From Anthoceros angustus (Eukaryota; Plantae; Anthocerotophyta): a stretch of 64,000 nt of DNA. The position numbers and the translations under genes were made by a program. The notes beneath the pieces were generated by a model. The model had not been told where the DNA came from. It worked only from the letters and a program-made list of their open reading frames with translations, and did no database searches. Of the stretch, positions 1 to 64,000 are shown piece after piece (position 1 is the stretch's first letter; each line of letters starts with the position of its first letter). The DNA is taken from the NCBI GenBank assembly GCA_010909165.1, contig VJWM01000119.1:372001-436000 (forward strand). The letters are read 5' to 3'.

Positions 1-630
1 TGATTCGCGCGACAGTCCTCATAGCCCAGCACGCGTGAGTTGGGTTGGGAGATCTCTGGTCGTGCTACGCGTTCCAGAGAGCTGGATCTTTACACCGTTC
101 TGACCTTTACGACTCTTTGACGTTGTCACGTCAGGTATCCGAAAACAACGATGGAGGAAGTTGAGGCCAAGTTCGAGCGGATGGTTGCAGAAATTCAACC
201 GCTTTTGCCTCCCCCCGAAGGTAATCTGATGGCTGGTCAGATAGTCTGCCCGTCGAGATGATGCTGTAGGTGAGTACTTGCGCTATAGTGGTCATGGAGT
301 GTGTCCAACTGTTTCCTGCTGTTTGCAGAGCGTTATCCTTTGCGAATGATCAAAGCAATCAACAGCTATCTGTATGGTCAGGCCGGTTGGACGGGGACTC
401 ATGATTTTTTGGATCCTGACAATTCCTGCATAAATATGGTCTTGGACAGGCGACAAGGTAGGCTGCTCATTTTTGTAGTGATGTTCTGCGCTTTAAAGGT
501 GATTTATTGTCCATGTTGCTGGGTTGGATTCATCGCTGAAGGATTTTGTTACTCGAATCCAGGGTTGCCCATAATGCTGGTGCTTGTTTACATTGAGCTG
601 GCCAGGCGGCTGGGACTGCCGATGCGAGAG
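1..630 (+). CDS. Partial spliced gene, SirB1 / transglutaminase-like (Transglut_core2-type) protein; exons <1-34, 135-220, 329-457, 563-630
   Basis: GT-AG introns join in phase to give IRATVLIAQHAYPKTTMEEVEAKFERMVAEIQPLLPPPEERYPLRMIKAINSYLYGQAGWTGTHDFLDPDNSCINMVLDRRQGLPIMLVLVYIELARRLGLPMRE. This matches the SirB1 N-terminal motif (DP.NS.L..VL..R.G.PI.L..VY...A.RLG.P). No downstream exons were recognised. Confidence 0.75.
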
Positions 631-2217
631 GTTAGCGTTCGTGTCACCGCCTTATCCTGGGAGGGTCAGTTGTCGGTCTCAGCATCTGCTCTCTTTGCTG
701 TAATCTGAGCTGTAAAGCTAAGCCAGAGGTGGTTCTGCAGGTTAATGTGCCCACGCATTTCATGTGCCGTCCAGTTGGGGAAGGTCTTGAATTTTTGGTG
801 GATGCCCATTCTGAGGGAAAGGTAGTCCTTCAACCTTACCATTAGTCTTTCAATACTTTTCCGCATTCTCGCGAGTGGCGATGGAGTTCCTTTTTTGTCG
901 TTTCAGTCCTTCTAACCTCTTCGTAATTTTGTCTGTTTTCTGTAGATACTTTTCTTGCAAGATGCGGAGGAAAAGCTGTCGAAATGTTTTGGCATTCCGA
1001 TAACTCTGAACCGACACGTCCTGAACCTGAAACGCTCTCATGTTTCAAAGCAATCCGTCCTGACCCGGATTCTGTTCAATTTGAAAAGCATCTACTTCCG
1101 CCGCAAAGATCCTGTAAGGTACGTCTGTCGACTCTATCCTTATTCCGACCATCTCGCTCCACGGTCGTCCTGCTGAAGTTGAGGTTTCTTCTGTGTGTCA
1201 GCCTTGATGCTGGTTTTGCTGGAAGTCTTACTGACCGATGGAGGGGCTTTTGCTTTGCAGCACCCTGTGCATCATCGATTATCTCAAGCTTGTCCGACCA
1301 GGCGTGAGTGACGAGGTAGAGTTCTGTTCCTATCGGATGTGTAAAACGCCTTGTGAAGCTTCGGTATTCTTAGCAGTGGGCTTGATGTGCGCAGGTGAGG
1401 GATTACGGAATTTGCCTGTTTCTTCTCAAACGATTTCCGGAGGCTGTACCATGCCTGGAGCGGTATTTGAAGGTCAGTTACCATGGGTTGTTGGAGCAGT
1501 TTCTGTCCGTACCTGGCTTATCAGCGTTTGTGGCCGGAACTTGAAAAATCCGTGTTCTGTTTGATCTGCAGACATGTCCCCACGCCCAAGACCGTGAGCA
1601 CGTAGAGCGGTTGGTTTTGAGAATGCGTCGAGAAATATGAAGTTCCTCCATGCGCGCGAGTGTCGGCACTGTAAAATCTGTACCTATGCAGATGAGCAAT
1701 CGAGTTTGTACCATCTCCCGACCAGTATCATTTGCTTATACTTTTCATTCTGTTTTGACTTCGTGAAGACACATGTTAGCTTTACGGCGCCCTCAGAAGG
1801 AGGGTGAAGCTAACGTGGCGTAGTTGACCAAAGAGGTCTACAATTCTACAGCCGCGAAAGCCAAGCACAAGCTGCTCACTATACTACTCAAAAAATGCAT
1901 CCGCAATCCCGATAACTGCGCAGCACAGCCTTGTTCTAACCTGACCTCATCGTGCAACCCCCTTGGAGCATTTTTGCATGCATGAAGAGGGTGGTGGGAG
2001 CTCGACATCGTACCTGATCACAGCAGTGTCAGAGCCTTCCAGACAGGGAATACCTGAGCATCGATCAAGCCGCTGTCACCAAAGATCGCCCCTGCGGCTC
2101 TACATTCTAAGCATCCGTTCAAAATTTGCACCTACCCAGCGCTCGCCAATGATACATGTGGTGTACGTTCAAATAATTGCTGCAGACAGTTGGTTGGTTG
2201 AACATCGATGCTCCTAT

Positions 2218-3141
2218 TTACACTTGCTTCCAGCTGCCGGGTTTTAACCAAGGATCCAAGGAGATGAGAGCTCTCGCTAGCACAATTTTCGTAGGGGCAG
2301 GGGGGAAGCCACTTCCAAGCCGCAGGCTTGCGTCTGCAATCGACAGCCGCGATTTTGTCCAGCTCGTCGTCGATGATGTATAGTTGGCCATCCTGCCCCG
2401 CCACAACCTTCATGCCTCTGATCCGGTGGAAAAATCTCGAGTTATAGAACTCGGAGAACATAGGAGCGGGCATGGCGGCCCCCACCGTCCAGGTCATGCG
2501 CGTGAAATCCAGCACCCAGATCTGCAGGCACAGCCCTCTCTGCCTGGTTTCCCCACCCGCCACGCACAGCAGCCGGCCCCGCCAGTTAATGAGGTTGCAG
2601 GTCACGCTCATCGCTTGCTAGGCCTGACCACGGCCACCCGCCTCCAGGTGGCCCGTCCGGGTGGTAGGCCAGCAGATTGCCTTCCTTTCCGGCACAGTAG
2701 AGCCTGGGGCCGACAAACGCTCCCTCGTACGGGTTGCTGGAGAACTCGCCCTTGGGGAAGGCCGAGGTTGTCAAACTCCACCCCCCTGCGCGTGGAGTCG
2801 AAGACGTAGGAGCGCGCCATAGGGTTGCCCATGTGCGGGGTGACCTGCACCCTCTGCCCTAGGTCTTCCGACGCCTGGTACATGGCGGACAGCAGGACGC
2901 CGCCGCTCGCCGCCACAGGATGCAGGCATGGCGGGAGTCGGAGGTGGTACAAGCGGTCCGGGGCAGGGTCGTAGACGCAGGAGGCGACGGTCGTGTCGGA
3001 GAGCCAGCCTACTACCAACAGCATACAATCCTGCACTCCCGCTCGCGATTCCAGCCGCTCTCACTAGCGGCAGCCGAGCCTGTATCGAGTCCAGAACGTC
3101 GTTAGGTAGCTCGCTCCCCACACAATCCTCTGATTATCCAT
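2218..3141 (-). pseudogene. Frameshifted F-box (kelch-like C-terminus) gene
   Basis: Pieces in different frames (SELPNDVLDSIQARLPLV; CMLLVVGWLSDTTVASCVYDPAPDRLYHL; GNLLAYH; CNLINWRGRLLCVA...IWVLDFTRMTW; WKWLPPCPYE; LDPWL) are collinear with the intact paralog at 44357-45613. ATG at 3141. Confidence 0.8.
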
Positions 3142-3200
3142 CGGGAACCTCGTTGTTTCCCTGGCTTTGCTCACACCAAGCTAGGTTGATCACACTTCTC

Positions 3201-3207
3201 TTTTATA
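3201..3207 (-). promoter_or_regulatory. Putative TATA box (TATAAAA) of the F-box pseudogene
   Basis: TATAAAA on the minus strand about 60 bp upstream of the ATG at 3141. Confidence 0.35.
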
Positions 3208-3479
3208 CTAGATAGGGTATGCAACCTTTACTACATATAATATATACCTTGGCCTCTACTAAGTAAATCTATTTTTTTTAATAGTGAGTTCCATTTGGTC
3301 TCACTATCTAATTAAAATAATTTTATAAATAAATCCTCCCTTTCTTGGGACCTCCAACTTTTCTCTCTTGGGCGTGTCTCACCTTTTTCTCTTCAATGTG
3401 CAAAAGGTCAAATTAATATATCCTTAAATAATAATTAAATTAAATTAAAAAAAATAGGTTTTAATTTTACCAACATATA

Positions 3480-3485
3480 CATCCA
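3480..3485. repeat. Left target-site duplication CATCCA
   Basis: Identical hexamer at 33251-33256, immediately outside both TIRs. Confidence 0.85.
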
Positions 3486-3539
3486 TATGGCATACCAAAG
3501 AGGACAGAGGGGACGGACATTTTTTTTCTTCCGCAAAAC
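3486..3539 (+). repeat. Left terminal inverted repeat
   Basis: TATGGCATACCAAAGAGGACAGAGGGGACGGACATTTTTTTTCTTCCGCAAAAC, compared with the reverse complement of the right end, TATGGCATACCAAAGGGGACAGAGGGGATGGGACATTTTTTTTTTTCGCGAAAC. Confidence 0.92.
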
Positions 3540-3789
3540 TTTTGGTGTCCGGTTTGGTAACCCGTAAATGGGGTAGCCCAAAGGGGACGACCAAAGCGCC
3601 ACATCATGTCACCGGATTTTAAAGGGAACTTTAGGGTTTTTTGCGCGCACTCACTCTATGTGTTTTTTCTCCCATGAACAAAAATTTTTGTTCCACGCAA
3701 CGCTCCTATTTAGGGTCCCAGGCCTCATAGGCAAGCCACATGCCCGCTTTTAGGGTTCATGTGCTAAGAGGGTGGAGCAGATGGTTTAG

Positions 3790-6700
3790 GCGGGGGTTTA
3801 GGGCAACCGATTTGGCGGGGGCGCTGCGCCACGCACGGCAGTGGTTGGGGCGGCCAGGCAGTGCATCGACGGGAGGGGCGAGGTCCGAGGCGGGCGGCGA
3901 GGTGCGGCAGCGTGTCCAGCAGTGCAGCACGCAGCGGCGCCTCGGGCGGCGAGGCGGGCGGCGGCGGCGCCTCATTCGGCCGGGCGGCGAGGCAGGCGGG
4001 GCGAGCCCACCGCCACGGACGCATGGGCCGAGGGACGAGGCGGGCAAGGCACGGGGCGGGGCGGGGGTTTCGCGCGGACGGCGGAGAAGGCGGGCGGGGC
4101 GAGGCACGGGGCGAGGAGGGGCCTGCGGTGGCGGCGAGGGACGGAGGCGGGCGGCGGGCGAGGCGGGCGAGGCGGGCGGGCCTGCAATGGGCCGAGGGAC
4201 GGAGGCGGGCGGCGGGCCTTCACTGGGTGACTCGGCCAACTGCAGTAAGGAGAGGCGGGCGAGGCGGGCGAGGCAAGGCGGGCAAGGCGGGGAAGGCCGG
4301 GGAGGCGGAGGAAGGCGGTGCGGGCGCAGGACGCGACGCGGGCAAGGCGGGCGGCGGGCGAGGCGGGCGGCGAGGGACGGAGGCGGGGCGTGGCGAGCCT
4401 GCCGGGCGGCGCGATCGCGAGGGAGGAGGCACCACTTAAGCCCTCCCATCCTGCACCAAGCCGCAACTAACCTTGTCCCCATTCCTTCCCGCCCATGGTG
4501 ATGCCGAATTGTTTGATGCTCTTTCTTTGCAAGCGGTGACACGCAGATGGTCGCTGTGCCACCGCAGTATTGTAGGCTTCTGCGGTTGTGGGCGGGATGG
4601 CACCGCCCACCCTCTCCTCCTCACATGCCGCAGCCGCACCGCAGCCACCTGCATGTGGGGCAGCGGGAGGAGGGTTCCACGATCTCCTCCGAGCTCACCC
4701 GATCCTAATATGTGGAGTGAGTTGTTTTACGTGTCTTATGACCCCAAGAAGCCAATGCATCCTTTGTCACGAGGAGCTTGATGCGCTTTGCAAAGATGCG
4801 GAGGACCACAACGACCTCATCCGCCACATAGAGAACTACCCTTGACTTCAAGTTCTTTTCGAGCCGAGGAGCGTGGTCGCAGTATTTGACCGGACTCGAC
4901 TTCCTATCGCGAGAGTGCCTTCCGTGTCGGAAGCGCACTATTTCATGCATACCCATTTTGATGGGTGGCCATTGGGTCCTAACGATCACCGTGAGGCCTC
5001 GCGGTCCAAGCACCCGAGTCACCGGAGGACTTCAAGGCTGGATGGCCAAGTTTCACTCCGACGGCTTGACTCACAGCTACCGGCCTCGACGCTATCGCCT
5101 TCCGGATTTCATCTCAACGCCTTCTACGAATTGGACGACGCCAACCATGTCTTGTGGGAGGAGATGAGCGACCTCTACATCATCGAGGGCGGTGATCATG
5201 GGGTTAGGATCGCTGGTCATGTGCTTTAGGCACCGTGGAGCGGGGGTTTAGGGCAACCGATTTGGCGGGGGCGCTGCGCCACGCACGGCCGGGCGGCGGC
5301 CAGGCAGTGCGGCGGGCGGGAGGGGCGAGGTCCGAGGCGGGCGGCGAGGGACGAGGCGGGCGAGGCAAGGCGGGCGGCAGGCGGGCGAGGCAAGGCGGGC
5401 GTGGCGAGCCCGCCAGACGCCATGTCCTCGCCACTTGCATGTCCTCGCCACTTGCATGTGTGGGCGGGCGGGCGAGCCCAGCCGCGAGGCGGGCGGCGAG
5501 GCAGGCGGGCGGTGGGGGTTTCGCGCGGACGGCGGAGAAGGCGGGCCGCTCGGGCAAGGCACGGGGCGGAGGAGGCGGGCGCGAGGGACGAGGCGGGCGG
5601 GCAAGGCGGGGCGGGCGGGCGGGCGGGCAAGGCGGGCGCGAGGGACGGACGAGGCGGGCCTTCACTGGGTGACGACGGGCGGGCAAGGAGAGGCGGGCGA
5701 GGCGGGCGCGGCGAGGCAAGGCGGGCAAGGCGGGGAAGGCCGGGGAGGCGGAGGAAGGCGGTGCGGGCAGGGACGCGACGCGGGCGGGCGGCGCGCGAGG
5801 CGGGCAAGGCGGGGCGGGCGCGAGGCGGCGCGATCGCGAGGGAGGAGGGGCCACGAATGCCTCCCATCCTTGCACCAAGCCGCAACTAACCTTGTCCCCA
5901 TTCCTTCCCGCCCATGGTGATGCCGAATTGTTTGATGCTCTTTCTTTGCAACGGCCGACACGCAGATCGCCTGGTGCCACCGCAGTATTATTGTAGGCTT
6001 CTGCGGTTGTGGGCGGATGGCACCGCCCACCCTCCTCCTCACATGCCGCAGCCGCCCACCGCACCATCGCATGTGTGGGCGGGGAGGAGGGTTCCACGAT
6101 CTCCTCCGAGCTCACCCGATCCTAATATGTGGAGTGAGTTGTTTGGTGTCTTATGACCCCAAGAAGCCAATGCATCCTTTGTCACGAGGAGCTTGATGCT
6201 TGCAAAGATGCGGAGGACCACAACGACCTCATCCGCCACATAGAGAACTACCCTTGACTTCAAGTTCTTTTCGAAATGAGGAACGTGGTCGCAGTATTTG
6301 ACCGGACTCGACTTTATCGCGAGTGCCTTCCGGAAGCGCACTATTTCATGCATACCCATTTTGATGGGTGGCCATTGGGTCCTAACGATCACCGTGAGGC
6401 CTCGCGTCCAAGCACCCGAGTCACCGGAGGACTTCGTGGATGGCCAAGTTTCACTCCGACGGCTTGACTCACAGGCTGCACGGCTGGCCTCGACGCTATC
6501 GCCCCCTCCTGGATTTCATCTCGACGTCTTCTACGAATTGGACGCACGCCAACCATGTCTTGTGGGAGGAGATGAACGACCTCTACATCATCGACGACAG
6601 TGATCATGGTGGTTAGGACTGGTGGTCATGTGCTTTACGCACTGTGGAGCAGGGGTTTTGATAGGACTTGATGTACGAGGCCTTTACGGTTTAGATTTGT

Positions 6701-8750
6701 AGGTGTCTTGGATCCACTTCCACATGTTGACTTGACCGAATTTTGGCGCTTTCGTCATTCGTTTATTCTCACCACTCGGCGGATATACATGCCTCGTTTT
6801 CAACTTGCCTCGGTTCATGCTTGCCGCCGCATCGTGTTCCCTCTTGCATTTTGGCCGCTTTTCCATTCTCCTTCGCCTTGTGAACCCCCGGCTTTTGCCC
6901 CACTTTCCATGTCGTCACACTTGCTTATTATGTCGAACCCATACAGTGCCTTGTTTGATGTGTCTTGGGTCCATGGAACTCACTCCCTCGCCTTTCCTAT
7001 CCATGTCCACCTCTCTACCCGTGCACAAGACACCCGTCGTTGCCAACACGCCTCTGCGGCCCTCGGATGACAAGTGTTACGAAGAGGTTAAGGGCTCTCC
7101 ATGTCCACAGTGCCTTGGTCTTCATTCCACTCCACACCATATCTTTGCGTGGGATCCCCGTCTTTGCAAAGCCTGCGGTCACTTGCTCGTCACAGTGATA
7201 CATGTCCGGAGGTAATTTGTACATTGCAAGCACCTCGTCGCCATGTCCTCGCCACTTGCATGTCCCGCACACATCCTTTGTCGTCAACAAAGAATCGCTG
7301 GTGTTCACATTCACGGCGGTCTTGGCAGCGTTCACTTACCCATCGGCAATGCAATTGGAGGCGGTGCCACCTCGGTGCAACGTTGCGGGCGTCTTGTGGT
7401 CGGGGACATAGTAGTCGTTGTCGTCCTCCTCGTCTACCCCATAGCGGGCGGCCCTACCGAGGCCGGGCGGCGGCGCCTTACGCTGGCAGGCGCCCTCATT
7501 CGGCGCGGCGGCGCGGCGGGCGGGCGGGCGAGGCGGGCGGGCAAGGCACGGGGCGAGGCGGGGCGAGGCGGGCAGGCGGCCGGGCGGGTGGGGGTTTCGC
7601 GCGGACGGCGGAGAAGGCGGGCAAGGCGGGGAGGCGGGCAAGGCACGGGGCGGAGGAGGGCTGCGGTGGCGGCGGGCAGGCGGGGCGGGCAGGCGGGCGG
7701 GCGTGTGGCGGGCGGGCGGGCGGCAGGCGGGCGAGGCGGGCGAGGCGGCGGGCCTTCACTACAGGTAGACGGCGGCGGCCAGCTGAGCAGGAGGCGGGCG
7801 GGCGGGCGGGCGGGCGGGCAAGCGGGGAAGGCGGGAGGCGGAGGAAGGCGGTGCGGGCGAGGCGGCGGGCGAGGCGGCGGCGGCGGCCGGGCGGGCAGGC
7901 GGGGCGTGGCGAGGCAAGGCGGGCGGCGGGCGAGGCGGGCGGCGGCCAGCGCTCCTCCTCCCATCCTTGCACCAAGCTGCAACTAACCTTGTCCCCATTC
8001 CTTCCTGCCCATTGTGATGCCGAATTGTTTGATGCTCTTTTCTTTGCAAACGGCTGACACGCAGATGGTTTAGGCGGGGCGTGGTCGCGGTATTATTGTA
8101 GGCTTGCTGCGGTTGTGGGCGGGATGGCAGGCACCGGCCCACCCTCTCCTCCTCACAGGCCGCATGCCGCACCATCGCATGTGTGGGGCGGCGGTGGAGG
8201 AGGGTTCCACGATCTCCTCCGAGCTCACCCGATCCTAATATGTGGAGTGAGTTGTTTCTGGTCTTATGACCCCAAAGCCAATGCATCCTCGTCGAGGAGC
8301 TTGATGCTGTTATTGCGACATGCGGAGGACCTAGCGACCTCATCGCCACATAGAGAACTACCCTTGGACTTGAAGTTCTTTTCGAGCCGAGGCGTGGTCG
8401 CGGTATTTGGGTGGACTGGACTTCCCTCTGCGAGTGCCTTCCAGTGGGCGCACTATTTCATGCATACCCATTTTGATGGGTGGCCATTGGGTCCTAACGA
8501 TCCTGTGAGGCCTCGCGTCCAAGCACCCGAGTCACCGGAGGACTTCAAATGTGGATGGCCAAGTTTCACTCCGACGGCTTGACTCACAGGCTGCAGTGGC
8601 CTCGGCCTTCTCGCCCCTCCGGATTTCATCTCAACGTCTTCTCTGAATTGGGCCTTGCCAACCATGTCTTGTGGGAGGAGATGAGCGACCTCTACATCAT
8701 CGAGGGCGGTGATCATGGGGTTAGGATCGCTGGTCATGTGCTTTAGGCAA
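3790..8750. repeat. About three imperfect copies of a module: G-rich low-complexity tract plus an unknown coding-like segment
   Basis: CCTCCCATCC(T)TGCACCAAG...GATCGCTGGTCATGTGCTTTA recurs at about 4440-5229, 5860-6638 and 7957-8746. Each copy is preceded by GGCGGGCGAGGCGG-type tracts. Confidence 0.85.
4440..5229 (+). pseudogene. Unknown transposon-internal coding-like module X (other copies ~5860-6638, ~7957-8746, partial 11773-11990)
   Basis: Protein-like peptides recur across copies: DLIRHIENYP(LDFKFFS), AHYFMHTHFDGWPLGPND, GFHLNxFYELDDANHVLWEEMSDLYIIEGGDHGVRIAGHVL*. All copies are frameshifted and I do not recognise the family. Confidence 0.4.
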
Positions 8751-9299
8751 GTGGGCGAGGGGTTTTGATAGGACTTGATGTCTGAGGCCTTTCTTGTTTA
8801 GATTTGTAGGTGTCTTGGATCCACTTCCCACAGTTTGACTTGACCAATTTTGGCGCTTTCGTCATTCGTTTATTCTCACCACTCGGCGGATATACATGCC
8901 TCGTTTTCAACTTGCCCTCGGTTCATGCTTGCCGCCGCATCGTGTTCCCTCTTGCATTTTGGCCCGCTTTTCCATTCTCCCTTCGCCTTGTGAACCCCCG
9001 GCTTTGACTTTCCATGTCGTCACACTTGCTTATTATGTCGAACCCATACAGTGCCTTGTTTGATGTGTCTTGGGTCCATGGAACTCACTCCCTCGCCTTT
9101 CCTATCCATGTCCACCTCTCTACCCGTGCACATCCCACCCACCACCCACGCCTCTGCGGCCACCTCGGATGACAAGTGTTACGAAGAGGTTAAGGGCTCT
9201 CCATGTCCACAGTGCCTTGGTCTTCATTCCACTCCACACCATATCTTTGCGTGGGATCCCGTCTTTGCAAAGCCTGCGGTCACTTGCTCGTCACAGTGA

Positions 9300-11760
9300 T
9301 ACATGTCCGGAGGTAATTTGTACATTGCAAGCACCTCGTCGCCATGTCCTCGCCACTTGCATGTCCCGCACACATCCTTTGTCGTCAACAAAGAATCGCT
9401 GGTGTTCACATTCACGGCGGTCTTGGCAGCGTTCACTTACCCATCGGCAATGCAATTGGAGGCGGTGCCACCTCGGTGCAACGTTGCGGGCGTCTTGTGG
9501 TCGGGGACATAGTAGTCGTTGTCGTCCTCCTCGTCTACCCCATAGCGGGCGGCCCTACCGGGCCAGCGGCGCTCCTCCTCTGGAAGGCCTCCCGCGAGGC
9601 GTGGCTGCTATGTCATCGTCTCCCGACCTCATTTTCCTCACCACATGCAAGTTCCACACCAACGAAAGTCGCCACTCTGTCCTCATGGTGGGCATGAATC
9701 TTTGCGTGGGATCCCGTCACACTTGCTTATTATGTCGAACCCATACAGTGCCTTGTTTGCTTCGATCGCAGGCGATACATGTCCGGAGGTAATTTGTACA
9801 TTGCAAGCCCGCCAGACGCCATGTCCTCGCCACTTGCATGTCCCGCACACATCCTTTGTCGTCCCATTGGTGTTCACATTCACGGCGGTCTTGGCAGCGT
9901 TCACTTACATCGGCAATGCAATTGGAGGCGGTGCCACCTCGGTGCAACGTTGCGGGCGTCTTGTGGTCGGGGACATAGTAGTCGTTGTCGTCCTCCTCGT
10001 CTACCCCATAGCGGGCGGCCCTACCGGGCCAGCGCTCCTCCTCCGGAAGGCCTCCCGAGGCGTGGCTGCTATGTCATCGTCTCCCGACCTCATTTTCCTC
10101 ACCACATGCAAGTTCCACACCAACGAAAGTCGCCCGGCTCATCCTCATGGTGGGCATGAATCTTTGCGTGCAAGGAATGTATGTGCCAAGGGTTCGTGGT
10201 ATCCAACTCAGGCATCACGGGCTCAACATGTACCTCTTGTCAAGCCCCTTCTCCTTGACCCTCGAGTGCTCGATCCGCTGGCCCACACCCACATCCCCAC
10301 CCACCACCCACGCCTGCTATGTCCGCACGGCTCCGGCGTCCATAGTCTGTGACCCGCAATCGGCAAGCACAATGCATCCAAATCCCTTCACATGACAACG
10401 TATGCACCTTACGATTGTGCAGATGGCCCCGTGTGAAGTTCCTACCGTTCTCTCATGACTGGTTGAGTCCTCCTCCACTAGGTTGTGCTCGCGAAATCGG
10501 ACCGAATCCTGCGGGTGACCAAACTCTCTGCCCGCATTTTGGCCCGCCCATTCTCCTTCGCCTTGTGAACCCCCGCCCGGCTTTTGCCTGCCACAAAGGC
10601 CACACTTGCTTATTATGTCGAACCCATACAGCTGCCTTGTTTGATGTGTCTTGGGTCCATGGAACTCACTCCCTCGCCTTTCCTATCCATGTCCACCTCT
10701 ACCCGCTTGCAGACACAACCAAGACCCCCGCTTGCCAACACCGCCTCCGCGACGCACCTCGGATGACAAGTGTTCAAGAGGTTAAGGGCTCTCCATGTCC
10801 ACAGAGTGCACCGGGTCTTCATTCCACTCCCACACCATATCTTTGCGTGGGATCCCCGCCGCAATACAAGCACACGGTCACACCGATGCGCGATACATGT
10901 CCGGAGGTAATTTGTACATTGCAAGCCCGCCAGACGCCATGTCCTCGCCACTTGCATGTCCCGCACACATCCTTTGTCGTCAACAAAGAATCGCTGGTGT
11001 TCACATTCACGACGGCCTTGGCTTGACGCTCACTTACCCCGCTGCAATGCAATTGGAGGAAGCGGTGCCACCTCCGGCAACGCGGGGCGCATCGTGGTCC
11101 GGGACATAGTAGTCGTTGTCGCCCTCCTCGTCTACCCCATAAGCGGCCCTACCAGCGCCCACGCTCCTCCTCCGGAAGGCCTCCGCGGACGTGGCTATGT
11201 CATCGCCTCCCGACCTCATTTTCCTCACCTGCAAGTTCCACACCAACGAAAGTCGCCACTGTCCTCATGGTGGCATGAATGCCGCAAGGAATGTATGTGC
11301 CAAGGGTTCGTGGTATCCAACTCACGCCGTCCCGGAGCTCCAACATGTACCTCTTGTGTGAAGCCCCACTTCTCCTTCGCCGTGCTCGATCCACCGGCCC
11401 ACACCCACATCCCCACCCACCACCCACGCCTGCTATGTCCGCACGGCTCCGGCGTCCGAAATTGCGCAGCCGCAATCGCAAGCACAATGCATCCAAATCC
11501 CTTCACATGACAACCAAGATGCACCTTACGATTGTGCAGATGGCCCCGTGTGAAGTTCCTACTCTCCGGCCGCCTGGTTCAGTCCTCCACTAGGTTGTGC
11601 TGCAATCGGACCGAATCCGCTGCGGGTGACCAAACTCTGCACCGCCTCCGCAGACGCCTGTAGATTGTTCCCCGCTTGTTGTCCTCGAGCACGCCCACGT
11701 TATGTAGTGCGTGGCCCCATCTATGGCGGCACCTCAAGTGGAACATGTACATCTTGTAAA
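9300..11760 (-). pseudogene. Tandem partial copies of the integrase 3' half (~9300-9700, 9780-10530, 10890-11760; also 7200-7455)
   Basis: Repeated segments encoding FGHPQ(D/R)I/SRSD-type, HNRK, RIEH, LDTTNPWHIHSLH, WNLHVVRKMR and YGVDEEDDNDYYVPD motifs. Each copy has different indels. Confidence 0.75.
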
Positions 11761-12569
11761 TGCAGCTGTGAAAGCACCCGAGTCACCGGAGGACTTCGTG
11801 GATGGCCAAGTTTCACTCCGACGGCTTGACTCACAGTGTGCACCGGCCTCGACGCTTATCGCCCTCCGGATTTCATCTCAACGCCTTCTACGAATTGGAC
11901 GACGCCAACCATGTCTTGTGGGAGGAGATGAACGACCTCTACATCATCGAGATGTGATCATGGGGTTAGGATCGCTGGTCATGTGCTTTAGGCACCGTGG
12001 AGCAGGGGTTTTGATAGGACTTGATGTACGAGGCCTTTACGCTTAGATTTGTAGGTGTCTTCGCATCCCGCTTCCCACGCTTTGACTTGACCAATTTTGA
12101 CGCTTTCATTCGCTTATTCTCACCACTCGGCGGATATACATGCCTCGTTTTCAACTTGCCCTCGGTTCATGCTTGCCGCCGCATCGTGTTCCCTCTGCCC
12201 GCATTTTGGCCCGCTTTTCCATTCTCCCTTCGCCTTGTGAACCCCCGGCTTTTGCCCCTTTCCATGTGCCACACTTGCTTATTATGTCGAACCCATACAG
12301 TGCCTTGTTTGATGTGTCTTGGGTCCATGGAACTCACTCCCTCGCCTTTCCTATCCATGTCCACCTCTACCCGCTTGCAGACACAACCAAGACCTCTGCT
12401 GCTAACGCCCCCCGCGACGCACCTCGGATGACAAGTGTTCTCAAGAGGTTAAGGGCTCTCCATGTCCACAGAGTGCACCGGGTCTTCACTCCACTCCCAC
12501 ACCATATCTTTGCGTGGGATCCCCGCCGCTCGCAGCAACCACCGCGTCGATGCAGCGATACATGTCCGG

Positions 12570-13900
12570 AGGTAATTTGTACATTGCAAGCCCGCCAGAC
12601 GCCATGTCCTCGCCACTTGCATGTCCCGACACATCCTTTGTCGCCATCAAAGAATCGCTGGTGTTCACATTCACGACGGTCTTGGCTTGACGCTCACTTA
12701 CCCTCGCAAGAATGCAATTGGAGGAAGCGGTGCCACCTCCGGCATGCAACGGCGCATCGTGGTCCGGGACATAGTAGTCGTTGTCGCCCTCCTCGTCTAC
12801 CCCATAGCGGGCGGCCCTACCAGCCACCGACGCTCCTCCTCCGGAAGGCCTCCGCGGACGTGGCTGCTATGTCATCGCCTCCCGACCTCATTTTCCTCAC
12901 CTGCAAGTTCCACACCAACGAAAGTCGCCACTGTCCTCATGGTGGCATGAATCTGCGTGCAAGGAATGTATGTGCCAAGGGTTCGTGGTATCCAACTCAC
13001 TACCGTCCCGGAGCTCCAACATGTACCTCTTGTAGAAGCCCCACTTCTCCTTCCGCCTGTGGTGCTCGATCCGGCCCACACCCACATCCCCACCCACCAC
13101 CCACGCCTGCTATGTTCGCCACGGCCCCTCGAAATTGCGCAGCCGCAATCGCAAGCACAATGCATCCAAATCCCTTCACATGACAACCAAGATGCACCTT
13201 ACGATTGTGCAGATGGCCCCGTGTGAAGTTCCTACTGCTCTCTCTACCGGTTCAGTCCTCCTCCACTAGGTTGTGCTCCGCAACAATCGGACCGAATCCG
13301 CTGCGGGTGACCAAACTCTGCACCGCCTCCGCACGCCCCAGATTGTTCCCCGCTTGTTGTCCTCGAGCACCGCCCACGTTATGTAGCGTGGCCCCATCTA
13401 TGGCGCGTGCACCACGAAGTGGAACATGTACATCTTGTCGACCGCAAAGAAAGCACTCGCACCCGTTAGCTCCTCTGCGTTCTCCTGCGGCATTTGGACT
13501 CGGTGACCACCATGGGGACCAAGTTCCCTCAACACTCACGATCCATGTGCCACATGTACATCGGTGTTACATTAGGTATCTTGCACCCGAATCTTGCTGC
13601 GCGCATTTCCATGGCCTCGGTGCATGGCTCATAATCTTTGCCGTCACACCTTCTCGGCACGGCGGCCCGGCCCCATCTCCCCTCCGCCTGCACAATCCGC
13701 ACTCCCAATTCACCACCGCGTGATGGTCACATTTTGTAGGATGAGGTTGCGGGCGTCTTCTAGTGTTCTCGGCGGACCCGTAGCATCCTCTCCATCCGGC
13801 ACCGTGCAGCCACCTCCTCAACGTCCGCGGTGCATCCCGGCTCGCTGCGAGCCCTTCAATGTCCGTCCGCCTCCTCCGCCCCTCTGCGATGTTCCTCAAA
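12570..13900 (-). pseudogene. DDE integrase/transposase (rve integrase-core, IS3EU-type), most complete copy, intron-containing and frameshifted as assembled
   Basis: Motifs occur in order: HTH-like LAASRDAPRTLRRW; GELGVRIVQA; EAMEMRAAR; PMYMWHMD (D 13541-13543); [intron GTGAGT]; KMYMFHFVVH-AIDGAT-YITWAVLEDNK; FGHPQRIRSD (D 13286-13288); HNRK-[intron]-IEH (E 13065-13067); ELDTTNPWHIHSLH-FMP; WNLxVRKMR; YGVD. This mirrors the eukaryotic integrase-core consensus WHIDGNHKL-FVIHGGIDG-YGxPxRVRSD-HNQRIER-LDPxNxxHxxxLH-WNxHxLR-YGID. Confidence 0.85.
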
Positions 13901-13939
13901 GTCTCCACTTGAAGGGCAGCCTCCCGACTGCCTTTCCAC

Positions 13940-16510
13940 ACCCTCCGCCCGCCTGCTTGTGCCTCGAGTGCACTGCTCGCCTCCACCTCCGACACTTCGC
14001 TTCCTCCGCCGTCCTCCCCATCCCTCCCCGCCCCGCGCCTCGGCCCCATCTCCCCTCCCTTCCAAGACGCCATCTCCCCTCCGCCCGCCCGCCACCCACG
14101 CCATCCGCTCGGCGCCTCGACCCCCGTCCCTCCTTGCCACCTCGCGTTGCCTCGCCCCTCCGCCCCAGCTCGCTCCGATGTGCGCCCTCGTCCCGGCCCC
14201 TCCGCCTGCTCGCTCCGATGTGCGCCCTCGTCCCGGCCCCGCGCCCGTCCCTCGCACCGGTTCGGCCCGGCCCCTCCTCCCACCCCGCGCCCGCCCGCCC
14301 GCCCCGCCCTCCTCCGGAAGGCCTCCCGGCCCCGCGCCCTCGCTCGTCCCTCGGACCCGGCCCCGCCCCTCGCCCGCTCCCTCCGCCCGCCTCCGCCCCG
14401 CGCCCGTCCCGCCCTCCTCCCCTCCTCCGCCCGCCCCGCCTCCTCCTCCCCACGGCTCCGGCGTCCGAAATTGCGCAGCCGCAATCGCAAGCACAATGCA
14501 TCCAAATCCCTTCACATGACAACCAAGATGCACCTTACGATTGTGCAGATGGCCCCGTGTGAAGTTCCTACTCTCCGGCCGCCTGGTTCAGTCCTCCACT
14601 AGGTTGTGCTGCAATCGGACCGAATCCGCTGCGGGTGACCAAACTCTGCACCGCCTCCGCAGACGCCTGTAGATTGTTCCCGCCCCGCTTGTTGTCCTCG
14701 AGCACCGCCCACGTTATGTAGTGCGTGGCCCCATCTATGGCGGCACCTCAAGTGGAACATGTACATCTTGTCGACGCAGCAAAGCACTCGCACCGTTAGC
14801 TCCCTCTGCGTTCTCCTGCGGCATTTGGACTCGACCACCATGGGGACCAAGTTCCTCAACACTCACCATGTGCCACATGTACATCTGTTCGTGCGGTATC
14901 GCACCACGAATGCGCACCGCGGCGCATTTCCATGGCCTCCTACCGCATGGCTCGCAATGCGCCGCCACCGCCTCCGCCTCCTCCTGCCGATGCACACCGC
15001 CTCGCACCGCCCCGCACAATCCGCACTCCCAATTCACACCGCCGCGTGATGGTCACATTTTGTAGGATGAGGTTGCACGCCTTCTAGTGTTCTCGGCGGA
15101 CCCGTAGCATCCTCTCCATCCTGGCACTGCCCACCTCCTCAACGTCCGCGGTGCATCCCGGCTCGCTGCGAGCCCTTCAATGTCCGCCCGCCTCCTCCGC
15201 CTCCGCGATGTTCCTCAAAGTCTCCACTTGAAGGGCAGCCTCCCGACTGCCTTTCCACACCCTCCGCCCGCCTGCTTTCAGCTCGAGTGCACTGCTCGCC
15301 TCCACCTCCGACACTTCGCTTCCTCCGCCGTCCTCCCCATCCCTCCCCGCCCCGCGCCTCGGCCCCATCTCCCCTCCCTTCCAAGACGCCATCTCCCCTC
15401 CGCCCGCCTCCACCCCGCCCTCCTCCGCCCGCCCCTCGCCTCGGCCCCATCTCCCCTCCTTGCCACCTCGCGTTGCCTGCAGCCCTCCGCCCCAGCTCGC
15501 TCCCGTCTGCGCCCGTCCCGGCCCCTCCGCCTGCTCGCTCCGATGTGCGCCCTCGTCCCGGCCCCGCAGCCCTCCGCCTCGCACCGGTTCTCGGAGGCGG
15601 CCCGGCCCCTCCTCCCACCCCGCGCCCGCCCGCCCGCCCCGCCCCTCCGCCCGGCCCCGCCCCGCGCCCTCGCCTCCCTCCGCCCGCCTCCGCCCCGCGC
15701 CCGTCCCGCCCCTCCTCCCCTCCTCCCCTCCGCCCACGCCTCCGCCCGCCACCCCGCCCCTCGCCCGCCCCTCCTCCCCTCCTTGCCTCCGCCGCCCGCC
15801 CGCCCGCCCCGCGCCTCGCCTCCCGATGTGCGCCCTCGCCCGCCTGCCCTCCGCCCCTCCGCCCGCCCCTCGCCCGCCCCGCGCCTGCCTCGCACCCGCC
15901 CGCCTGCCCTCCGCAATTGAAACGCCTCCTCCGCCTCGCACCTTCCTCCCACCGCGCCTCGGCCCCCGCCTCCGCCGCCTCGCACCCGCCCCGCGCCCGC
16001 CTCCCTCCGCCCGCCCCGCCGGCCCCGCCTCCTCCTCCTCCCACCCCGCCCCGCCCCGCCTCCGCCCATCCCATCCTCCAACCCCTTCCGCCGCCCCGCC
16101 TCCGCCGCCTCCACTCCGCCCGCCCCTCGCCTCCACCCCGCCTCCTGCCGATGCACACCGCCTTGGCCTTCATCGCGCGCCTCCACCCCGCCCCGCCGTC
16201 GCTCAGTCCATCCCCTCAAGGCAATGGAACCCCGTCCGTTCTCTGCGGCGTCCCCATGCTTCTGCGGGTGTTCGCGTGCTGGTGCTATCCTCCCCATCCC
16301 TCCGCCCCGCGCCCGCCCGCCCCCTCCGCCCATCCCATCCTCCAACCCCTTCCGCCACCCCGCCCCGCCTCCTCCCCTCCCTCCTCGTCATGACCATCCC
16401 TCCTGCCGATGCACACCGCCGTCTTGGCCTTCATCGCTGCCGCCTCCACCCCGCGCCCGCCGTCCATCGCCTCAAGGCAATGGAACCCCGTCCTCGCCTC
16501 CGCCCGCCCC
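13940..16510. repeat. C-rich low-complexity tracts (13940-14460, 15250-16510; also 18760-19085)
   Basis: Runs of CCGCCC/CCTCCGCC. 13940-14460 is largely re-used in 15250-15720. Confidence 0.8.
14455..15250 (-). pseudogene. Second copy of the integrase N-terminal and core region
   Basis: Encodes QMYMWHM, DKMYMFH, AIDGAT, AEFGHPQRIRSD and HNRK. Near-identical to about 13135-13930. Confidence 0.75.
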
Positions 16511-17461
16511 ATGCTTCCCGCAGTGTTCCGCGGCTAGCCTCCCCACGGCTGTCGTCTTCGTTGCGCGGTCCCGGCAGCGATTCACTACTTGGAGCGGTGG
16601 TGGGTTCGGCCGGGCGATCCACTTGTTGTGGCTTTCAACGCCGTGGTTTGCGAATCGACATCCGTATGTCACATTATTCCGCCTTCACGCAGGCAAGCTG
16701 CACGAGATGAATGGCATGTGCCTTATTCAATTGGGTCGATTCGGGATGATAGGCACCCCATGCGAAGGACATTGATGCACGCCGTCCTTTCCACAAATCC
16801 ACGACACAATGTTCTCTCAAATGTCCCCACCCCACCATTTTCCCTCGCTTTCCACCCCACAACTCTCGGTGATAGGAGCGATGGTGTGTGCACGTTGAAC
16901 AGAAACACGAGACTCTTTGTACCACGCAGCCCCCGAACACTAGGGAATTTCGGGCTCCCATATACTGCGCAGTGCTCGAGGATGACGTGAGCACCGCAAC
17001 GCCTCCTCTTGACAAAGCTCACGGCCTTCTCCGGTACAACACATATGCCTCCCGTTGTCAAGTAGAAAAGGCAACCGACATTGCGGATCGGCGGCACCCG
17101 TCCTCGCCTCGGCGGGCAATTACCATCCGCCCGCCACCCGCCCGCCGACCCGCCCGCCAACATGCCCATCTCGTCCATTGCCGGTCCACACATCTATGCG
17201 GAACCGTCGTGGAGTCCGTACCGTATGCACCAGGTGTGCATCCCCACTCCACCCGGCGCCCGCCCGCCGCGCCTTTGCGATTCTGCGCGCATGCTCCTTT
17301 TCAGACCATGCATGGCACTCCGCGATTGCGATGCGAGCATCGTGTCCACCGTCGCATTGTACACGTCGCCGACATCGAACCCGACCACACAGTGACCATC
17401 GTCACCAAGCACACCATGACTTAGTGGCATCGGCCTCACCACACCACCATTCTTTGGAATA

Positions 17462-18076
17462 TTACGAGCGGCGGCGGCTCCGCCGCCGCATCCCCTTCTC
17501 CTTTCGCGTTGGACCCGCACCAACCCACCAATCCGCCGTTGGCGGCTCCATCGCCTTCCGCATCCCCTTGTCCTTCCGCGTTGGACCCGCACCAACCCAC
17601 CAATCCGCTGTTGGCTGCGGCTCCTTGTTCCTCGCAGCCCTCCGCAATTGAAACGCCTCCATGTGCTGGAATTGGTATCCTTGGTGCATGTGCTCTAACC
17701 CCTGGCCGTCCACAATCTGCATTGCCCACCTCTCATCCGGGTCATCCTCCAATTCTGGCATGGTTCCATCCCGCGCACGCACCAAAACCACCCACGACTC
17801 CAATCCCGCAGCCCTTGGCTCCTCCAATCTACCATCCAAGATGTGCTGGTGCATGTCCCCAGTCCATCCCCTTGCCAGCCGTCCCCGTATGTCGTGGCGT
17901 TCGCCAACCTGCGCGCCGCCCCGCCCACGCCCAATTACATCGCCTTCTTGTTCGGCGGTCATCCACGCGCTATGCCCGCCACCCGCCTTGCCCTCGTCCT
18001 CCCACGCCCCATGTACCTCCTGCGTTCCGCCGTACGCATCCGTCGCGCCTTCATGTGGCGCCAACCGCAAAACCAC
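17462..18076 (-). CDS. Putative unknown transposon-internal ORF with an internal 24-aa duplication
   Basis: Protein-like stretch (MPELEDDPDERWAMQIVDGQGLEHMHQGYQFQHMEAFQLRR) and PTADWWVGAGPTRKxKGMR twice (72-bp repeat). Lies on the same strand as the HECT and integrase genes. Confidence 0.3.
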   Translation of the reverse strand: MVLRLAPHEGATDAYGGTQEVHGAWEDEGKAGGGHSAWMTAEQEGDVIGRGRGGAQVGERHDIRGRLARGWTGDMHQHILDGRLEEPRAAGLESWVVLVRARDGTMPELEDDPDERWAMQIVDGQGLEHMHQGYQFQHMEAFQLRRAARNKEPQPTADWWVGAGPTRKDKGMRKAMEPPTADWWVGAGPTRKEKGMRRRSRRRS

Positions 18077-19347
18077 CCGCCCCGCCCGGCCCCGCCCCGC
18101 CTCGTGGCTTCATTCCCCGCTGTGAATAACTGCTATCCACCCCCCTGCCGACACTTTGCCCCTCTCCCACGCCCACCCCGCACGCACCAAAACCACCCCA
18201 CGCCCAATCCCGCAGCCCTTGGCTCCTCCAATCGCCTCCAAGATGTGCTGGTGCATGTCCCCACCCCACCCGCCTTGCCCCTCCAAGATGTGCTGGTGCA
18301 TGTGCTCCAACCTGCGCGCATGAACGCCCAATTACATCGCCTTCTTGTTCGGGCGGTCATCCACGCTATGCCCGCCACCCGCCTTGCCCTCGTCCTCCCA
18401 CGCCCCATGTACCTCCTGCGCGCCGCCCCGCCTCCCGCCCGCCAACCGCAAAACCAACAACAGATCGAGCCATCGCCGCCTCGTGGCTTCATCTCACCGT
18501 GAATAATCGCTATCCACCCCGCCGACACTTTGCCCTCTCCCACGTCCACGCCCGCCCACGCCCACGCACTTCACCCGCCCCGAATTCGGCACGCGGGCCT
18601 CTACCCACGAGATTCCTCGACTTGATGTCGCCTCATGCGTCGTTGCGAGCGCCCTGTCTCTCGGATGACGCGCCATGGTTCCACGATTTACAAAACTTGA
18701 TGTCGCCGTGCTTGAGTCTTCACCCGCCCCGGCGCGCGTATCTGAACTTCCCTCCTGCGCGCCGCCTCGACCAACCTCCCCTCCCCTTCCCCAACCTCCC
18801 GCCCGCCCCGCTCACCGCCCCGCGCCCGCCCACCACCCCGCACTCGCTTGCCACGCACACTCGCCCCGCGCCCCCACGGCCCCGTTCCCGCCCGCCCGGC
18901 CGCCCCGCCTCCGCCCCGGCGCCCCCTCCCCGGCCCCGCTCCCAGGCCCCCTCCCGTCTCCCCTGACCGCCGCCCGCCCGCCCGCCCGCCCCCGCCGCCC
19001 GCCCGCCCGCCCCGCCGCCCGGCCCCGCCCCGCCGGCGCCCCGCGCCCCGCCCGGCGCCCCGCGCCGCCCCGCCGGCGCCCCGCTCTGTTCGCTCCTCCT
19101 GCGGCCGAGCCGCGGTGGTCGGAGATGCCATATCTTCCTTCGTTGTCTTGGTGGAGCGGATAGGAGGAAATAATTTGCCTCGTGGACAATACACTGGCTG
19201 TCGTCGAAGCCATGCATGCCCAAAACTGAACTGAACATTGCTTGACAACAGGGAAGCGTGGCACATTTCGAAAACAGGACGTGGGGACACCCATCACCCA
19301 TACCGCACCGACCTCGCCAATTCCCTACAATCGTTCCGGCAAGTAGG

Positions 19348-20700
19348 CTACGGCATGCCATACACTGTGTTGTGAGAAATGGCAGTGACCACCCTCGCGC
19401 ACATAGTGTCCTCGGAGTCATACAAGGGAAGTAGCAATGTCCCGCTGCACGTCATGGCCGTGGGAAGCTGGCCTGCCGTCTTCAATGGCACTTGGAACAC
19501 CATAATTGGCGCCCCGTCGCCAAAATACACGCGGTCCGTTATGAAGGTGAAAAGTTTAGCTCTCTCTGCAAAAGACAGCCTCCGCACCGTCGCCACGAAC
19601 ATGGTCTTCAACTCCTCACGGCATGCCATACACTGTTGTGAGAAATGGCGTGACCACCGCGCATAGTGTCCTCGAGTCATACAAGGGAAGTAGCAATGTC
19701 CCCGCACGTCATGGCCGTGGGACCTGCCGTCTTCAATGGCACTTGGAACACCATAATTGGCCTGTCCAAAATACACGCGTCCGTTATGAAGGTGAAAAGT
19801 TTAGCTCTCTCGCAAAAGACAGCCCGACCGCCACGATTTAACATGGTCTTCAACTCCTCAGCATGCCTCAAAAGTAATGGCGTTGATGAAGTCATCCATC
19901 CATCCTGTGGGAAAAAAAACTAACCACTTGAGACAACGTGTTCACAATCGCTGTGAGCGCCCTCGCGTCAAGCTATGGACCACTAACGAACCCATCCCCA
20001 ACAAGCCCTCCAACATGCAAGCACTTTTAAATAGACTCCTCACTTCCGCACCAAGCTCACCTCCATGCCGAGTCTGCCCACTCAAGTCGTGCAAAATGTC
20101 CAAAAACTCGGATCCCTGCGATGAGACGGCCTCCTTGATGGCCGCATGTTGGCGGTCAGCACTAGCCGCCGCCTTTTTGAGCATCGATATCACACCCATC
20201 AAGCGAGGGTAACAAGCTTTCATGTCCGCCTTGAATGCTTTTTCATGAAAGCCGACCGGCGCATCTTGCCACACCTTGTGAACACCGCCCACCGGCTCCC
20301 AAGGGCGCTGTGTACATCATCGGGCACCTGCAGCACGGTCGCAAGCACCATGTACACGAGGTAGCCAAAGAAGCGGGCCTTCAAATCAAGGCATGTGCGT
20401 TAGAATGAAAGGATGGCATGTGCGTAAGGAGGAAAGGGTTGATGGTTACCATCAACCTCACACACAATCGCGCCTTACCACAGTTTTGCTCATACGCGAC
20501 ATGGACTTCCCCTTCTTGATGTGGTACTGCGTCTCCGAGCCCCCGAGATGGTCCCTTGCCTCGAACACGCAGTTCATGAACATGGGATTACGCGGTGCCG
20601 CCATGCCTCCCGTCCGGCGTCGAGTCGGCCACCGCGTCACCGTCTCGCCTCGGGCAAGAACCCCCATGCCTCGCGAGTCTTGCGTGAGGCAGGCGTTTCC
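19348..20700 (-). CDS. HECT-domain E3 ubiquitin-ligase-like gene (3' part; frameshifted and partly duplicated as assembled)
   Basis: C-lobe: LSFAERAKLFTFIT...LPTAMTCSGTLLLPLYDSEDTMCARVVTAISHNTVYGMP* (consensus EERxKLLxFVTG...LPTAHTCFNxLxLPxY), catalytic Cys at 19447-19449, aromatic residue at the -4 position. N-lobe-like pieces upstream: ARFFGYLVYMVLATVLQVP, QHAAIKEAV, MLEGLLG. The C-lobe is duplicated at 19619-19860. Confidence 0.8.
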
Positions 20701-20969
20701 GTCGCCATGCTCTGAAGTTCATCTGATGCGCACTCACTTCCACCTCCACTGCGACCTCCAGGCGGTCAAAAGTGCCGTGCTTGGCGAACACGCAGCATGG
20801 CATATAGGCGAATGCAGCGGCTCTTACCTTCAACGGTCGCCTCTTACAAAGCGATCTGCTGTTTGGATGGGTTGGGCGTGGTGTGTGTGAGCGCGAACCG
20901 GCGATAGCGGAGTTCGCCGCATCGTGGGCCTCTTGCGCCACTTCGGGCCGAGGCTTCAAACTCTTGCTC

Positions 20970-23245
20970 ACATGCTTGGCCGCTCCTTTCCGACTGGCAC
21001 TCTCGACCCAATCGCGGTGGTATCGTGTAGGCGTAGCAACTCCTCTTCGTCAAGGGAGTGGCGGAGGTTGGTAGAGGCCCAAGTCTCCAGCAAGTCTTGA
21101 GCTCTATCGCCCGAGGTCGGGCCGGGTCTATGTCTTGAGAGCCTCGCGGCGGGCGTCCGATCGGCTATGAAGCTATCTATTGTCCCGACATCGTAAAGCT
21201 CCAACCCGGCACACCGACAGGTATCCAATCCCTTCCGTGTCTATCCCATGTGCCTTTCTCCATTATCGCGTGGGCGTCCGTCAACAACGCGTGGTCCGGG
21301 TTCCCACCTTGGCACTCCAGATCTTCGCCTCCGCAAGATGGCGAAGAACATTTTCGCCTCGGCGCTCGAGCATTCCGTTTCACGCCGGAAGATGGTGGCG
21401 ACTTTCTTCGCATCCTCCGGGATAACCGCGCATGCCATGCCGCCACAAGCCGCTAAATGCGTCGGGCAATGGGCCGTGCCGGAAAGGCGCGTTCACCGTT
21501 CCGCTGCGGTGTGTTGGGGTGACGCTCACCCGCACCCGGCGGGCGTCGCCGTCCTTTCTTCCGCCCGCTCATTTCCGTGCCGCCTCCCGCAATGCATTGA
21601 GAGCCCCGGTCCGGCGATGTCGCCTTGATGCCACAGTCGGGCGCCGCCTTTCTTCCGCCCGCTCATTTCCGTGCACGCCCGCAATGCATTGAGAGCCCCG
21701 GTCCGGCGATGTCGCCTTGATGCCACAGTCGGGCGCGCCGCCAACGTCCGGCTGCATCCCGAACCATGTCGTCGCTCCACCCGTGACCGTCCCCACCGTC
21801 GCATCCTCTTCCGGCGAACGCACCTCTTCGTCTTCCAACACGCCTTTTGGCGTGGTTACGGAGCATGTCGGCGTCATCGGGATCGGGATCCCACATATAA
21901 CGGCGCACCACGCAAAACGTTAGCGCTCTCGGATGCGGTCTTTGCTGGAGGGAAGAGGAGTGGCTCGCTAGGGCGGCGGTCGGTGCTGCGGCTTGCACCT
22001 TCCGATTTCGATGAAGCGGCGGGCCCAAAGAGTGCGGGCAAGGCGGAAGAGCACCGCGGCGGCGTGGCCGGCGAGTGCGGGCTCGAATTAACCATCGCCC
22101 CACGGGCATGGCGGGGGCGTGCAAGTCGGCAGCAGTGCAATCCGCAACTCAATCCGACAAACCGCCTCTCCCCATCACCGCTTGTCCTAAGTGGATGCCC
22201 TCGTATATGCGATTCTCGGAACCGTGATCTTCAACTTCTTCATGTGCACGCGACCATGCGCGCCGCCGTCCCCTTTCCCGTCTCCCCACGCTGAGACCAT
22301 TATCGGGTGATTCCGACGTTGTGTCAGGGGAATGTTTCAATCGCCGCGCGGACCGTTGCCTCTTCCGGGCGCGGGCGAAGGTGCGTTCTGCGCTTCCCCT
22401 GAGGTTCCTACCCCTGATGCAGCCACCTTGGGAAGTAGACTGCCGGCTACCCGGAGGACCGCCGCCGGCGGGTGTCGCACACCCCGCGGGCCCTGCGTTC
22501 CACGTCTAGCGCAAGTCTGCGGAGGCCGTCGAAGCTAGCACGAAGGAGGGCGTCCCGCGATGGGGGTTACATTGGAAAACATTTTCATCGTCATCGTCGT
22601 CGTGTACCCAATCCTCCAAGATGTCGTCACCGCAATCGTGCACCTCATTCAATCTGCGACGGCGCTCAGGCCTTTCGTCGGTGGCCATGCCTTCAGTGCG
22701 AAGATTGCAGGTTGCACCGGAAATTGGAGATGTCTGCCTGTGAACCGGCTCCGTGAAGAGAGATGTGCAGACAGCGGGCGCGAGAGAAGAATGCCAGTGA
22801 TCTTCCGATGTCATATATCAAACCCTTTTACCTTCCGGGACTGCGGTACGGATCGCCGTTTGCCCGCATGCACACTCTTCCGCAGCCAGAGAGGTCACGG
22901 CCATTACTGCGTAATCGCGCCCCAAATTTTCTCATCCGCTTTTCGGATATGCAATTGGGCGTATATATCTTTGTATGGGAACATGTGCCTGTTTTAAAGG
23001 TTTCAACGCCCGGCGGCCAGCGCGCTTGCCGCCTCCCCAAAGCGGCGGCGGTGGCGAGAGGTCATTAAATGCGCAATGGCGTGAGGAGAGATGCAATGGA
23101 TGGGAGGCTCCGGTAGCCGGGTTCGCAGCGTCCACCCGATACATTATGCACCGCAATGCACGAACAAAGCGCCCATAATCAGCAGTAGGGGCGCGGCGCG
23201 GTAATGACACCGCCATTTCGTCATCTCCGAATATGGGAAATGCCA
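20970..23245 (-). CDS. Putative upstream coding segments, possibly the N-terminal part of the HECT protein
   Basis: Protein-like minus-strand fragments (MAFPIFGDDEMAVSLPRRAPTADYGRFVRALRCIMYRVD; ILEDWVHDDDDDENVF; KKVATIFRRETECSSAEAKMFFAIL; ELYDVGTIDSFI) preceded by an AT-richer region at 23300-23670. Exon structure is unresolved. Confidence 0.35.
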
Positions 23246-23669
23246 TCTTACATGTACGCGGTGCATGTACCCGAGCATGCATATATACCGAGTTAGTCCC
23301 TAGCCTTCGGAAAAATGCCGCTTTGTTTGATTTTTATAACCATCGCACATGGCAAATTTGTCAGATTTTGAGTTGCCACAGCCTTCGTCGCGGGATCGGG
23401 TGAATAGGCCGATTTGTATCACCATCCTTGGGTTTTAGTGTACGGAAGAACAGAATGACCAATTGTTTCAAGTCCAACGTGGAAGGGAGGAAATTTGGAT
23501 GAGGAAAAATGGGAAAAATGCGGACACGTCTCTATCCCTCCACATGATGCATGAGGCATTGGGCGGTGATATGGTGCATATATAGACATATATTTTGTGC
23601 ATGCCTATATATATCGCATGTCCATACATGTATGCACTCTGCATATATACAGTGTATGACATAAAAGTC

Positions 23670-24830
23670 TATATCCTTGGCCTATGGCGAAGGAACTTCA
23701 GCCAAGATGCATGACAACTTGTTAAGTTTTTCCACATTCCTTGGTCTTTGGGAAGGTGGGTATGAAATAAATGTCTATATATGCAAGAAGAAGTAGCTTG
23801 CGGCACCAACCGCCTCTTTCCTTCGCGTATGGCAAGGTTTTCCATCAATCGGGGACAAACGTCATATGCCTTTCCCGAAGGAACCTTTTCTACAATGCAT
23901 GTCAAGTTCTTCTCCGGGTGTTTCCGCCTCTCCCCTTGGTCTTGGCAAACTGTCGAACAACATGTTGGTTTCTCCCATTCCTCCTGCATGTATAGGCATA
24001 TATTTCATATATGTGTCTATGTCTGTATTGCATATTTTCGCATGTGACATGTTATGTACATGAATGATTGAAAACCCTCCTTGGCCTTTGGTAGAAGTTC
24101 TTACAGTTGTTCCATGCAGCCCGGACAAAGTTCCTTGGCCTATGGCGAAGGAACTTTGGCAGATGCATGAACAACTTGCCTCCTTTTTTCCCCAAGTTCT
24201 TCATGTGACATGTTATGTACATGAATGATTGAAAACCCTCCTTGGCCTTTGGTACAAGTGAGACGGCATGCCTTGGTCTTTGAAAGGAAGTTAAATAACA
24301 AAAGTCTATATATCTTTGGAAGAGGGTGAACTTTTTGATGGTGCAAAAGTTGGCTTCCGATTTTCCCAAGGAACAACTTGCGACATGGCAAGTTGTTCCA
24401 TGCACTTTCGGACAAAGTTCCTTGGCCTATGGCGAAGGAACTTTGGCAGATGCATCAAACCTCCTTTTCCAAGTTTCTTTCGCATGTGACATGTTACATG
24501 AATGATTGAAAACCCTCCTTGGCCTTTGGTACAAGTGAGACGGCATGCCTTGGTCTTTGAAAGGAAGTTAAATAACAAAAGTCTATATGGAAGAGGAGAA
24601 CTTTGTACATGATGGTGCAAAAGTTGGCTTCCGATTTTCCCAAGGAACAACTTGCGACATGGCAAGTTGTTCCATGGACAAAGTTCCTTGGCCTATGGCG
24701 AAGGAACTTTGGCGAGATAAACACCTCCTTTTTTCCCCGATGTTTCTTTCCCATATGACATGTTATTTACATGAATGATTGAAAACCTCCTTGGCCTTTG
24801 GTAGTGACCCATGCCTTGGTCTTTGAAAGT
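23670..24830. repeat. AT-richer tandem array (units ~160-290 bp) containing two palindromic hairpin motifs
   Basis: AAAGTTCCTTGGCCTATGGCGAAGGAACTTT at about 24127, 24414 and 24680 (partial at 23674). GGAACAACTTGC-GACATG-GCAAGTTGTTCC at about 24370 and 24644. GACATGTT...CATGAATGATTGAAAACC at about 24046, 24207, 24488 and 24757. Confidence 0.85.
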
Positions 24831-24924
24831 GAGGGGATCGGTGGTGTATAAATCACGTGGAATAGCGAATGTATGGGGAGGCGGTAACTGCGAAGTAGTT
24901 GGCTACATACATGGCGATTTGTTG

Positions 24925-25525
24925 TGAGGGGTGCGATTCGAGAGAAGCGGCATGGAACGGCAGCGGCACACCCGTCCGTCGATTGGATCGACGGCGGTGA
25001 GCGTTGGGATGCGGTCCGATCATGGTGAGATTGGAAGAACAAACACACATACCAAGGGCAAGGAAGCGGCCGACGAAGAATGGCGGAAGGCGGAGACATC
25101 GAGATCGGCCGGCAGGTGCATAGAACGGGTAGTGGCGGCGCAACCCTGCGTGTTGCCAATGGTGTGCGGTGATTATGCGTGCGTGGACACCTCGATTTCT
25201 TGTACACGGGGTGTAGGGTGTGCATGAGAGAGGCGGCATGGAACGGCGGCACACCCGTCCGGTTGGATCCCCACAGGCGGTGAGCGTTGGGATGCGGTCC
25301 GATCATGGTGAGATTGGAAGAACAAACTTGCACATACCAAGGCAAGAGAAGGAGGAAGCGGCCGAAGAATGGCGGAAGGGCGGAGACATCGGACGGCGGC
25401 GGTGGTGCATAGAACGGGTAGTGGCGGCGCCATGGCGGCCCGGTGTTGTTCGGGCCAATGGTGTGCGTGATTATCGTGCGTGGACACCTCCGTTTTCTTG
25501 TACACGGGGTGTAGGGTGTGATTAT
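24925..25525. repeat. Two imperfect tandem copies of a ~290-bp unit
   Basis: GCGGCATGGAACGGC...GATCATGGTGAGATTGGAAGAACAAAC...TCTTGTACACGGGGTGTAGGGTGTG occurs twice. Confidence 0.8.
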
Positions 25526-25784
25526 GCGGCGGGGCGGCGACTTCTTACACGCAAGTGTGATGGATGGAGAGGGAAAGAGCTGCGTGCAGTGCGCGTGCTC
25601 GGCCGATGGCGGCGGCGGTGGCAGCTGCTTTTGCTGCACATCCTTGGAATGGAAGCGGAGGAGTTTGCCTCGCGGTGGCTAGTGGAAGCGCCGAGGAGGT
25701 GGTGCGGAATGCGGGAGGACTTTCAGTGCGACGATAACACAGTAGAGAGAAAGGGACGGTTGTCGTCCGGTAGTGCCGTCTTGA

Positions 25785-28700
25785 GGAGGTGAAGATCCGG
25801 TGGACAAAGGGCAAGGCGGGGCGGGGCGGTGGCCAGCGGCATGGCCGTTGTGGAGCAGGCGGAGGAGGAGGAGGCTTGGAGTGGCATGGATGACGGGAGG
25901 GCGTTGGAGGCGGTGTCGGAGGTGCGGCGAGGGAAGGGTCTAGGAAAACCTACACGTTCTTGTTGCTATTTTGCTTGCTATGCGATCACGTTATGAGCTT
26001 GCCATGGTGTGCGATGAGTGGCAATGGTAATATCTGGCGGTGGCGGCGGGGGGCACTGCCTCCCCATGGCGAGGCGGAAACCCCAAATAATGGAAACCCC
26101 AAATCATGATTGTGAATAGTGATGTGTTTTGGGCGATCAGTATACGCTCACTAGTGTCATGTGAAGAGGACAGAGTTGGCGGTTAAGGACACGAACATAA
26201 GGAGGCGAAAAGGGTTGACAAAGCCGAGAGACAAAATTTTATGGTTGCCATCCGGTCTGCGATCGAGCGGGGTGGTGGACAATTGGAGTTCATGATCGGC
26301 GGTGGCGGCGGGCCGCACGGCACTGCACGCCATTTGCAGACACTGCATGCAGGGCAAATTCGGGGGACCGTTAAATGGGCGGCCCGAATCGGGCCATGGC
26401 AGCCAGAGACAACGGCAGACCTCTTTGCGAAATAGGAACCCCAGGTTGCGAGGACACGCGGAGTCGCCAACGTCGACACCGAGGCAGCCAGCCAGGAAGT
26501 GCATCGCAATTGGAAAGTAGGGAGCGTAGAAGGGCGCGGAAGGGGGGGAGTGAAGAAAAAAGGGCACCTCGGGCGTGGAAGGCGGCGATGCGGAGGAGGC
26601 GGATCGCGGTGGTGGCAACAGCGGGGAGGCGGGGCGGCGGGCCGAGCCATGGTGGAGGCCACGCTCCCTATTCCGCTGCCGGCGATGGCGGTGGCGAGCA
26701 TTGGGGCGGGGCGCCATGGCGGCAGCGGCGAGAGGCGGCGCGGCGAGGGGAGGCGGGGCGGGGAGCACTCTGCCTCCCCATGGAGAAGGAGGCGGGGGAT
26801 GGCGCCTCCCGGCGATGGCGGCGGCAGTGCGGGGCCCCATCTTGAGGCGGGGCGGGGGGCATGCCCTCCCCATGGCGATGGAGGCAGGCGGGGAGGGCAG
26901 TCGCCTCCGCCCTCAAGGAAAGGGGCTGGCCTCCCGGCCATGGCGGCGGCAGCGGCGGGCGGGGAGCACTGCCTCCCCATGGAGAAGGAGGCGGGGCGGG
27001 GCGCCTCCCCGCCGATGGCGGCGGTGCAGGCCCAGGCGGCAGGCGCGGGGAGGCATGCCTCCCCATGGCGAGGCGGGGCGGGGAGGCGGGGCGCCTCAGC
27101 CCTCGAAGGAAAGGGGCTGGCCTCCCCTCGCGATAGTGGCGGCAGAGGCGGCGGGGCGGGCGGGCGGGGGGCACTCGCCTCCCCATGGCGATGGCGGGGA
27201 GGCGGGGCGCCTCGCCTCTCGAGCAGGGGCGGGGAGGCACTGCCTCCCCATGGCGGAGACGGAGGCGGGGGCGATGAGGCGGGGCGGAGGCGAGGCGCCC
27301 GCCCTCGAACGGGGGCTGGCCTCCCCATGGCGGCGGAGGCAGCAGGCGCGGGCGGCGGGACGGGAGGAGGCACTCGCCTCCCCATGGCGAGGCGGGGCGG
27401 GGAGGAGGCGGGGCGCCTCGCCCTCGAACGGGGCAGGGCCTCCCCAGCGAGGCAGGCAGCGGGGCGGCAGGGACAGCGGGGAGGAGGCACTGCCTCCCCA
27501 TGGCGATGGAGGCGGGGGAGGCGGGGCGCCTCGCCTCTCGAAAGGGTGGCCTCCCGGCGATGGTGGCGGCGGGAGGCGGGGGACCCAGCGAAGGCGCGGG
27601 GAGGGCGCCCGCCTCCCCATGGTGATGGAGGTGGCGGTGGGCTCGGCGGAGCTGCGGAGGAGGCAGAGGCGGGTTGCCCTCCCCACGCGATGGCGGGGCG
27701 CCCGCCGCCGAGGCCGAGGGGAGGCGGGGAGCATGGCGCGCCGAGGAAGGCAACCCCGCCTTTGGGGCGGGGTCGTTGAGGGCAGCGAGGAGGCGATTGC
27801 CGCCGCCGCCGCCGGCCGAGGAGGTGAAGATCCGGTGGACAAAGGGCAAGGAAGCGGGCAGAGGCGGGGGCGGGGATGGCGGTGGGAGCGGAGGCGGAGG
27901 AGGAGGAGGCTTGGGTGGCATGGATGACGGGAGGACGTTGGAGGCGGTGTCGGAGGTGCGACGCGAGGAAGGGTCTAGGAAAACCTACACGCTTGTTGCT
28001 ATTTTGCTTGCTATGCGATCAGTTATGAGCTTGCCATGGTGTGTGAGTGGCAATGGTAGTAATATCTGGCGGTGGCGGTGGCGGAGGCGGCGCCATGGCG
28101 GCAGGCGGAAACCCCAAATAATGGAAACCCCAAATCATGATTGTGAATAGTGATGTGTTTTGGGCGAGTATACGCCCACCGCGAGTGTCATGAAGAGGGA
28201 GTTGGCGGTTATGACACGAACATAAGGAGGGTTGACAAAGCTGAGAGACAAAATTTTATGGTTGCCATCCTGCCGCAGCCGAGGGTGGTGGACAATTGGA
28301 GTTCATGATCGGCGGTGGCGGTGCACGCAGACTACCGCACGCCATTTGCAGACATCGCATGCAAATTGGGGACGATGGCGGCCCGACCGGGCCATGGCGA
28401 CCAGAGACAACGGAACCTCTTTGAAATAGGAACCCGGTTGCGAGGACACGGAGTCGCCAACGTCGACACCGAGGCAGCCGGAAGTGCATCGCAATTGGAA
28501 AGTAGGGAGCGAGGCGAAGGGGAGTGAAGAAAAAGGGCACCTCGGGCGTGGAAGGGCTAAACGATGAGGAGGCGGATCGCGGTGGCGGCAAGCGGGGAGG
28601 CGGAGGCGACGCGACGCGGAGCCATGGTGGAGGCCACGCTATTCTGCCGCCGACGATGGCGGTGGCGGCATTGAGGAGCGCCATGGCGGCAGAGAGGGGC

Positions 28701-30060
28701 GCGGCGCGGCGAGGGGGGGGAGGGCACTCTGCCTCCCCATGGAGAAGGAGGCGGGGCGGATGAGGCGCCCGGCGATGGAGGCGGCAGGCAGCGGGGCCCC
28801 ATGCAGGGCGGGGAGGGGCGGCGCCTCCCCATGGCGATGGAGACGGAGGCGGAGGGCGAGCGCCCGCCTCAAGGAAAGGGGCGGCGGCGCCTCCCCGCCA
28901 TGGAGGCGGCATGGCGGCGGGGAGGGCACGCCTCCCCATGGAGAAGGCGGGGGCGGGGGAGGCGCCTCCCCCGATGGAGGCGGAGCGGCAGTGCGGGGCC
29001 CTGCAGGGGCGCAGCGGGGAGGGCATGCCCTCCCCATGGCGGCGGAGGCGGGCGGGAGGGCGAGGCGGCGGGAGGCGGAAGGGGCAGCCTCCCCATGGTG
29101 ATGGCGGCGCGGCGGGGCTGTGCGGCGGGAGGGAGACTGCCTCCCCATGGCGATGGAGGCGGGAGGCGGGGCGCCCGCCTCTCGAACGGCGCGGGCCTCC
29201 CCCGATGGTGGCGGCAGGGGCCCCAGCAGCAGTGGGGAGGGCACTGCCTCCCCATGGCGATGGAGGCGGGGCGGAGGCAGGCGCCCGCCTCTCGAGCAGG
29301 GGCAGCCTCCCCTCGGCGGAGGCGCAGGCCCGCGGCGGCGGGACGGGAGGCCTCCCCATGGCGATGGAGGCGGGGAGGCGGCGCCCTCCTCGAACGGGCG
29401 GGCTGTGGCCTCTCAGCGATGGAGGCAGGCGCGGGCGGGGCGAGGAGGGGAGGGCACTCGCCTCCCCATGGCGAGGCGGGGCGGGAGGCGAGGCGCCCGC
29501 CTCGAAGGAAAGGGGCAGGCCTCCCCTCGATGGAGGCGGCGGTGGGAGCGGGGACCCAGGCGGGCGGGCGGGGAGGGCACTCCCCATGGTGATGGAGGTG
29601 TGGCTCGAGCGGAGGAGCTGGAGGAGACGGGGGGTTGCCTCCCCAGCGCGATGGCGGGGAGGAGGCACTCGCCTCTCGAGCGGAGGAGGCGGAGGCGGAG
29701 CATGGCGCCGAGGAGGAAGGCAACCCCGCCTTTGGGGACGGCGGGTCGTTGAGGACGCGAAGGAGGCGATTGCCGCCGCGCCGCCGCCGAGCCGAGGGGA
29801 GGAGGGATGGCGCAGTGCCTCACGCCGCGCCCGAGCCGGAGGCCGAGCTCGGCATGGCGCGGTGCCATGTCTGCCGCCGCCATGCCCGAGCCGGAGGTGG
29901 AGCATGGTGGCGGCATCGCGATGTTGCCGCCGAGACCGAGGCCGACGGAGCCTAGCGATGGCGGAACGAGGCGGGGATGAAGCGGCCGTCTTTGGGAGCG
30001 GAGGAGGCGATTGCCGCCGCCGAGCCGGAGGCGGGTTGCCCTCCCCAGCGATGGCGGCAG
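25785..30060. repeat. ~2-kb imperfect tandem duplication with a G-rich minisatellite (core GCCTCCCCATGGCGATGGAGGCGG)
   Basis: 25785-26700 matches 27820-28690 (GAGGTGAAGATCCGGTGGACAAAGGGCAAGG, GGAAACCCCAAATAATGGAAACCCCAAATCATG). CTCCCCATGG repeats many times in 26770-27620 and 28730-29590. Confidence 0.85.
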
Positions 30061-31179
30061 GGGCGGCGGGGCGGGCGAGGCGCCTCCGGTTGAGAAAAGC
30101 GTTTATGGGAGGAATAACCAGTTCCATCGGTGGAGCATCTCGGCGTGGGCGGAAGCGCGGATTAAGAGGCTCGGGAGGCGAGGCTGCGGAGGAGGCGGGG
30201 CGGCTGCCGCGAGCTCACGCAGCGGTGGAGGGAGCATCGGCGGCACCGTGGGAGGAGGAGGAGGAGGAGGAGCAGCGGCGGCGGTGGCGGAGGCGGAGGC
30301 CATGTCGGAAGAAGAAGGAGGCGGAGTGCGGCTCCAACTCGCGGAGGCGAGCACAAGGGGAGGCGCGACTACGAGAGTCGGACACGGTGTCGGAGTGGAA
30401 GCCCGGCGGGTGCCTCCGACGCCCAATCCCGGACGCTGCGGAGGAGGCGACCAGCGGCGGAGGAGGCGATGAACCGCGGAATGCTCGGCCGTCGAGGCCA
30501 TGGAGGGCACAATTAAGGTTCTCCGGCAGATGATGAAGCGCATGGAGGACGAGGGGAAGTAGGCGGCGTCGTCATCCCTTGTGCTCAGAGTTGCATCACC
30601 AGCGCTGTTAGGTTTTTTGCATAGGGGGCCGAAGCATGCGCCTTAGGAGGCCGCGGTAGGAGATAGGGTTGGATGCTAGCTGTGCAATTTTGCGATGTGT
30701 GCAGTGGACATCCTTTTTTGATCAATGCAATGGCAGCCCTTCGCTGAAAATTTCGGCGCTTTGCACGGCGCCTATCCGTTCTTGGCGAGGTTGTTGGGTA
30801 GGCGGCGGTGGTGGTGTGGGTTCTTGCCGGCTTACTAATTCGCGGGTGGAAGAAAGCAGTGAGAGCAAGTCAAGTCGGTTGAGCCGGATCATGAGTTTTG
30901 AAGACCACCGATGCATCTGGCGTTGAATGTGGTTGTAGAAAATGGGAAGGACTTTCAAAGTGGGGTGTGTTTGTGGACCGAACCTTGTGGATGGGGGTTT
31001 TGCGAGCCGCTCGCTCATCTAACATGAAAGGCAATGATCAGCAAGGCGTCGAGAGGTGCATCAAAGCCACCCTTACAGGGAAGGAAGCCGGTGCAAGAGG
31101 ATGTGTTAGCTGCCACATAGGTGGGGAACGATGTGGCGAGGAGGAATGGCTGACCCTAACAGGATGACCGTTGTTTGAG

Positions 31180-32570
31180 TCCCGCAGGCTTGTGCGAATG
31201 TACGCACCCTAGGTGCGGAGAAGGGGAGACGGCTGCATCTGCAGGTGACGAAAAGAGACTGGATAGCGATGTGTTTGTGCCCACCACTGTGGTGAATATG
31301 TATGCCAAGTGTGGGAGAATGGAGGACGCTTAGGGAGTGACGTTGTCGCGAAGAGAAATTATGGCGGGAATTCTCTCGTGACACCTCACTGTGGTGGGAT
31401 GAAAGGCAAAATCCGCGTGTGAGATAGATAGGGCAAGCAGGCCATCCACCTATACCATTCGATGCGCAGTGGAGTGCACACGCAAATGCCCATGTGTTTG
31501 TGGGAGGTGGGCGGAGTGTGCAAGGGCATCCGATAAGAAAATGGGTACTAGGGCATGCAGTTTATTACTTGATGCGGACAGGTTTACATGCGACTTAAAG
31601 TGTGGTGAACATGTATGGAATGTGTGGCGATTGGGGGCGGACAATCGAATGGCAGCCTACACGGAAGAAAGTGGTGACATGAACGCTTTCATAGCACCAT
31701 AACTGAGGAAGGTATGGGGCGAATACCACAGGCTACAACCACCGGAGCCATGGGTGTCCCATGCATGATGACATGTGTGGCACTTGGTGGGTTGTGCGTG
31801 TGGGCCGCCTCTGGAGAAGGGCGGCTCCATCTGACGAGGAAAAGAGAGCATGAAGACCATGTATACGTGCCAAAGCAGTTTGGTGGATATGTATGCCAAG
31901 TGTGGCGAGAATGGAGGACGTCGACATCGACGTTGTCGCCAGGAAACATGGTGGCAACAATTTTAGTGGTGGCCCCTCACTGTGGAGGAATGAAAAGCCA
32001 AAATGTGCTTGTAACCAGGGGAGAGGACAATCAGGCCATACAGCTGTTACAACGGACGTGGAGGTCGAGTGCAAACCCACATGCCCATATGTTTGAGGAA
32101 GGTCTTCAGGCTGGTGGAAGGGAATGCGATATGAAATCTGGGCAGCAGGTGCTTGCTGCTTTGTTAGGTAGTGGCGTGGAACCAGATTCCCATGTGTCTA
32201 CCGTCGGTGAACATATATTGAAAGTGTGGCGTAATGGAGGAATGACAACCAAGAGCGTAATAATGTGGTGACATGGATCGCTTTGATTGCGACATATTCT
32301 CGTGAAGGTGAGGGGTAGACAACCGTGCATCATCGATGGTATGCAAGATGAAGCCATGGTATACGTAATTGCATGATGCCAGGTGCCTCGCATGCTTGCG
32401 CGAGTGTAGGCACCCGGCTCGGAGAAGGGGAGCCGACCACGGTGTCAGAAAAGAGGACATGATGGCAATGTGTTTGTGCCGACCATTGTGGTGAATATGT
32501 ATGCCAAGGGTGGCGATTGGAGGATCGATGAGTGTTTCATAGACTTGGTCGAGGATGTGGTTACCTAGAC
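31180..32570 (+). pseudogene. Degenerate PLS-class pentatricopeptide-repeat (PPR) gene inside the transposon
   Basis: ACANVRTL..EKGRRLHLQV / LDSDVFVPTTVVNMYAKCGRMEDA; LVDMYAKCG; QAIQLLQ...GQQVLAALLGSGVEPDSHV; GNVFVPTIVVNMYAKGG...DVVT. These are classic L/S motif pieces (ACA..GxxxH...GLxSDVFVxxxLVxMYAKCGxxEDA). Confidence 0.8.
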
Positions 32571-33197
32571 TTGCATAATAGGAGGGAATTCACCACCGTG
32601 TGTGCGTGTGACCCTTCATGTATACCGTGATATGGAAGAATAAGGCATGGGTCTACCCACCGGTCACCCATCCCTCTTCCATCGTGGAGGTGGATCTCGC
32701 TAGAACGTGTTTCGGGCAACGCGTGTACCCTAAACCCTACAAACAAGAATCCATTGTCCCTAGATAAGAAGACACGGACACGCCCGCGAGCGTGTGCAGG
32801 GTTCGCAAATGATGGCCGTGCCGTCGGCCTCGGCCGTCATTGCCTTGCAAGCCCATGGCCGGGGCTGACGAAGGGTTTGGCAACCAGATTGGTGCGGCCT
32901 GCGCGGCGGGCGGGTTAGGGTTTGCCGGGCATGGGATAGCATCGAAGAAAACTTAATGGCAGGAGGAAGTGTAGAAAACTTGAAAACATAGTTTCCCGGT
33001 CCCGGCTCTTTGTTTTCAAAGTTGGAAGGACAAAACATTTAAACCAAACTTAGGGTTTGGGGACCTAAAAGTGTGTGTCCCTTTGGTGCTTGGCGCTCTT
33101 GGTTAGGGCGCCAAAGCGGCCATGTGGGCATGTGCTCAAAAAGAAACCGTCTTTGGAATGTAGGGTATATTCCTCAACATCCCCACGCCTTGCATGG

Positions 33198-33250
33198 GTT
33201 TCGCGAAAAAAAAAATGTCCCATCCCCTCTGTCCCCTTTGGTATGCCATA
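33198..33250 (-). repeat. Right terminal inverted repeat
   Basis: Imperfect reverse complement of 3486-3539, ending ...CTTTGGTATGCCATA. Confidence 0.92.
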
Positions 33251-33256
33251 CATCCA
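33251..33256. repeat. Right target-site duplication CATCCA
   Basis: Matches 3480-3485. Confidence 0.85.
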
Positions 33257-33642
33257 TAGCACTAAAGTATAATAATTTCCCACTTTCACTTTATATTTAC
33301 AGCTGAGCTACTCAACTCATTCACCTATATATTGAAGAAAGAAAATAATTATAAAAACATTAAGATCTATTTAAATTATTATATACCTATATTTTGGTAG
33401 TTGATTACAAAGTAATAATCAACCAAAGTTTCCCAATATTTTATATAGCCACTCTAAAGGATTAGTCATCAAAAGTATTTGCTAGTCCAGGAATTGCTAG
33501 TCTAGGAAATAGGGCTTCTAGGGACTATTTGTCCCTTATTTGCACTTATTCGTTCTCCTAATATGAAGTGGTTCGCACTAAAAAGATCAAAAGTATATAA
33601 GATCAAAGATCAATGGACCACTCTTGTAGACTGCCGCTTGCA

Positions 33643-33855
33643 ATCAGTGATGTAGATTAGCATAGCTCTATGTTGCTTTAGTTGTCTCTTTTTGGGAGGC
33701 TTGCTCCCTCCTCATCAGTGATGTAGATTAGCATAGCTCTCTGTTGCTTTAGTTGTCTCTTTTTGGGAGGCTTGCTCCCTCCTCATCAGTGATGTAGATT
33801 AGCATAGCTCTCTGTTGCTTTAGTTGTCTCTTTTTGGGAGGCTTGCTCCCTCCTC
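33643..33855. repeat. 71-bp tandem repeat, 3 copies
   Basis: ATCAGTGATGTAGATTAGCATAGCTCT...GCTCCCTCCTC starts at 33643, 33714 and 33785. Confidence 0.95.
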
Positions 33856-34039
33856 TCAGGCTTCTAGAAGAGTGTTTTCTTATTTGAGCTATAGTAAGAT
33901 CCACGAGATATTCAACAACAAAAAAAATTTATGTAAGGAGCAATCTTGTGTTACTGCTCCTCTAAATTCAAAGCATCCATTCAACATTTATACTTGCCCT
34001 AGGCTGCGCGATACATGTAGTATACGTACAAATATATAA

Positions 34040-34220
34040 TTGTTGCACACAGTTGATTCGTTGAACATCGAAGCTCCTATTTAAACTTGCTTAGCAAAAT
34101 TGTTGTAGGGGTAGCCTAGGAGAGGCTACCCCTAAGACGCATGCACGTCCCTCTAAAATCCAGAGCTGCGATCTTGTCCAGCTCGTCGCCCATGATATAT
34201 ACTTGGCAATCTTGTCATCC
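34040..34220 (-). pseudogene. 3' remnant of an F-box gene
   Basis: TTGAACATCGAAGCTCCTATTTAAACTTGCTT...GCGATCTTGTCCAGCTCGTCG closely resembles 2197-2390. Confidence 0.6.
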
Positions 34221-34436
34221 TGCCATTATGCCATCTTGGCAATCTTGCTCGTCCTATGTTCTTTGTGGACCAATCGGGAATGTCGACAGCATGCTTTCAG
34301 ACTAAAACAATCCAGCATAATATGTAGGCTAAACAACACAAATTAAGCATGCGCATGGCACAAGCAACAAACAAGTAGGCTGCATGTAATCTAAAAATAG
34401 GAGCATGAAATCAAAGAACACACGCAAATTCTCTTC

Positions 34437-34880
34437 AACTGGCAGCCAATTAGTCTGCTAAATGCGCTGTACAAACTAATTATCAAGACTTTGTTTAATC
34501 GTATTCAGTCTGAAATGCATGGGTGGATAGGGTCAGGTCACCGGGGGTTCATCAAGCGCAGATGTATTTTAGACAGTCTTCTCTTGGTGAGGGAAGCCAA
34601 ATGGTGGATATCTCAACAATGCACTCCTACCATTCTCATATCTCTGGATTTCGAGAAGGCTTATGATGCGGTTGAGTGGCCTTTCTTGTCTAGGTTTCTT
34701 CATCAGTTCGGCTTTGGTCCCAACTTTTGCAGATGGGTCTCCATTACGTCGCAAGATGTGGGGGCTAGGGTTGCAGTTAATGGTGACATTACCTCGAGGT
34801 TTCCAATTGGTAGGTCCGTTCGCCAACGCTGCCCTCTTGCCCCAGCCCTGTTCACCATTATCACTGATTTTCTTATGTGG
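34437..34880 (+). mobile_element. LINE (L1-like) reverse transcriptase fragment
   Basis: WQPISLLNALYKLIIK...GFIKRR.ILD...LDFEKAYDAVEWPFL...FGFG..F.RWV...VNG...VRQRCPLAPALF. These are non-LTR RT motifs, truncated before the YADD motif. Confidence 0.9.
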
Positions 34881-35261
34881 AAAAGGAAATGCTGTAAGCG
34901 CCAAATTGCGGCAACTCTGTGGGACTTCCAAATGTCATAACAGCCCTATAAGGGAGAGCCAGAGCCTTAACTCTAGAGGTAGGAGCACACCACTTGCACA
35001 CCTTGAGGACACGCTGAAAGCTGGCCTAGATGGAATTCCAAAGTGGGGAGCTCCTAGAAACAGCAAAATTATTCGACCATCTCCAACTCATGTCTTGTAC
35101 TGGCAACTAGAAAGGTGCTCTGGCAGTGGGCCCCGGCGATACATGTGCAGACTCGTCCGGAAAAGCTTATCCCCATGATTGCATTCAGGAAGGTGGTTGC
35201 CCGACCTAACTACCTCGAGAATCAGCACCAGCTGCTCTCTTCTCTTGTTGTCCTGGGCAAA

Positions 35262-37840
35262 GTTTCAGGACCCAATCCGTGGTTGCAGGAGGTCTCTTCG
35301 TATGTTTAAGAGTTGACCAAGGACTCTCCTGCATGTACCCTTGTCAAGCGGGGAAGCTTCAGTGTGGTGCGAATGCATCGAAACCCTCATTGTCAAAGGT
35401 GCAAAATTCAAGGACAATGCCCTTAATTGTCACCCTGGAACCGTGGGTTGTGGGGACTCTAGCAGAACGGACAGAATTCAAGAAACGGTTTGTTTGGGTT
35501 GACCTGGGCGCGAGCGGGGAGGGCGGTTGTCCGGCTTGAACCCCGCTGCGAGAGTCTGACGCACCACGACCCGAGTCCTGCTCCACTAACAGCATGGTAT
35601 CCTGGGAGGTACCACTTATCGCATTCTCCTTGACCATGCTCCTCATGCCACCCGGAAGGGGCCCGGAGCTCGCGCTAGTACTATAATCTTCATTGCCACC
35701 ACTGGCGTTGCCGCTAGCCGCTCCTGTCATTTTCGAGGGGAGGCATGATCTCACCATTTTTGTGCTGCTACTCTTGTGTTTGAAATGTGCAACAAAATTC
35801 CAGAGGAAACAAATCATGCTTCATGCTACTGCTCTTTATTCAAATCTTCCGTTTGCACAAAGTTTGTCACTAGCTAGCTATAGCTAGCGCTTGCTAAGCA
35901 TAACGTCTACAACGTTCTAATTACCTGATTTCCGTGAAGATAGATAATCCTAAACTAACAATTGAATGTAGATATTCCTAGACATCATGCGAAATTCCAG
36001 CTGCCAAATTCCAACCAAGGATCCAAGCAGTGAGGGCTCTTGACCCCAAACTCCTTGCAATCGTAGGGGTACAAGGGAAGCCACCTCCAAGCCCCAGGCG
36101 TTTGGTGCAAATTGAGGGCCACGATCTTGTCCACCTTGTCATGCATGAAATATACTTGAAAATCTTTCCCGCCCACATCGACTCGCTAATAGTCTCCTCG
36201 AAGTAAGTGAACATGGGATAGGGCATTGTGTCCACCGCCATCCGTGTCATGACGAAGAAATCTAGCTCCCAGATCTCTAGACACCAATCTTCCACCCAAG
36301 AATCCAAACACGCCCAACACATGCCCAACCTCGGTCACGTTGATGAGGTTGCGGTCAACGATGTCAACCTCTTCGCGAGGCTTGGCCTGACCAACCAACT
36401 CCAGTTGCCGCTCCAAGTCGTAGGCCAACAAACTACCCGAGTCTTCTCCGTTTAGGCAATGCGGTACAACATGGTGCCAATGAACACTCCCGAGATCGAT
36501 TGGACCATACGTTGAAGAACTTGTTTTCCCAAGCAAGGTTGAGGTTGTCACAGGCAAAGTTTCGGGACCCAATCCGTGGTTGCAGGAGGTCTCTTCGTAT
36601 GTTTAAGAGTTGACCAAGGACTCTCCTGCATGTACCCTTGTCAAGCAGGACGGAAGCTTCCAGGTGAAGCTGGGTACCCGAATGCATGCAGAAACCCTCA
36701 TTGTCAAAGGTGCAAAATTCAAGGACAATGCCCTTAATTGTCACCCTGGAACCGTGGGTTGTGGGGACTCTAGCAGAACGGACAGAATTCAAGAAACGGT
36801 TTGTTTGGGTTGACTGGCGCGAGCGGGAGGCGGTTGTCCGCTTGAACCCCGCGAGAGTCCGACGACCACGACCCGAGTCTGCTCCACTAACGGCATGGTA
36901 TCACAGGAGGTACCACTTATCGCATTCTCCTTGACCATGCTCCTCATGCCACCCGGAAGGCCCGGAGCTCGCTAGTACTATAATCTTCATTGCCACCATC
37001 GGCGTTGCCAGCCGCTCCTGTCATTTTCGAGGGAGGCATGATCTCACCATTTTGTCTACTCTTGTGTTTGAAATGTGCAACAAAATTCGGAGGAAACAAA
37101 TCATGCTTCATCGCTCTTTATTCAAATCTTCCGTTTGCACAAAGTTTGTCACTAGCTAGCTATAGCTAGCGCTATACATAACGCCTACAACGTTCTAATT
37201 ACCTGATTTCCGTGAAGATAGATAATCCTAAACTAACAATTGAATGTAGATATTCCTAGACATCATGCGAAATTCCAGCTGCCAAATTCCAACCAAGGAT
37301 CCAAGCAGTGAGGGCTCTTGACCCCAAACTCCTTGCAATCGTAGGGGTACAAGGGAAGCCACCTCCAAGCCCCAGGCGTTTGGTGCAAATTGAGGGCCAC
37401 GATCTTGTCCACCTTGTCATGCATGAAATATACTTGAAAATCTTTCCCCGCCACGACCGTCAGCTCGCTAATAGTCTCCTCGAAGTAAGTGAACATGGGA
37501 TAGGGCATTGTGTCCACCGCCATCCAGGTCATGACGAAGAAATCTAGCTCCCAGATCTCTAGACACCAATCTTCCACCCAAGAATCCAAACATACGGCCA
37601 CGCACAGCAGCCGGTCCTGCACGTTGATGAGGTTGCAGTCAACGATGTCAACCTCTTCGCGAGGCTTGGCCACAGCCAACCAACTCCAGGTTGCCCGCTC
37701 CAAGTCGTAGGCCAACAAACTACCCGAGTCTTCTCCGTTTCCGGCAATGCAGTACAACATGGTGCCAATGAACACTCCCTGAGATCGATTGGACCATACG
37801 TTGAAGAACTTGTTTTCCGGCAAGGTTGAGGTTGTCACAG
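35262..37840. repeat. ~1.3-kb tandem duplication covering the F-box 3' half and its downstream region
   Basis: 35262-36555 matches 36559-37840 (GACCCAATCCGTGGTTGCAGGAGG...; AAATTCCAGCTGCCAAATTCCAACCAAGG). The copies differ mainly by small deletions. Confidence 0.9.
35985..36555 (-). pseudogene. Duplicated, frameshifted 3' half of the F-box gene at 37263
   Basis: ENKFFNVWSNRS, GSLLAYDLER, CLEIWELDFFVMT and WRWLPLYPYDCKEFGVKSPHCLDPWLEFGSWNFA* appear in different frames. Confidence 0.8.
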
Positions 37841-38948
37841 CCCAGCTCCCGAGCGTGGAATCGAAGACATAGGTAGGGATGGGATGGTTCCCACCCAATC
37901 CTAGATAATCTCGGGTATCGTTCAGTGCCACCAGCTTGAAGCAATGTGCCATGGTGTCCACAAACACGCCCAACACATGCCCAACCTCCAGGTCACCAGG
38001 CAACGCCGGCAGGCAAGCCCAAGAGCACGCCATCGGGTTGCCTATGTACGGGATGATAATATTGCGCTCCTCCTGCTTGTAGTACACAGCGGACACCAAC
38101 ACGCCGCCGCCCATAGATCTCGCAGGGAGCTCCAAAGTTCCATGCTTCCTCTCGGCTGTGAGGGCTTGAAGCCATGGCGGGAGTTGGAGCTGGTACCAGC
38201 GATCAGAGGCCGAGTCGTACATGCAAAAAACGGGGGGCTGCATGCTATGATCACAATAGCCTATTACGAACAACATAGATTCCCGGACTTCCCCTCGCGA
38301 TTCTAGGTGCGCTTTCAACAACCACGGCGATACCACCGCCGCATTCCACGCTCTACACACCACACGGGACCGTAGCAGATTCACCAATGGCAGCCGAGCT
38401 TGGATTGAGGCCACAACATCGTTAGGCAACTCGCTGCATACAACGTCATCTTCACCATCCACCAGAGAACTACCCTGGATTGAGGTCATAGCGTCTTGAG
38501 GTAGCTCGCTGTACACAACGTCCTCTTCACCATCCACCCGTTGAGAACTAGCCTGGATTGAGGCCATAGCAGCTTGAGGCAGCTCGCTGCACACAACGTC
38601 CTCTTCACCATCCACCCGTTGAGAACTAGCCTGGATTGAGGCCATAGCATCTTGAGGGAGCTCGCACACGTCCTCTTCAAAGATCCACCCGTTGAGAACT
38701 AGCCTGGATTGAGGCCATAGCAGCTTGAGGCAGCTCGCTGCACACAACGTCCTCTTCACCATCCACCCGTTGAGAACTAGCCTGGATTGAGGCCATAGCA
38801 TCTTGAGGGAGCTCGCTGCACACAACGTCCTCTTCAGCATCCACCCGTTGAGAATTAGCTTGGATTGAGGCCATAGCATCTTAAGGCAGCTCGCTGCAAA
38901 TAAGGTATCACAAAAGCCTTCCCTGAGATGCACAAGGTGGATTATCAC
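37263..38948 (-). CDS. F-box protein with kelch-like C-terminus and tandemly repeated N-terminus (true start uncertain)
   Basis: SELPNDVVASIQARLPLVNLLRSRVVCRAWN F-box motif followed by an open ~370-aa C-terminal region homologous to 44357-45613. Confidence 0.85.
   Translation of the reverse strand: MIIHLVHLREGFCDTLFAASCLKMLWPQSKLILNGWMLKRTLCAASSLKMLWPQSRLVLNGWMVKRTLCAASCLKLLWPQSRLVLNGWIFEEDVCELPQDAMASIQASSQRVDGEEDVVCSELPQAAMASIQASSQRVDGEEDVVYSELPQDAMTSIQGSSLVDGEDDVVCSELPNDVVASIQARLPLVNLLRSRVVCRAWNAAVVSPWLLKAHLESRGEVRESMLFVIGYCDHSMQPPVFCMYDSASDRWYQLQLPPWLQALTAERKHGTLELPARSMGGGVLVSAVYYKQEERNIIIPYIGNPMACSWACLPALPGDLEVGHVLGVFVDTMAHCFKLVALNDTRDYLGLGGNHPIPTYVFDSTLGSWAVTTSTLPENKFFNVWSNRSQGVFIGTMLYCIAGNGEDSGSLLAYDLERATWSWLAVAKPREEVDIVDCNLINVQDRLLCVAVCLDSWVEDWCLEIWELDFFVMTWMAVDTMPYPMFTYFEETISELTVVAGKDFQVYFMHDKVDKIVALNLHQTPGAWRWLPLYPYDCKEFGVKSPHCLDPWLEFGSWNFA
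38398..38900. repeat. 78-bp coding tandem repeat (~6 copies) encoding VDGEEDVVCSELPQxAMASIQASSQR
   Basis: TCCTCTTCACCATCCACCCGTTGAGAACTAGCCTGGATTGAGGCCATAGC with period 78 (e.g. 38521, 38599). One unit near 38660-38685 has an indel that changes frame. Confidence 0.92.
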
Positions 38949-39052
38949 AAATAACTTAATTCAATAATATGACATTCGGTATGGCGGAACACTATATATA
39001 GAGCCTTTGAGTTTGGTATAATCTCGATAAATATGAATTTGATTTCGTTGAC

Positions 39053-39130
39053 TGCGAAGTTGGAACGAAGTATGGAATACCAAAGTCGTCATGCGAAGTT
39101 GGAACGAAGTATGGAATACCAAAGTCGTCA
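39053..39130. repeat. 39-bp direct repeat, 2 copies
   Basis: TGCGAAGTTGGAACGAAGTATGGAATACCAAAGTCGTCA twice. Confidence 0.9.
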
Positions 39131-39158
39131 CGGAGCCACAAAGGGTTTTTATCGAGGA

Positions 39159-39207
39159 TGACATAAGAAGTTTTCTCGCCGCATAGGCGAGAAAACTTCT
39201 TATGTCA
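39159..39207. other. Perfect 22-bp inverted repeat with a 5-nt loop
   Basis: TGACATAAGAAGTTTTCTCGCC-GCATA-GGCGAGAAAACTTCTTATGTCA. Confidence 0.9.
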
Positions 39208-40892
39208 CACACTTGACGACATGGGCCGAGGGTGCTTGCCCCTTGTGTACCGATGTCATCATAAGGTGTGTCAAGATTCCTTTTAGGGTGCGATACACAT
39301 GGTTTTCTTTCTTAGGGTTGTCAAAACATCGGCCTTCGCCTATCCTCGCAAGTATCCATCTGGCCGTCAGTATGCTGTCAACAAACCGTCACCAGGCCTT
39401 TGAGGAAGAGAGCCTGGAGTAGCCATCCAGGGCTCACGCGACTGCAAAGCTAGATTGCTTCACGGATGGAGACTTCATAGGAGGATTACTTCACGCATGA
39501 CTTGAACGTCTTACATGCGCACATTCAGGGCCTTCGCGCCCTGAATGTGTGGTCCAGGCGAACCCTAAACATGTGTATTACAAAAACCCTAAATGGGGCA
39601 GGAATAAAACTAGATGACGACATCGGAACACCCGAGCGCAAGTTGTGAGACAAAAAGATTTCTGCCGCTTACGGCCCGTCGTGCAATGATGTGGCCCGTG
39701 TAGGATGAAGGAATCTTGAAGATGCCTCGGCATCTGAATGTAGAATACTGGACAAAAAAACCCTGTGACACGACCTGCCCCGTGACGACTTCGGTATTCC
39801 ATATCTGAGACCGAAGGTGGGAAGGCTGGGTTTCTAACTTGATATCCCATTGATTATATCCAATTGCAGGCGTGTACTGGTTCAAGACGGGGAACTGGAA
39901 ATGTATTTGGTCCTAGGGGTGGTATAGTAGGTGGAGGTGTGAACACAGACTTATTTGCGGAACACTTTCTTGAGGATCCAAATTAGTTAGGTCAGAGGCG
40001 CAGCCATGGTCTGCCGACGACTAATCCATGTTGTGCAAAGGAACTGTGAGAAGGGTGTGTGAAGCAACGGCTCTTCTTGCCTGTGGAGCATTACCAGCGG
40101 AGTGCTTTCTTTGTTTAGCCAGGGAGCTGTTAGGTCAGAAAATGTTATCTTGATGGAGGGATGTGTGGCGGAGGTATGCCTCCGCCAAGCTGGAGGACCA
40201 GCCAAGGCTGGCTGAAAAATGTAGAAGAGCAAGGGGGTCCCCTTACCAAGCTAAGCGGGAAGCATCATTCAGTTCCTACTTCGTCTGTACTGGTCTTTCA
40301 TTGTTGTCAAGTCTTGCTGCCTAGAGCAGGTCTTCTACAACATCTGTTCACTGCCCTCACAGTCGCATGCTGTCTTCACTTATGTGTGTGTGGAAAGTGC
40401 CATCATCTGTACTGAGTATTGTGCGTATGTTGAGAAATTGTACTGACAGTGATCAAGGCTCTTGTCTACGGGCTAAGCATCTGGGGGATTCCCCATTTTT
40501 CCTCAACCTGCATTAGTAACAAGTGTGTGATCAGTGATCTGTCATTATGTCCAATTAATTGCCTCAAGAGTGTGTTCATCAAGTCACGAGAGCAGTGTCG
40601 AAAGAGTGTGTTCATTAAGCCACAAGAGCAGGGTCGAAGTCACAAACCGTTGTTTAAAGTATCTGGGTCAGGAGAAGTAGAAACACTTATTGAGGAGTTG
40701 TGGTTAGGCCCCTTTTCAAAACAGTCTTTTCATAGAACCAAATGATGCTGCTATTCTGTACTGAAGAATCTTCCGTCAAAATCACCGTCCTGACAAAATT
40801 TATAGCTACTCTACCTCTCGCTATGTATGTGGTCTACGAGTGCTTACTGCGAATACAGTATTCCTAGAATGACAGTGGGAAAAAAATACTCC

Positions 40893-41195
40893 TTAACTTG
40901 CTATAAGGATCCGAATTCCAGCCAAAGATCTAGGCAATGAGGAATGTAGTGCACAGACTGCATCCAGATCGTCAGGGCTGTAGTGCACAAACTGCATCAT
41001 GATCGTGGCTCTCGATTTGCGACAAACGCCTGGGGCAGGAGAACAGCCATCTTCAAGCCCCAGGCATTCCGTCGCAAATCGAGAGCCACCACGATGTCCA
41101 CCTTGTCGTCCACGATGTACATTAGCCGAAATTTTTGCCCCGCACGACCTTGATGTATACTTGGAAATTCTGCCCCGCCACGACCTTGATGCTGC
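40893..41195 (-). pseudogene. 3' remnant of an F-box gene
   Basis: MYIVDDKVDIVVALDLRRNAWG...W and IPHCLDLWLEFGS match the C-terminus of the F-box at 37263. Contains a small internal inversion (GTGGCTCTCGATTTGCGAC / GTCGCAAATCGAGAGCCAC). Confidence 0.7.
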
Positions 41196-43589
41196 AAGCA
41201 AGTTTGAGGTAGAATTGGCCAGGACTTTTAAGGCAACATACCTCCCGGAAGCTATTTCCTGTAAGATTTTACCTTTAGAATCACAACTGAACAATCAGCT
41301 GAAAACAATCAGACCACCTCCTGAGTCTATTTAGGTATGTAAAAGGAAATCCTCTTTGCCTGCTTGGTCCGCAGTGGTAGCTTGAATTACCTCAATTCGA
41401 AGAACAATGTGGGTCTTGTGACACTCTTCGACGACAAATTTGACTAAAACCTTCTTGGAGTAAAGAACTGGAGGAAGTAGGACAGCTGCTGCTTCTAGCG
41501 GGAGCCCCTCTCACCATACAGTTCATTCCATTCCCAAAGTGCCTGGATGCTACAACATTCGGTGGCAAAACTTGCAGAAACCTGCTCAATGACCGGCTTT
41601 TACAATCCTCTCCCTTTACTCGATAACATGCAGACTGACCATAATTTTGCAGCACACAATCACCAGCTTGGTCACATCCCAGGATTCTGAAGACAAAGGG
41701 GTTCAAGACTTTTACCGTTGGTATCAAATGCACAAATGGCCTATTAGTCGCAGCTAGAGCAAGAACGGGATCACTGCCTTGTGTCAAAACCATCCCAATG
41801 TTTTTGACTCCGGCATGGCTTCATGCTCGCCAACCCTGGATCATTGGCCTAGCTCGCTGTCAAAAGATAACGGTCAGGGACATAGACATGGAGGGTACAT
41901 TCCCAAGTGGTGATTAACACAATAAGACCTGATTTATGGGTGTCACAGCCTACCTTCACCAGACCACCCTTGATGAACAACTCTGGCAGTCGCAGGGGAG
42001 GCATGACAAGCTCCTGGAGAGATTCTTTGACACCCTCCAGTGCACCAATGCGGAGAGATTCTTTGAGACCCTCCGGTGCACTGGTCAACCCAGAGAAATT
42101 GTTTAATTCTCTAAAAGATATAGCACAGCCGGGCCCTTTTGCAATAGGCCACTTAATACCCTGAACAGAGCCTCAAGCCAACGGCAGACCTGAAATAGGC
42201 CGTCCGTGCCACTGCAGAAAACCATACCCATGAAACAAACAAGACATGCCTGCGTCTTGGGAACTTGCTCTACTGCAGGCAGGTTCTACCGATTGGATTG
42301 TGCATGATTAAGCTGTCCATAGCAAACAGTGGTCGCAAAGCCTTCCTATATTCAAAAGTCTCTGAGGGTCCTCAACTATAGAGCACAGGTCGGAAGTCTC
42401 AAATCGATGTCAGGTTCCCTCAAGAGCGTTAGGGTTTAGGGTTCTTCTACAGTAGAAGAGTGGGACAAGTCACTCAAGGTTGAGCACATTGAGAGTCGGA
42501 GAATTGGTGACTGCGCTGAAGATAGCTTCTAGACAAGCTTTGCATACGATAGGGTTCCCAGATCCTTGAGAATGTCCTTCCGCGCACTGGCACAAGGAGC
42601 GGAAAGCACAAACCTATCCTTGAGACCTGCTTGAAGCTCCGACAACAGTCCGTGCCCGAAGTGGTTGCTCTTCTATGCTTGTTCCACCCTCAGACAAGCA
42701 TTCAACAGGTAGTTAGCTGAAGGAAACTCAATGCTTTCTTTCAAAAAATGGCCCGGAATGCAGATCAAGGCCAACCTGTGTCACTGGCTTCTGATAAATC
42801 TTCAGCAGGATATCCACGGCGTCCACGGTCACGGTCCCGGTAGCAGATGGGGAGCACCAGCACCCGCGACGGTGGAACCAAAAGGTGCAGCGGACCGTCT
42901 CGACTCTGGACTCTCGCTAGGTCATGGAAGAAACGGGCATGCAGGATGGCTACGTGGTGGGTCCACATGCTTTGGGAAGGTGCTCTATTACTTTGTCTGG
43001 AGATGTCGCTCATGCAGGTGCGGGCATGGAACCATGCCGGCAGAGGACGCAGCGGCCAGACGTGTTTTACTGTTTACTAAATCGGATATTTAGTAAACAT
43101 CCTGATATCAGAACAGAAATAAGATGTAGGTGATGTGTTACCTTTTCGGTCTCTGAAATTAAAATTATTAAAGTTAAAATTGACGAGAGGAAAAGTAACA
43201 CTGAGGATAAATAAAAATTGTAATCAAGGCAGCATGTTGTGAGAAGAATGAAAGTAGTTTCAGTTAACATTTACACCAATTAAATCCTAGAACTTGCATT
43301 TGCTGGAGAGAAAAAGTGTTGTATAGTTGAGTTCACATAAAGTTAAAATTCAAAAGTTATTGAGGAAAAATATGTCTAGCTCTCTCACAAAAAGTACGAT
43401 GCTTTGAAGTACTCTTGAGGAACTAGGCAAATTAGATCCATGTATATAATTAGAAGAAGAAGAATTTCATCAAACGTGTTAGGAGCAAACCTTTGTTTGT
43501 AGGAATGATTAAGGCTGTAGGTCCATTCCTTATAGGACAACAGAAATTGTAAACAGAGCATTTCACAATTTGTTCCATCTCAAGCAGTA

Positions 43590-43720
43590 GCAAAGATGTT
43601 TTTGGTTTGTTGGATCTGAAGGAGTAGTGAAGATGTTTTTGGTTTTGTTCGATCTGAAGGAGTCGCGAAGATGGTTTCGGTTTCGTTCGATCTGAAGGAG
43701 TAGCATAGATGTTTTTGGTG
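43590..43720. repeat. ~38-bp imperfect tandem repeat, ~3.5 copies
   Basis: AAGATGTTTTTGGTTT(T)GTTCGATCTGAAGGAGTAG variants. Confidence 0.8.
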
Positions 43721-44356
43721 AGAACTATAGAACTCTACAGCAATAGAAGTGAAGAAATGTACTTCGTTTCCCTAAGCTTTTTTAACCTCTCATTCGGTAG
43801 CTAAATTCAGTAGCAAAACAAAGTAGCATCCACTAAGACGTCTCTTTTAGGCGTAAGAGTTGATCAAATTCATAAACTAATTGGATTCTAATTGACCATA
43901 AATTGTGTTCGTCGTCGGTTTAGCCACAGGTTTGTTGCCTATGCCTTCTTTTCATTGCTTTCTCTTTTTCACACTTCTACAGATGCAATGGGATTTTTTT
44001 CAATCATCGGCAATTGGTGCCTCCGCATTGTATACAACATATCAATTTTATTTCAATCTATTTTTATTTTTATATCAATTTTTTAAAACTTTTAACCAAA
44101 AAAACAAAAAATTATAATCTATAATACACCCTCAACAATGAGCCCTTCCGCTTTAGGCAGAAGGCAAGCTTGTCACACCCGCCTGTAACCTCTTTCTGGA
44201 ATGGAAAGGATGAGAGGGCAAGGCCACAATATCCTCAAACATGGCCATGCTTTTTTCCAATCTTTGTGCTGTCCACTACGCTGGTGAGCAGGGGCAAGGA
44301 TATTGTAGTCTCAAACAGCAGCAGCTGGAATAGAGGGCGCTCGCTATACATATAAT

Positions 44357-45613
44357 CTACAAGTGATTGTTGCGGGCAGTTGAATATAGATACTGTTCCT
44401 CAACGTCTTCCTCCTGTTCCTGCGGGCACCTGGTGGATAATTTTCGCCAGGGATCCACGCAATGAAAGCTCTTGTGCACAAAAGGCTCGTAGGGGCAGGA
44501 GGGAAGCCACCTCCAAACCGCTGGAGTGTGTCCCAAATTGACAGCCGCGATCCTGTCCCACTTGTCATGCATCATGTATATTTCACAGTCCGCCGCCGCC
44601 ACAACCTTGATGCGCTCTCGAAGTATGAACCTGAGCACGCTAGTGCCCGGAACGGACCATTTCTCGGAAACGTGAGCGAACATGTGAGCGGGCATGGTGG
44701 CCAACGCGGTCCAGGCCATGCGCGCGAAATCCAGCTCCCAGATCTGCATCACGCACGCTGTGCCCAAGAGACCAAGGGCCACGCACAGCAGCCGGTGCTG
44801 CAAGCTGACGAGGTTGCAGTAGAAGATGATGAAGAAGTCAGGCTTTGCCACGGCCAACCAGCTCCAGCTGGCCCGCTCTAGGTGGTAGGCCAGCAGATTG
44901 CAGCCTTCGATGGAGAGTTCGGCAACGCAGTAGAGCACGGTGCCCACAAACGCTCCCTGACCGGACAAGCCGGAAAAGCTCTGGGTCGTGGGGAAATCCG
45001 AGGTTGTCACCTCCCAGCTCCCGGTCTCGGAATCGAAGACGTGGGTCGGAATTTGTCTTCGTCGATCCATGTCTCGGGCCAGATTCACCCGCGTCTTGTG
45101 CAGCGCTACTAGCTTGAAGCGGAGTGTCGCGGGGTCCACGAACACGCCCAACACATCCCTGATCCCCATGCCTTCCGGGAGCGCCGGCAGGGGGTTCCAC
45201 CAGCCCCTCACCGGGTTGACGATGTACTGAATGTACGTGGTGGACAGTAGCACGTTGCCGCCTGCCGACACCATGGGCATCTGCAAGAACATTTCCGGCG
45301 GAATCCAGTTCTGCCCGAAGTCTAGTAGCCCTGCTGGGGGTTGGAGCTGGTACCAGCGGTCCGAAGCGCGGTCGTAGACGCAGGAGGCGATGCTGTTGTT
45401 GGAGAGCCGGCCTGCTACGAACAACATACAATCCCACGATGCTGCTCCCGATTTCAGCCGCTCTTGCATCAACCAAGGCGACGGCACGGCTGCCAACTTC
45501 CACTCTTTGCACACAGCACGCGACCGGAGCAACATCACCAGCGGCAGTTGGGCCTGGATCTTGGCCACAATCTCTTCCGGCAGCTCGCTCCATTGAGCGT
45601 CCTCTGCATCCAT
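44357..45613 (-). CDS. Intact intronless F-box protein with kelch-like C-terminus (418 aa)
   Basis: MDAEDAQWSELPEEIVAKIQAQLPLVMLLRSRAVCKEWK F-box motif; YDRASDRW, NPVRGWWNPLPALP, VFDSETGSW and IWELDFARMAW beta-propeller-like motifs; uninterrupted ORF. Confidence 0.92.
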   Translation of the reverse strand: MDAEDAQWSELPEEIVAKIQAQLPLVMLLRSRAVCKEWKLAAVPSPWLMQERLKSGAASWDCMLFVAGRLSNNSIASCVYDRASDRWYQLQPPAGLLDFGQNWIPPEMFLQMPMVSAGGNVLLSTTYIQYIVNPVRGWWNPLPALPEGMGIRDVLGVFVDPATLRFKLVALHKTRVNLARDMDRRRQIPTHVFDSETGSWEVTTSDFPTTQSFSGLSGQGAFVGTVLYCVAELSIEGCNLLAYHLERASWSWLAVAKPDFFIIFYCNLVSLQHRLLCVALGLLGTACVMQIWELDFARMAWTALATMPAHMFAHVSEKWSVPGTSVLRFILRERIKVVAAADCEIYMMHDKWDRIAAVNLGHTPAVWRWLPSCPYEPFVHKSFHCVDPWRKLSTRCPQEQEEDVEEQYLYSTARNNHL

Positions 45614-46419
45614 TCAGGATTCTGTGTTTTCCCTCGCTTTGCTTGAACAGATTGACGATGTCGAACATCGAACACCCAGCTATACTAGCGGACTTAAATT
45701 AAATTAAATTCTTCTTCTTCTTCTACGGGGTTAGCTATATCACTAGTCACAAATAAGCACAACGGGTTTATCAAAGATATCACAAAACCTTTACTCTGAT
45801 ATTTGGTCGGTGTGTGTGAGATCAGTACATCTAGCTACACCTTGTGGTTGCATAGTGCAAAACCGCTAAAAATCACTACGCAAAGTGACCTATATAATCC
45901 TAGTCTTCTAACTCTTTACCTCTAACCTACTTTGCTTTATGGCCTTTCACTTTCTAGCGACCTATAAGACATGTGGAAGTAGAATCTTATGGGCTTCTAT
46001 TACCACGCCAGTGCTAACAGGTTCTGGGTTGCCGTTAAAGTGACCCTTTCAGATCCTACTTAGATCAATAGGGTGTTTGTTGCAGGTGGGAAGGCTGGAG
46101 TTTCTGACTTGATGCCATTGATCACATCCTGTGCATGTCGGATGTATGTATGCTTCTCATGAGAATCTGCAAGGTGGGATGAATGTGTTCACCATGGTTG
46201 CCGGACAGCCAGGTAAGTCCATACATGTGTACATGTGTCGATGTGGAAGAGAAGTTTGAAGCTAGGTGGCCATGTATTTGTGGCAACCATTCAAGCTTGT
46301 GCAATGGGAGCAGACTCTGCTCCTTCCTCTGAAGGAGCTTCATGAAGCTTCTTCCTTATAGACGAAGGAGCTTCATACGGTGATTATAGAAGGAGGGCAT
46401 CAAGCTTGCTAGGAGATTC

Positions 46420-46580
46420 AAAGGACTATGACTTGAAGAGTTAGAGTCCATCTTCTCCGACATGTGTTCAAATAGTGGCAGCTTGGAAAATGTTGAGAAA
46501 GTTTTTGGTGAGCGTGGGAAAGATAAGGTGACATGGAACATGATACGCTGGGCGTATCTTCACAGGCTACCAGAAGGAAG
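46420..46580 (+). pseudogene. Short PLS-PPR remnant
   Basis: DMCSNSGSLENVEKVFGERGKDKVTWNMI (S-motif-like MYxKCGSLExAxKVF...DVVTWN). Followed by degenerate CAGGATGCTACAAGA repeats to 46760. Confidence 0.55.
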
Positions 46581-47465
46581 CAGGATGCATTGCTACAAGA
46601 TGCTACAAGGTTGGGAAGCAACAGGATGCTACAAGATTGGGAAGCAACAGGAAGCTACAAGATTGGGAGGGACAACAGGATGCTACAGGAAGCAACAGGA
46701 TGCTACAAGATCTTGTAGCAACATGATGCTACAAGATCTTGTAGCAAGAGGATGCTACAGGATTGTACATTGGCAGCCCTAGCACAACGGAAGAAAGCCT
46801 GCAGTCACAAAGATGTGACAGGTGGACGGGGTGGGGAAGAATCCCATGCTCATGTGGGGTAGACATGTGGATTGCGTTGTAGGTGCTCCGAAAGCGTGGG
46901 GCTTCTCGTCTCTTTCCCCCAAAAATCCACCTCACAATCCAAAACAGTAAAAATTTCCCCGACGGAACACAAATGGGATGCAAGTGATGTGCTGTCCTAC
47001 CCTGGTCCCGGTCCATGGACGACAGGGCTCTTTCTTGAGAACTTGGGAGTCAAGAGGAGAACGGCAAACTTGCTTCTGCACTATGCACTGGCACTAGCAC
47101 ACTTTCTATAGATGGACATGCACCCACCCAGGTTCCAGCAAAGGCCTCCATGGAGTCAAGTTCCCACAACCTGTCCCGCACTGCCAGGCTACAGAATGTG
47201 ATAAAATAGTGGTCCATGCAGGATGGAGACGTCTTCTCCGTGGAATAATGCCGGGCGTCAAAGACGAGCTGTGCTGCTGTGGGCAGTGGGTGAGAGCCGG
47301 CGACGGCAGGGCCGAGCGGCCTTCTTGCTTGACTTTCCAGATGCCGGCGCCCGACTTCCGGCAACAGAGCGCTCCCAGATAGCACCTGCATTCAGACAAC
47401 GCATACTACGGTACCATGGTGGTCTCTGTTGTGGGTCCTTCGTCTGAAGCTTCCGAACGAAAGGG

Positions 47466-47472
47466 TATAAAA
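47466..47472 (+). promoter_or_regulatory. Putative TATA box of LRR gene 1
   Basis: GGGTATAAAAG about 165 bp upstream of the ATG. The LRR gene 2 promoter has GGGTATAAAT on the minus strand at 58582-58591. Confidence 0.45.
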
Positions 47473-47633
47473 GGGCAACTCCACCCCATGGTTTCCATCT
47501 CAGCTCAGCTCAACTCCATCTCATCCCTTCCCACATCCCACTCTCCGTCCCACCCTTCAAGCCCGCCCATTTCGATCCGTTTAGGACACGAGAAGAGGTG
47601 TTTGTGGGCGATTTTAGAGTAACGCCCAACAAA

Positions 47634-50600
47634 ATGGGGCTTCTTCCCCTGCGGAGCGTGACGCTCCTGCTGCTGCTCCTTTTGGTGGGCGGTAGCGGGG
47701 CGAACGCTGCCACACCGGTGTGCGTGCAGCGAGACCAGAACGCGTTGCTGGCGTTCAAGGCCGGGCTGCTGGACTACGGCGGGCAGCTGGCGACATGGAG
47801 CAGCAGCGGGAACTGCTGCGCATTCAAGGGGGTCACCTGCGACGCCACGGGGCAGGTGGTGAACGTGACATTCGAGGCGGTGATCGACGACGGCTGCGAC
47901 GAGGAGCCCTGCGGCAGCGTGCGCAGCAAGTACGGGAACCCGAATTCGGCCAACCTGATCGGCACCACGCTCAACAATCTCCTGGCGCTGCGGGTGCTCA
48001 ATCTCACCAATTTCCTGCTGCACGACGTGACCCCGACGGGCCTGAGCGCTATCAAGACCCTCCAGGTGCTGTCGCTGCTGGGAGCCGATCTCAAGGGCCC
48101 GGTCTCGGCCGACATTGGGAACATTGCGTCGCTGCAGTATTTGTCCTTGGAGGGGAGCCCATACATCACGCTGCCGGTGCCGCAGTCCCTGTGCAATCTG
48201 GGGAACCTGCAGACGCTGGACCTGTCCGGCATCGGGTTCGGAGACGGCAGCAAGGCCAGCGCCATCCCCGCCTGCTTCGCGCAACTCACGCAGCTCCAGG
48301 TGCTGGACTTGGAGTTCGCTGCCTTCAACGGGAGGATCCCGGCCGGGCTGAAGCAGCTCAAGAACCTGCGGGAGTTGCTGCTCACCGGGCCCTTCAATAT
48401 CGACGCTTTGACGCTGCCAGATTCTGGGCTCAGCGGCGCTCTCCCGCTCATCAACCCCGGGGAGCTCCCGTTGTTGGAGAAGCTGTACTTGGAGGGGAAC
48501 CGGTTCACCGGTTCCATCCCTGCGTCCTTCAACAATCTGGTTTCCCTCAGGGAATTGCGGATCGGAGGCCTGTATGATAACCAGGGGTTGTTCCAGAGGA
48601 GCCCGCTGGCAGGGCCCATCCCTGCCTCTCTCGGACTTCTTACCAAATTGCAGGTATCTTATGCTTCTTTCAACAATGACGTGCAATCTCAGCAGCATAG
48701 CATAGCATTGCTGGAGTTGATGTCTTGGGAACAGTATCCTAATGGTGGGCATGAATTCCTTTCCTTTGTCCTTTCTGTGCAGGTGCTGGTTCTCCGAGGA
48801 GCATCCTTCTCCGGCAGCATTCCCACGTCCTTGGCCAGCTTGCCGCTGACAGATCTGTTGCTGAGCGACAACCAGCTCACTGGACCTATTCCAGCTACTC
48901 TGGGAGCAAACGGCCTTCTTGTCAACCTCGCGTTGGATAACAACAGATTGAGCGGACCCATTCCTGCGTCTCTTGGAGGTGCTGGCAAGGCGCTGCTCAC
49001 CTTTGTCGCCGGAAACAATGTCCTCACAGGTAGCATTCAAGGAAATTGCGTCACATCTGCTTGTCAAGATTTACTTTGCGGCAACATGCTTGAAGCTTAC
49101 GTGGGTGTGCCAATGGGTATTCCGCAGGAGCCATTCCTCCATCGCTGTCCCAGCTGCACCTGGCCCTGCTGAACTTGTCCCGAAACCAGCTGACTGGCGA
49201 CATTCCGCAAGACCTGGGGTTTGCTATCACCGAAGCTGACCGCTACCTTGACCTGTCCTACAACCAGCTGACAGGAGCCCTGAACCCGCCGTCACTGTGG
49301 GGCGTCACACATATCACGCTCAGCCACAACAAGCTGACTAGCTTGGGCTCTGGCAGCATTCCTGACGACGGCACCACAGGGCAGAATGTGCAGAGCTTTG
49401 ATGTGCACTCCAACCAGTTTGCAGGTGTGTTTCTGCACGAGTCACATGGTTTGCTTGTTTCGTTTTCTTTCAGGCTTCTTGGTGATGGAAAGGAAGGGCA
49501 TGGCTTGATCTGAAGACATACTCCCGGCTCTCGCAGGTCCTGTGCCTGCATGGGTGTTCCAGATCTACAACTCCCTATTCATCGACATATCCGACAACCA
49601 CCTCACCCAGCTGCCTGCAATCGACGGCACCCGGGTGCTGGCGGCCTACATCAACGCCTCGGTGAATGCATTGACAGGAACGATTCCCAAGGCGTTTACG
49701 CAAATCTCTCTGCTCTACTACCTTGACCTGCACCAGAATCAGTTCACAGGCCCCATCCCTGTCGGCTTCGGGGCACAGCCAGTTCTCCACGGACTCAACT
49801 TGGCCGACAACCAGCTCAGCGGTCCCATTCCCTCTGACATCTTCGGCAGCCAGTTCACAAACTTCATCATTCTGAACAACAACAAACTCACGGGGGCCAT
49901 CCCTGCGATTACAGTCAGCAGCGACCTCAACTACATCGATCTGTCCAACAATCTGCTCAGCGGCTCTATCCCTGCTTCTCTTTTCACAAACGCCCCGTTC
50001 TTGCAGAGGCTGCAGCTCGGAAACAACAATCTGGCAGGAGCCATCCCCGACTTCAGTGCCACCTGTGGCGGGCTGCAGGCTCTCGTTTTGGAAAACAACA
50101 AGCTTACAGGGTCCGTCCTGCCTAGCGGAGTAGACTTCACTTCCTGCACTCAGCTGCTGGTCTACGATGTGAGCGGGAACTTTCTGGCCGGCCAGATTCC
50201 TGCTGCCATCACCTCCTTCACGGTACCCATCTCCTCCCAGACCCTCTTCTCCTGTCTTCCATTTGAACGAACCAAACAATCAATTTTGTTCGTCAGTATG
50301 AACAATCTCTTACTCCGATTCTGCATCTCAGGGCCTTCAAGTTCTGGACTTGAGCTCCAACAACATTTCAGGCAGCGTGCCGGCGTCCTTGAGCAGTTTG
50401 AGCGCCATCAAAATTGTGGACCTCGCCAGCAACGCCCTTGGAGGTAATCTGCCGCTCCTGCAGCTGGTGCCAGGATTCACTGGCTTGGCAGTCGCAGGTA
50501 GCGCAGCATCCTACACTGCTGGATCCCCTCTCTACACCCTGGGCTACTATTTTCCGGAAAGCAGTGACTTCCTCAGGGACATCCAATACACCTTCTCCGC

Positions 50601-50877
50601 CACTTCTGGCTTGGTACTGTCGCGAAACGGGTTGACGGGACCGATCGACCCGTCTGTGGGGAATCTGAAGGGGCTGCACATCCTGGACCTGTCTTACAAC
50701 AAGTTCTCGGGCTCTATCCCCGCCGCCATCGCTCAGATCACCGACCTCCAAGACCTGAACCTGTCCTACAACCTGTTGTCGGGCCCCATTCCCTCTCAGC
50801 TCAGCAACTTCCCAGCCGCTGATTTTGCTGGGAACTCCGGCCTGTGTGGCGCTCCTCTGCCCAACAAATGCTCGTAG
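47634..50877 (+). CDS. Secreted LRR protein (RLP-type ectodomain with island, no TM), ~931 aa; exons 47634-48653, 48783-49029, 49128-49424, 49537-50222, 50332-50877
   Basis: Signal peptide (VTLLLLLLLVGG), LRRNT cap (C..RD..ALLAFK...W...NCC.FKGVTC) and many plant LxLSxNxLTGPIP repeats. Four GT-AG introns give 2796 nt in frame, ending GNSGLCGAPLPNKCS*. Confidence 0.92.
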
Positions 50878-51189
50878 GTCTTGGCCGCGTTCACATAGAA
50901 GAGTTGAATAGCTATAGTAGCCATGATTGTTTCCTAAGGGTAGAGTTTTGCAGAGGATTTGTGATTGCGGTAGGCTGCAATCAAAGACAGCGTTCGACAA
51001 ACTTGGTCCAAAAGCATGTGGTGTCTTGGACTACTATAAATGAAGGTATCCCCAGCAGAGCATGGGGCAAGAAACCCTTTGTCTCTACAGTTCCATACGC
51101 CAAGAAGGCCTAGTTGTGCCCGATCCCGTGATGTTTGTATGCCTCCTGTAGGTTTGGACAGCTGGAGGAGGGAAAGCAACTCCATGTGC

Positions 51190-51400
51190 AGATTTAAGAA
51201 CCAGTACATCAAGCAAATCTGTTGGTCGTCCAGCACTTTCGTGGCATGTGCTCAAATTTTGGCAGCTTGGAAAACGTTACAGAAAGGGTTTGGGCTTGGC
51301 AAAGATGAGGTGACATGGAATACCATAATAACCAGATACTCCCAGCTGGGCATGAGGCAGGAAGCTCGTCACCTTGACAGGCTACTAGTAGAAGGAAGCA
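51190..51400 (+). pseudogene. Short PLS-PPR remnant related to 46420-46580
   Basis: GGCAGCTTGGAAAA...AAAGATGAGGTGACATGGAA, encoding DEVTWNTIITRYSQLGMRQEA. Confidence 0.55.
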
Positions 51401-51424
51401 TCGTTGAATCCGATTCTGTGAATC

Positions 51425-51970
51425 CAAGCCGTGATCCCTTCTGCCGCAAGCTATGACTTAAACCAAAGCTGCAAACGATCCAAGCAAGCCGTGATCCCTT
51501 CTGCCCCAAGCTATGACTTAAACCAAAGCTGCAAACGATCCAAGCAAGCCGTGATCCCTTCTGCCCCAAGCTATGACTTAAACCAGTGTCACTTAAACCA
51601 GCTGGAAACCTTGCCAGTGTTGAATTTCGGTGATGTAGAAGTCAAGGGATGGAAGGATCTTGAGGAAACCTTGCCAGTGTTGAATTTCGGTGATGTATAA
51701 GTCAAGGGCTGTGTGTGCTTTACCCTGAAGTGAGAAGGACATCTCACAGATCATCAACTCATCAGCGTGACGGCTACATGCTAAGTTTACTGTAAAAGGA
51801 TAACTTATACTTGCTAACACGTAAAAGTTGTAGAAAAAGGGACGAAATTTTTCTGTCATGGGGCTGTAGAGCCGGACACATGAACTCGAGATACCTCAAC
51901 ATGCTCGCAAACCCTAGCATGTATAAGACCCGAGATACCTCAACATGCTCGTAAACCCTAGCATGTATGA
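51425..51970. repeat. Cluster of short tandem duplications (60 bp x2.6; 60-bp period x2; 44 bp x2)
   Basis: CAAGCCGTGATCCCTTCTGCC at 51425/51485/51545; GGAAACCTTGCCAGTGTTGAATTTCGG at 51604/51664; CGAGATACCTCAACATGCTCG at 51887/51931. Confidence 0.9.
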
Positions 51971-53025
51971 GATCCCGTGACAAAAAAATTGAGAGATACA
52001 TATTTGAAATGAAAGAAGAAGAGGGCTATATCACACACACTACAAGTTTCTAGAGATGAGGGGCTTGGCTCACGAATGGGTACGACTCAGAGCATTCACC
52101 ATTCACACTTATTGTGTTTGTAGTCTGTACTCACAAACACCACAATTTGAGGAGAACAATCTCTACATTCCGCAGTATCGTAGAGTGGTGAAAGGCACTC
52201 TTCTGGAACAACTTAGTAGTACAATGTTCACCCGGCACATCACAATAGAGAATCATTAGCCATTAGCCATCTGTTAGAGCAACGTGAGACAAGGTTGAAT
52301 CTTTCTCGATCGTCAGACTGGGGCACACCCAGCAAGCAAAGCCAAGCATGACTATAGTGCATAGTACTCATGGTATGTCTTCTTATAAAATTCATTTTGG
52401 ACTCCGATCTTATACTCGGGGAGATCTGAAGCTCGAGATATAGTTTTCAGTGTACAAGGGGCACCCACACTCATGACCCTTTGTACCAAGGGGCACCCAC
52501 ACTCCAAGACCCTTTGTTTCTTTATCAACTGGCCTATATCTTGGAATGCATACTCTTCGATGCAGCCTACCTGGGCTGTGCAAAACACTCTTACTTTGCC
52601 TAAACTCATGCTTTTTGCTAACAGTACTTAACCACTTGTACCCTGCCTAAGCTAAACGCATCCACTCCCATTAGGCACCCCATCTTTAAGCACCGATCGA
52701 AGCGCAAGATGCTTAGTAACGGAGTTCTTATAAAAGAAATGTGTGTCCATTTGGCCACAGCCATTGGGACGTACATGTTGTGGGCACCCCGGCTAAGGAG
52801 AAAGGAATTTCGGAGATTGCATACTCGAAGTAGACAACAAGTACTTCAGGAAAGCAGTTTGTGAGAGCCAGAAGAGTGGGGAACATGTAAACATGGAAGA
52901 AAGGAATAGCACGCGGAGGATATCTTGTTTGAATTCATCACCTACATTCTGGATTTACAAATGCACACATTTGATCGTCATCAGTAGATATAACGGGCTA
53001 CGGACCTCTACCAAATTGCAGTGGT

Positions 53026-56000
53026 CTAAGGGCATTTGTTGGCCAGGGGGGCACCACATAGGCCAGAGTTTCCAGCAAAGTCGGCAGCTGGGTAGCTCTT
53101 GAACTGAGATGGGATGGGACCTGTCAGCAAGTTGACGGACAGGTCCAGAGCGTTGAGATCTGTGATCTGTGCGATTGCAGCTGGGACTGAGCCTGAGAAC
53201 TTGTTGTGAGACAGGTCCAAGAAGTGCAGCCCCTTGAGTTGTCCTATCGAAGGGTCGATCGGTCCTGTGAGGCCATTCCCTGACAAGTCCAGAACGCTTG
53301 TAGAGGTGAAGAAGAGGTTGAGAGTCCTGATGAAGAAGGTGGTTTCTGGGAAGTAGAAACCGTCGATGTAGAGTGGGGCTCCGGCAGTGTAGGCTGTAGC
53401 GTTATTGTCTGCAATCTTCAAGGTAGTGAAGCCGGCCACCAACGTTGCGAACGGTACACCACCTGTGAGCTTGTTGTTCGAGAGGTCGAGGATTCTCAAG
53501 AGATGCAGGTTGCTGAGGAAGGCTTGCACGCTGCCTGTGATGCCGTTGCTGCTGACATCAAGAACTTGCAGGCTCTGCAGAGACAAGTTCACATGGGCAG
53601 TGGTGAGAACTCCTAGGCTGCATTTGTGGCTTCAGGAGTCATCACAGCGAACGCAAATGCTGGTGCGGCAGTTGTAGAGAAATGCAGTCTGACTTGGGAG
53701 TAGGGGATGGAAGGAATTACCGTAAATGAGGTGATGGCGGAGGGAATCGGTCCAGACAATTGGTTGCCGCTCACATCGAAGACTGTAAGGGAGGTGCAGC
53801 CAGAGAAATCCACTCCAGCAGGCAGGATCGGGCCTGTCAGCAGGTTGTTCTCGACAACCAAGCTCTGAAGGTTGGGGCAAGCACTGGTGAAGTCGGCTAT
53901 GGCCCCAGTGAGCTTGTTGTTGCTCAGCTTCAACTTCTGCAGAAAGAAGGAACCAGTAACGATGGAAGCAGGGAACGGGCCGGTGAGCTCGTTGTCGGAG
54001 AAATCGACATAGTTGAGGAAGTCGTTGTTGGGTGGACGCTGAGGAATGGGTCCTGAGAGCTTGTTTTTGTTGAAGATGAGAGCGTTGGTGAATGCGCCGT
54101 TGAAGATGTCGGAGGGAATGGGACCTGTGAGCTGATTCTCGGCAAAATTGAGGACGTTGATGAATTGGGAAGCTCCTGAACCGAAGCCTGTGGGGATGGA
54201 ACCCGTGAACTGATTCCTGTGCAAGTCCAAGACGTTGAGATCCCGGCACAAAGTAAATGCACTGGGAAAGGTCCCTGTGATGGCATTGACAGAGATGTTG
54301 ACGTAGCTGGTAGTCAGGCGGTTCCCGTCGATTGTAGGCAACTTGGTGAGCTTGTTGTCGGATATGTCAAGGTTGAGTGTATTGTAGAGCTGGAACACCC
54401 ACGCAGGGATAGCACCTGCTCATTCATCCGTGGGATGCAACGTTGTCAGCAAACATATTATTCCCACCTCCGACTCCTCAATACCAACATGCTGTTCTCA
54501 GACAGCACTCACCTGCCAGCAAGTTGGAGTGGACATCAAAGATTTGCACATTCTGCCCGGTGGTGCCATCGTCAGGGATGCTCCCAGTGCCCAAGCTAGT
54601 GAGCTTGTTGTGACTCAGGTTGATCTCCTTACCCCCACAGAGAAGCCGGATTCAGGGCTCCTGACAGTTGGTTGTTGTTCAGGTACAGGTTGCGGAGATC
54701 TTCAGTGACTGCGAACCCCAAGTTGGACGGAATCGGTCCAGACAGCTGGTTGAACGACAAGTCCAGTTCCCGAGATGCAGTTGCGAGAAGGAGTCGGAAT
54801 CGATCCTGAGCACGGCCACATCAGGTTCAAGCACTTCCCACCAGGCTAACAACAATGAGGGCGAACAATATCAACAACTTTAGTTATTTCCACTAACAAA
54901 ATCGGGGAGAACAAACTTCCCCCACCACAAACCTCCGTATGGATAGTGCAATAGCAATGAAAACTAGTACCGGTGAGAGCATTCCTTGCTGCCGAGAACG
55001 TCCTAAGCTTCTTGCCAGCGCCTCCAAGAGAAGCAGGGATCTGTCCGCTCAAGGTGTTGTCATTCACAAACAGGTTGACAAGGAGTCCGTTTGCTCCGAG
55101 ATTGGAAGGAAGGGGACCGGTGAGCAGGTTCCTGGCTAGGTTAAGATCGGTGAGCGGCAACGGCGCCAAGGCGGCCGGAATCGAGCCAGACACGGAGGTG
55201 GCTTGGATGACGAGCACCTGCAACATTCGCAATTCCGAGGCATGGGATTTCAGCATGTGCAATGTGCTGCGCTGCAACATACTAGCAGGGGCTGTCATTG
55301 GATTGGAAGAAATTGAAGAAGAGGTTGAGAGTCCTGATGAAGAAGGTGGTTTCTGGGAAGTAGAAACCGTCGATGTAGAGTGGGGCTCCGGCAGTGTAGG
55401 CTGTAGCGTTATTGTCTGCAATCTTCAAGGTAGTGAAGCCGGCCACCAACGTTGCGAACGGTACACCACCTGTGAGCTTGTTGTTCGAGAGGTCGAGGAT
55501 TCTCAAGAGATGCAGGTTGCTGAGGAAGGCTTGCACGCTGCCTGTGATGCCGTTGCTGCTGACATCAAGAACTTGCAGGCTCTGCAGAGACAAGTTCACA
55601 TGGGCAGTGGTGAGAACTCCTAGGCTGCATTTGTGGCTTCAGGAGTCATCACAGCGAACGCAAATGCTGGTGCGGCAGTTGTAGAGAAATGCAGTCTGAC
55701 TTGGGAGTAGGGGATGGAAGGAATTACCGTAAATGAGGTGATGGCGGAGGAATCGGTCCAGACAATTGGTTGCCGCTCACATCGAAGACTGTAAGGAGGT
55801 GCAGCCAGAGAAATCCACTCCAGCAGGCAGGATCGGGCCTGTCAGCAGGTTGTTCTCGACAACCAAGCTCTGAAGGTTGGGGCAAGCACTGGTGAAGTCG
55901 GCTATGGCCCCAGTGAGCTTGTTGTTGCTCAGCTTCAACTTCTGCAGAAAGAAGGAACCAGTAACGATGGAAGCAGGGAACGGGCCGGTGAGCTCGTTGT

Positions 56001-58383
56001 CGGAGAAATCGACATAGTTGAGGAAGTCGTTGTTGGGTGGACGCTGAGGAATGGGTCCTGAGAGCTTGTTTTTGTTGAAGATGAGAGCGTTGGTGAATGC
56101 GCCGTTGAAGATGTCGGAGGGAATGGGACCTGTGAGCTGATTCTCGGCAAAATTGAGGACGTTGATGAATTGGGAAGCTCCTGAACCGAAGCCTGTGGGG
56201 ATGGAACCCGTGAACTGATTCCTGTGCAAGTCCAAGACGTTGAGATCCCGGCACAAAGTAAATGCACTGGGAAAGGTCCCTGTGATGGCATTGACAGAGA
56301 TGTTGACGTAGCTGGTAGTCAGGCGGTTCCCGTCGATTGTAGGCAACTTGGTGAGCTTGTTGTCGGATATGTCAAGGTTGAGTGTATTGTAGAGCTGGAA
56401 CACCCACGCAGGGATAGCACCTGCTCATTCATCCGTGGGATGCAACGTTGTCAGCAAACATATTATTCCCACCTCCGACTCCTCAATACCAACATGCTGT
56501 TCTCAGACAGCACTCACCTGCCAGCAAGTTGGAGTGGACATCAAAGATTTGCACATTCTGCCCGGTGGTGCCATCGTCAGGGATGCTCCCAGTGCCCAAG
56601 CTAGTGAGCTTGTTGTGACTCAGGTTGATCTCCCTTACCCCCCACAGAGAAGCCGGATTCAGGGCTCCTGACAGTTGGTTGTTGTTCAGGTACAGGTTGC
56701 GGAGATCTTCAGTGACTGCGAACCCCAAGTTGGACGGAATCGGTCCAGACAGCTGGTTGAACGACAAGTCCAGTTCCCCGAGATGCAGTTGCGAGAAGGA
56801 GTCGGGAATCGATCCTGAGCACGGCCACATCCAGGTTCAAGCACTTCCCACCAGGCTAACAACAATGAGGGCGAACAATATCAACAACTTTAGTTATTTC
56901 CACTAACAAAATCGGGGAGAACAAACTTCCCCCCCACCACAAACCTCCGTATGGATAGTGCAATAGCAATGAAAAACTAGTACCGGTGAGAGCATTCCTT
57001 GCTGCCGAGAACGTCCTAAGCTTCTTGCCAGCGCCTCCAAGAGAAGCAGGGATCTGTCCGCTCAAGGTGTTGTCATTCACAAACAGGTTGACAAGGAGTC
57101 CGTTTGCTCCGAGATTGGAAGGAAGGGGACCGGTGAGCAGGTTCCTGGCTAGGTTAAGATCGGTGAGCGGCAACGGCGCCAAGGCGGCCGGAATCGAGCC
57201 AGACACGGAGGTGGCTTGGATGACGAGCACCTGCAACATTCGCAATTCCGAGGCATGGGATTTCAGCATGTGCAATGTGCTGCGCTGCAACATACTAGCA
57301 GGGGCTGTCATTGGATTGGAAGAAATTGAAGAAAGAAGAAGAAGAGCTGTGAAGATGAAGAATTGGACGTGGAAATTGCTATACCTGCAGTTTGGTGAGT
57401 TTTCCCAGCTCGGCGGGGATAGGACCGCTGATCTTGCTCTTGACAAACGTGTTGGTGCCGCTGTTGTCATCCAGGCCTCCGATCCGCAGCTCCTTGAGGG
57501 AAACGAGGTTGCCGAAAGAGGGAGGGATGCCATTCACGAAGTTGTTCCCTTCCAAGTACAGCTGCTCCAACGCGGGAAGCTCCCCAGGGTTGATGAGCGG
57601 AAGCGAGCCGCTGAACTTGTTCCCGGTGAGCTTCAACGATTTCAGCGTCTTAAGCTGCTTGAATGCTGCGGGAAGAGTGCCGGAGAACTGGTTGAACTCC
57701 AGCTCAAGCACCTGCAGATTCTTGAGCTCGCTGATGCATGAAGGGATGGCGCCGGATTTCTGCCCTCCCCCAAAGTTACCCTCGCTCAAGCTCAGCGTCT
57801 GGAGGTTGGCAAGCTTACAGAAGGAGGCGGGAATAGGGCCAGAAATTTCGCTGTTTCCGTCCCCGAATTTGAGGTACTGGAGGGAGGTAATCTTGCCGAT
57901 GTCGTCCGACAGCGGGCCGTGAAAAGTGAGCCGGTTCAGGGACAGCACCTTGAGGAACTTCAAGGCGCTGAGCCCGGTGGGAGTGACGTCTTGCAGGAAG
58001 AAGTTGGTGAGGTTGAGGAATTCCAGCTTCAGGAGCTGCGACAGCGTGGTCCCGATCAGGTTAGCGCTATTGGTGGCGCCGCTCTTGCTGGTGATGAGAG
58101 TGCAGTTCTCCTCGCAGTCGTCCTCCACGAAGGCCTCGAATGTCACATTCACCACCTCCCCCCCGGCATTGCAGGTGACGCCCTTGAAGACGCAGCAGTT
58201 CCCGTTGCTGGTCCAGGACGCCAGCTGGTTCCCGTTGTCGTTCAGCCCGGCCTTGAACGCCAGCAGCCCGGTCCGATCCCGCGGCACGCACAGCGGAGTC
58301 GCGGCCCAGGTCCCCGAGAGGCTGAGCAGCACCAGCGCCAGCGCCGACAGCAGCCGCAGTCTCTGCATTCTCGCCGTCCCCAT
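53026..58383 (-). CDS. Secreted LRR protein paralog 2 (no TM), interrupted by a ~2.0-kb internal tandem duplication
   Basis: ATG at 58383 (MGTARMQRLRLLSALALVLL). Same five-exon layout (58383-57385, 57230-56984, 56814-56518, 56420-55728, 55581-). The first pass breaks in the last exon at about 55315 and restarts in intron 1; the second pass ends GNSGLCGAPLANKCP* at 53026. Confidence 0.85.
53307..57332. repeat. ~2.0-kb tandem duplication inside LRR gene 2
   Basis: 53307-55320 matches 55314-57332. The junction falls on TGAAGAA microhomology and the copies differ by homopolymer 1-bp indels. Confidence 0.9.
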
Positions 58384-59213
58384 GGCTGCCAAACAAACCA
58401 GCTCCCGCTCCGGCCTGCCCTACTCGATCAAACGCGTTTCAAGAAACGAATCAGTCACAGGGACGAAGGGAGATTTCAGGGGAAGATGAAGATGGAGATG
58501 GAGATGGCGCGGGGTCGATCAGAGGTGTGGAGGTGGAGGAGAGGAGGAAAATGGTTCACTGCATCCTTGCGGGGAGCGCAGATTTATACCCTGCTCTGCT
58601 CCGGGCAGGGGCAGGAAGGAAGCTGCTGTTCCGTAGCATCTTGTCGCTTGGATCCAGCCAACGGTTACACCTGGAGGTCCCGAGTTGCGTCCTCTGCCGG
58701 CAGACGACGACCGGTTACCCGGATGCCGGTTCCGTCACCCTTATCCTCAATTTGGGTTAGGGCCCGGTCAAAGTCGCAGCCCGGGTGGGCGGAGGCGGGC
58801 CATGTTCCCCATTCCTCTTACAGCGCGTGGACACGTGTACGCCGGACACGCTGGAGCAACCCTGGCACCAGCAGGTCATGAGGGCGCCAGCCCAACAGTA
58901 CGAGTTGCGCCACCGCAAGTTGCGCCTTCACAGTACAATCCTCCGGTACGCTACAACGGCAATCCGTGCAAATTCGCTGTCAAGCGCCGCGTCCGTAATG
59001 TGTAAAACGTGTCTCTCTCATGGTTTTAGGTTTTTTTGGTTTCATGGCCTTGACCAAAGAACCGGGCGCTTGTTGTTTCGTAGAACCTGTTCCGCATCTC
59101 CCCCACCTTCGTGATGGGTTTCCCATGTTGTGCTTTTTGTCCACCTAATATCTTACAATTAACTAAAAGTAAAACAACCAGTCCAAGCTGGGTGCAAGAA
59201 AAGGCACAGAAAA

Positions 59214-59440
59214 CCGAAACGCAGAGAGCAAAAGAGCTGAAGCCCAAAAGCAGAGTATAACGGGCAAGACTGAGAGCTCAAAAACCTCCAAAACAGGTTA
59301 ACAAGCGAAACCCGCACAACTCATTCCCCGAAACGCATAGAGCAAAAGAGTTGAAGCCCAAAAGCAGAGCAAAACGGGCAAGACTGAGAGCCCAAAAACC
59401 TCCAGAACAGGACAACAAAACGAAACCCGCAAAACTCATC
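59214..59440. repeat. ~114-bp imperfect direct repeat, 2 copies
   Basis: GAAACGCAxAGAGCAAAAGAGxTGAAGCCCAAAAGCAGAG at 59216 and 59330. Confidence 0.85.
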
Positions 59441-60480
59441 CCAACAGCTTCTGGAAGTTGAACAGGGTCTCCAGGTCTTCAATCACGGGCCGGAAATCAG
59501 AATCCAAGGCAGCCTGCATGCACTCTGTGATGAAGACCTCAGAGTGTTGTAGGTACTCGATGATGATCACTGATGATGGGGTTATGTTACTTCTCGTGTG
59601 CCTAATTAAAAAATACAGAATCGTGCTGCAACTGATTCCAGTTGGTAGCTGTTTCATGCGCCGCGTCCCATATTGCAAATATGTTCAAGGTAGCTGTTAG
59701 CGTTTTGTGCCTGGTCTTATCTTGTTGTCTGACAATGAATGGTCAAGTGTACTGACTAGGCCTTGTCGTTTCGTCTTGCGCTTGTCGTTTTGGAGGAGAA
59801 GTTTTATCCAGCCGAGATTTGGGCAGCTGGCTGTACGAACTGCATACCCTCGTCAGCAAGCTCGGAGTTCCAGGCTCCCAGCCAGCTCTGTAAGATTGTG
59901 ATAGCAGGCCATAACTGGGACTTTATCTGACCACGAGCCTTGCGGGGTATGAACCGACAGATGCACACAGGCACACTGGAACAGTGTGCAAGCCCAAGGT
60001 TGCGTCACCATGTCCTCCGCACCTCTGACCAGATGTTCGCCTTGGTGGCACGCTCGATCTGCACTGTTTGTCCCTCTGTCTAGATGCAGCAACCACCAGC
60101 GACAACCCTTCCACCAGGTGGCTCATGGATGGTACAATGATAAGGAGTAATGCTGGTAACCACAAACTTCTTATTACAAGAAGGCCGAAACAGCACGTCT
60201 TGGAAGGCGTGTTCTACAGCCTTTCCCGCACGTGGGAGAGGATCGCTACAGCATCCATGGCAGTGATCGACGTAAACAGCTCCAGCTGAATGCACTGGTC
60301 ATGTTAGGTGTAGGTAGCTGAAAGCAAACTGTAAACAGGGATGACATTCTGGCTGGCTCTGCCATATCGGGTTGCAGGCTTGCACCCCACCTTATTTACA
60401 AATCCTCGCAGAACTGCATCCTCACGGAAAAATCATAGGTTATACGCTGGGCTCCTCTTCTGTGTGAATGCGGCCAAGAC

Positions 60481-63084
60481 CTAGGAGCATTTGTTGGGCA
60501 GTGGAGCGCCACACAGGCCGGAGTTCCCAGCGAAATCAGCGGCTGGGAACTTGCGGAGTTGAGAGGGAATGGGGCCCGACAGCAGGTTGTAGGACAGGTT
60601 CAGGTCTTGGAGGTCGGTGATTTGAGCGATGGCAGCGGGGACGGAGCCCGAGAACTTGTTGTAAGACAGGTCCAGGATGTGCAGCCCTTTGAGCTTACCC
60701 ACAGAGGGGTCGATCGGTCCCGTCAATCTGTTCCGCGACAGTACCAGGCCAGAGGTGGCGGAGAAGGTGTATTGGATGTCCCTGAGGAAGTCGCTGCTTT
60801 CCGGGAAATAGTAGCCCAGGGTGTAGAGAGGGGCTCCAGCAGTGTAGGCTGCGGCGCTGCCTGCGACTGCCAAGCCAGTGAATCCTGGCACCAGCTGCTG
60901 GAGTGGCAGATTACCTCCAAGGGCGTTGCTGGCGAGGTCCACAATTTTGATGGCGCTCAAACTGCTCAAGGACGCCGGCACGCTGCCTGAAATGTTGTTG
61001 GAGCTCAAGTCCAGAACTTGAAGGCCCTGAGATGCAGAATCGGAGTAAGAGATTGTGAAAACAAGAAAGGAGAAGAGGGTCTGGGAGGAGATGGATACCG
61101 TGAAGGAGGTGATGGCAGCAGGAATCTGGCCGGACAGAAGGTTCCCGCTCACGTCGTAGACCAGAAGCTGAGTGCAGGAAGTGAAGTCCACTCCGCTAGG
61201 CAGAACAGACCCTGAGAGCTTGTTGTTTTCCAAGACGAGAGCCTGCAGCCCGCCACAGGCAGCACTGAAGTCGGGGATGGGTCCTACCAGATGGTTGTTT
61301 CCCAGCTTCAGCCTCTGCAAGGACTGGGTGTTTGTGAACACAGAAGCAGGGATAGAGCCGCTGAGCAGATTGTTGGACAGATCGATGTAGTTGAGGTCGC
61401 TGCTGACTGTAATCGCAGGGATGGCCCCCGTGAGTTTGTTGTTGTTCAGAATGATGAAGTTTGTGAACTGGCTGCCGAAGATGTCAGAGGGGATGAGACC
61501 GCTGAGCTGGTTGTCTGCAAAGTTGAGTCCGTGTAGAACTGGCTGTGCCCCGAAGCCGACTGGGATGGAGCCTGTGAAGTGATTCTGGTGCAGATCCAGG
61601 TAGTAGAGCAGAGGGATTTGCGTAAACGCCTTGGGAATCGTTCCTGTCAATGCATTCACCGAGGCGTTGATGTAGGCCGCCAGCACCCGGGTGCCGTCGA
61701 TTGCAGGCAGCTGGGTGAGGTGGTTGTCGGATATGTCAATGAATTGGGAGTTGTAGATCTGGAACACCCATGCAGGCACAGGACCTGCGAGAGCCGGAAA
61801 CTCCATCGGACTACGTCTCCAGATAGATCAAGCCATTCCCTTCCTTTCCATAACCAAGAAGCCTGAAAGGAAAGTTAACAAACAAACCATGGATCCGTGC
61901 AGCAACACACCTGCAAACTGGTTGGAGTGCACATCAAAGCTCTGCACATTCTGCCCTGTGGTGCCGTCATCAGGAATGCTGCCAGTGCCCAAGCTGGTGA
62001 GCTTGTTGTGGCTGAGCGTGATATGTGACCCCCATAGTGACGGCGGGTTCAGGGCTCCTGTCAGCTGGTTGTAGGACAGGTCAAGGTAGCGGTCAGCTTC
62101 AGTGATAGCAAACCCGAGGCTTTGCGGAATGTCACCACTCAGCTGGTTTCTGGACAAGTTCAGCAGGGCCAGGTGCAGCTGGGACAGCGAGGGAGGAATG
62201 GCTCCTGCATTGTACCATTTGAACATCCAACTTGTAAGCTTCCAGCATGTTGCAGAAAAAAAAGAAACTTGACAGGCAGGTAGATGGGATGCAATGTCCT
62301 TGAATTGCAATACCTGTGAGAGCATTGTTTCCGGCGACGAAGGTGAGCAGCGCCTTGCCAGCACCTCCAAGCGACGCAGGAATGGGTCCACTCAATCTGT
62401 TGTTATCCAACGCGAGGTTGACAAGAAGTCCGTTTGCTCCAAGAGTAGCTGGAATAGCTCCAGTGAGCTGGTTGTCGCTCAGCAACAGATCTGTCAGCGG
62501 CAAGCTGGCCAAGGACGTGGGAATGCTGCCGGAGAAGGATGCTCCTCGGAGAACCAGCACCTGCACAGAACAGGAAAGGAAGGAAAAGAATCCATGCCCA
62601 CCATTAGGTTATTGTTATCCCAAGCCAACAACTCTGGACAGCAACGCTATGCTGCTAAGGTTGAGATTGCACACGATTGTTCAAGAAGCATTTACAGATA
62701 CCTGCAGTTTGGTAAGAAGTCCGAGAGAGGCAGGAATGGCTCCTGCCAGCGGGCTCCTCTGGAACAATCCCTGGCTGTCATAAAGCCCTCCGATCCGCAA
62801 TTCCCTGAGGGAAACAAGGTTCTTGAAGGACGCAGGGATAGAGCCGGTGAACCGGTTCCCCTCCAAGTACAGCTTCTCCAACAACGGGAGCTCCCCGGGG
62901 TTGATGAGCGGGAGAGCGCCGCTGAGCCCAGAGTTGGGCAGCGTCAAAGCGTCGATATTAAAGGGCCCAGTGAGCAGCAACTCCCGCAGCTTCTTGAGCT
63001 GCTTCAGCCCGGCCGGGATCCTCCCGTTGAAGGCAGCGAACTCCAAGTCCAGCACCTGGAGCTGCGTGAGCTGCGCGAAGCAGG
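60481..63084 (-). CDS. Secreted LRR protein paralog 3 (close inverted paralog of gene 1), 5' end not in window; exons ~63084-62702, 62560-62314, 62204-61911, 61784-61099, 61026-60481
   Basis: Exon lengths 247/294/686/546 against 247/297/686/546 in gene 1. Near-identical protein ending GNSGLCGAPLPNKCS*. Confidence 0.88.
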
Positions 63085-64000
63085 GATAGAGCCGCTGAGC
63101 AGATTGTTGGACAGATCGATGTAGTTGAGGTCGCTGCTGACTGTAATCGCAGGGATGGCCCCGTGAGTTTGTTGTTGTTCAGAATGATGAAGTTTGTGAA
63201 CTGGCTGCCGAAGATGTCAGAGGGATGAGACCGCTGAGCTGGTTGTCTGCAAAGTTGAGTCCGTGTAGAACTGGCTGTGCCCCGAAGCCGACTGGGATGG
63301 AGCCTGTGAAGTGATTCTGGTGCAGATCCAGGTAGTAGAGCAGAGGATTTGCGTAAACGCCTTGGGAATCGTTCCTGTCAATGCATTCACCGAGGCGTTG
63401 ATGTAGCCGCCAGCACCCGGGTGCCGTCGATTGCAGGCAGCTGGTGAGGTGGTTGTCGGATATGTCAATGAATTGGGAGTTGTAGATCTGGAACACCCAT
63501 GCAGGCACAGGACCTGCGAGGCCGGAAACTCCATCGGACTACGTCTCCAGATAGATCAAGCCATTCCCTTCCTTTCCATAACCAAGAAGCCTGAAAGGAA
63601 AGTTAACAAACAAACCATGGATCCGTGCAGCAACACACCTGCAAACTGGTTGGAGTGCACATCAAAGCTCTGCACATTCTGCCCTGTGGTGCCGTCATCA
63701 GGAATGCTGCCAGTGCCCAAGCTGGTGAGCTTGTTGTGGCTGAGCGTGATATGTGTGACCCCCCATAGTGACGGCGGGTTCAGGGCTCCTGTCAGCTGGT
63801 TGTAGGACAGGTCAAGGTAGCGGTCAGCTTCAGTGATAGCAAACCCGAGGCTTTGCGGAATGTCACCACTCAGCTGGTTTCTGGACAAGTTCAGCAGGGC
63901 CAGGTGCAGCTGGGACAGCGAGGGAGGAATGGCTCCTGCATTGTACCATTTGAACATCCAACTTGTAAGCTTCCAGCATGTTGCAGAAAAAGAAACTTGA
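63077..64000 (-). repeat. Duplicated copy of LRR gene 3 exons 3-4 (offset 1734 bp)
   Basis: Repeats 61343-62270 after a GAAGCAGG microhomology junction and carries several 1-bp deletions. Confidence 0.88.

Follow-up and report, generated by a model that had tools for sequence, protein, structure and literature searches.

What kind of mobile element is inserted at this hornwort locus, how long is it in reality, and does the ubiquitin-ligase gene found within it belong to the element itself? The locus lies in a stretch of 64,000 nt of Anthoceros angustus DNA (assembly GCA_010909165.1, contig VJWM01000119.1, positions 372,001 to 436,000), the whole of which was analysed and is called the window below. 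A preliminary description, made from the letters alone, had proposed a giant IS3EU-like DNA transposon of possibly undescribed plant lineage, carrying an integrase gene, a HECT E3 ligase gene and a captured PPR remnant.

The element was found to occupy positions 3486-33250, i.e. 29,765 nt as assembled, between terminal inverted repeats (TIRs) and a target site duplication (TSD). X1 and X2 denote contigs from short reads of the same organism.

3480..3485, no strand: left TSD, CATCCA; an X1 contig spans 3000-3515 with 0 substitutions
3486..3535, plus strand: left TIR of ~45-50 nt, beginning with TATGG; three X1 and four X2 contigs show the TIR with other flanks
33201..33250, minus strand: right TIR, terminating in CCATA; an X1 contig spans 33234-33440 and two X2 contigs continue into other flanks
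33251..33256, no strand: right TSD, CATCCA, from the sequence

The termini are those first described: the TIRs run from TAT to ATA, with 27 of 28 nt matching over the first 28 nt and a gapped match continuing to ~45-50 nt, the 6-bp TSD is perfect, and the flanks are AT-rich (26-27% GC vs 62% inside the element). The whole window was scanned for inverted 12-mers lying between direct repeats of 6 nt, with 25 matches; besides the CATCCA pair these comprised one with 12 mismatches in 28 positions and 23 palindromic hexamers in an inverted LRR duplication. No short-read contig spans the whole element, so it is the assembly and the TSD match that tie both ends to a single insertion; at the left junction the contig includes 30 nt of the TIR and at the right junction 17, both below the 31 letters of the bridging rule. 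It is highly improbable that two separate insertions, brought together by misassembly or nesting, supplied one end each and that the TSDs match by chance. The noisy interior, the lack of a spanning contig and the several sub-families that agree over the initial 30 nt of the TIR (seen as contig loose ends behind 3516) would suit such an origin, but a specific 6-mer is matched by chance only about once in 4096, and both flanks are unique, AT-rich and covered by contigs of flank depth that reach into the TIR. For the single insertion preferred here, the intact TSD and TIR are compatible with a recent event. No empty site occurred among the contig loose ends listed, a result of little weight should the sample be haploid or inbred.

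The family is multi-copy, with dispersed copies in differing flanks, because the same TIR adjoins other sequences in the short-read contigs, both before 3486 and behind 33250. These loose ends of X1 and X2 contigs represent the further TIR copies that had been anticipated. The summed contig depth on the TIRs was 214-580, compared to 15.2 and 10.8 for the flank contigs, although contig depth does not equal copy number. The right TIR was hardly covered by contigs from other organisms (X3 and X7). One X1 contig contains two TIR starts; an abutted-ends or circle junction was considered for it and rejected, both pieces reading in the same direction.

The class of the element is indicated by a gene on the minus strand.

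12540..13560, minus strand: GingerRoot/IS3EU transposase core, recognised by its motifs, with probable GT-AG introns; frameshifted in the assembly
13560..18700, minus strand: probable N-terminal part of the transposase gene, GC-rich and of low complexity, its extent inferred; no Pfam match

The core contains, in order, WHMD (D1), AIDGA, FGHPQRIRSD (D2), RIEH (E) and NPWH at minus-strand positions 13552, 13404, 13315, 13073 and 12983, followed by an acidic segment and a knuckle-like motif, CxxC...GH, so that D, D and E of a DDE integrase-core gene are present in sequence at ~12900-13560(-). Partial transposase copies lie at ~9950-10540, 11000-11780 and 14450-14900, and the integrase core occurs three to four times in all. 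The D2 motif was found 3 times vs 0 in 20 shuffles, AIDG 3 vs 0.2 and NPWH 3 vs 0.3, while WHMD (1 vs 1.2) and RIE (4 vs 4.05) showed no enrichment over the shuffles. Compared by eye with published sequences, the transposase pieces resemble the SL_GR-020 and IS3EU rows. None of them was matched by a Pfam family in a scan of 275 ORFs, because frameshifts split the gene into short pieces; a word-based protein search with a 47-aa integrase piece and a viral contig scan with a transposase piece likewise gave no match.

Cerbin et al. (2019, PMC6839031) describe GingerRoot elements from Selaginella lepidophylla, mosses and aquatic animals; their ends are TA..TA, their TSDs measure 6 bp, and they are known to capture fragments of genes. 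A bootstrap value of 99% unites them with IS3EU in one lineage (Kojima and Bao 2023, PMC10045372). The integrase-like transposase of IS3EU type, proposed earlier, is borne out by the motif series resembling published GingerRoot by eye, the TA..TA ends and the 6-bp TSD. The undescribed plant lineage had to be abandoned, because GingerRoot, reported in 2019 from Selaginella and mosses, is the plant branch of that same lineage. The present element shares with GingerRoot the termini, the TSD length, the DDE core (SL_GR-020, by eye), the multi-copy state, host fragments and a plant host. It differs in size, being ~18-21 kb when collapsed (see below) compared to 3.9-12.9 kb, in its TIRs of ~45-50 nt compared to 100-150 bp (PMC6839031), and in its HECT and PPR sequences, the main text of that paper containing neither HECT, ubiquitin nor PPR. 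With IS3EU it has in common the TA..TA termini, the usual 6-bp TSD and the motif series WHxD, HGxIDG, GxPxxxRxD and HNxRIE (PMC10045372), whereas the passages covered describe no accessory ubiquitin ligase. The TET-carrying IS3EU elements of rust fungi and truffle likewise have TAYGG..CCRTA termini, TIRs >30 bp, a 6-bp TSD and extra genes, one of them opposite to the transposase (PMC12730594); these genes encode a TET/JBP dioxygenase and an alpha-kinase, and HECT is absent from the main text. The TIR length found here is over the 30 bp of fungal IS3EU and under the 100-150 bp of S. lepidophylla. We consider it probable, from sequence comparison, that the element is of this known kind: a multi-copy GingerRoot/IS3EU transposon with integrase-like DDE motifs, likely 18-21 kb long, whose HECT gene is likely its own accessory gene.

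Other classes were rejected on their termini. IS481EU has TG..CA ends and TSDs of ~4, 15 or 25 bp (PMC10045372), Ginger1 and Ginger2 have TG..CA and Polinton/Maverick AG..TC ends (PMC6839031), compared to TA..TA and 6 bp here. An LTR retrotransposon needs long terminal direct repeats and the ends here are inverted. No reverse transcriptase or gag was found among the 258 ORFs inside the element, a scan weakened by frameshifts, and the sole reverse transcriptase match lies outside it, at 34401-34937.

The length requires closer consideration, as several parts of the interior are present more than once.

4400..5240, plus strand: ORF A, function unassigned, convergent on the transposase; X1 contigs of depth 49-89 vs flank 15
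5240..15782, no strand: stuttering zone, a collinear path with several backward jumps of 1.4-3 kb; likely due to stitching of unpolished long reads
19618..19867, minus strand: second, gapped HECT C-lobe copy with 1 substitution and 17 gap events vs the first; likely an assembly duplicate
25780..30560, plus strand: GC-rich repetitive region with near-duplicates at 25783-27821 and 27818-29797

ORF A, for which neither a Pfam match nor a usable Atlas match was obtained, recurs at ~5830-6650, 7950-8760 and partly 11770-12010, likely through stutter. Near-duplicate blocks with a read-error signature make up about a third of the interior. All seven internal duplicate pairs gave 0.74-17 gap events per substitution, compared to 0.18-0.24 in three older paralogue pairs outside the element and 0.25 in the PPR repeats; such indel-rich duplicates prove noisy sequence and are by themselves no proof of false duplication. 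The signature recurs beyond the element, in two tandem pairs with 1.43 and 9.0 gap events per substitution, which makes it a trait of the assembly. Moreover, X1 and X2 contigs omit 1414-1420 nt at the first duplicate, and an X1 contig of depth 64 omits 260 nt at the HECT duplicate. Because the near-duplicates are indel-dominated and two of them are omitted by short-read contigs, the 30 kb are likely inflated by assembly stutter and the true length is likely 18-21 kb, the collapsed length being 18.4 or 21.0 kb depending on the threshold. Of the giant ~30-kb element first described, the assembled span stands and the size is likely overstated; even so, 18-21 kb is more than the 12.9 kb of the largest plant element published (PMC6839031).

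That the full 30 kb are real, an internal tandem duplication having been repeated and its copies merely left unpolished, seems quite unlikely. The ORF A contigs of depth 84-89, ~5-6x the flank, would be partly explained by 3-4 local copies, the contigs skipping duplicates could derive from sister copies elsewhere, and the jump-back junctions are not excluded by the read data; these points have to be set against the restarts in staircase order within the stuttering zone, the dominance of indels beside 100%-identity islands of up to 303 nt in the internal duplicates, the single substitution among the gaps of the HECT duplicate, and the same signature outside the element. The shorter, collapsed element preferred here carries a warning, in that noisy long-read assemblies can inflate element size by at least a third via repeat interiors.

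The ligase gene lies on the same strand as the integrase, as previously noted.

19351..19620, minus strand: HECT C-lobe, open frame to the stop, with its catalytic Cys and with Tyr at position -4
19868..22700, minus strand: probable upstream HECT exons, for the N-lobe and an N-terminal extension, judged by eye only

The Pfam match (PF00632, E 1e-10, 19351-19800(-)) covers the C-lobe only, and two home-built profiles run in six frames likewise matched the C-lobe and no N-lobe, the upstream sequence being frameshifted. The catalytic Cys aligns to that of E6AP, with Tyr replacing Phe. The best match of the C-lobe was 46% to an unnamed protein, and an F[IV]TDxxYF motif was common to three of six HMMER matches and the top four of 16 profile matches. 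In a tree the window sequence joins the F[IV]TDxxYF proteins, apart from 13 other HECTs, with a support of 98/100; the tree comprises 94 columns and long branches, and rows were included for their similarity to the window, plant host HECT ligases not being known among them. It was built from 24 of 48 proteins, leaving out P0003, P0018, P0026 and P0029-P0048 as near-copies or cluster members and P0005 as non-HECT. One locus of the clade from the metagenome scan (L001, 1487 nt) contains a deleted HECT, and no transposase was seen in it. The HECT contig from X1 has a depth of 64, ~4x flank depth, and another HECT contig a depth of 8. A word-based protein search with the C-lobe and viral contig scans with P0001 and alignment A3 gave no match. 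X2 contigs, guessed to be RNA, are without cover over HECT and transposase, which was not taken as evidence.

Since the C-lobe bears its Cys, belongs to a divergent unnamed clade and lies on a contig of ~4x flank depth, the HECT gene is likely an accessory gene of the element that travels with the family. It is unlikely that it represents a recently captured host gene fragment, comparable to the PPR piece and without role in transposition, in an element that is itself GingerRoot. For such a capture speak the host fragments, 84-1654 bp long and in some cases drawn from two genes, in 22 of 77 S. lepidophylla GingerRoots (PMC6839031), the limitation of tool support to the C-lobe, and the fact that no HECT relative was placed beside a transposase in the metagenome and viral contig scans. 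The distance from all named HECTs, the grouping with an unnamed clade including broken-looking members, the contig depth and the lack of a second HECT locus among the X1 contigs listed argue against it.

DDE transposases bind the TIRs of their element, excise it and reinsert it at a staggered cut, from which the TSD results. The transposase encoded here would act in this manner, binding the TIRs, cutting the element out and reinserting it with a 6-nt stagger to leave the TSD. The mobility of this copy cannot be read from the assembly, because the frameshifts may be read errors. The HECT enzyme travelling with the family as its own gene would ubiquitinate a protein governing transposition. As its target we rank first, tentatively, the element's own transposase, and second, as a possible though still more doubtful candidate, a host silencing or chromatin factor. 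A functional precedent is Zisupton of platyfish (as cited in PMC12062965), a DNA transposon protein with a ubiquitin-pathway domain; it belongs to another transposase superfamily, and its F-box is inside the transposon protein, whereas HECT is a separate gene here.

The insertion alone is ordinary, because this element type is known in non-seed plants; the one unusual trait is the ubiquitin-ligase gene, likely the element's own. No report of HECT in IS3EU or GingerRoot was found in the literature covered (subscription papers and Repbase Reports lie outside it), and HECT is absent from the main texts of PMC6839031, PMC12730594, bioRxiv 2021.09.26.461848, PMC12062965 and PMC8075897. It is tempting to speculate that one IS3EU/GingerRoot lineage has had HECT as a regular accessory gene since ancient times and retained it in land plants, animals and fungi, with the F[IV]TDxxYF clade as its plant branch, and that ubiquitination controls the transposase or disarms host silencing; arguments for and against this proposal appear to us evenly balanced. 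If the ligase is the element's own, there would be a DNA transposon lineage with a complete E3 enzyme, offering a new handle on self-regulation or counter-silencing, and some odd HECT genes in plant annotations would be transposon genes.

The remaining sequence of note is near the right end.

31050..32700, plus strand: degenerate PPR fragment, presumably of the PLS type; likely captured host sequence

Three MYAKxG motifs at ~31295, 31886 and 32494 agree with the PPR remnant first described, the Pfam PPR match (E 0.12) being below its cut-off. The piece likely derives from the host, captures of this kind being common in GingerRoot. Many contigs of all four runs align over short stretches of this region, and the window carries PPR, F-box and LRR genes.

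By its ends, target site duplication (TSD), motifs and dispersal, the element is a real member of the IS3EU/GingerRoot lineage of DNA transposons. Its features were located as follows:

3480-3485 and 33251-33256, two copies of the TSD CATCCA
3486-33250, the element, with TATGG at the left end and CCATA at the right end
13552 (WHMD), 13404 (AIDGA), 13315 (FGHPQRIRSD), 13073 (RIEH) and 12983 (NPWH), minus strand, transposase motifs in order
19351-19620, minus strand, HECT C-lobe in an open frame (PF00632, E 1e-10)

Over their outermost 28 nt the two ends agree at 27 positions, forming terminal inverted repeats (TIRs) whose match, with gaps, extends to about 45-50 nt, and the GC content is 62% in the element compared with 26-27% in the flanks; the TIRs, the 6-bp TSD and the AT-rich flanks of the preliminary description were thus all recovered. 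A window-wide scan for an inverted 12-mer with a flanking 6-nt direct repeat returned 25 places, 23 of them palindromic hexamers in the inverted LRR duplication, one with 12/28 mismatches, and the last one the element. Half of the TTAGGG motifs of the window (7/14) lie in the subterminal stretches 3631-3803 and 32915-33108, all on the plus strand, and are possible binding sites.

No Pfam family matching a transposase was found in 275 ORF scans, and word-based searches with the transposase pieces gave no match, because frameshifts leave short pieces only. Compared with 20 shuffles, the third (3 vs 0), second (3 vs 0.2) and fifth (3 vs 0.3) motifs were enriched; the first and fourth, each taken by itself, were not. 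In a by-eye comparison the pieces parallel the rows printed for GingerRoot (SL_GR-020) and IS3EU in two supplements. They are diagnostic despite the frameshifts, and the D2-to-E spacing would be ~32-35 codons once a GT-AG intron of ~125 nt is removed. The ordered motifs and this likeness bear out the proposed DDE integrase-core gene.

Public short-read contigs served as independent sequence for the junctions. Run X1 contains 78% of the sampled words from the left flank and may be the window's own source sample; run X2 is from the same sample. One X1 contig spans 3000-3515 with zero substitutions, reaching 30 nt of the left TIR, and another spans 33234-33440, reaching just 17 nt of the right one, both below the 31-letter bridging threshold; the 30-nt reach is as would be predicted for a unitig stopping at a repeat. 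The TIR adjoined different sequence upstream of 3486 in three X1 and four X2 contigs, different sequence followed beyond 33250 in two X2 contigs, and the TIRs reached a summed depth of 214-580, compared with 15.2 and 10.8 in the flank contigs. Therefore, the ends of the element are members of a dispersed family. Several sub-families share them, since contigs agree over the initial 30 nt of the TIR but diverge from 3516 onward, and a 1369-nt X2 contig matches the right end (33001-33250) at ~84% before entering another flank. In one X1 contig of flank depth (15.6), aligned on 3486-3515 and 33223-33250, the initial 30 nt of the TIR and five other letters are followed by a second TIR start of equal orientation, which likely reflects insertion, at a different locus, of one element into the end of a sister element.

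The element had been described as ~30 kb long; its span of 3480-33256, TSDs included, stood, but the size is likely inflated. Between 5240 and 15782 the landmark probes followed a single collinear path with several restarts 1.4-3 kb back, which accounts for the presence in 3-4 copies of both the integrase motifs and ORF A, an element gene without assigned family (first copy 4400..5240, plus strand). All seven internal duplicate pairs showed 0.74-17 gap events per substitution, with perfect-identity islands of up to 303 nt, compared with 0.18-0.24 in three pairs of older paralogues beyond the element and 0.25 in PPR repeats. These copies could be genuine duplications, merely noisy; two tandem pairs outside the element are likewise noisy (1.43 and 9.0), and the indel noise is therefore an assembly trait. 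An X1 contig of depth 64 lacks the 260-nt HECT duplicate, and X1 and X2 contigs omit 1414-1420 nt at the ORF A duplicate; were the duplications genuine, such contigs might derive from sister elements. Removal of the later copies gave 18.4 kb (75% threshold) or 21.0 kb (80%), and the internal repetition is likely unpolished long-read stitching within a repeat, with a true size of 18-21 kb.

For Selaginella lepidophylla Cerbin et al. (PMC6839031) describe 77 intact GingerRoot elements of 3.9-12.9 kb with 6-bp TSDs; 72 have TA..TA ends, 22 have captured pieces of host genes, and related elements occur in mosses, lycophytes and aquatic animals. GingerRoot and IS3EU form one lineage (99% bootstrap) according to Kojima and Bao (PMC10045372), and fungal IS3EU with ends TAYGG..CCRTA carry additional genes (PMC12730594). 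The suggestion of an undescribed plant lineage was accordingly abandoned, GingerRoot having been described in S. lepidophylla, mosses and lycophytes; in contrast to the 3.9-12.9 kb of S. lepidophylla, the present element, at a likely 18-21 kb, exceeds the published plant range. Since captured fragments are known in plant GingerRoot, a plant IS3EU with a PPR fragment is to be expected, and the reported PPR, likely captured, was found again as a remnant with three MYAKxG motifs, a Pfam match below threshold and many short contig alignments in all four runs (X1, X2, and X3 and X7 from other organisms).

The HECT gene lies upstream of the transposase and, as had been claimed, on the same strand; its C-lobe retains the cysteine aligning with the E6AP catalytic cysteine, and position -4 is Tyr. 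Two profiles detected no N-lobe, so that a complete gene, which would extend to about 22700, is presumed only from reading the sequence by eye. Six matches came from a full HMMER scan, three of them with the unusual F[IV]TDxxYF motif of the window, and a profile built from the window and three such relatives found 16 proteins, the best four at 114-139 bits and the others at 46 or less. In a tree of 25 rows and 94 columns, with long branches and rows selected by likeness to the window, the window and the 11 motif-bearing rows formed a group (support 98/100) that excluded the 13 other HECTs. The relatives are unnamed or annotated as hypothetical. Transposon copies are often broken, and some relatives look broken (P0008, P0011, L001); no transposase was placed beside the relatives in metagenome and viral contig searches. 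This divergent clade, with intact and broken-looking members (database proteins P0001, P0003, P0004, P0007-P0011 and P0024-P0037, and the 1487-nt metagenome locus L001), is a candidate transposon-borne ligase family. The clade and the depth-64 contig together make it fairly probable that the ligase gene belongs to the element itself.

The chemistry of DDE enzymes is established, the transposase pairing the TIRs and performing excision and reinsertion. Here, the transposase would pair the TIRs, cut the element out and insert it with a 6-nt stagger, and the HECT ligase would putatively act on a protein governing the transposition rate. The transposase itself ranks first as a tentative target, somewhat less likely than not, followed by a less probable host silencing or chromatin factor. 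The F-box domain present in Zisupton (PMC12062965) is a loose precedent. No published report of a HECT in IS3EU/GingerRoot was found; one could still appear in figure 3 or tables S1-S3 of PMC6839031, or in Repbase entries.

The genes neighbouring the element mark the host as a land plant. The two flanks share a 140-nt piece (2092-2229 and 33954-34092, 78% identity), adjoining related F-box-like gene sequence, so the insertion site is an F-box gene cluster. An LRR gene cluster at 47448-64000 contains a 2.7-kb inverted duplication of 90% identity. Tandem near-duplicates lie outside the element at 35247-37840, 53307-57333 and 61343-64000; indels make up most of the differences in the two that were measured, and the F-box and LRR copy numbers in the assembly may therefore be inflated too. 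At 34401-34937, 1.1 kb to the right of the element, a reverse transcriptase fragment was located (RVT_1, E 3e-15); its source is probably a non-LTR retrotransposon.
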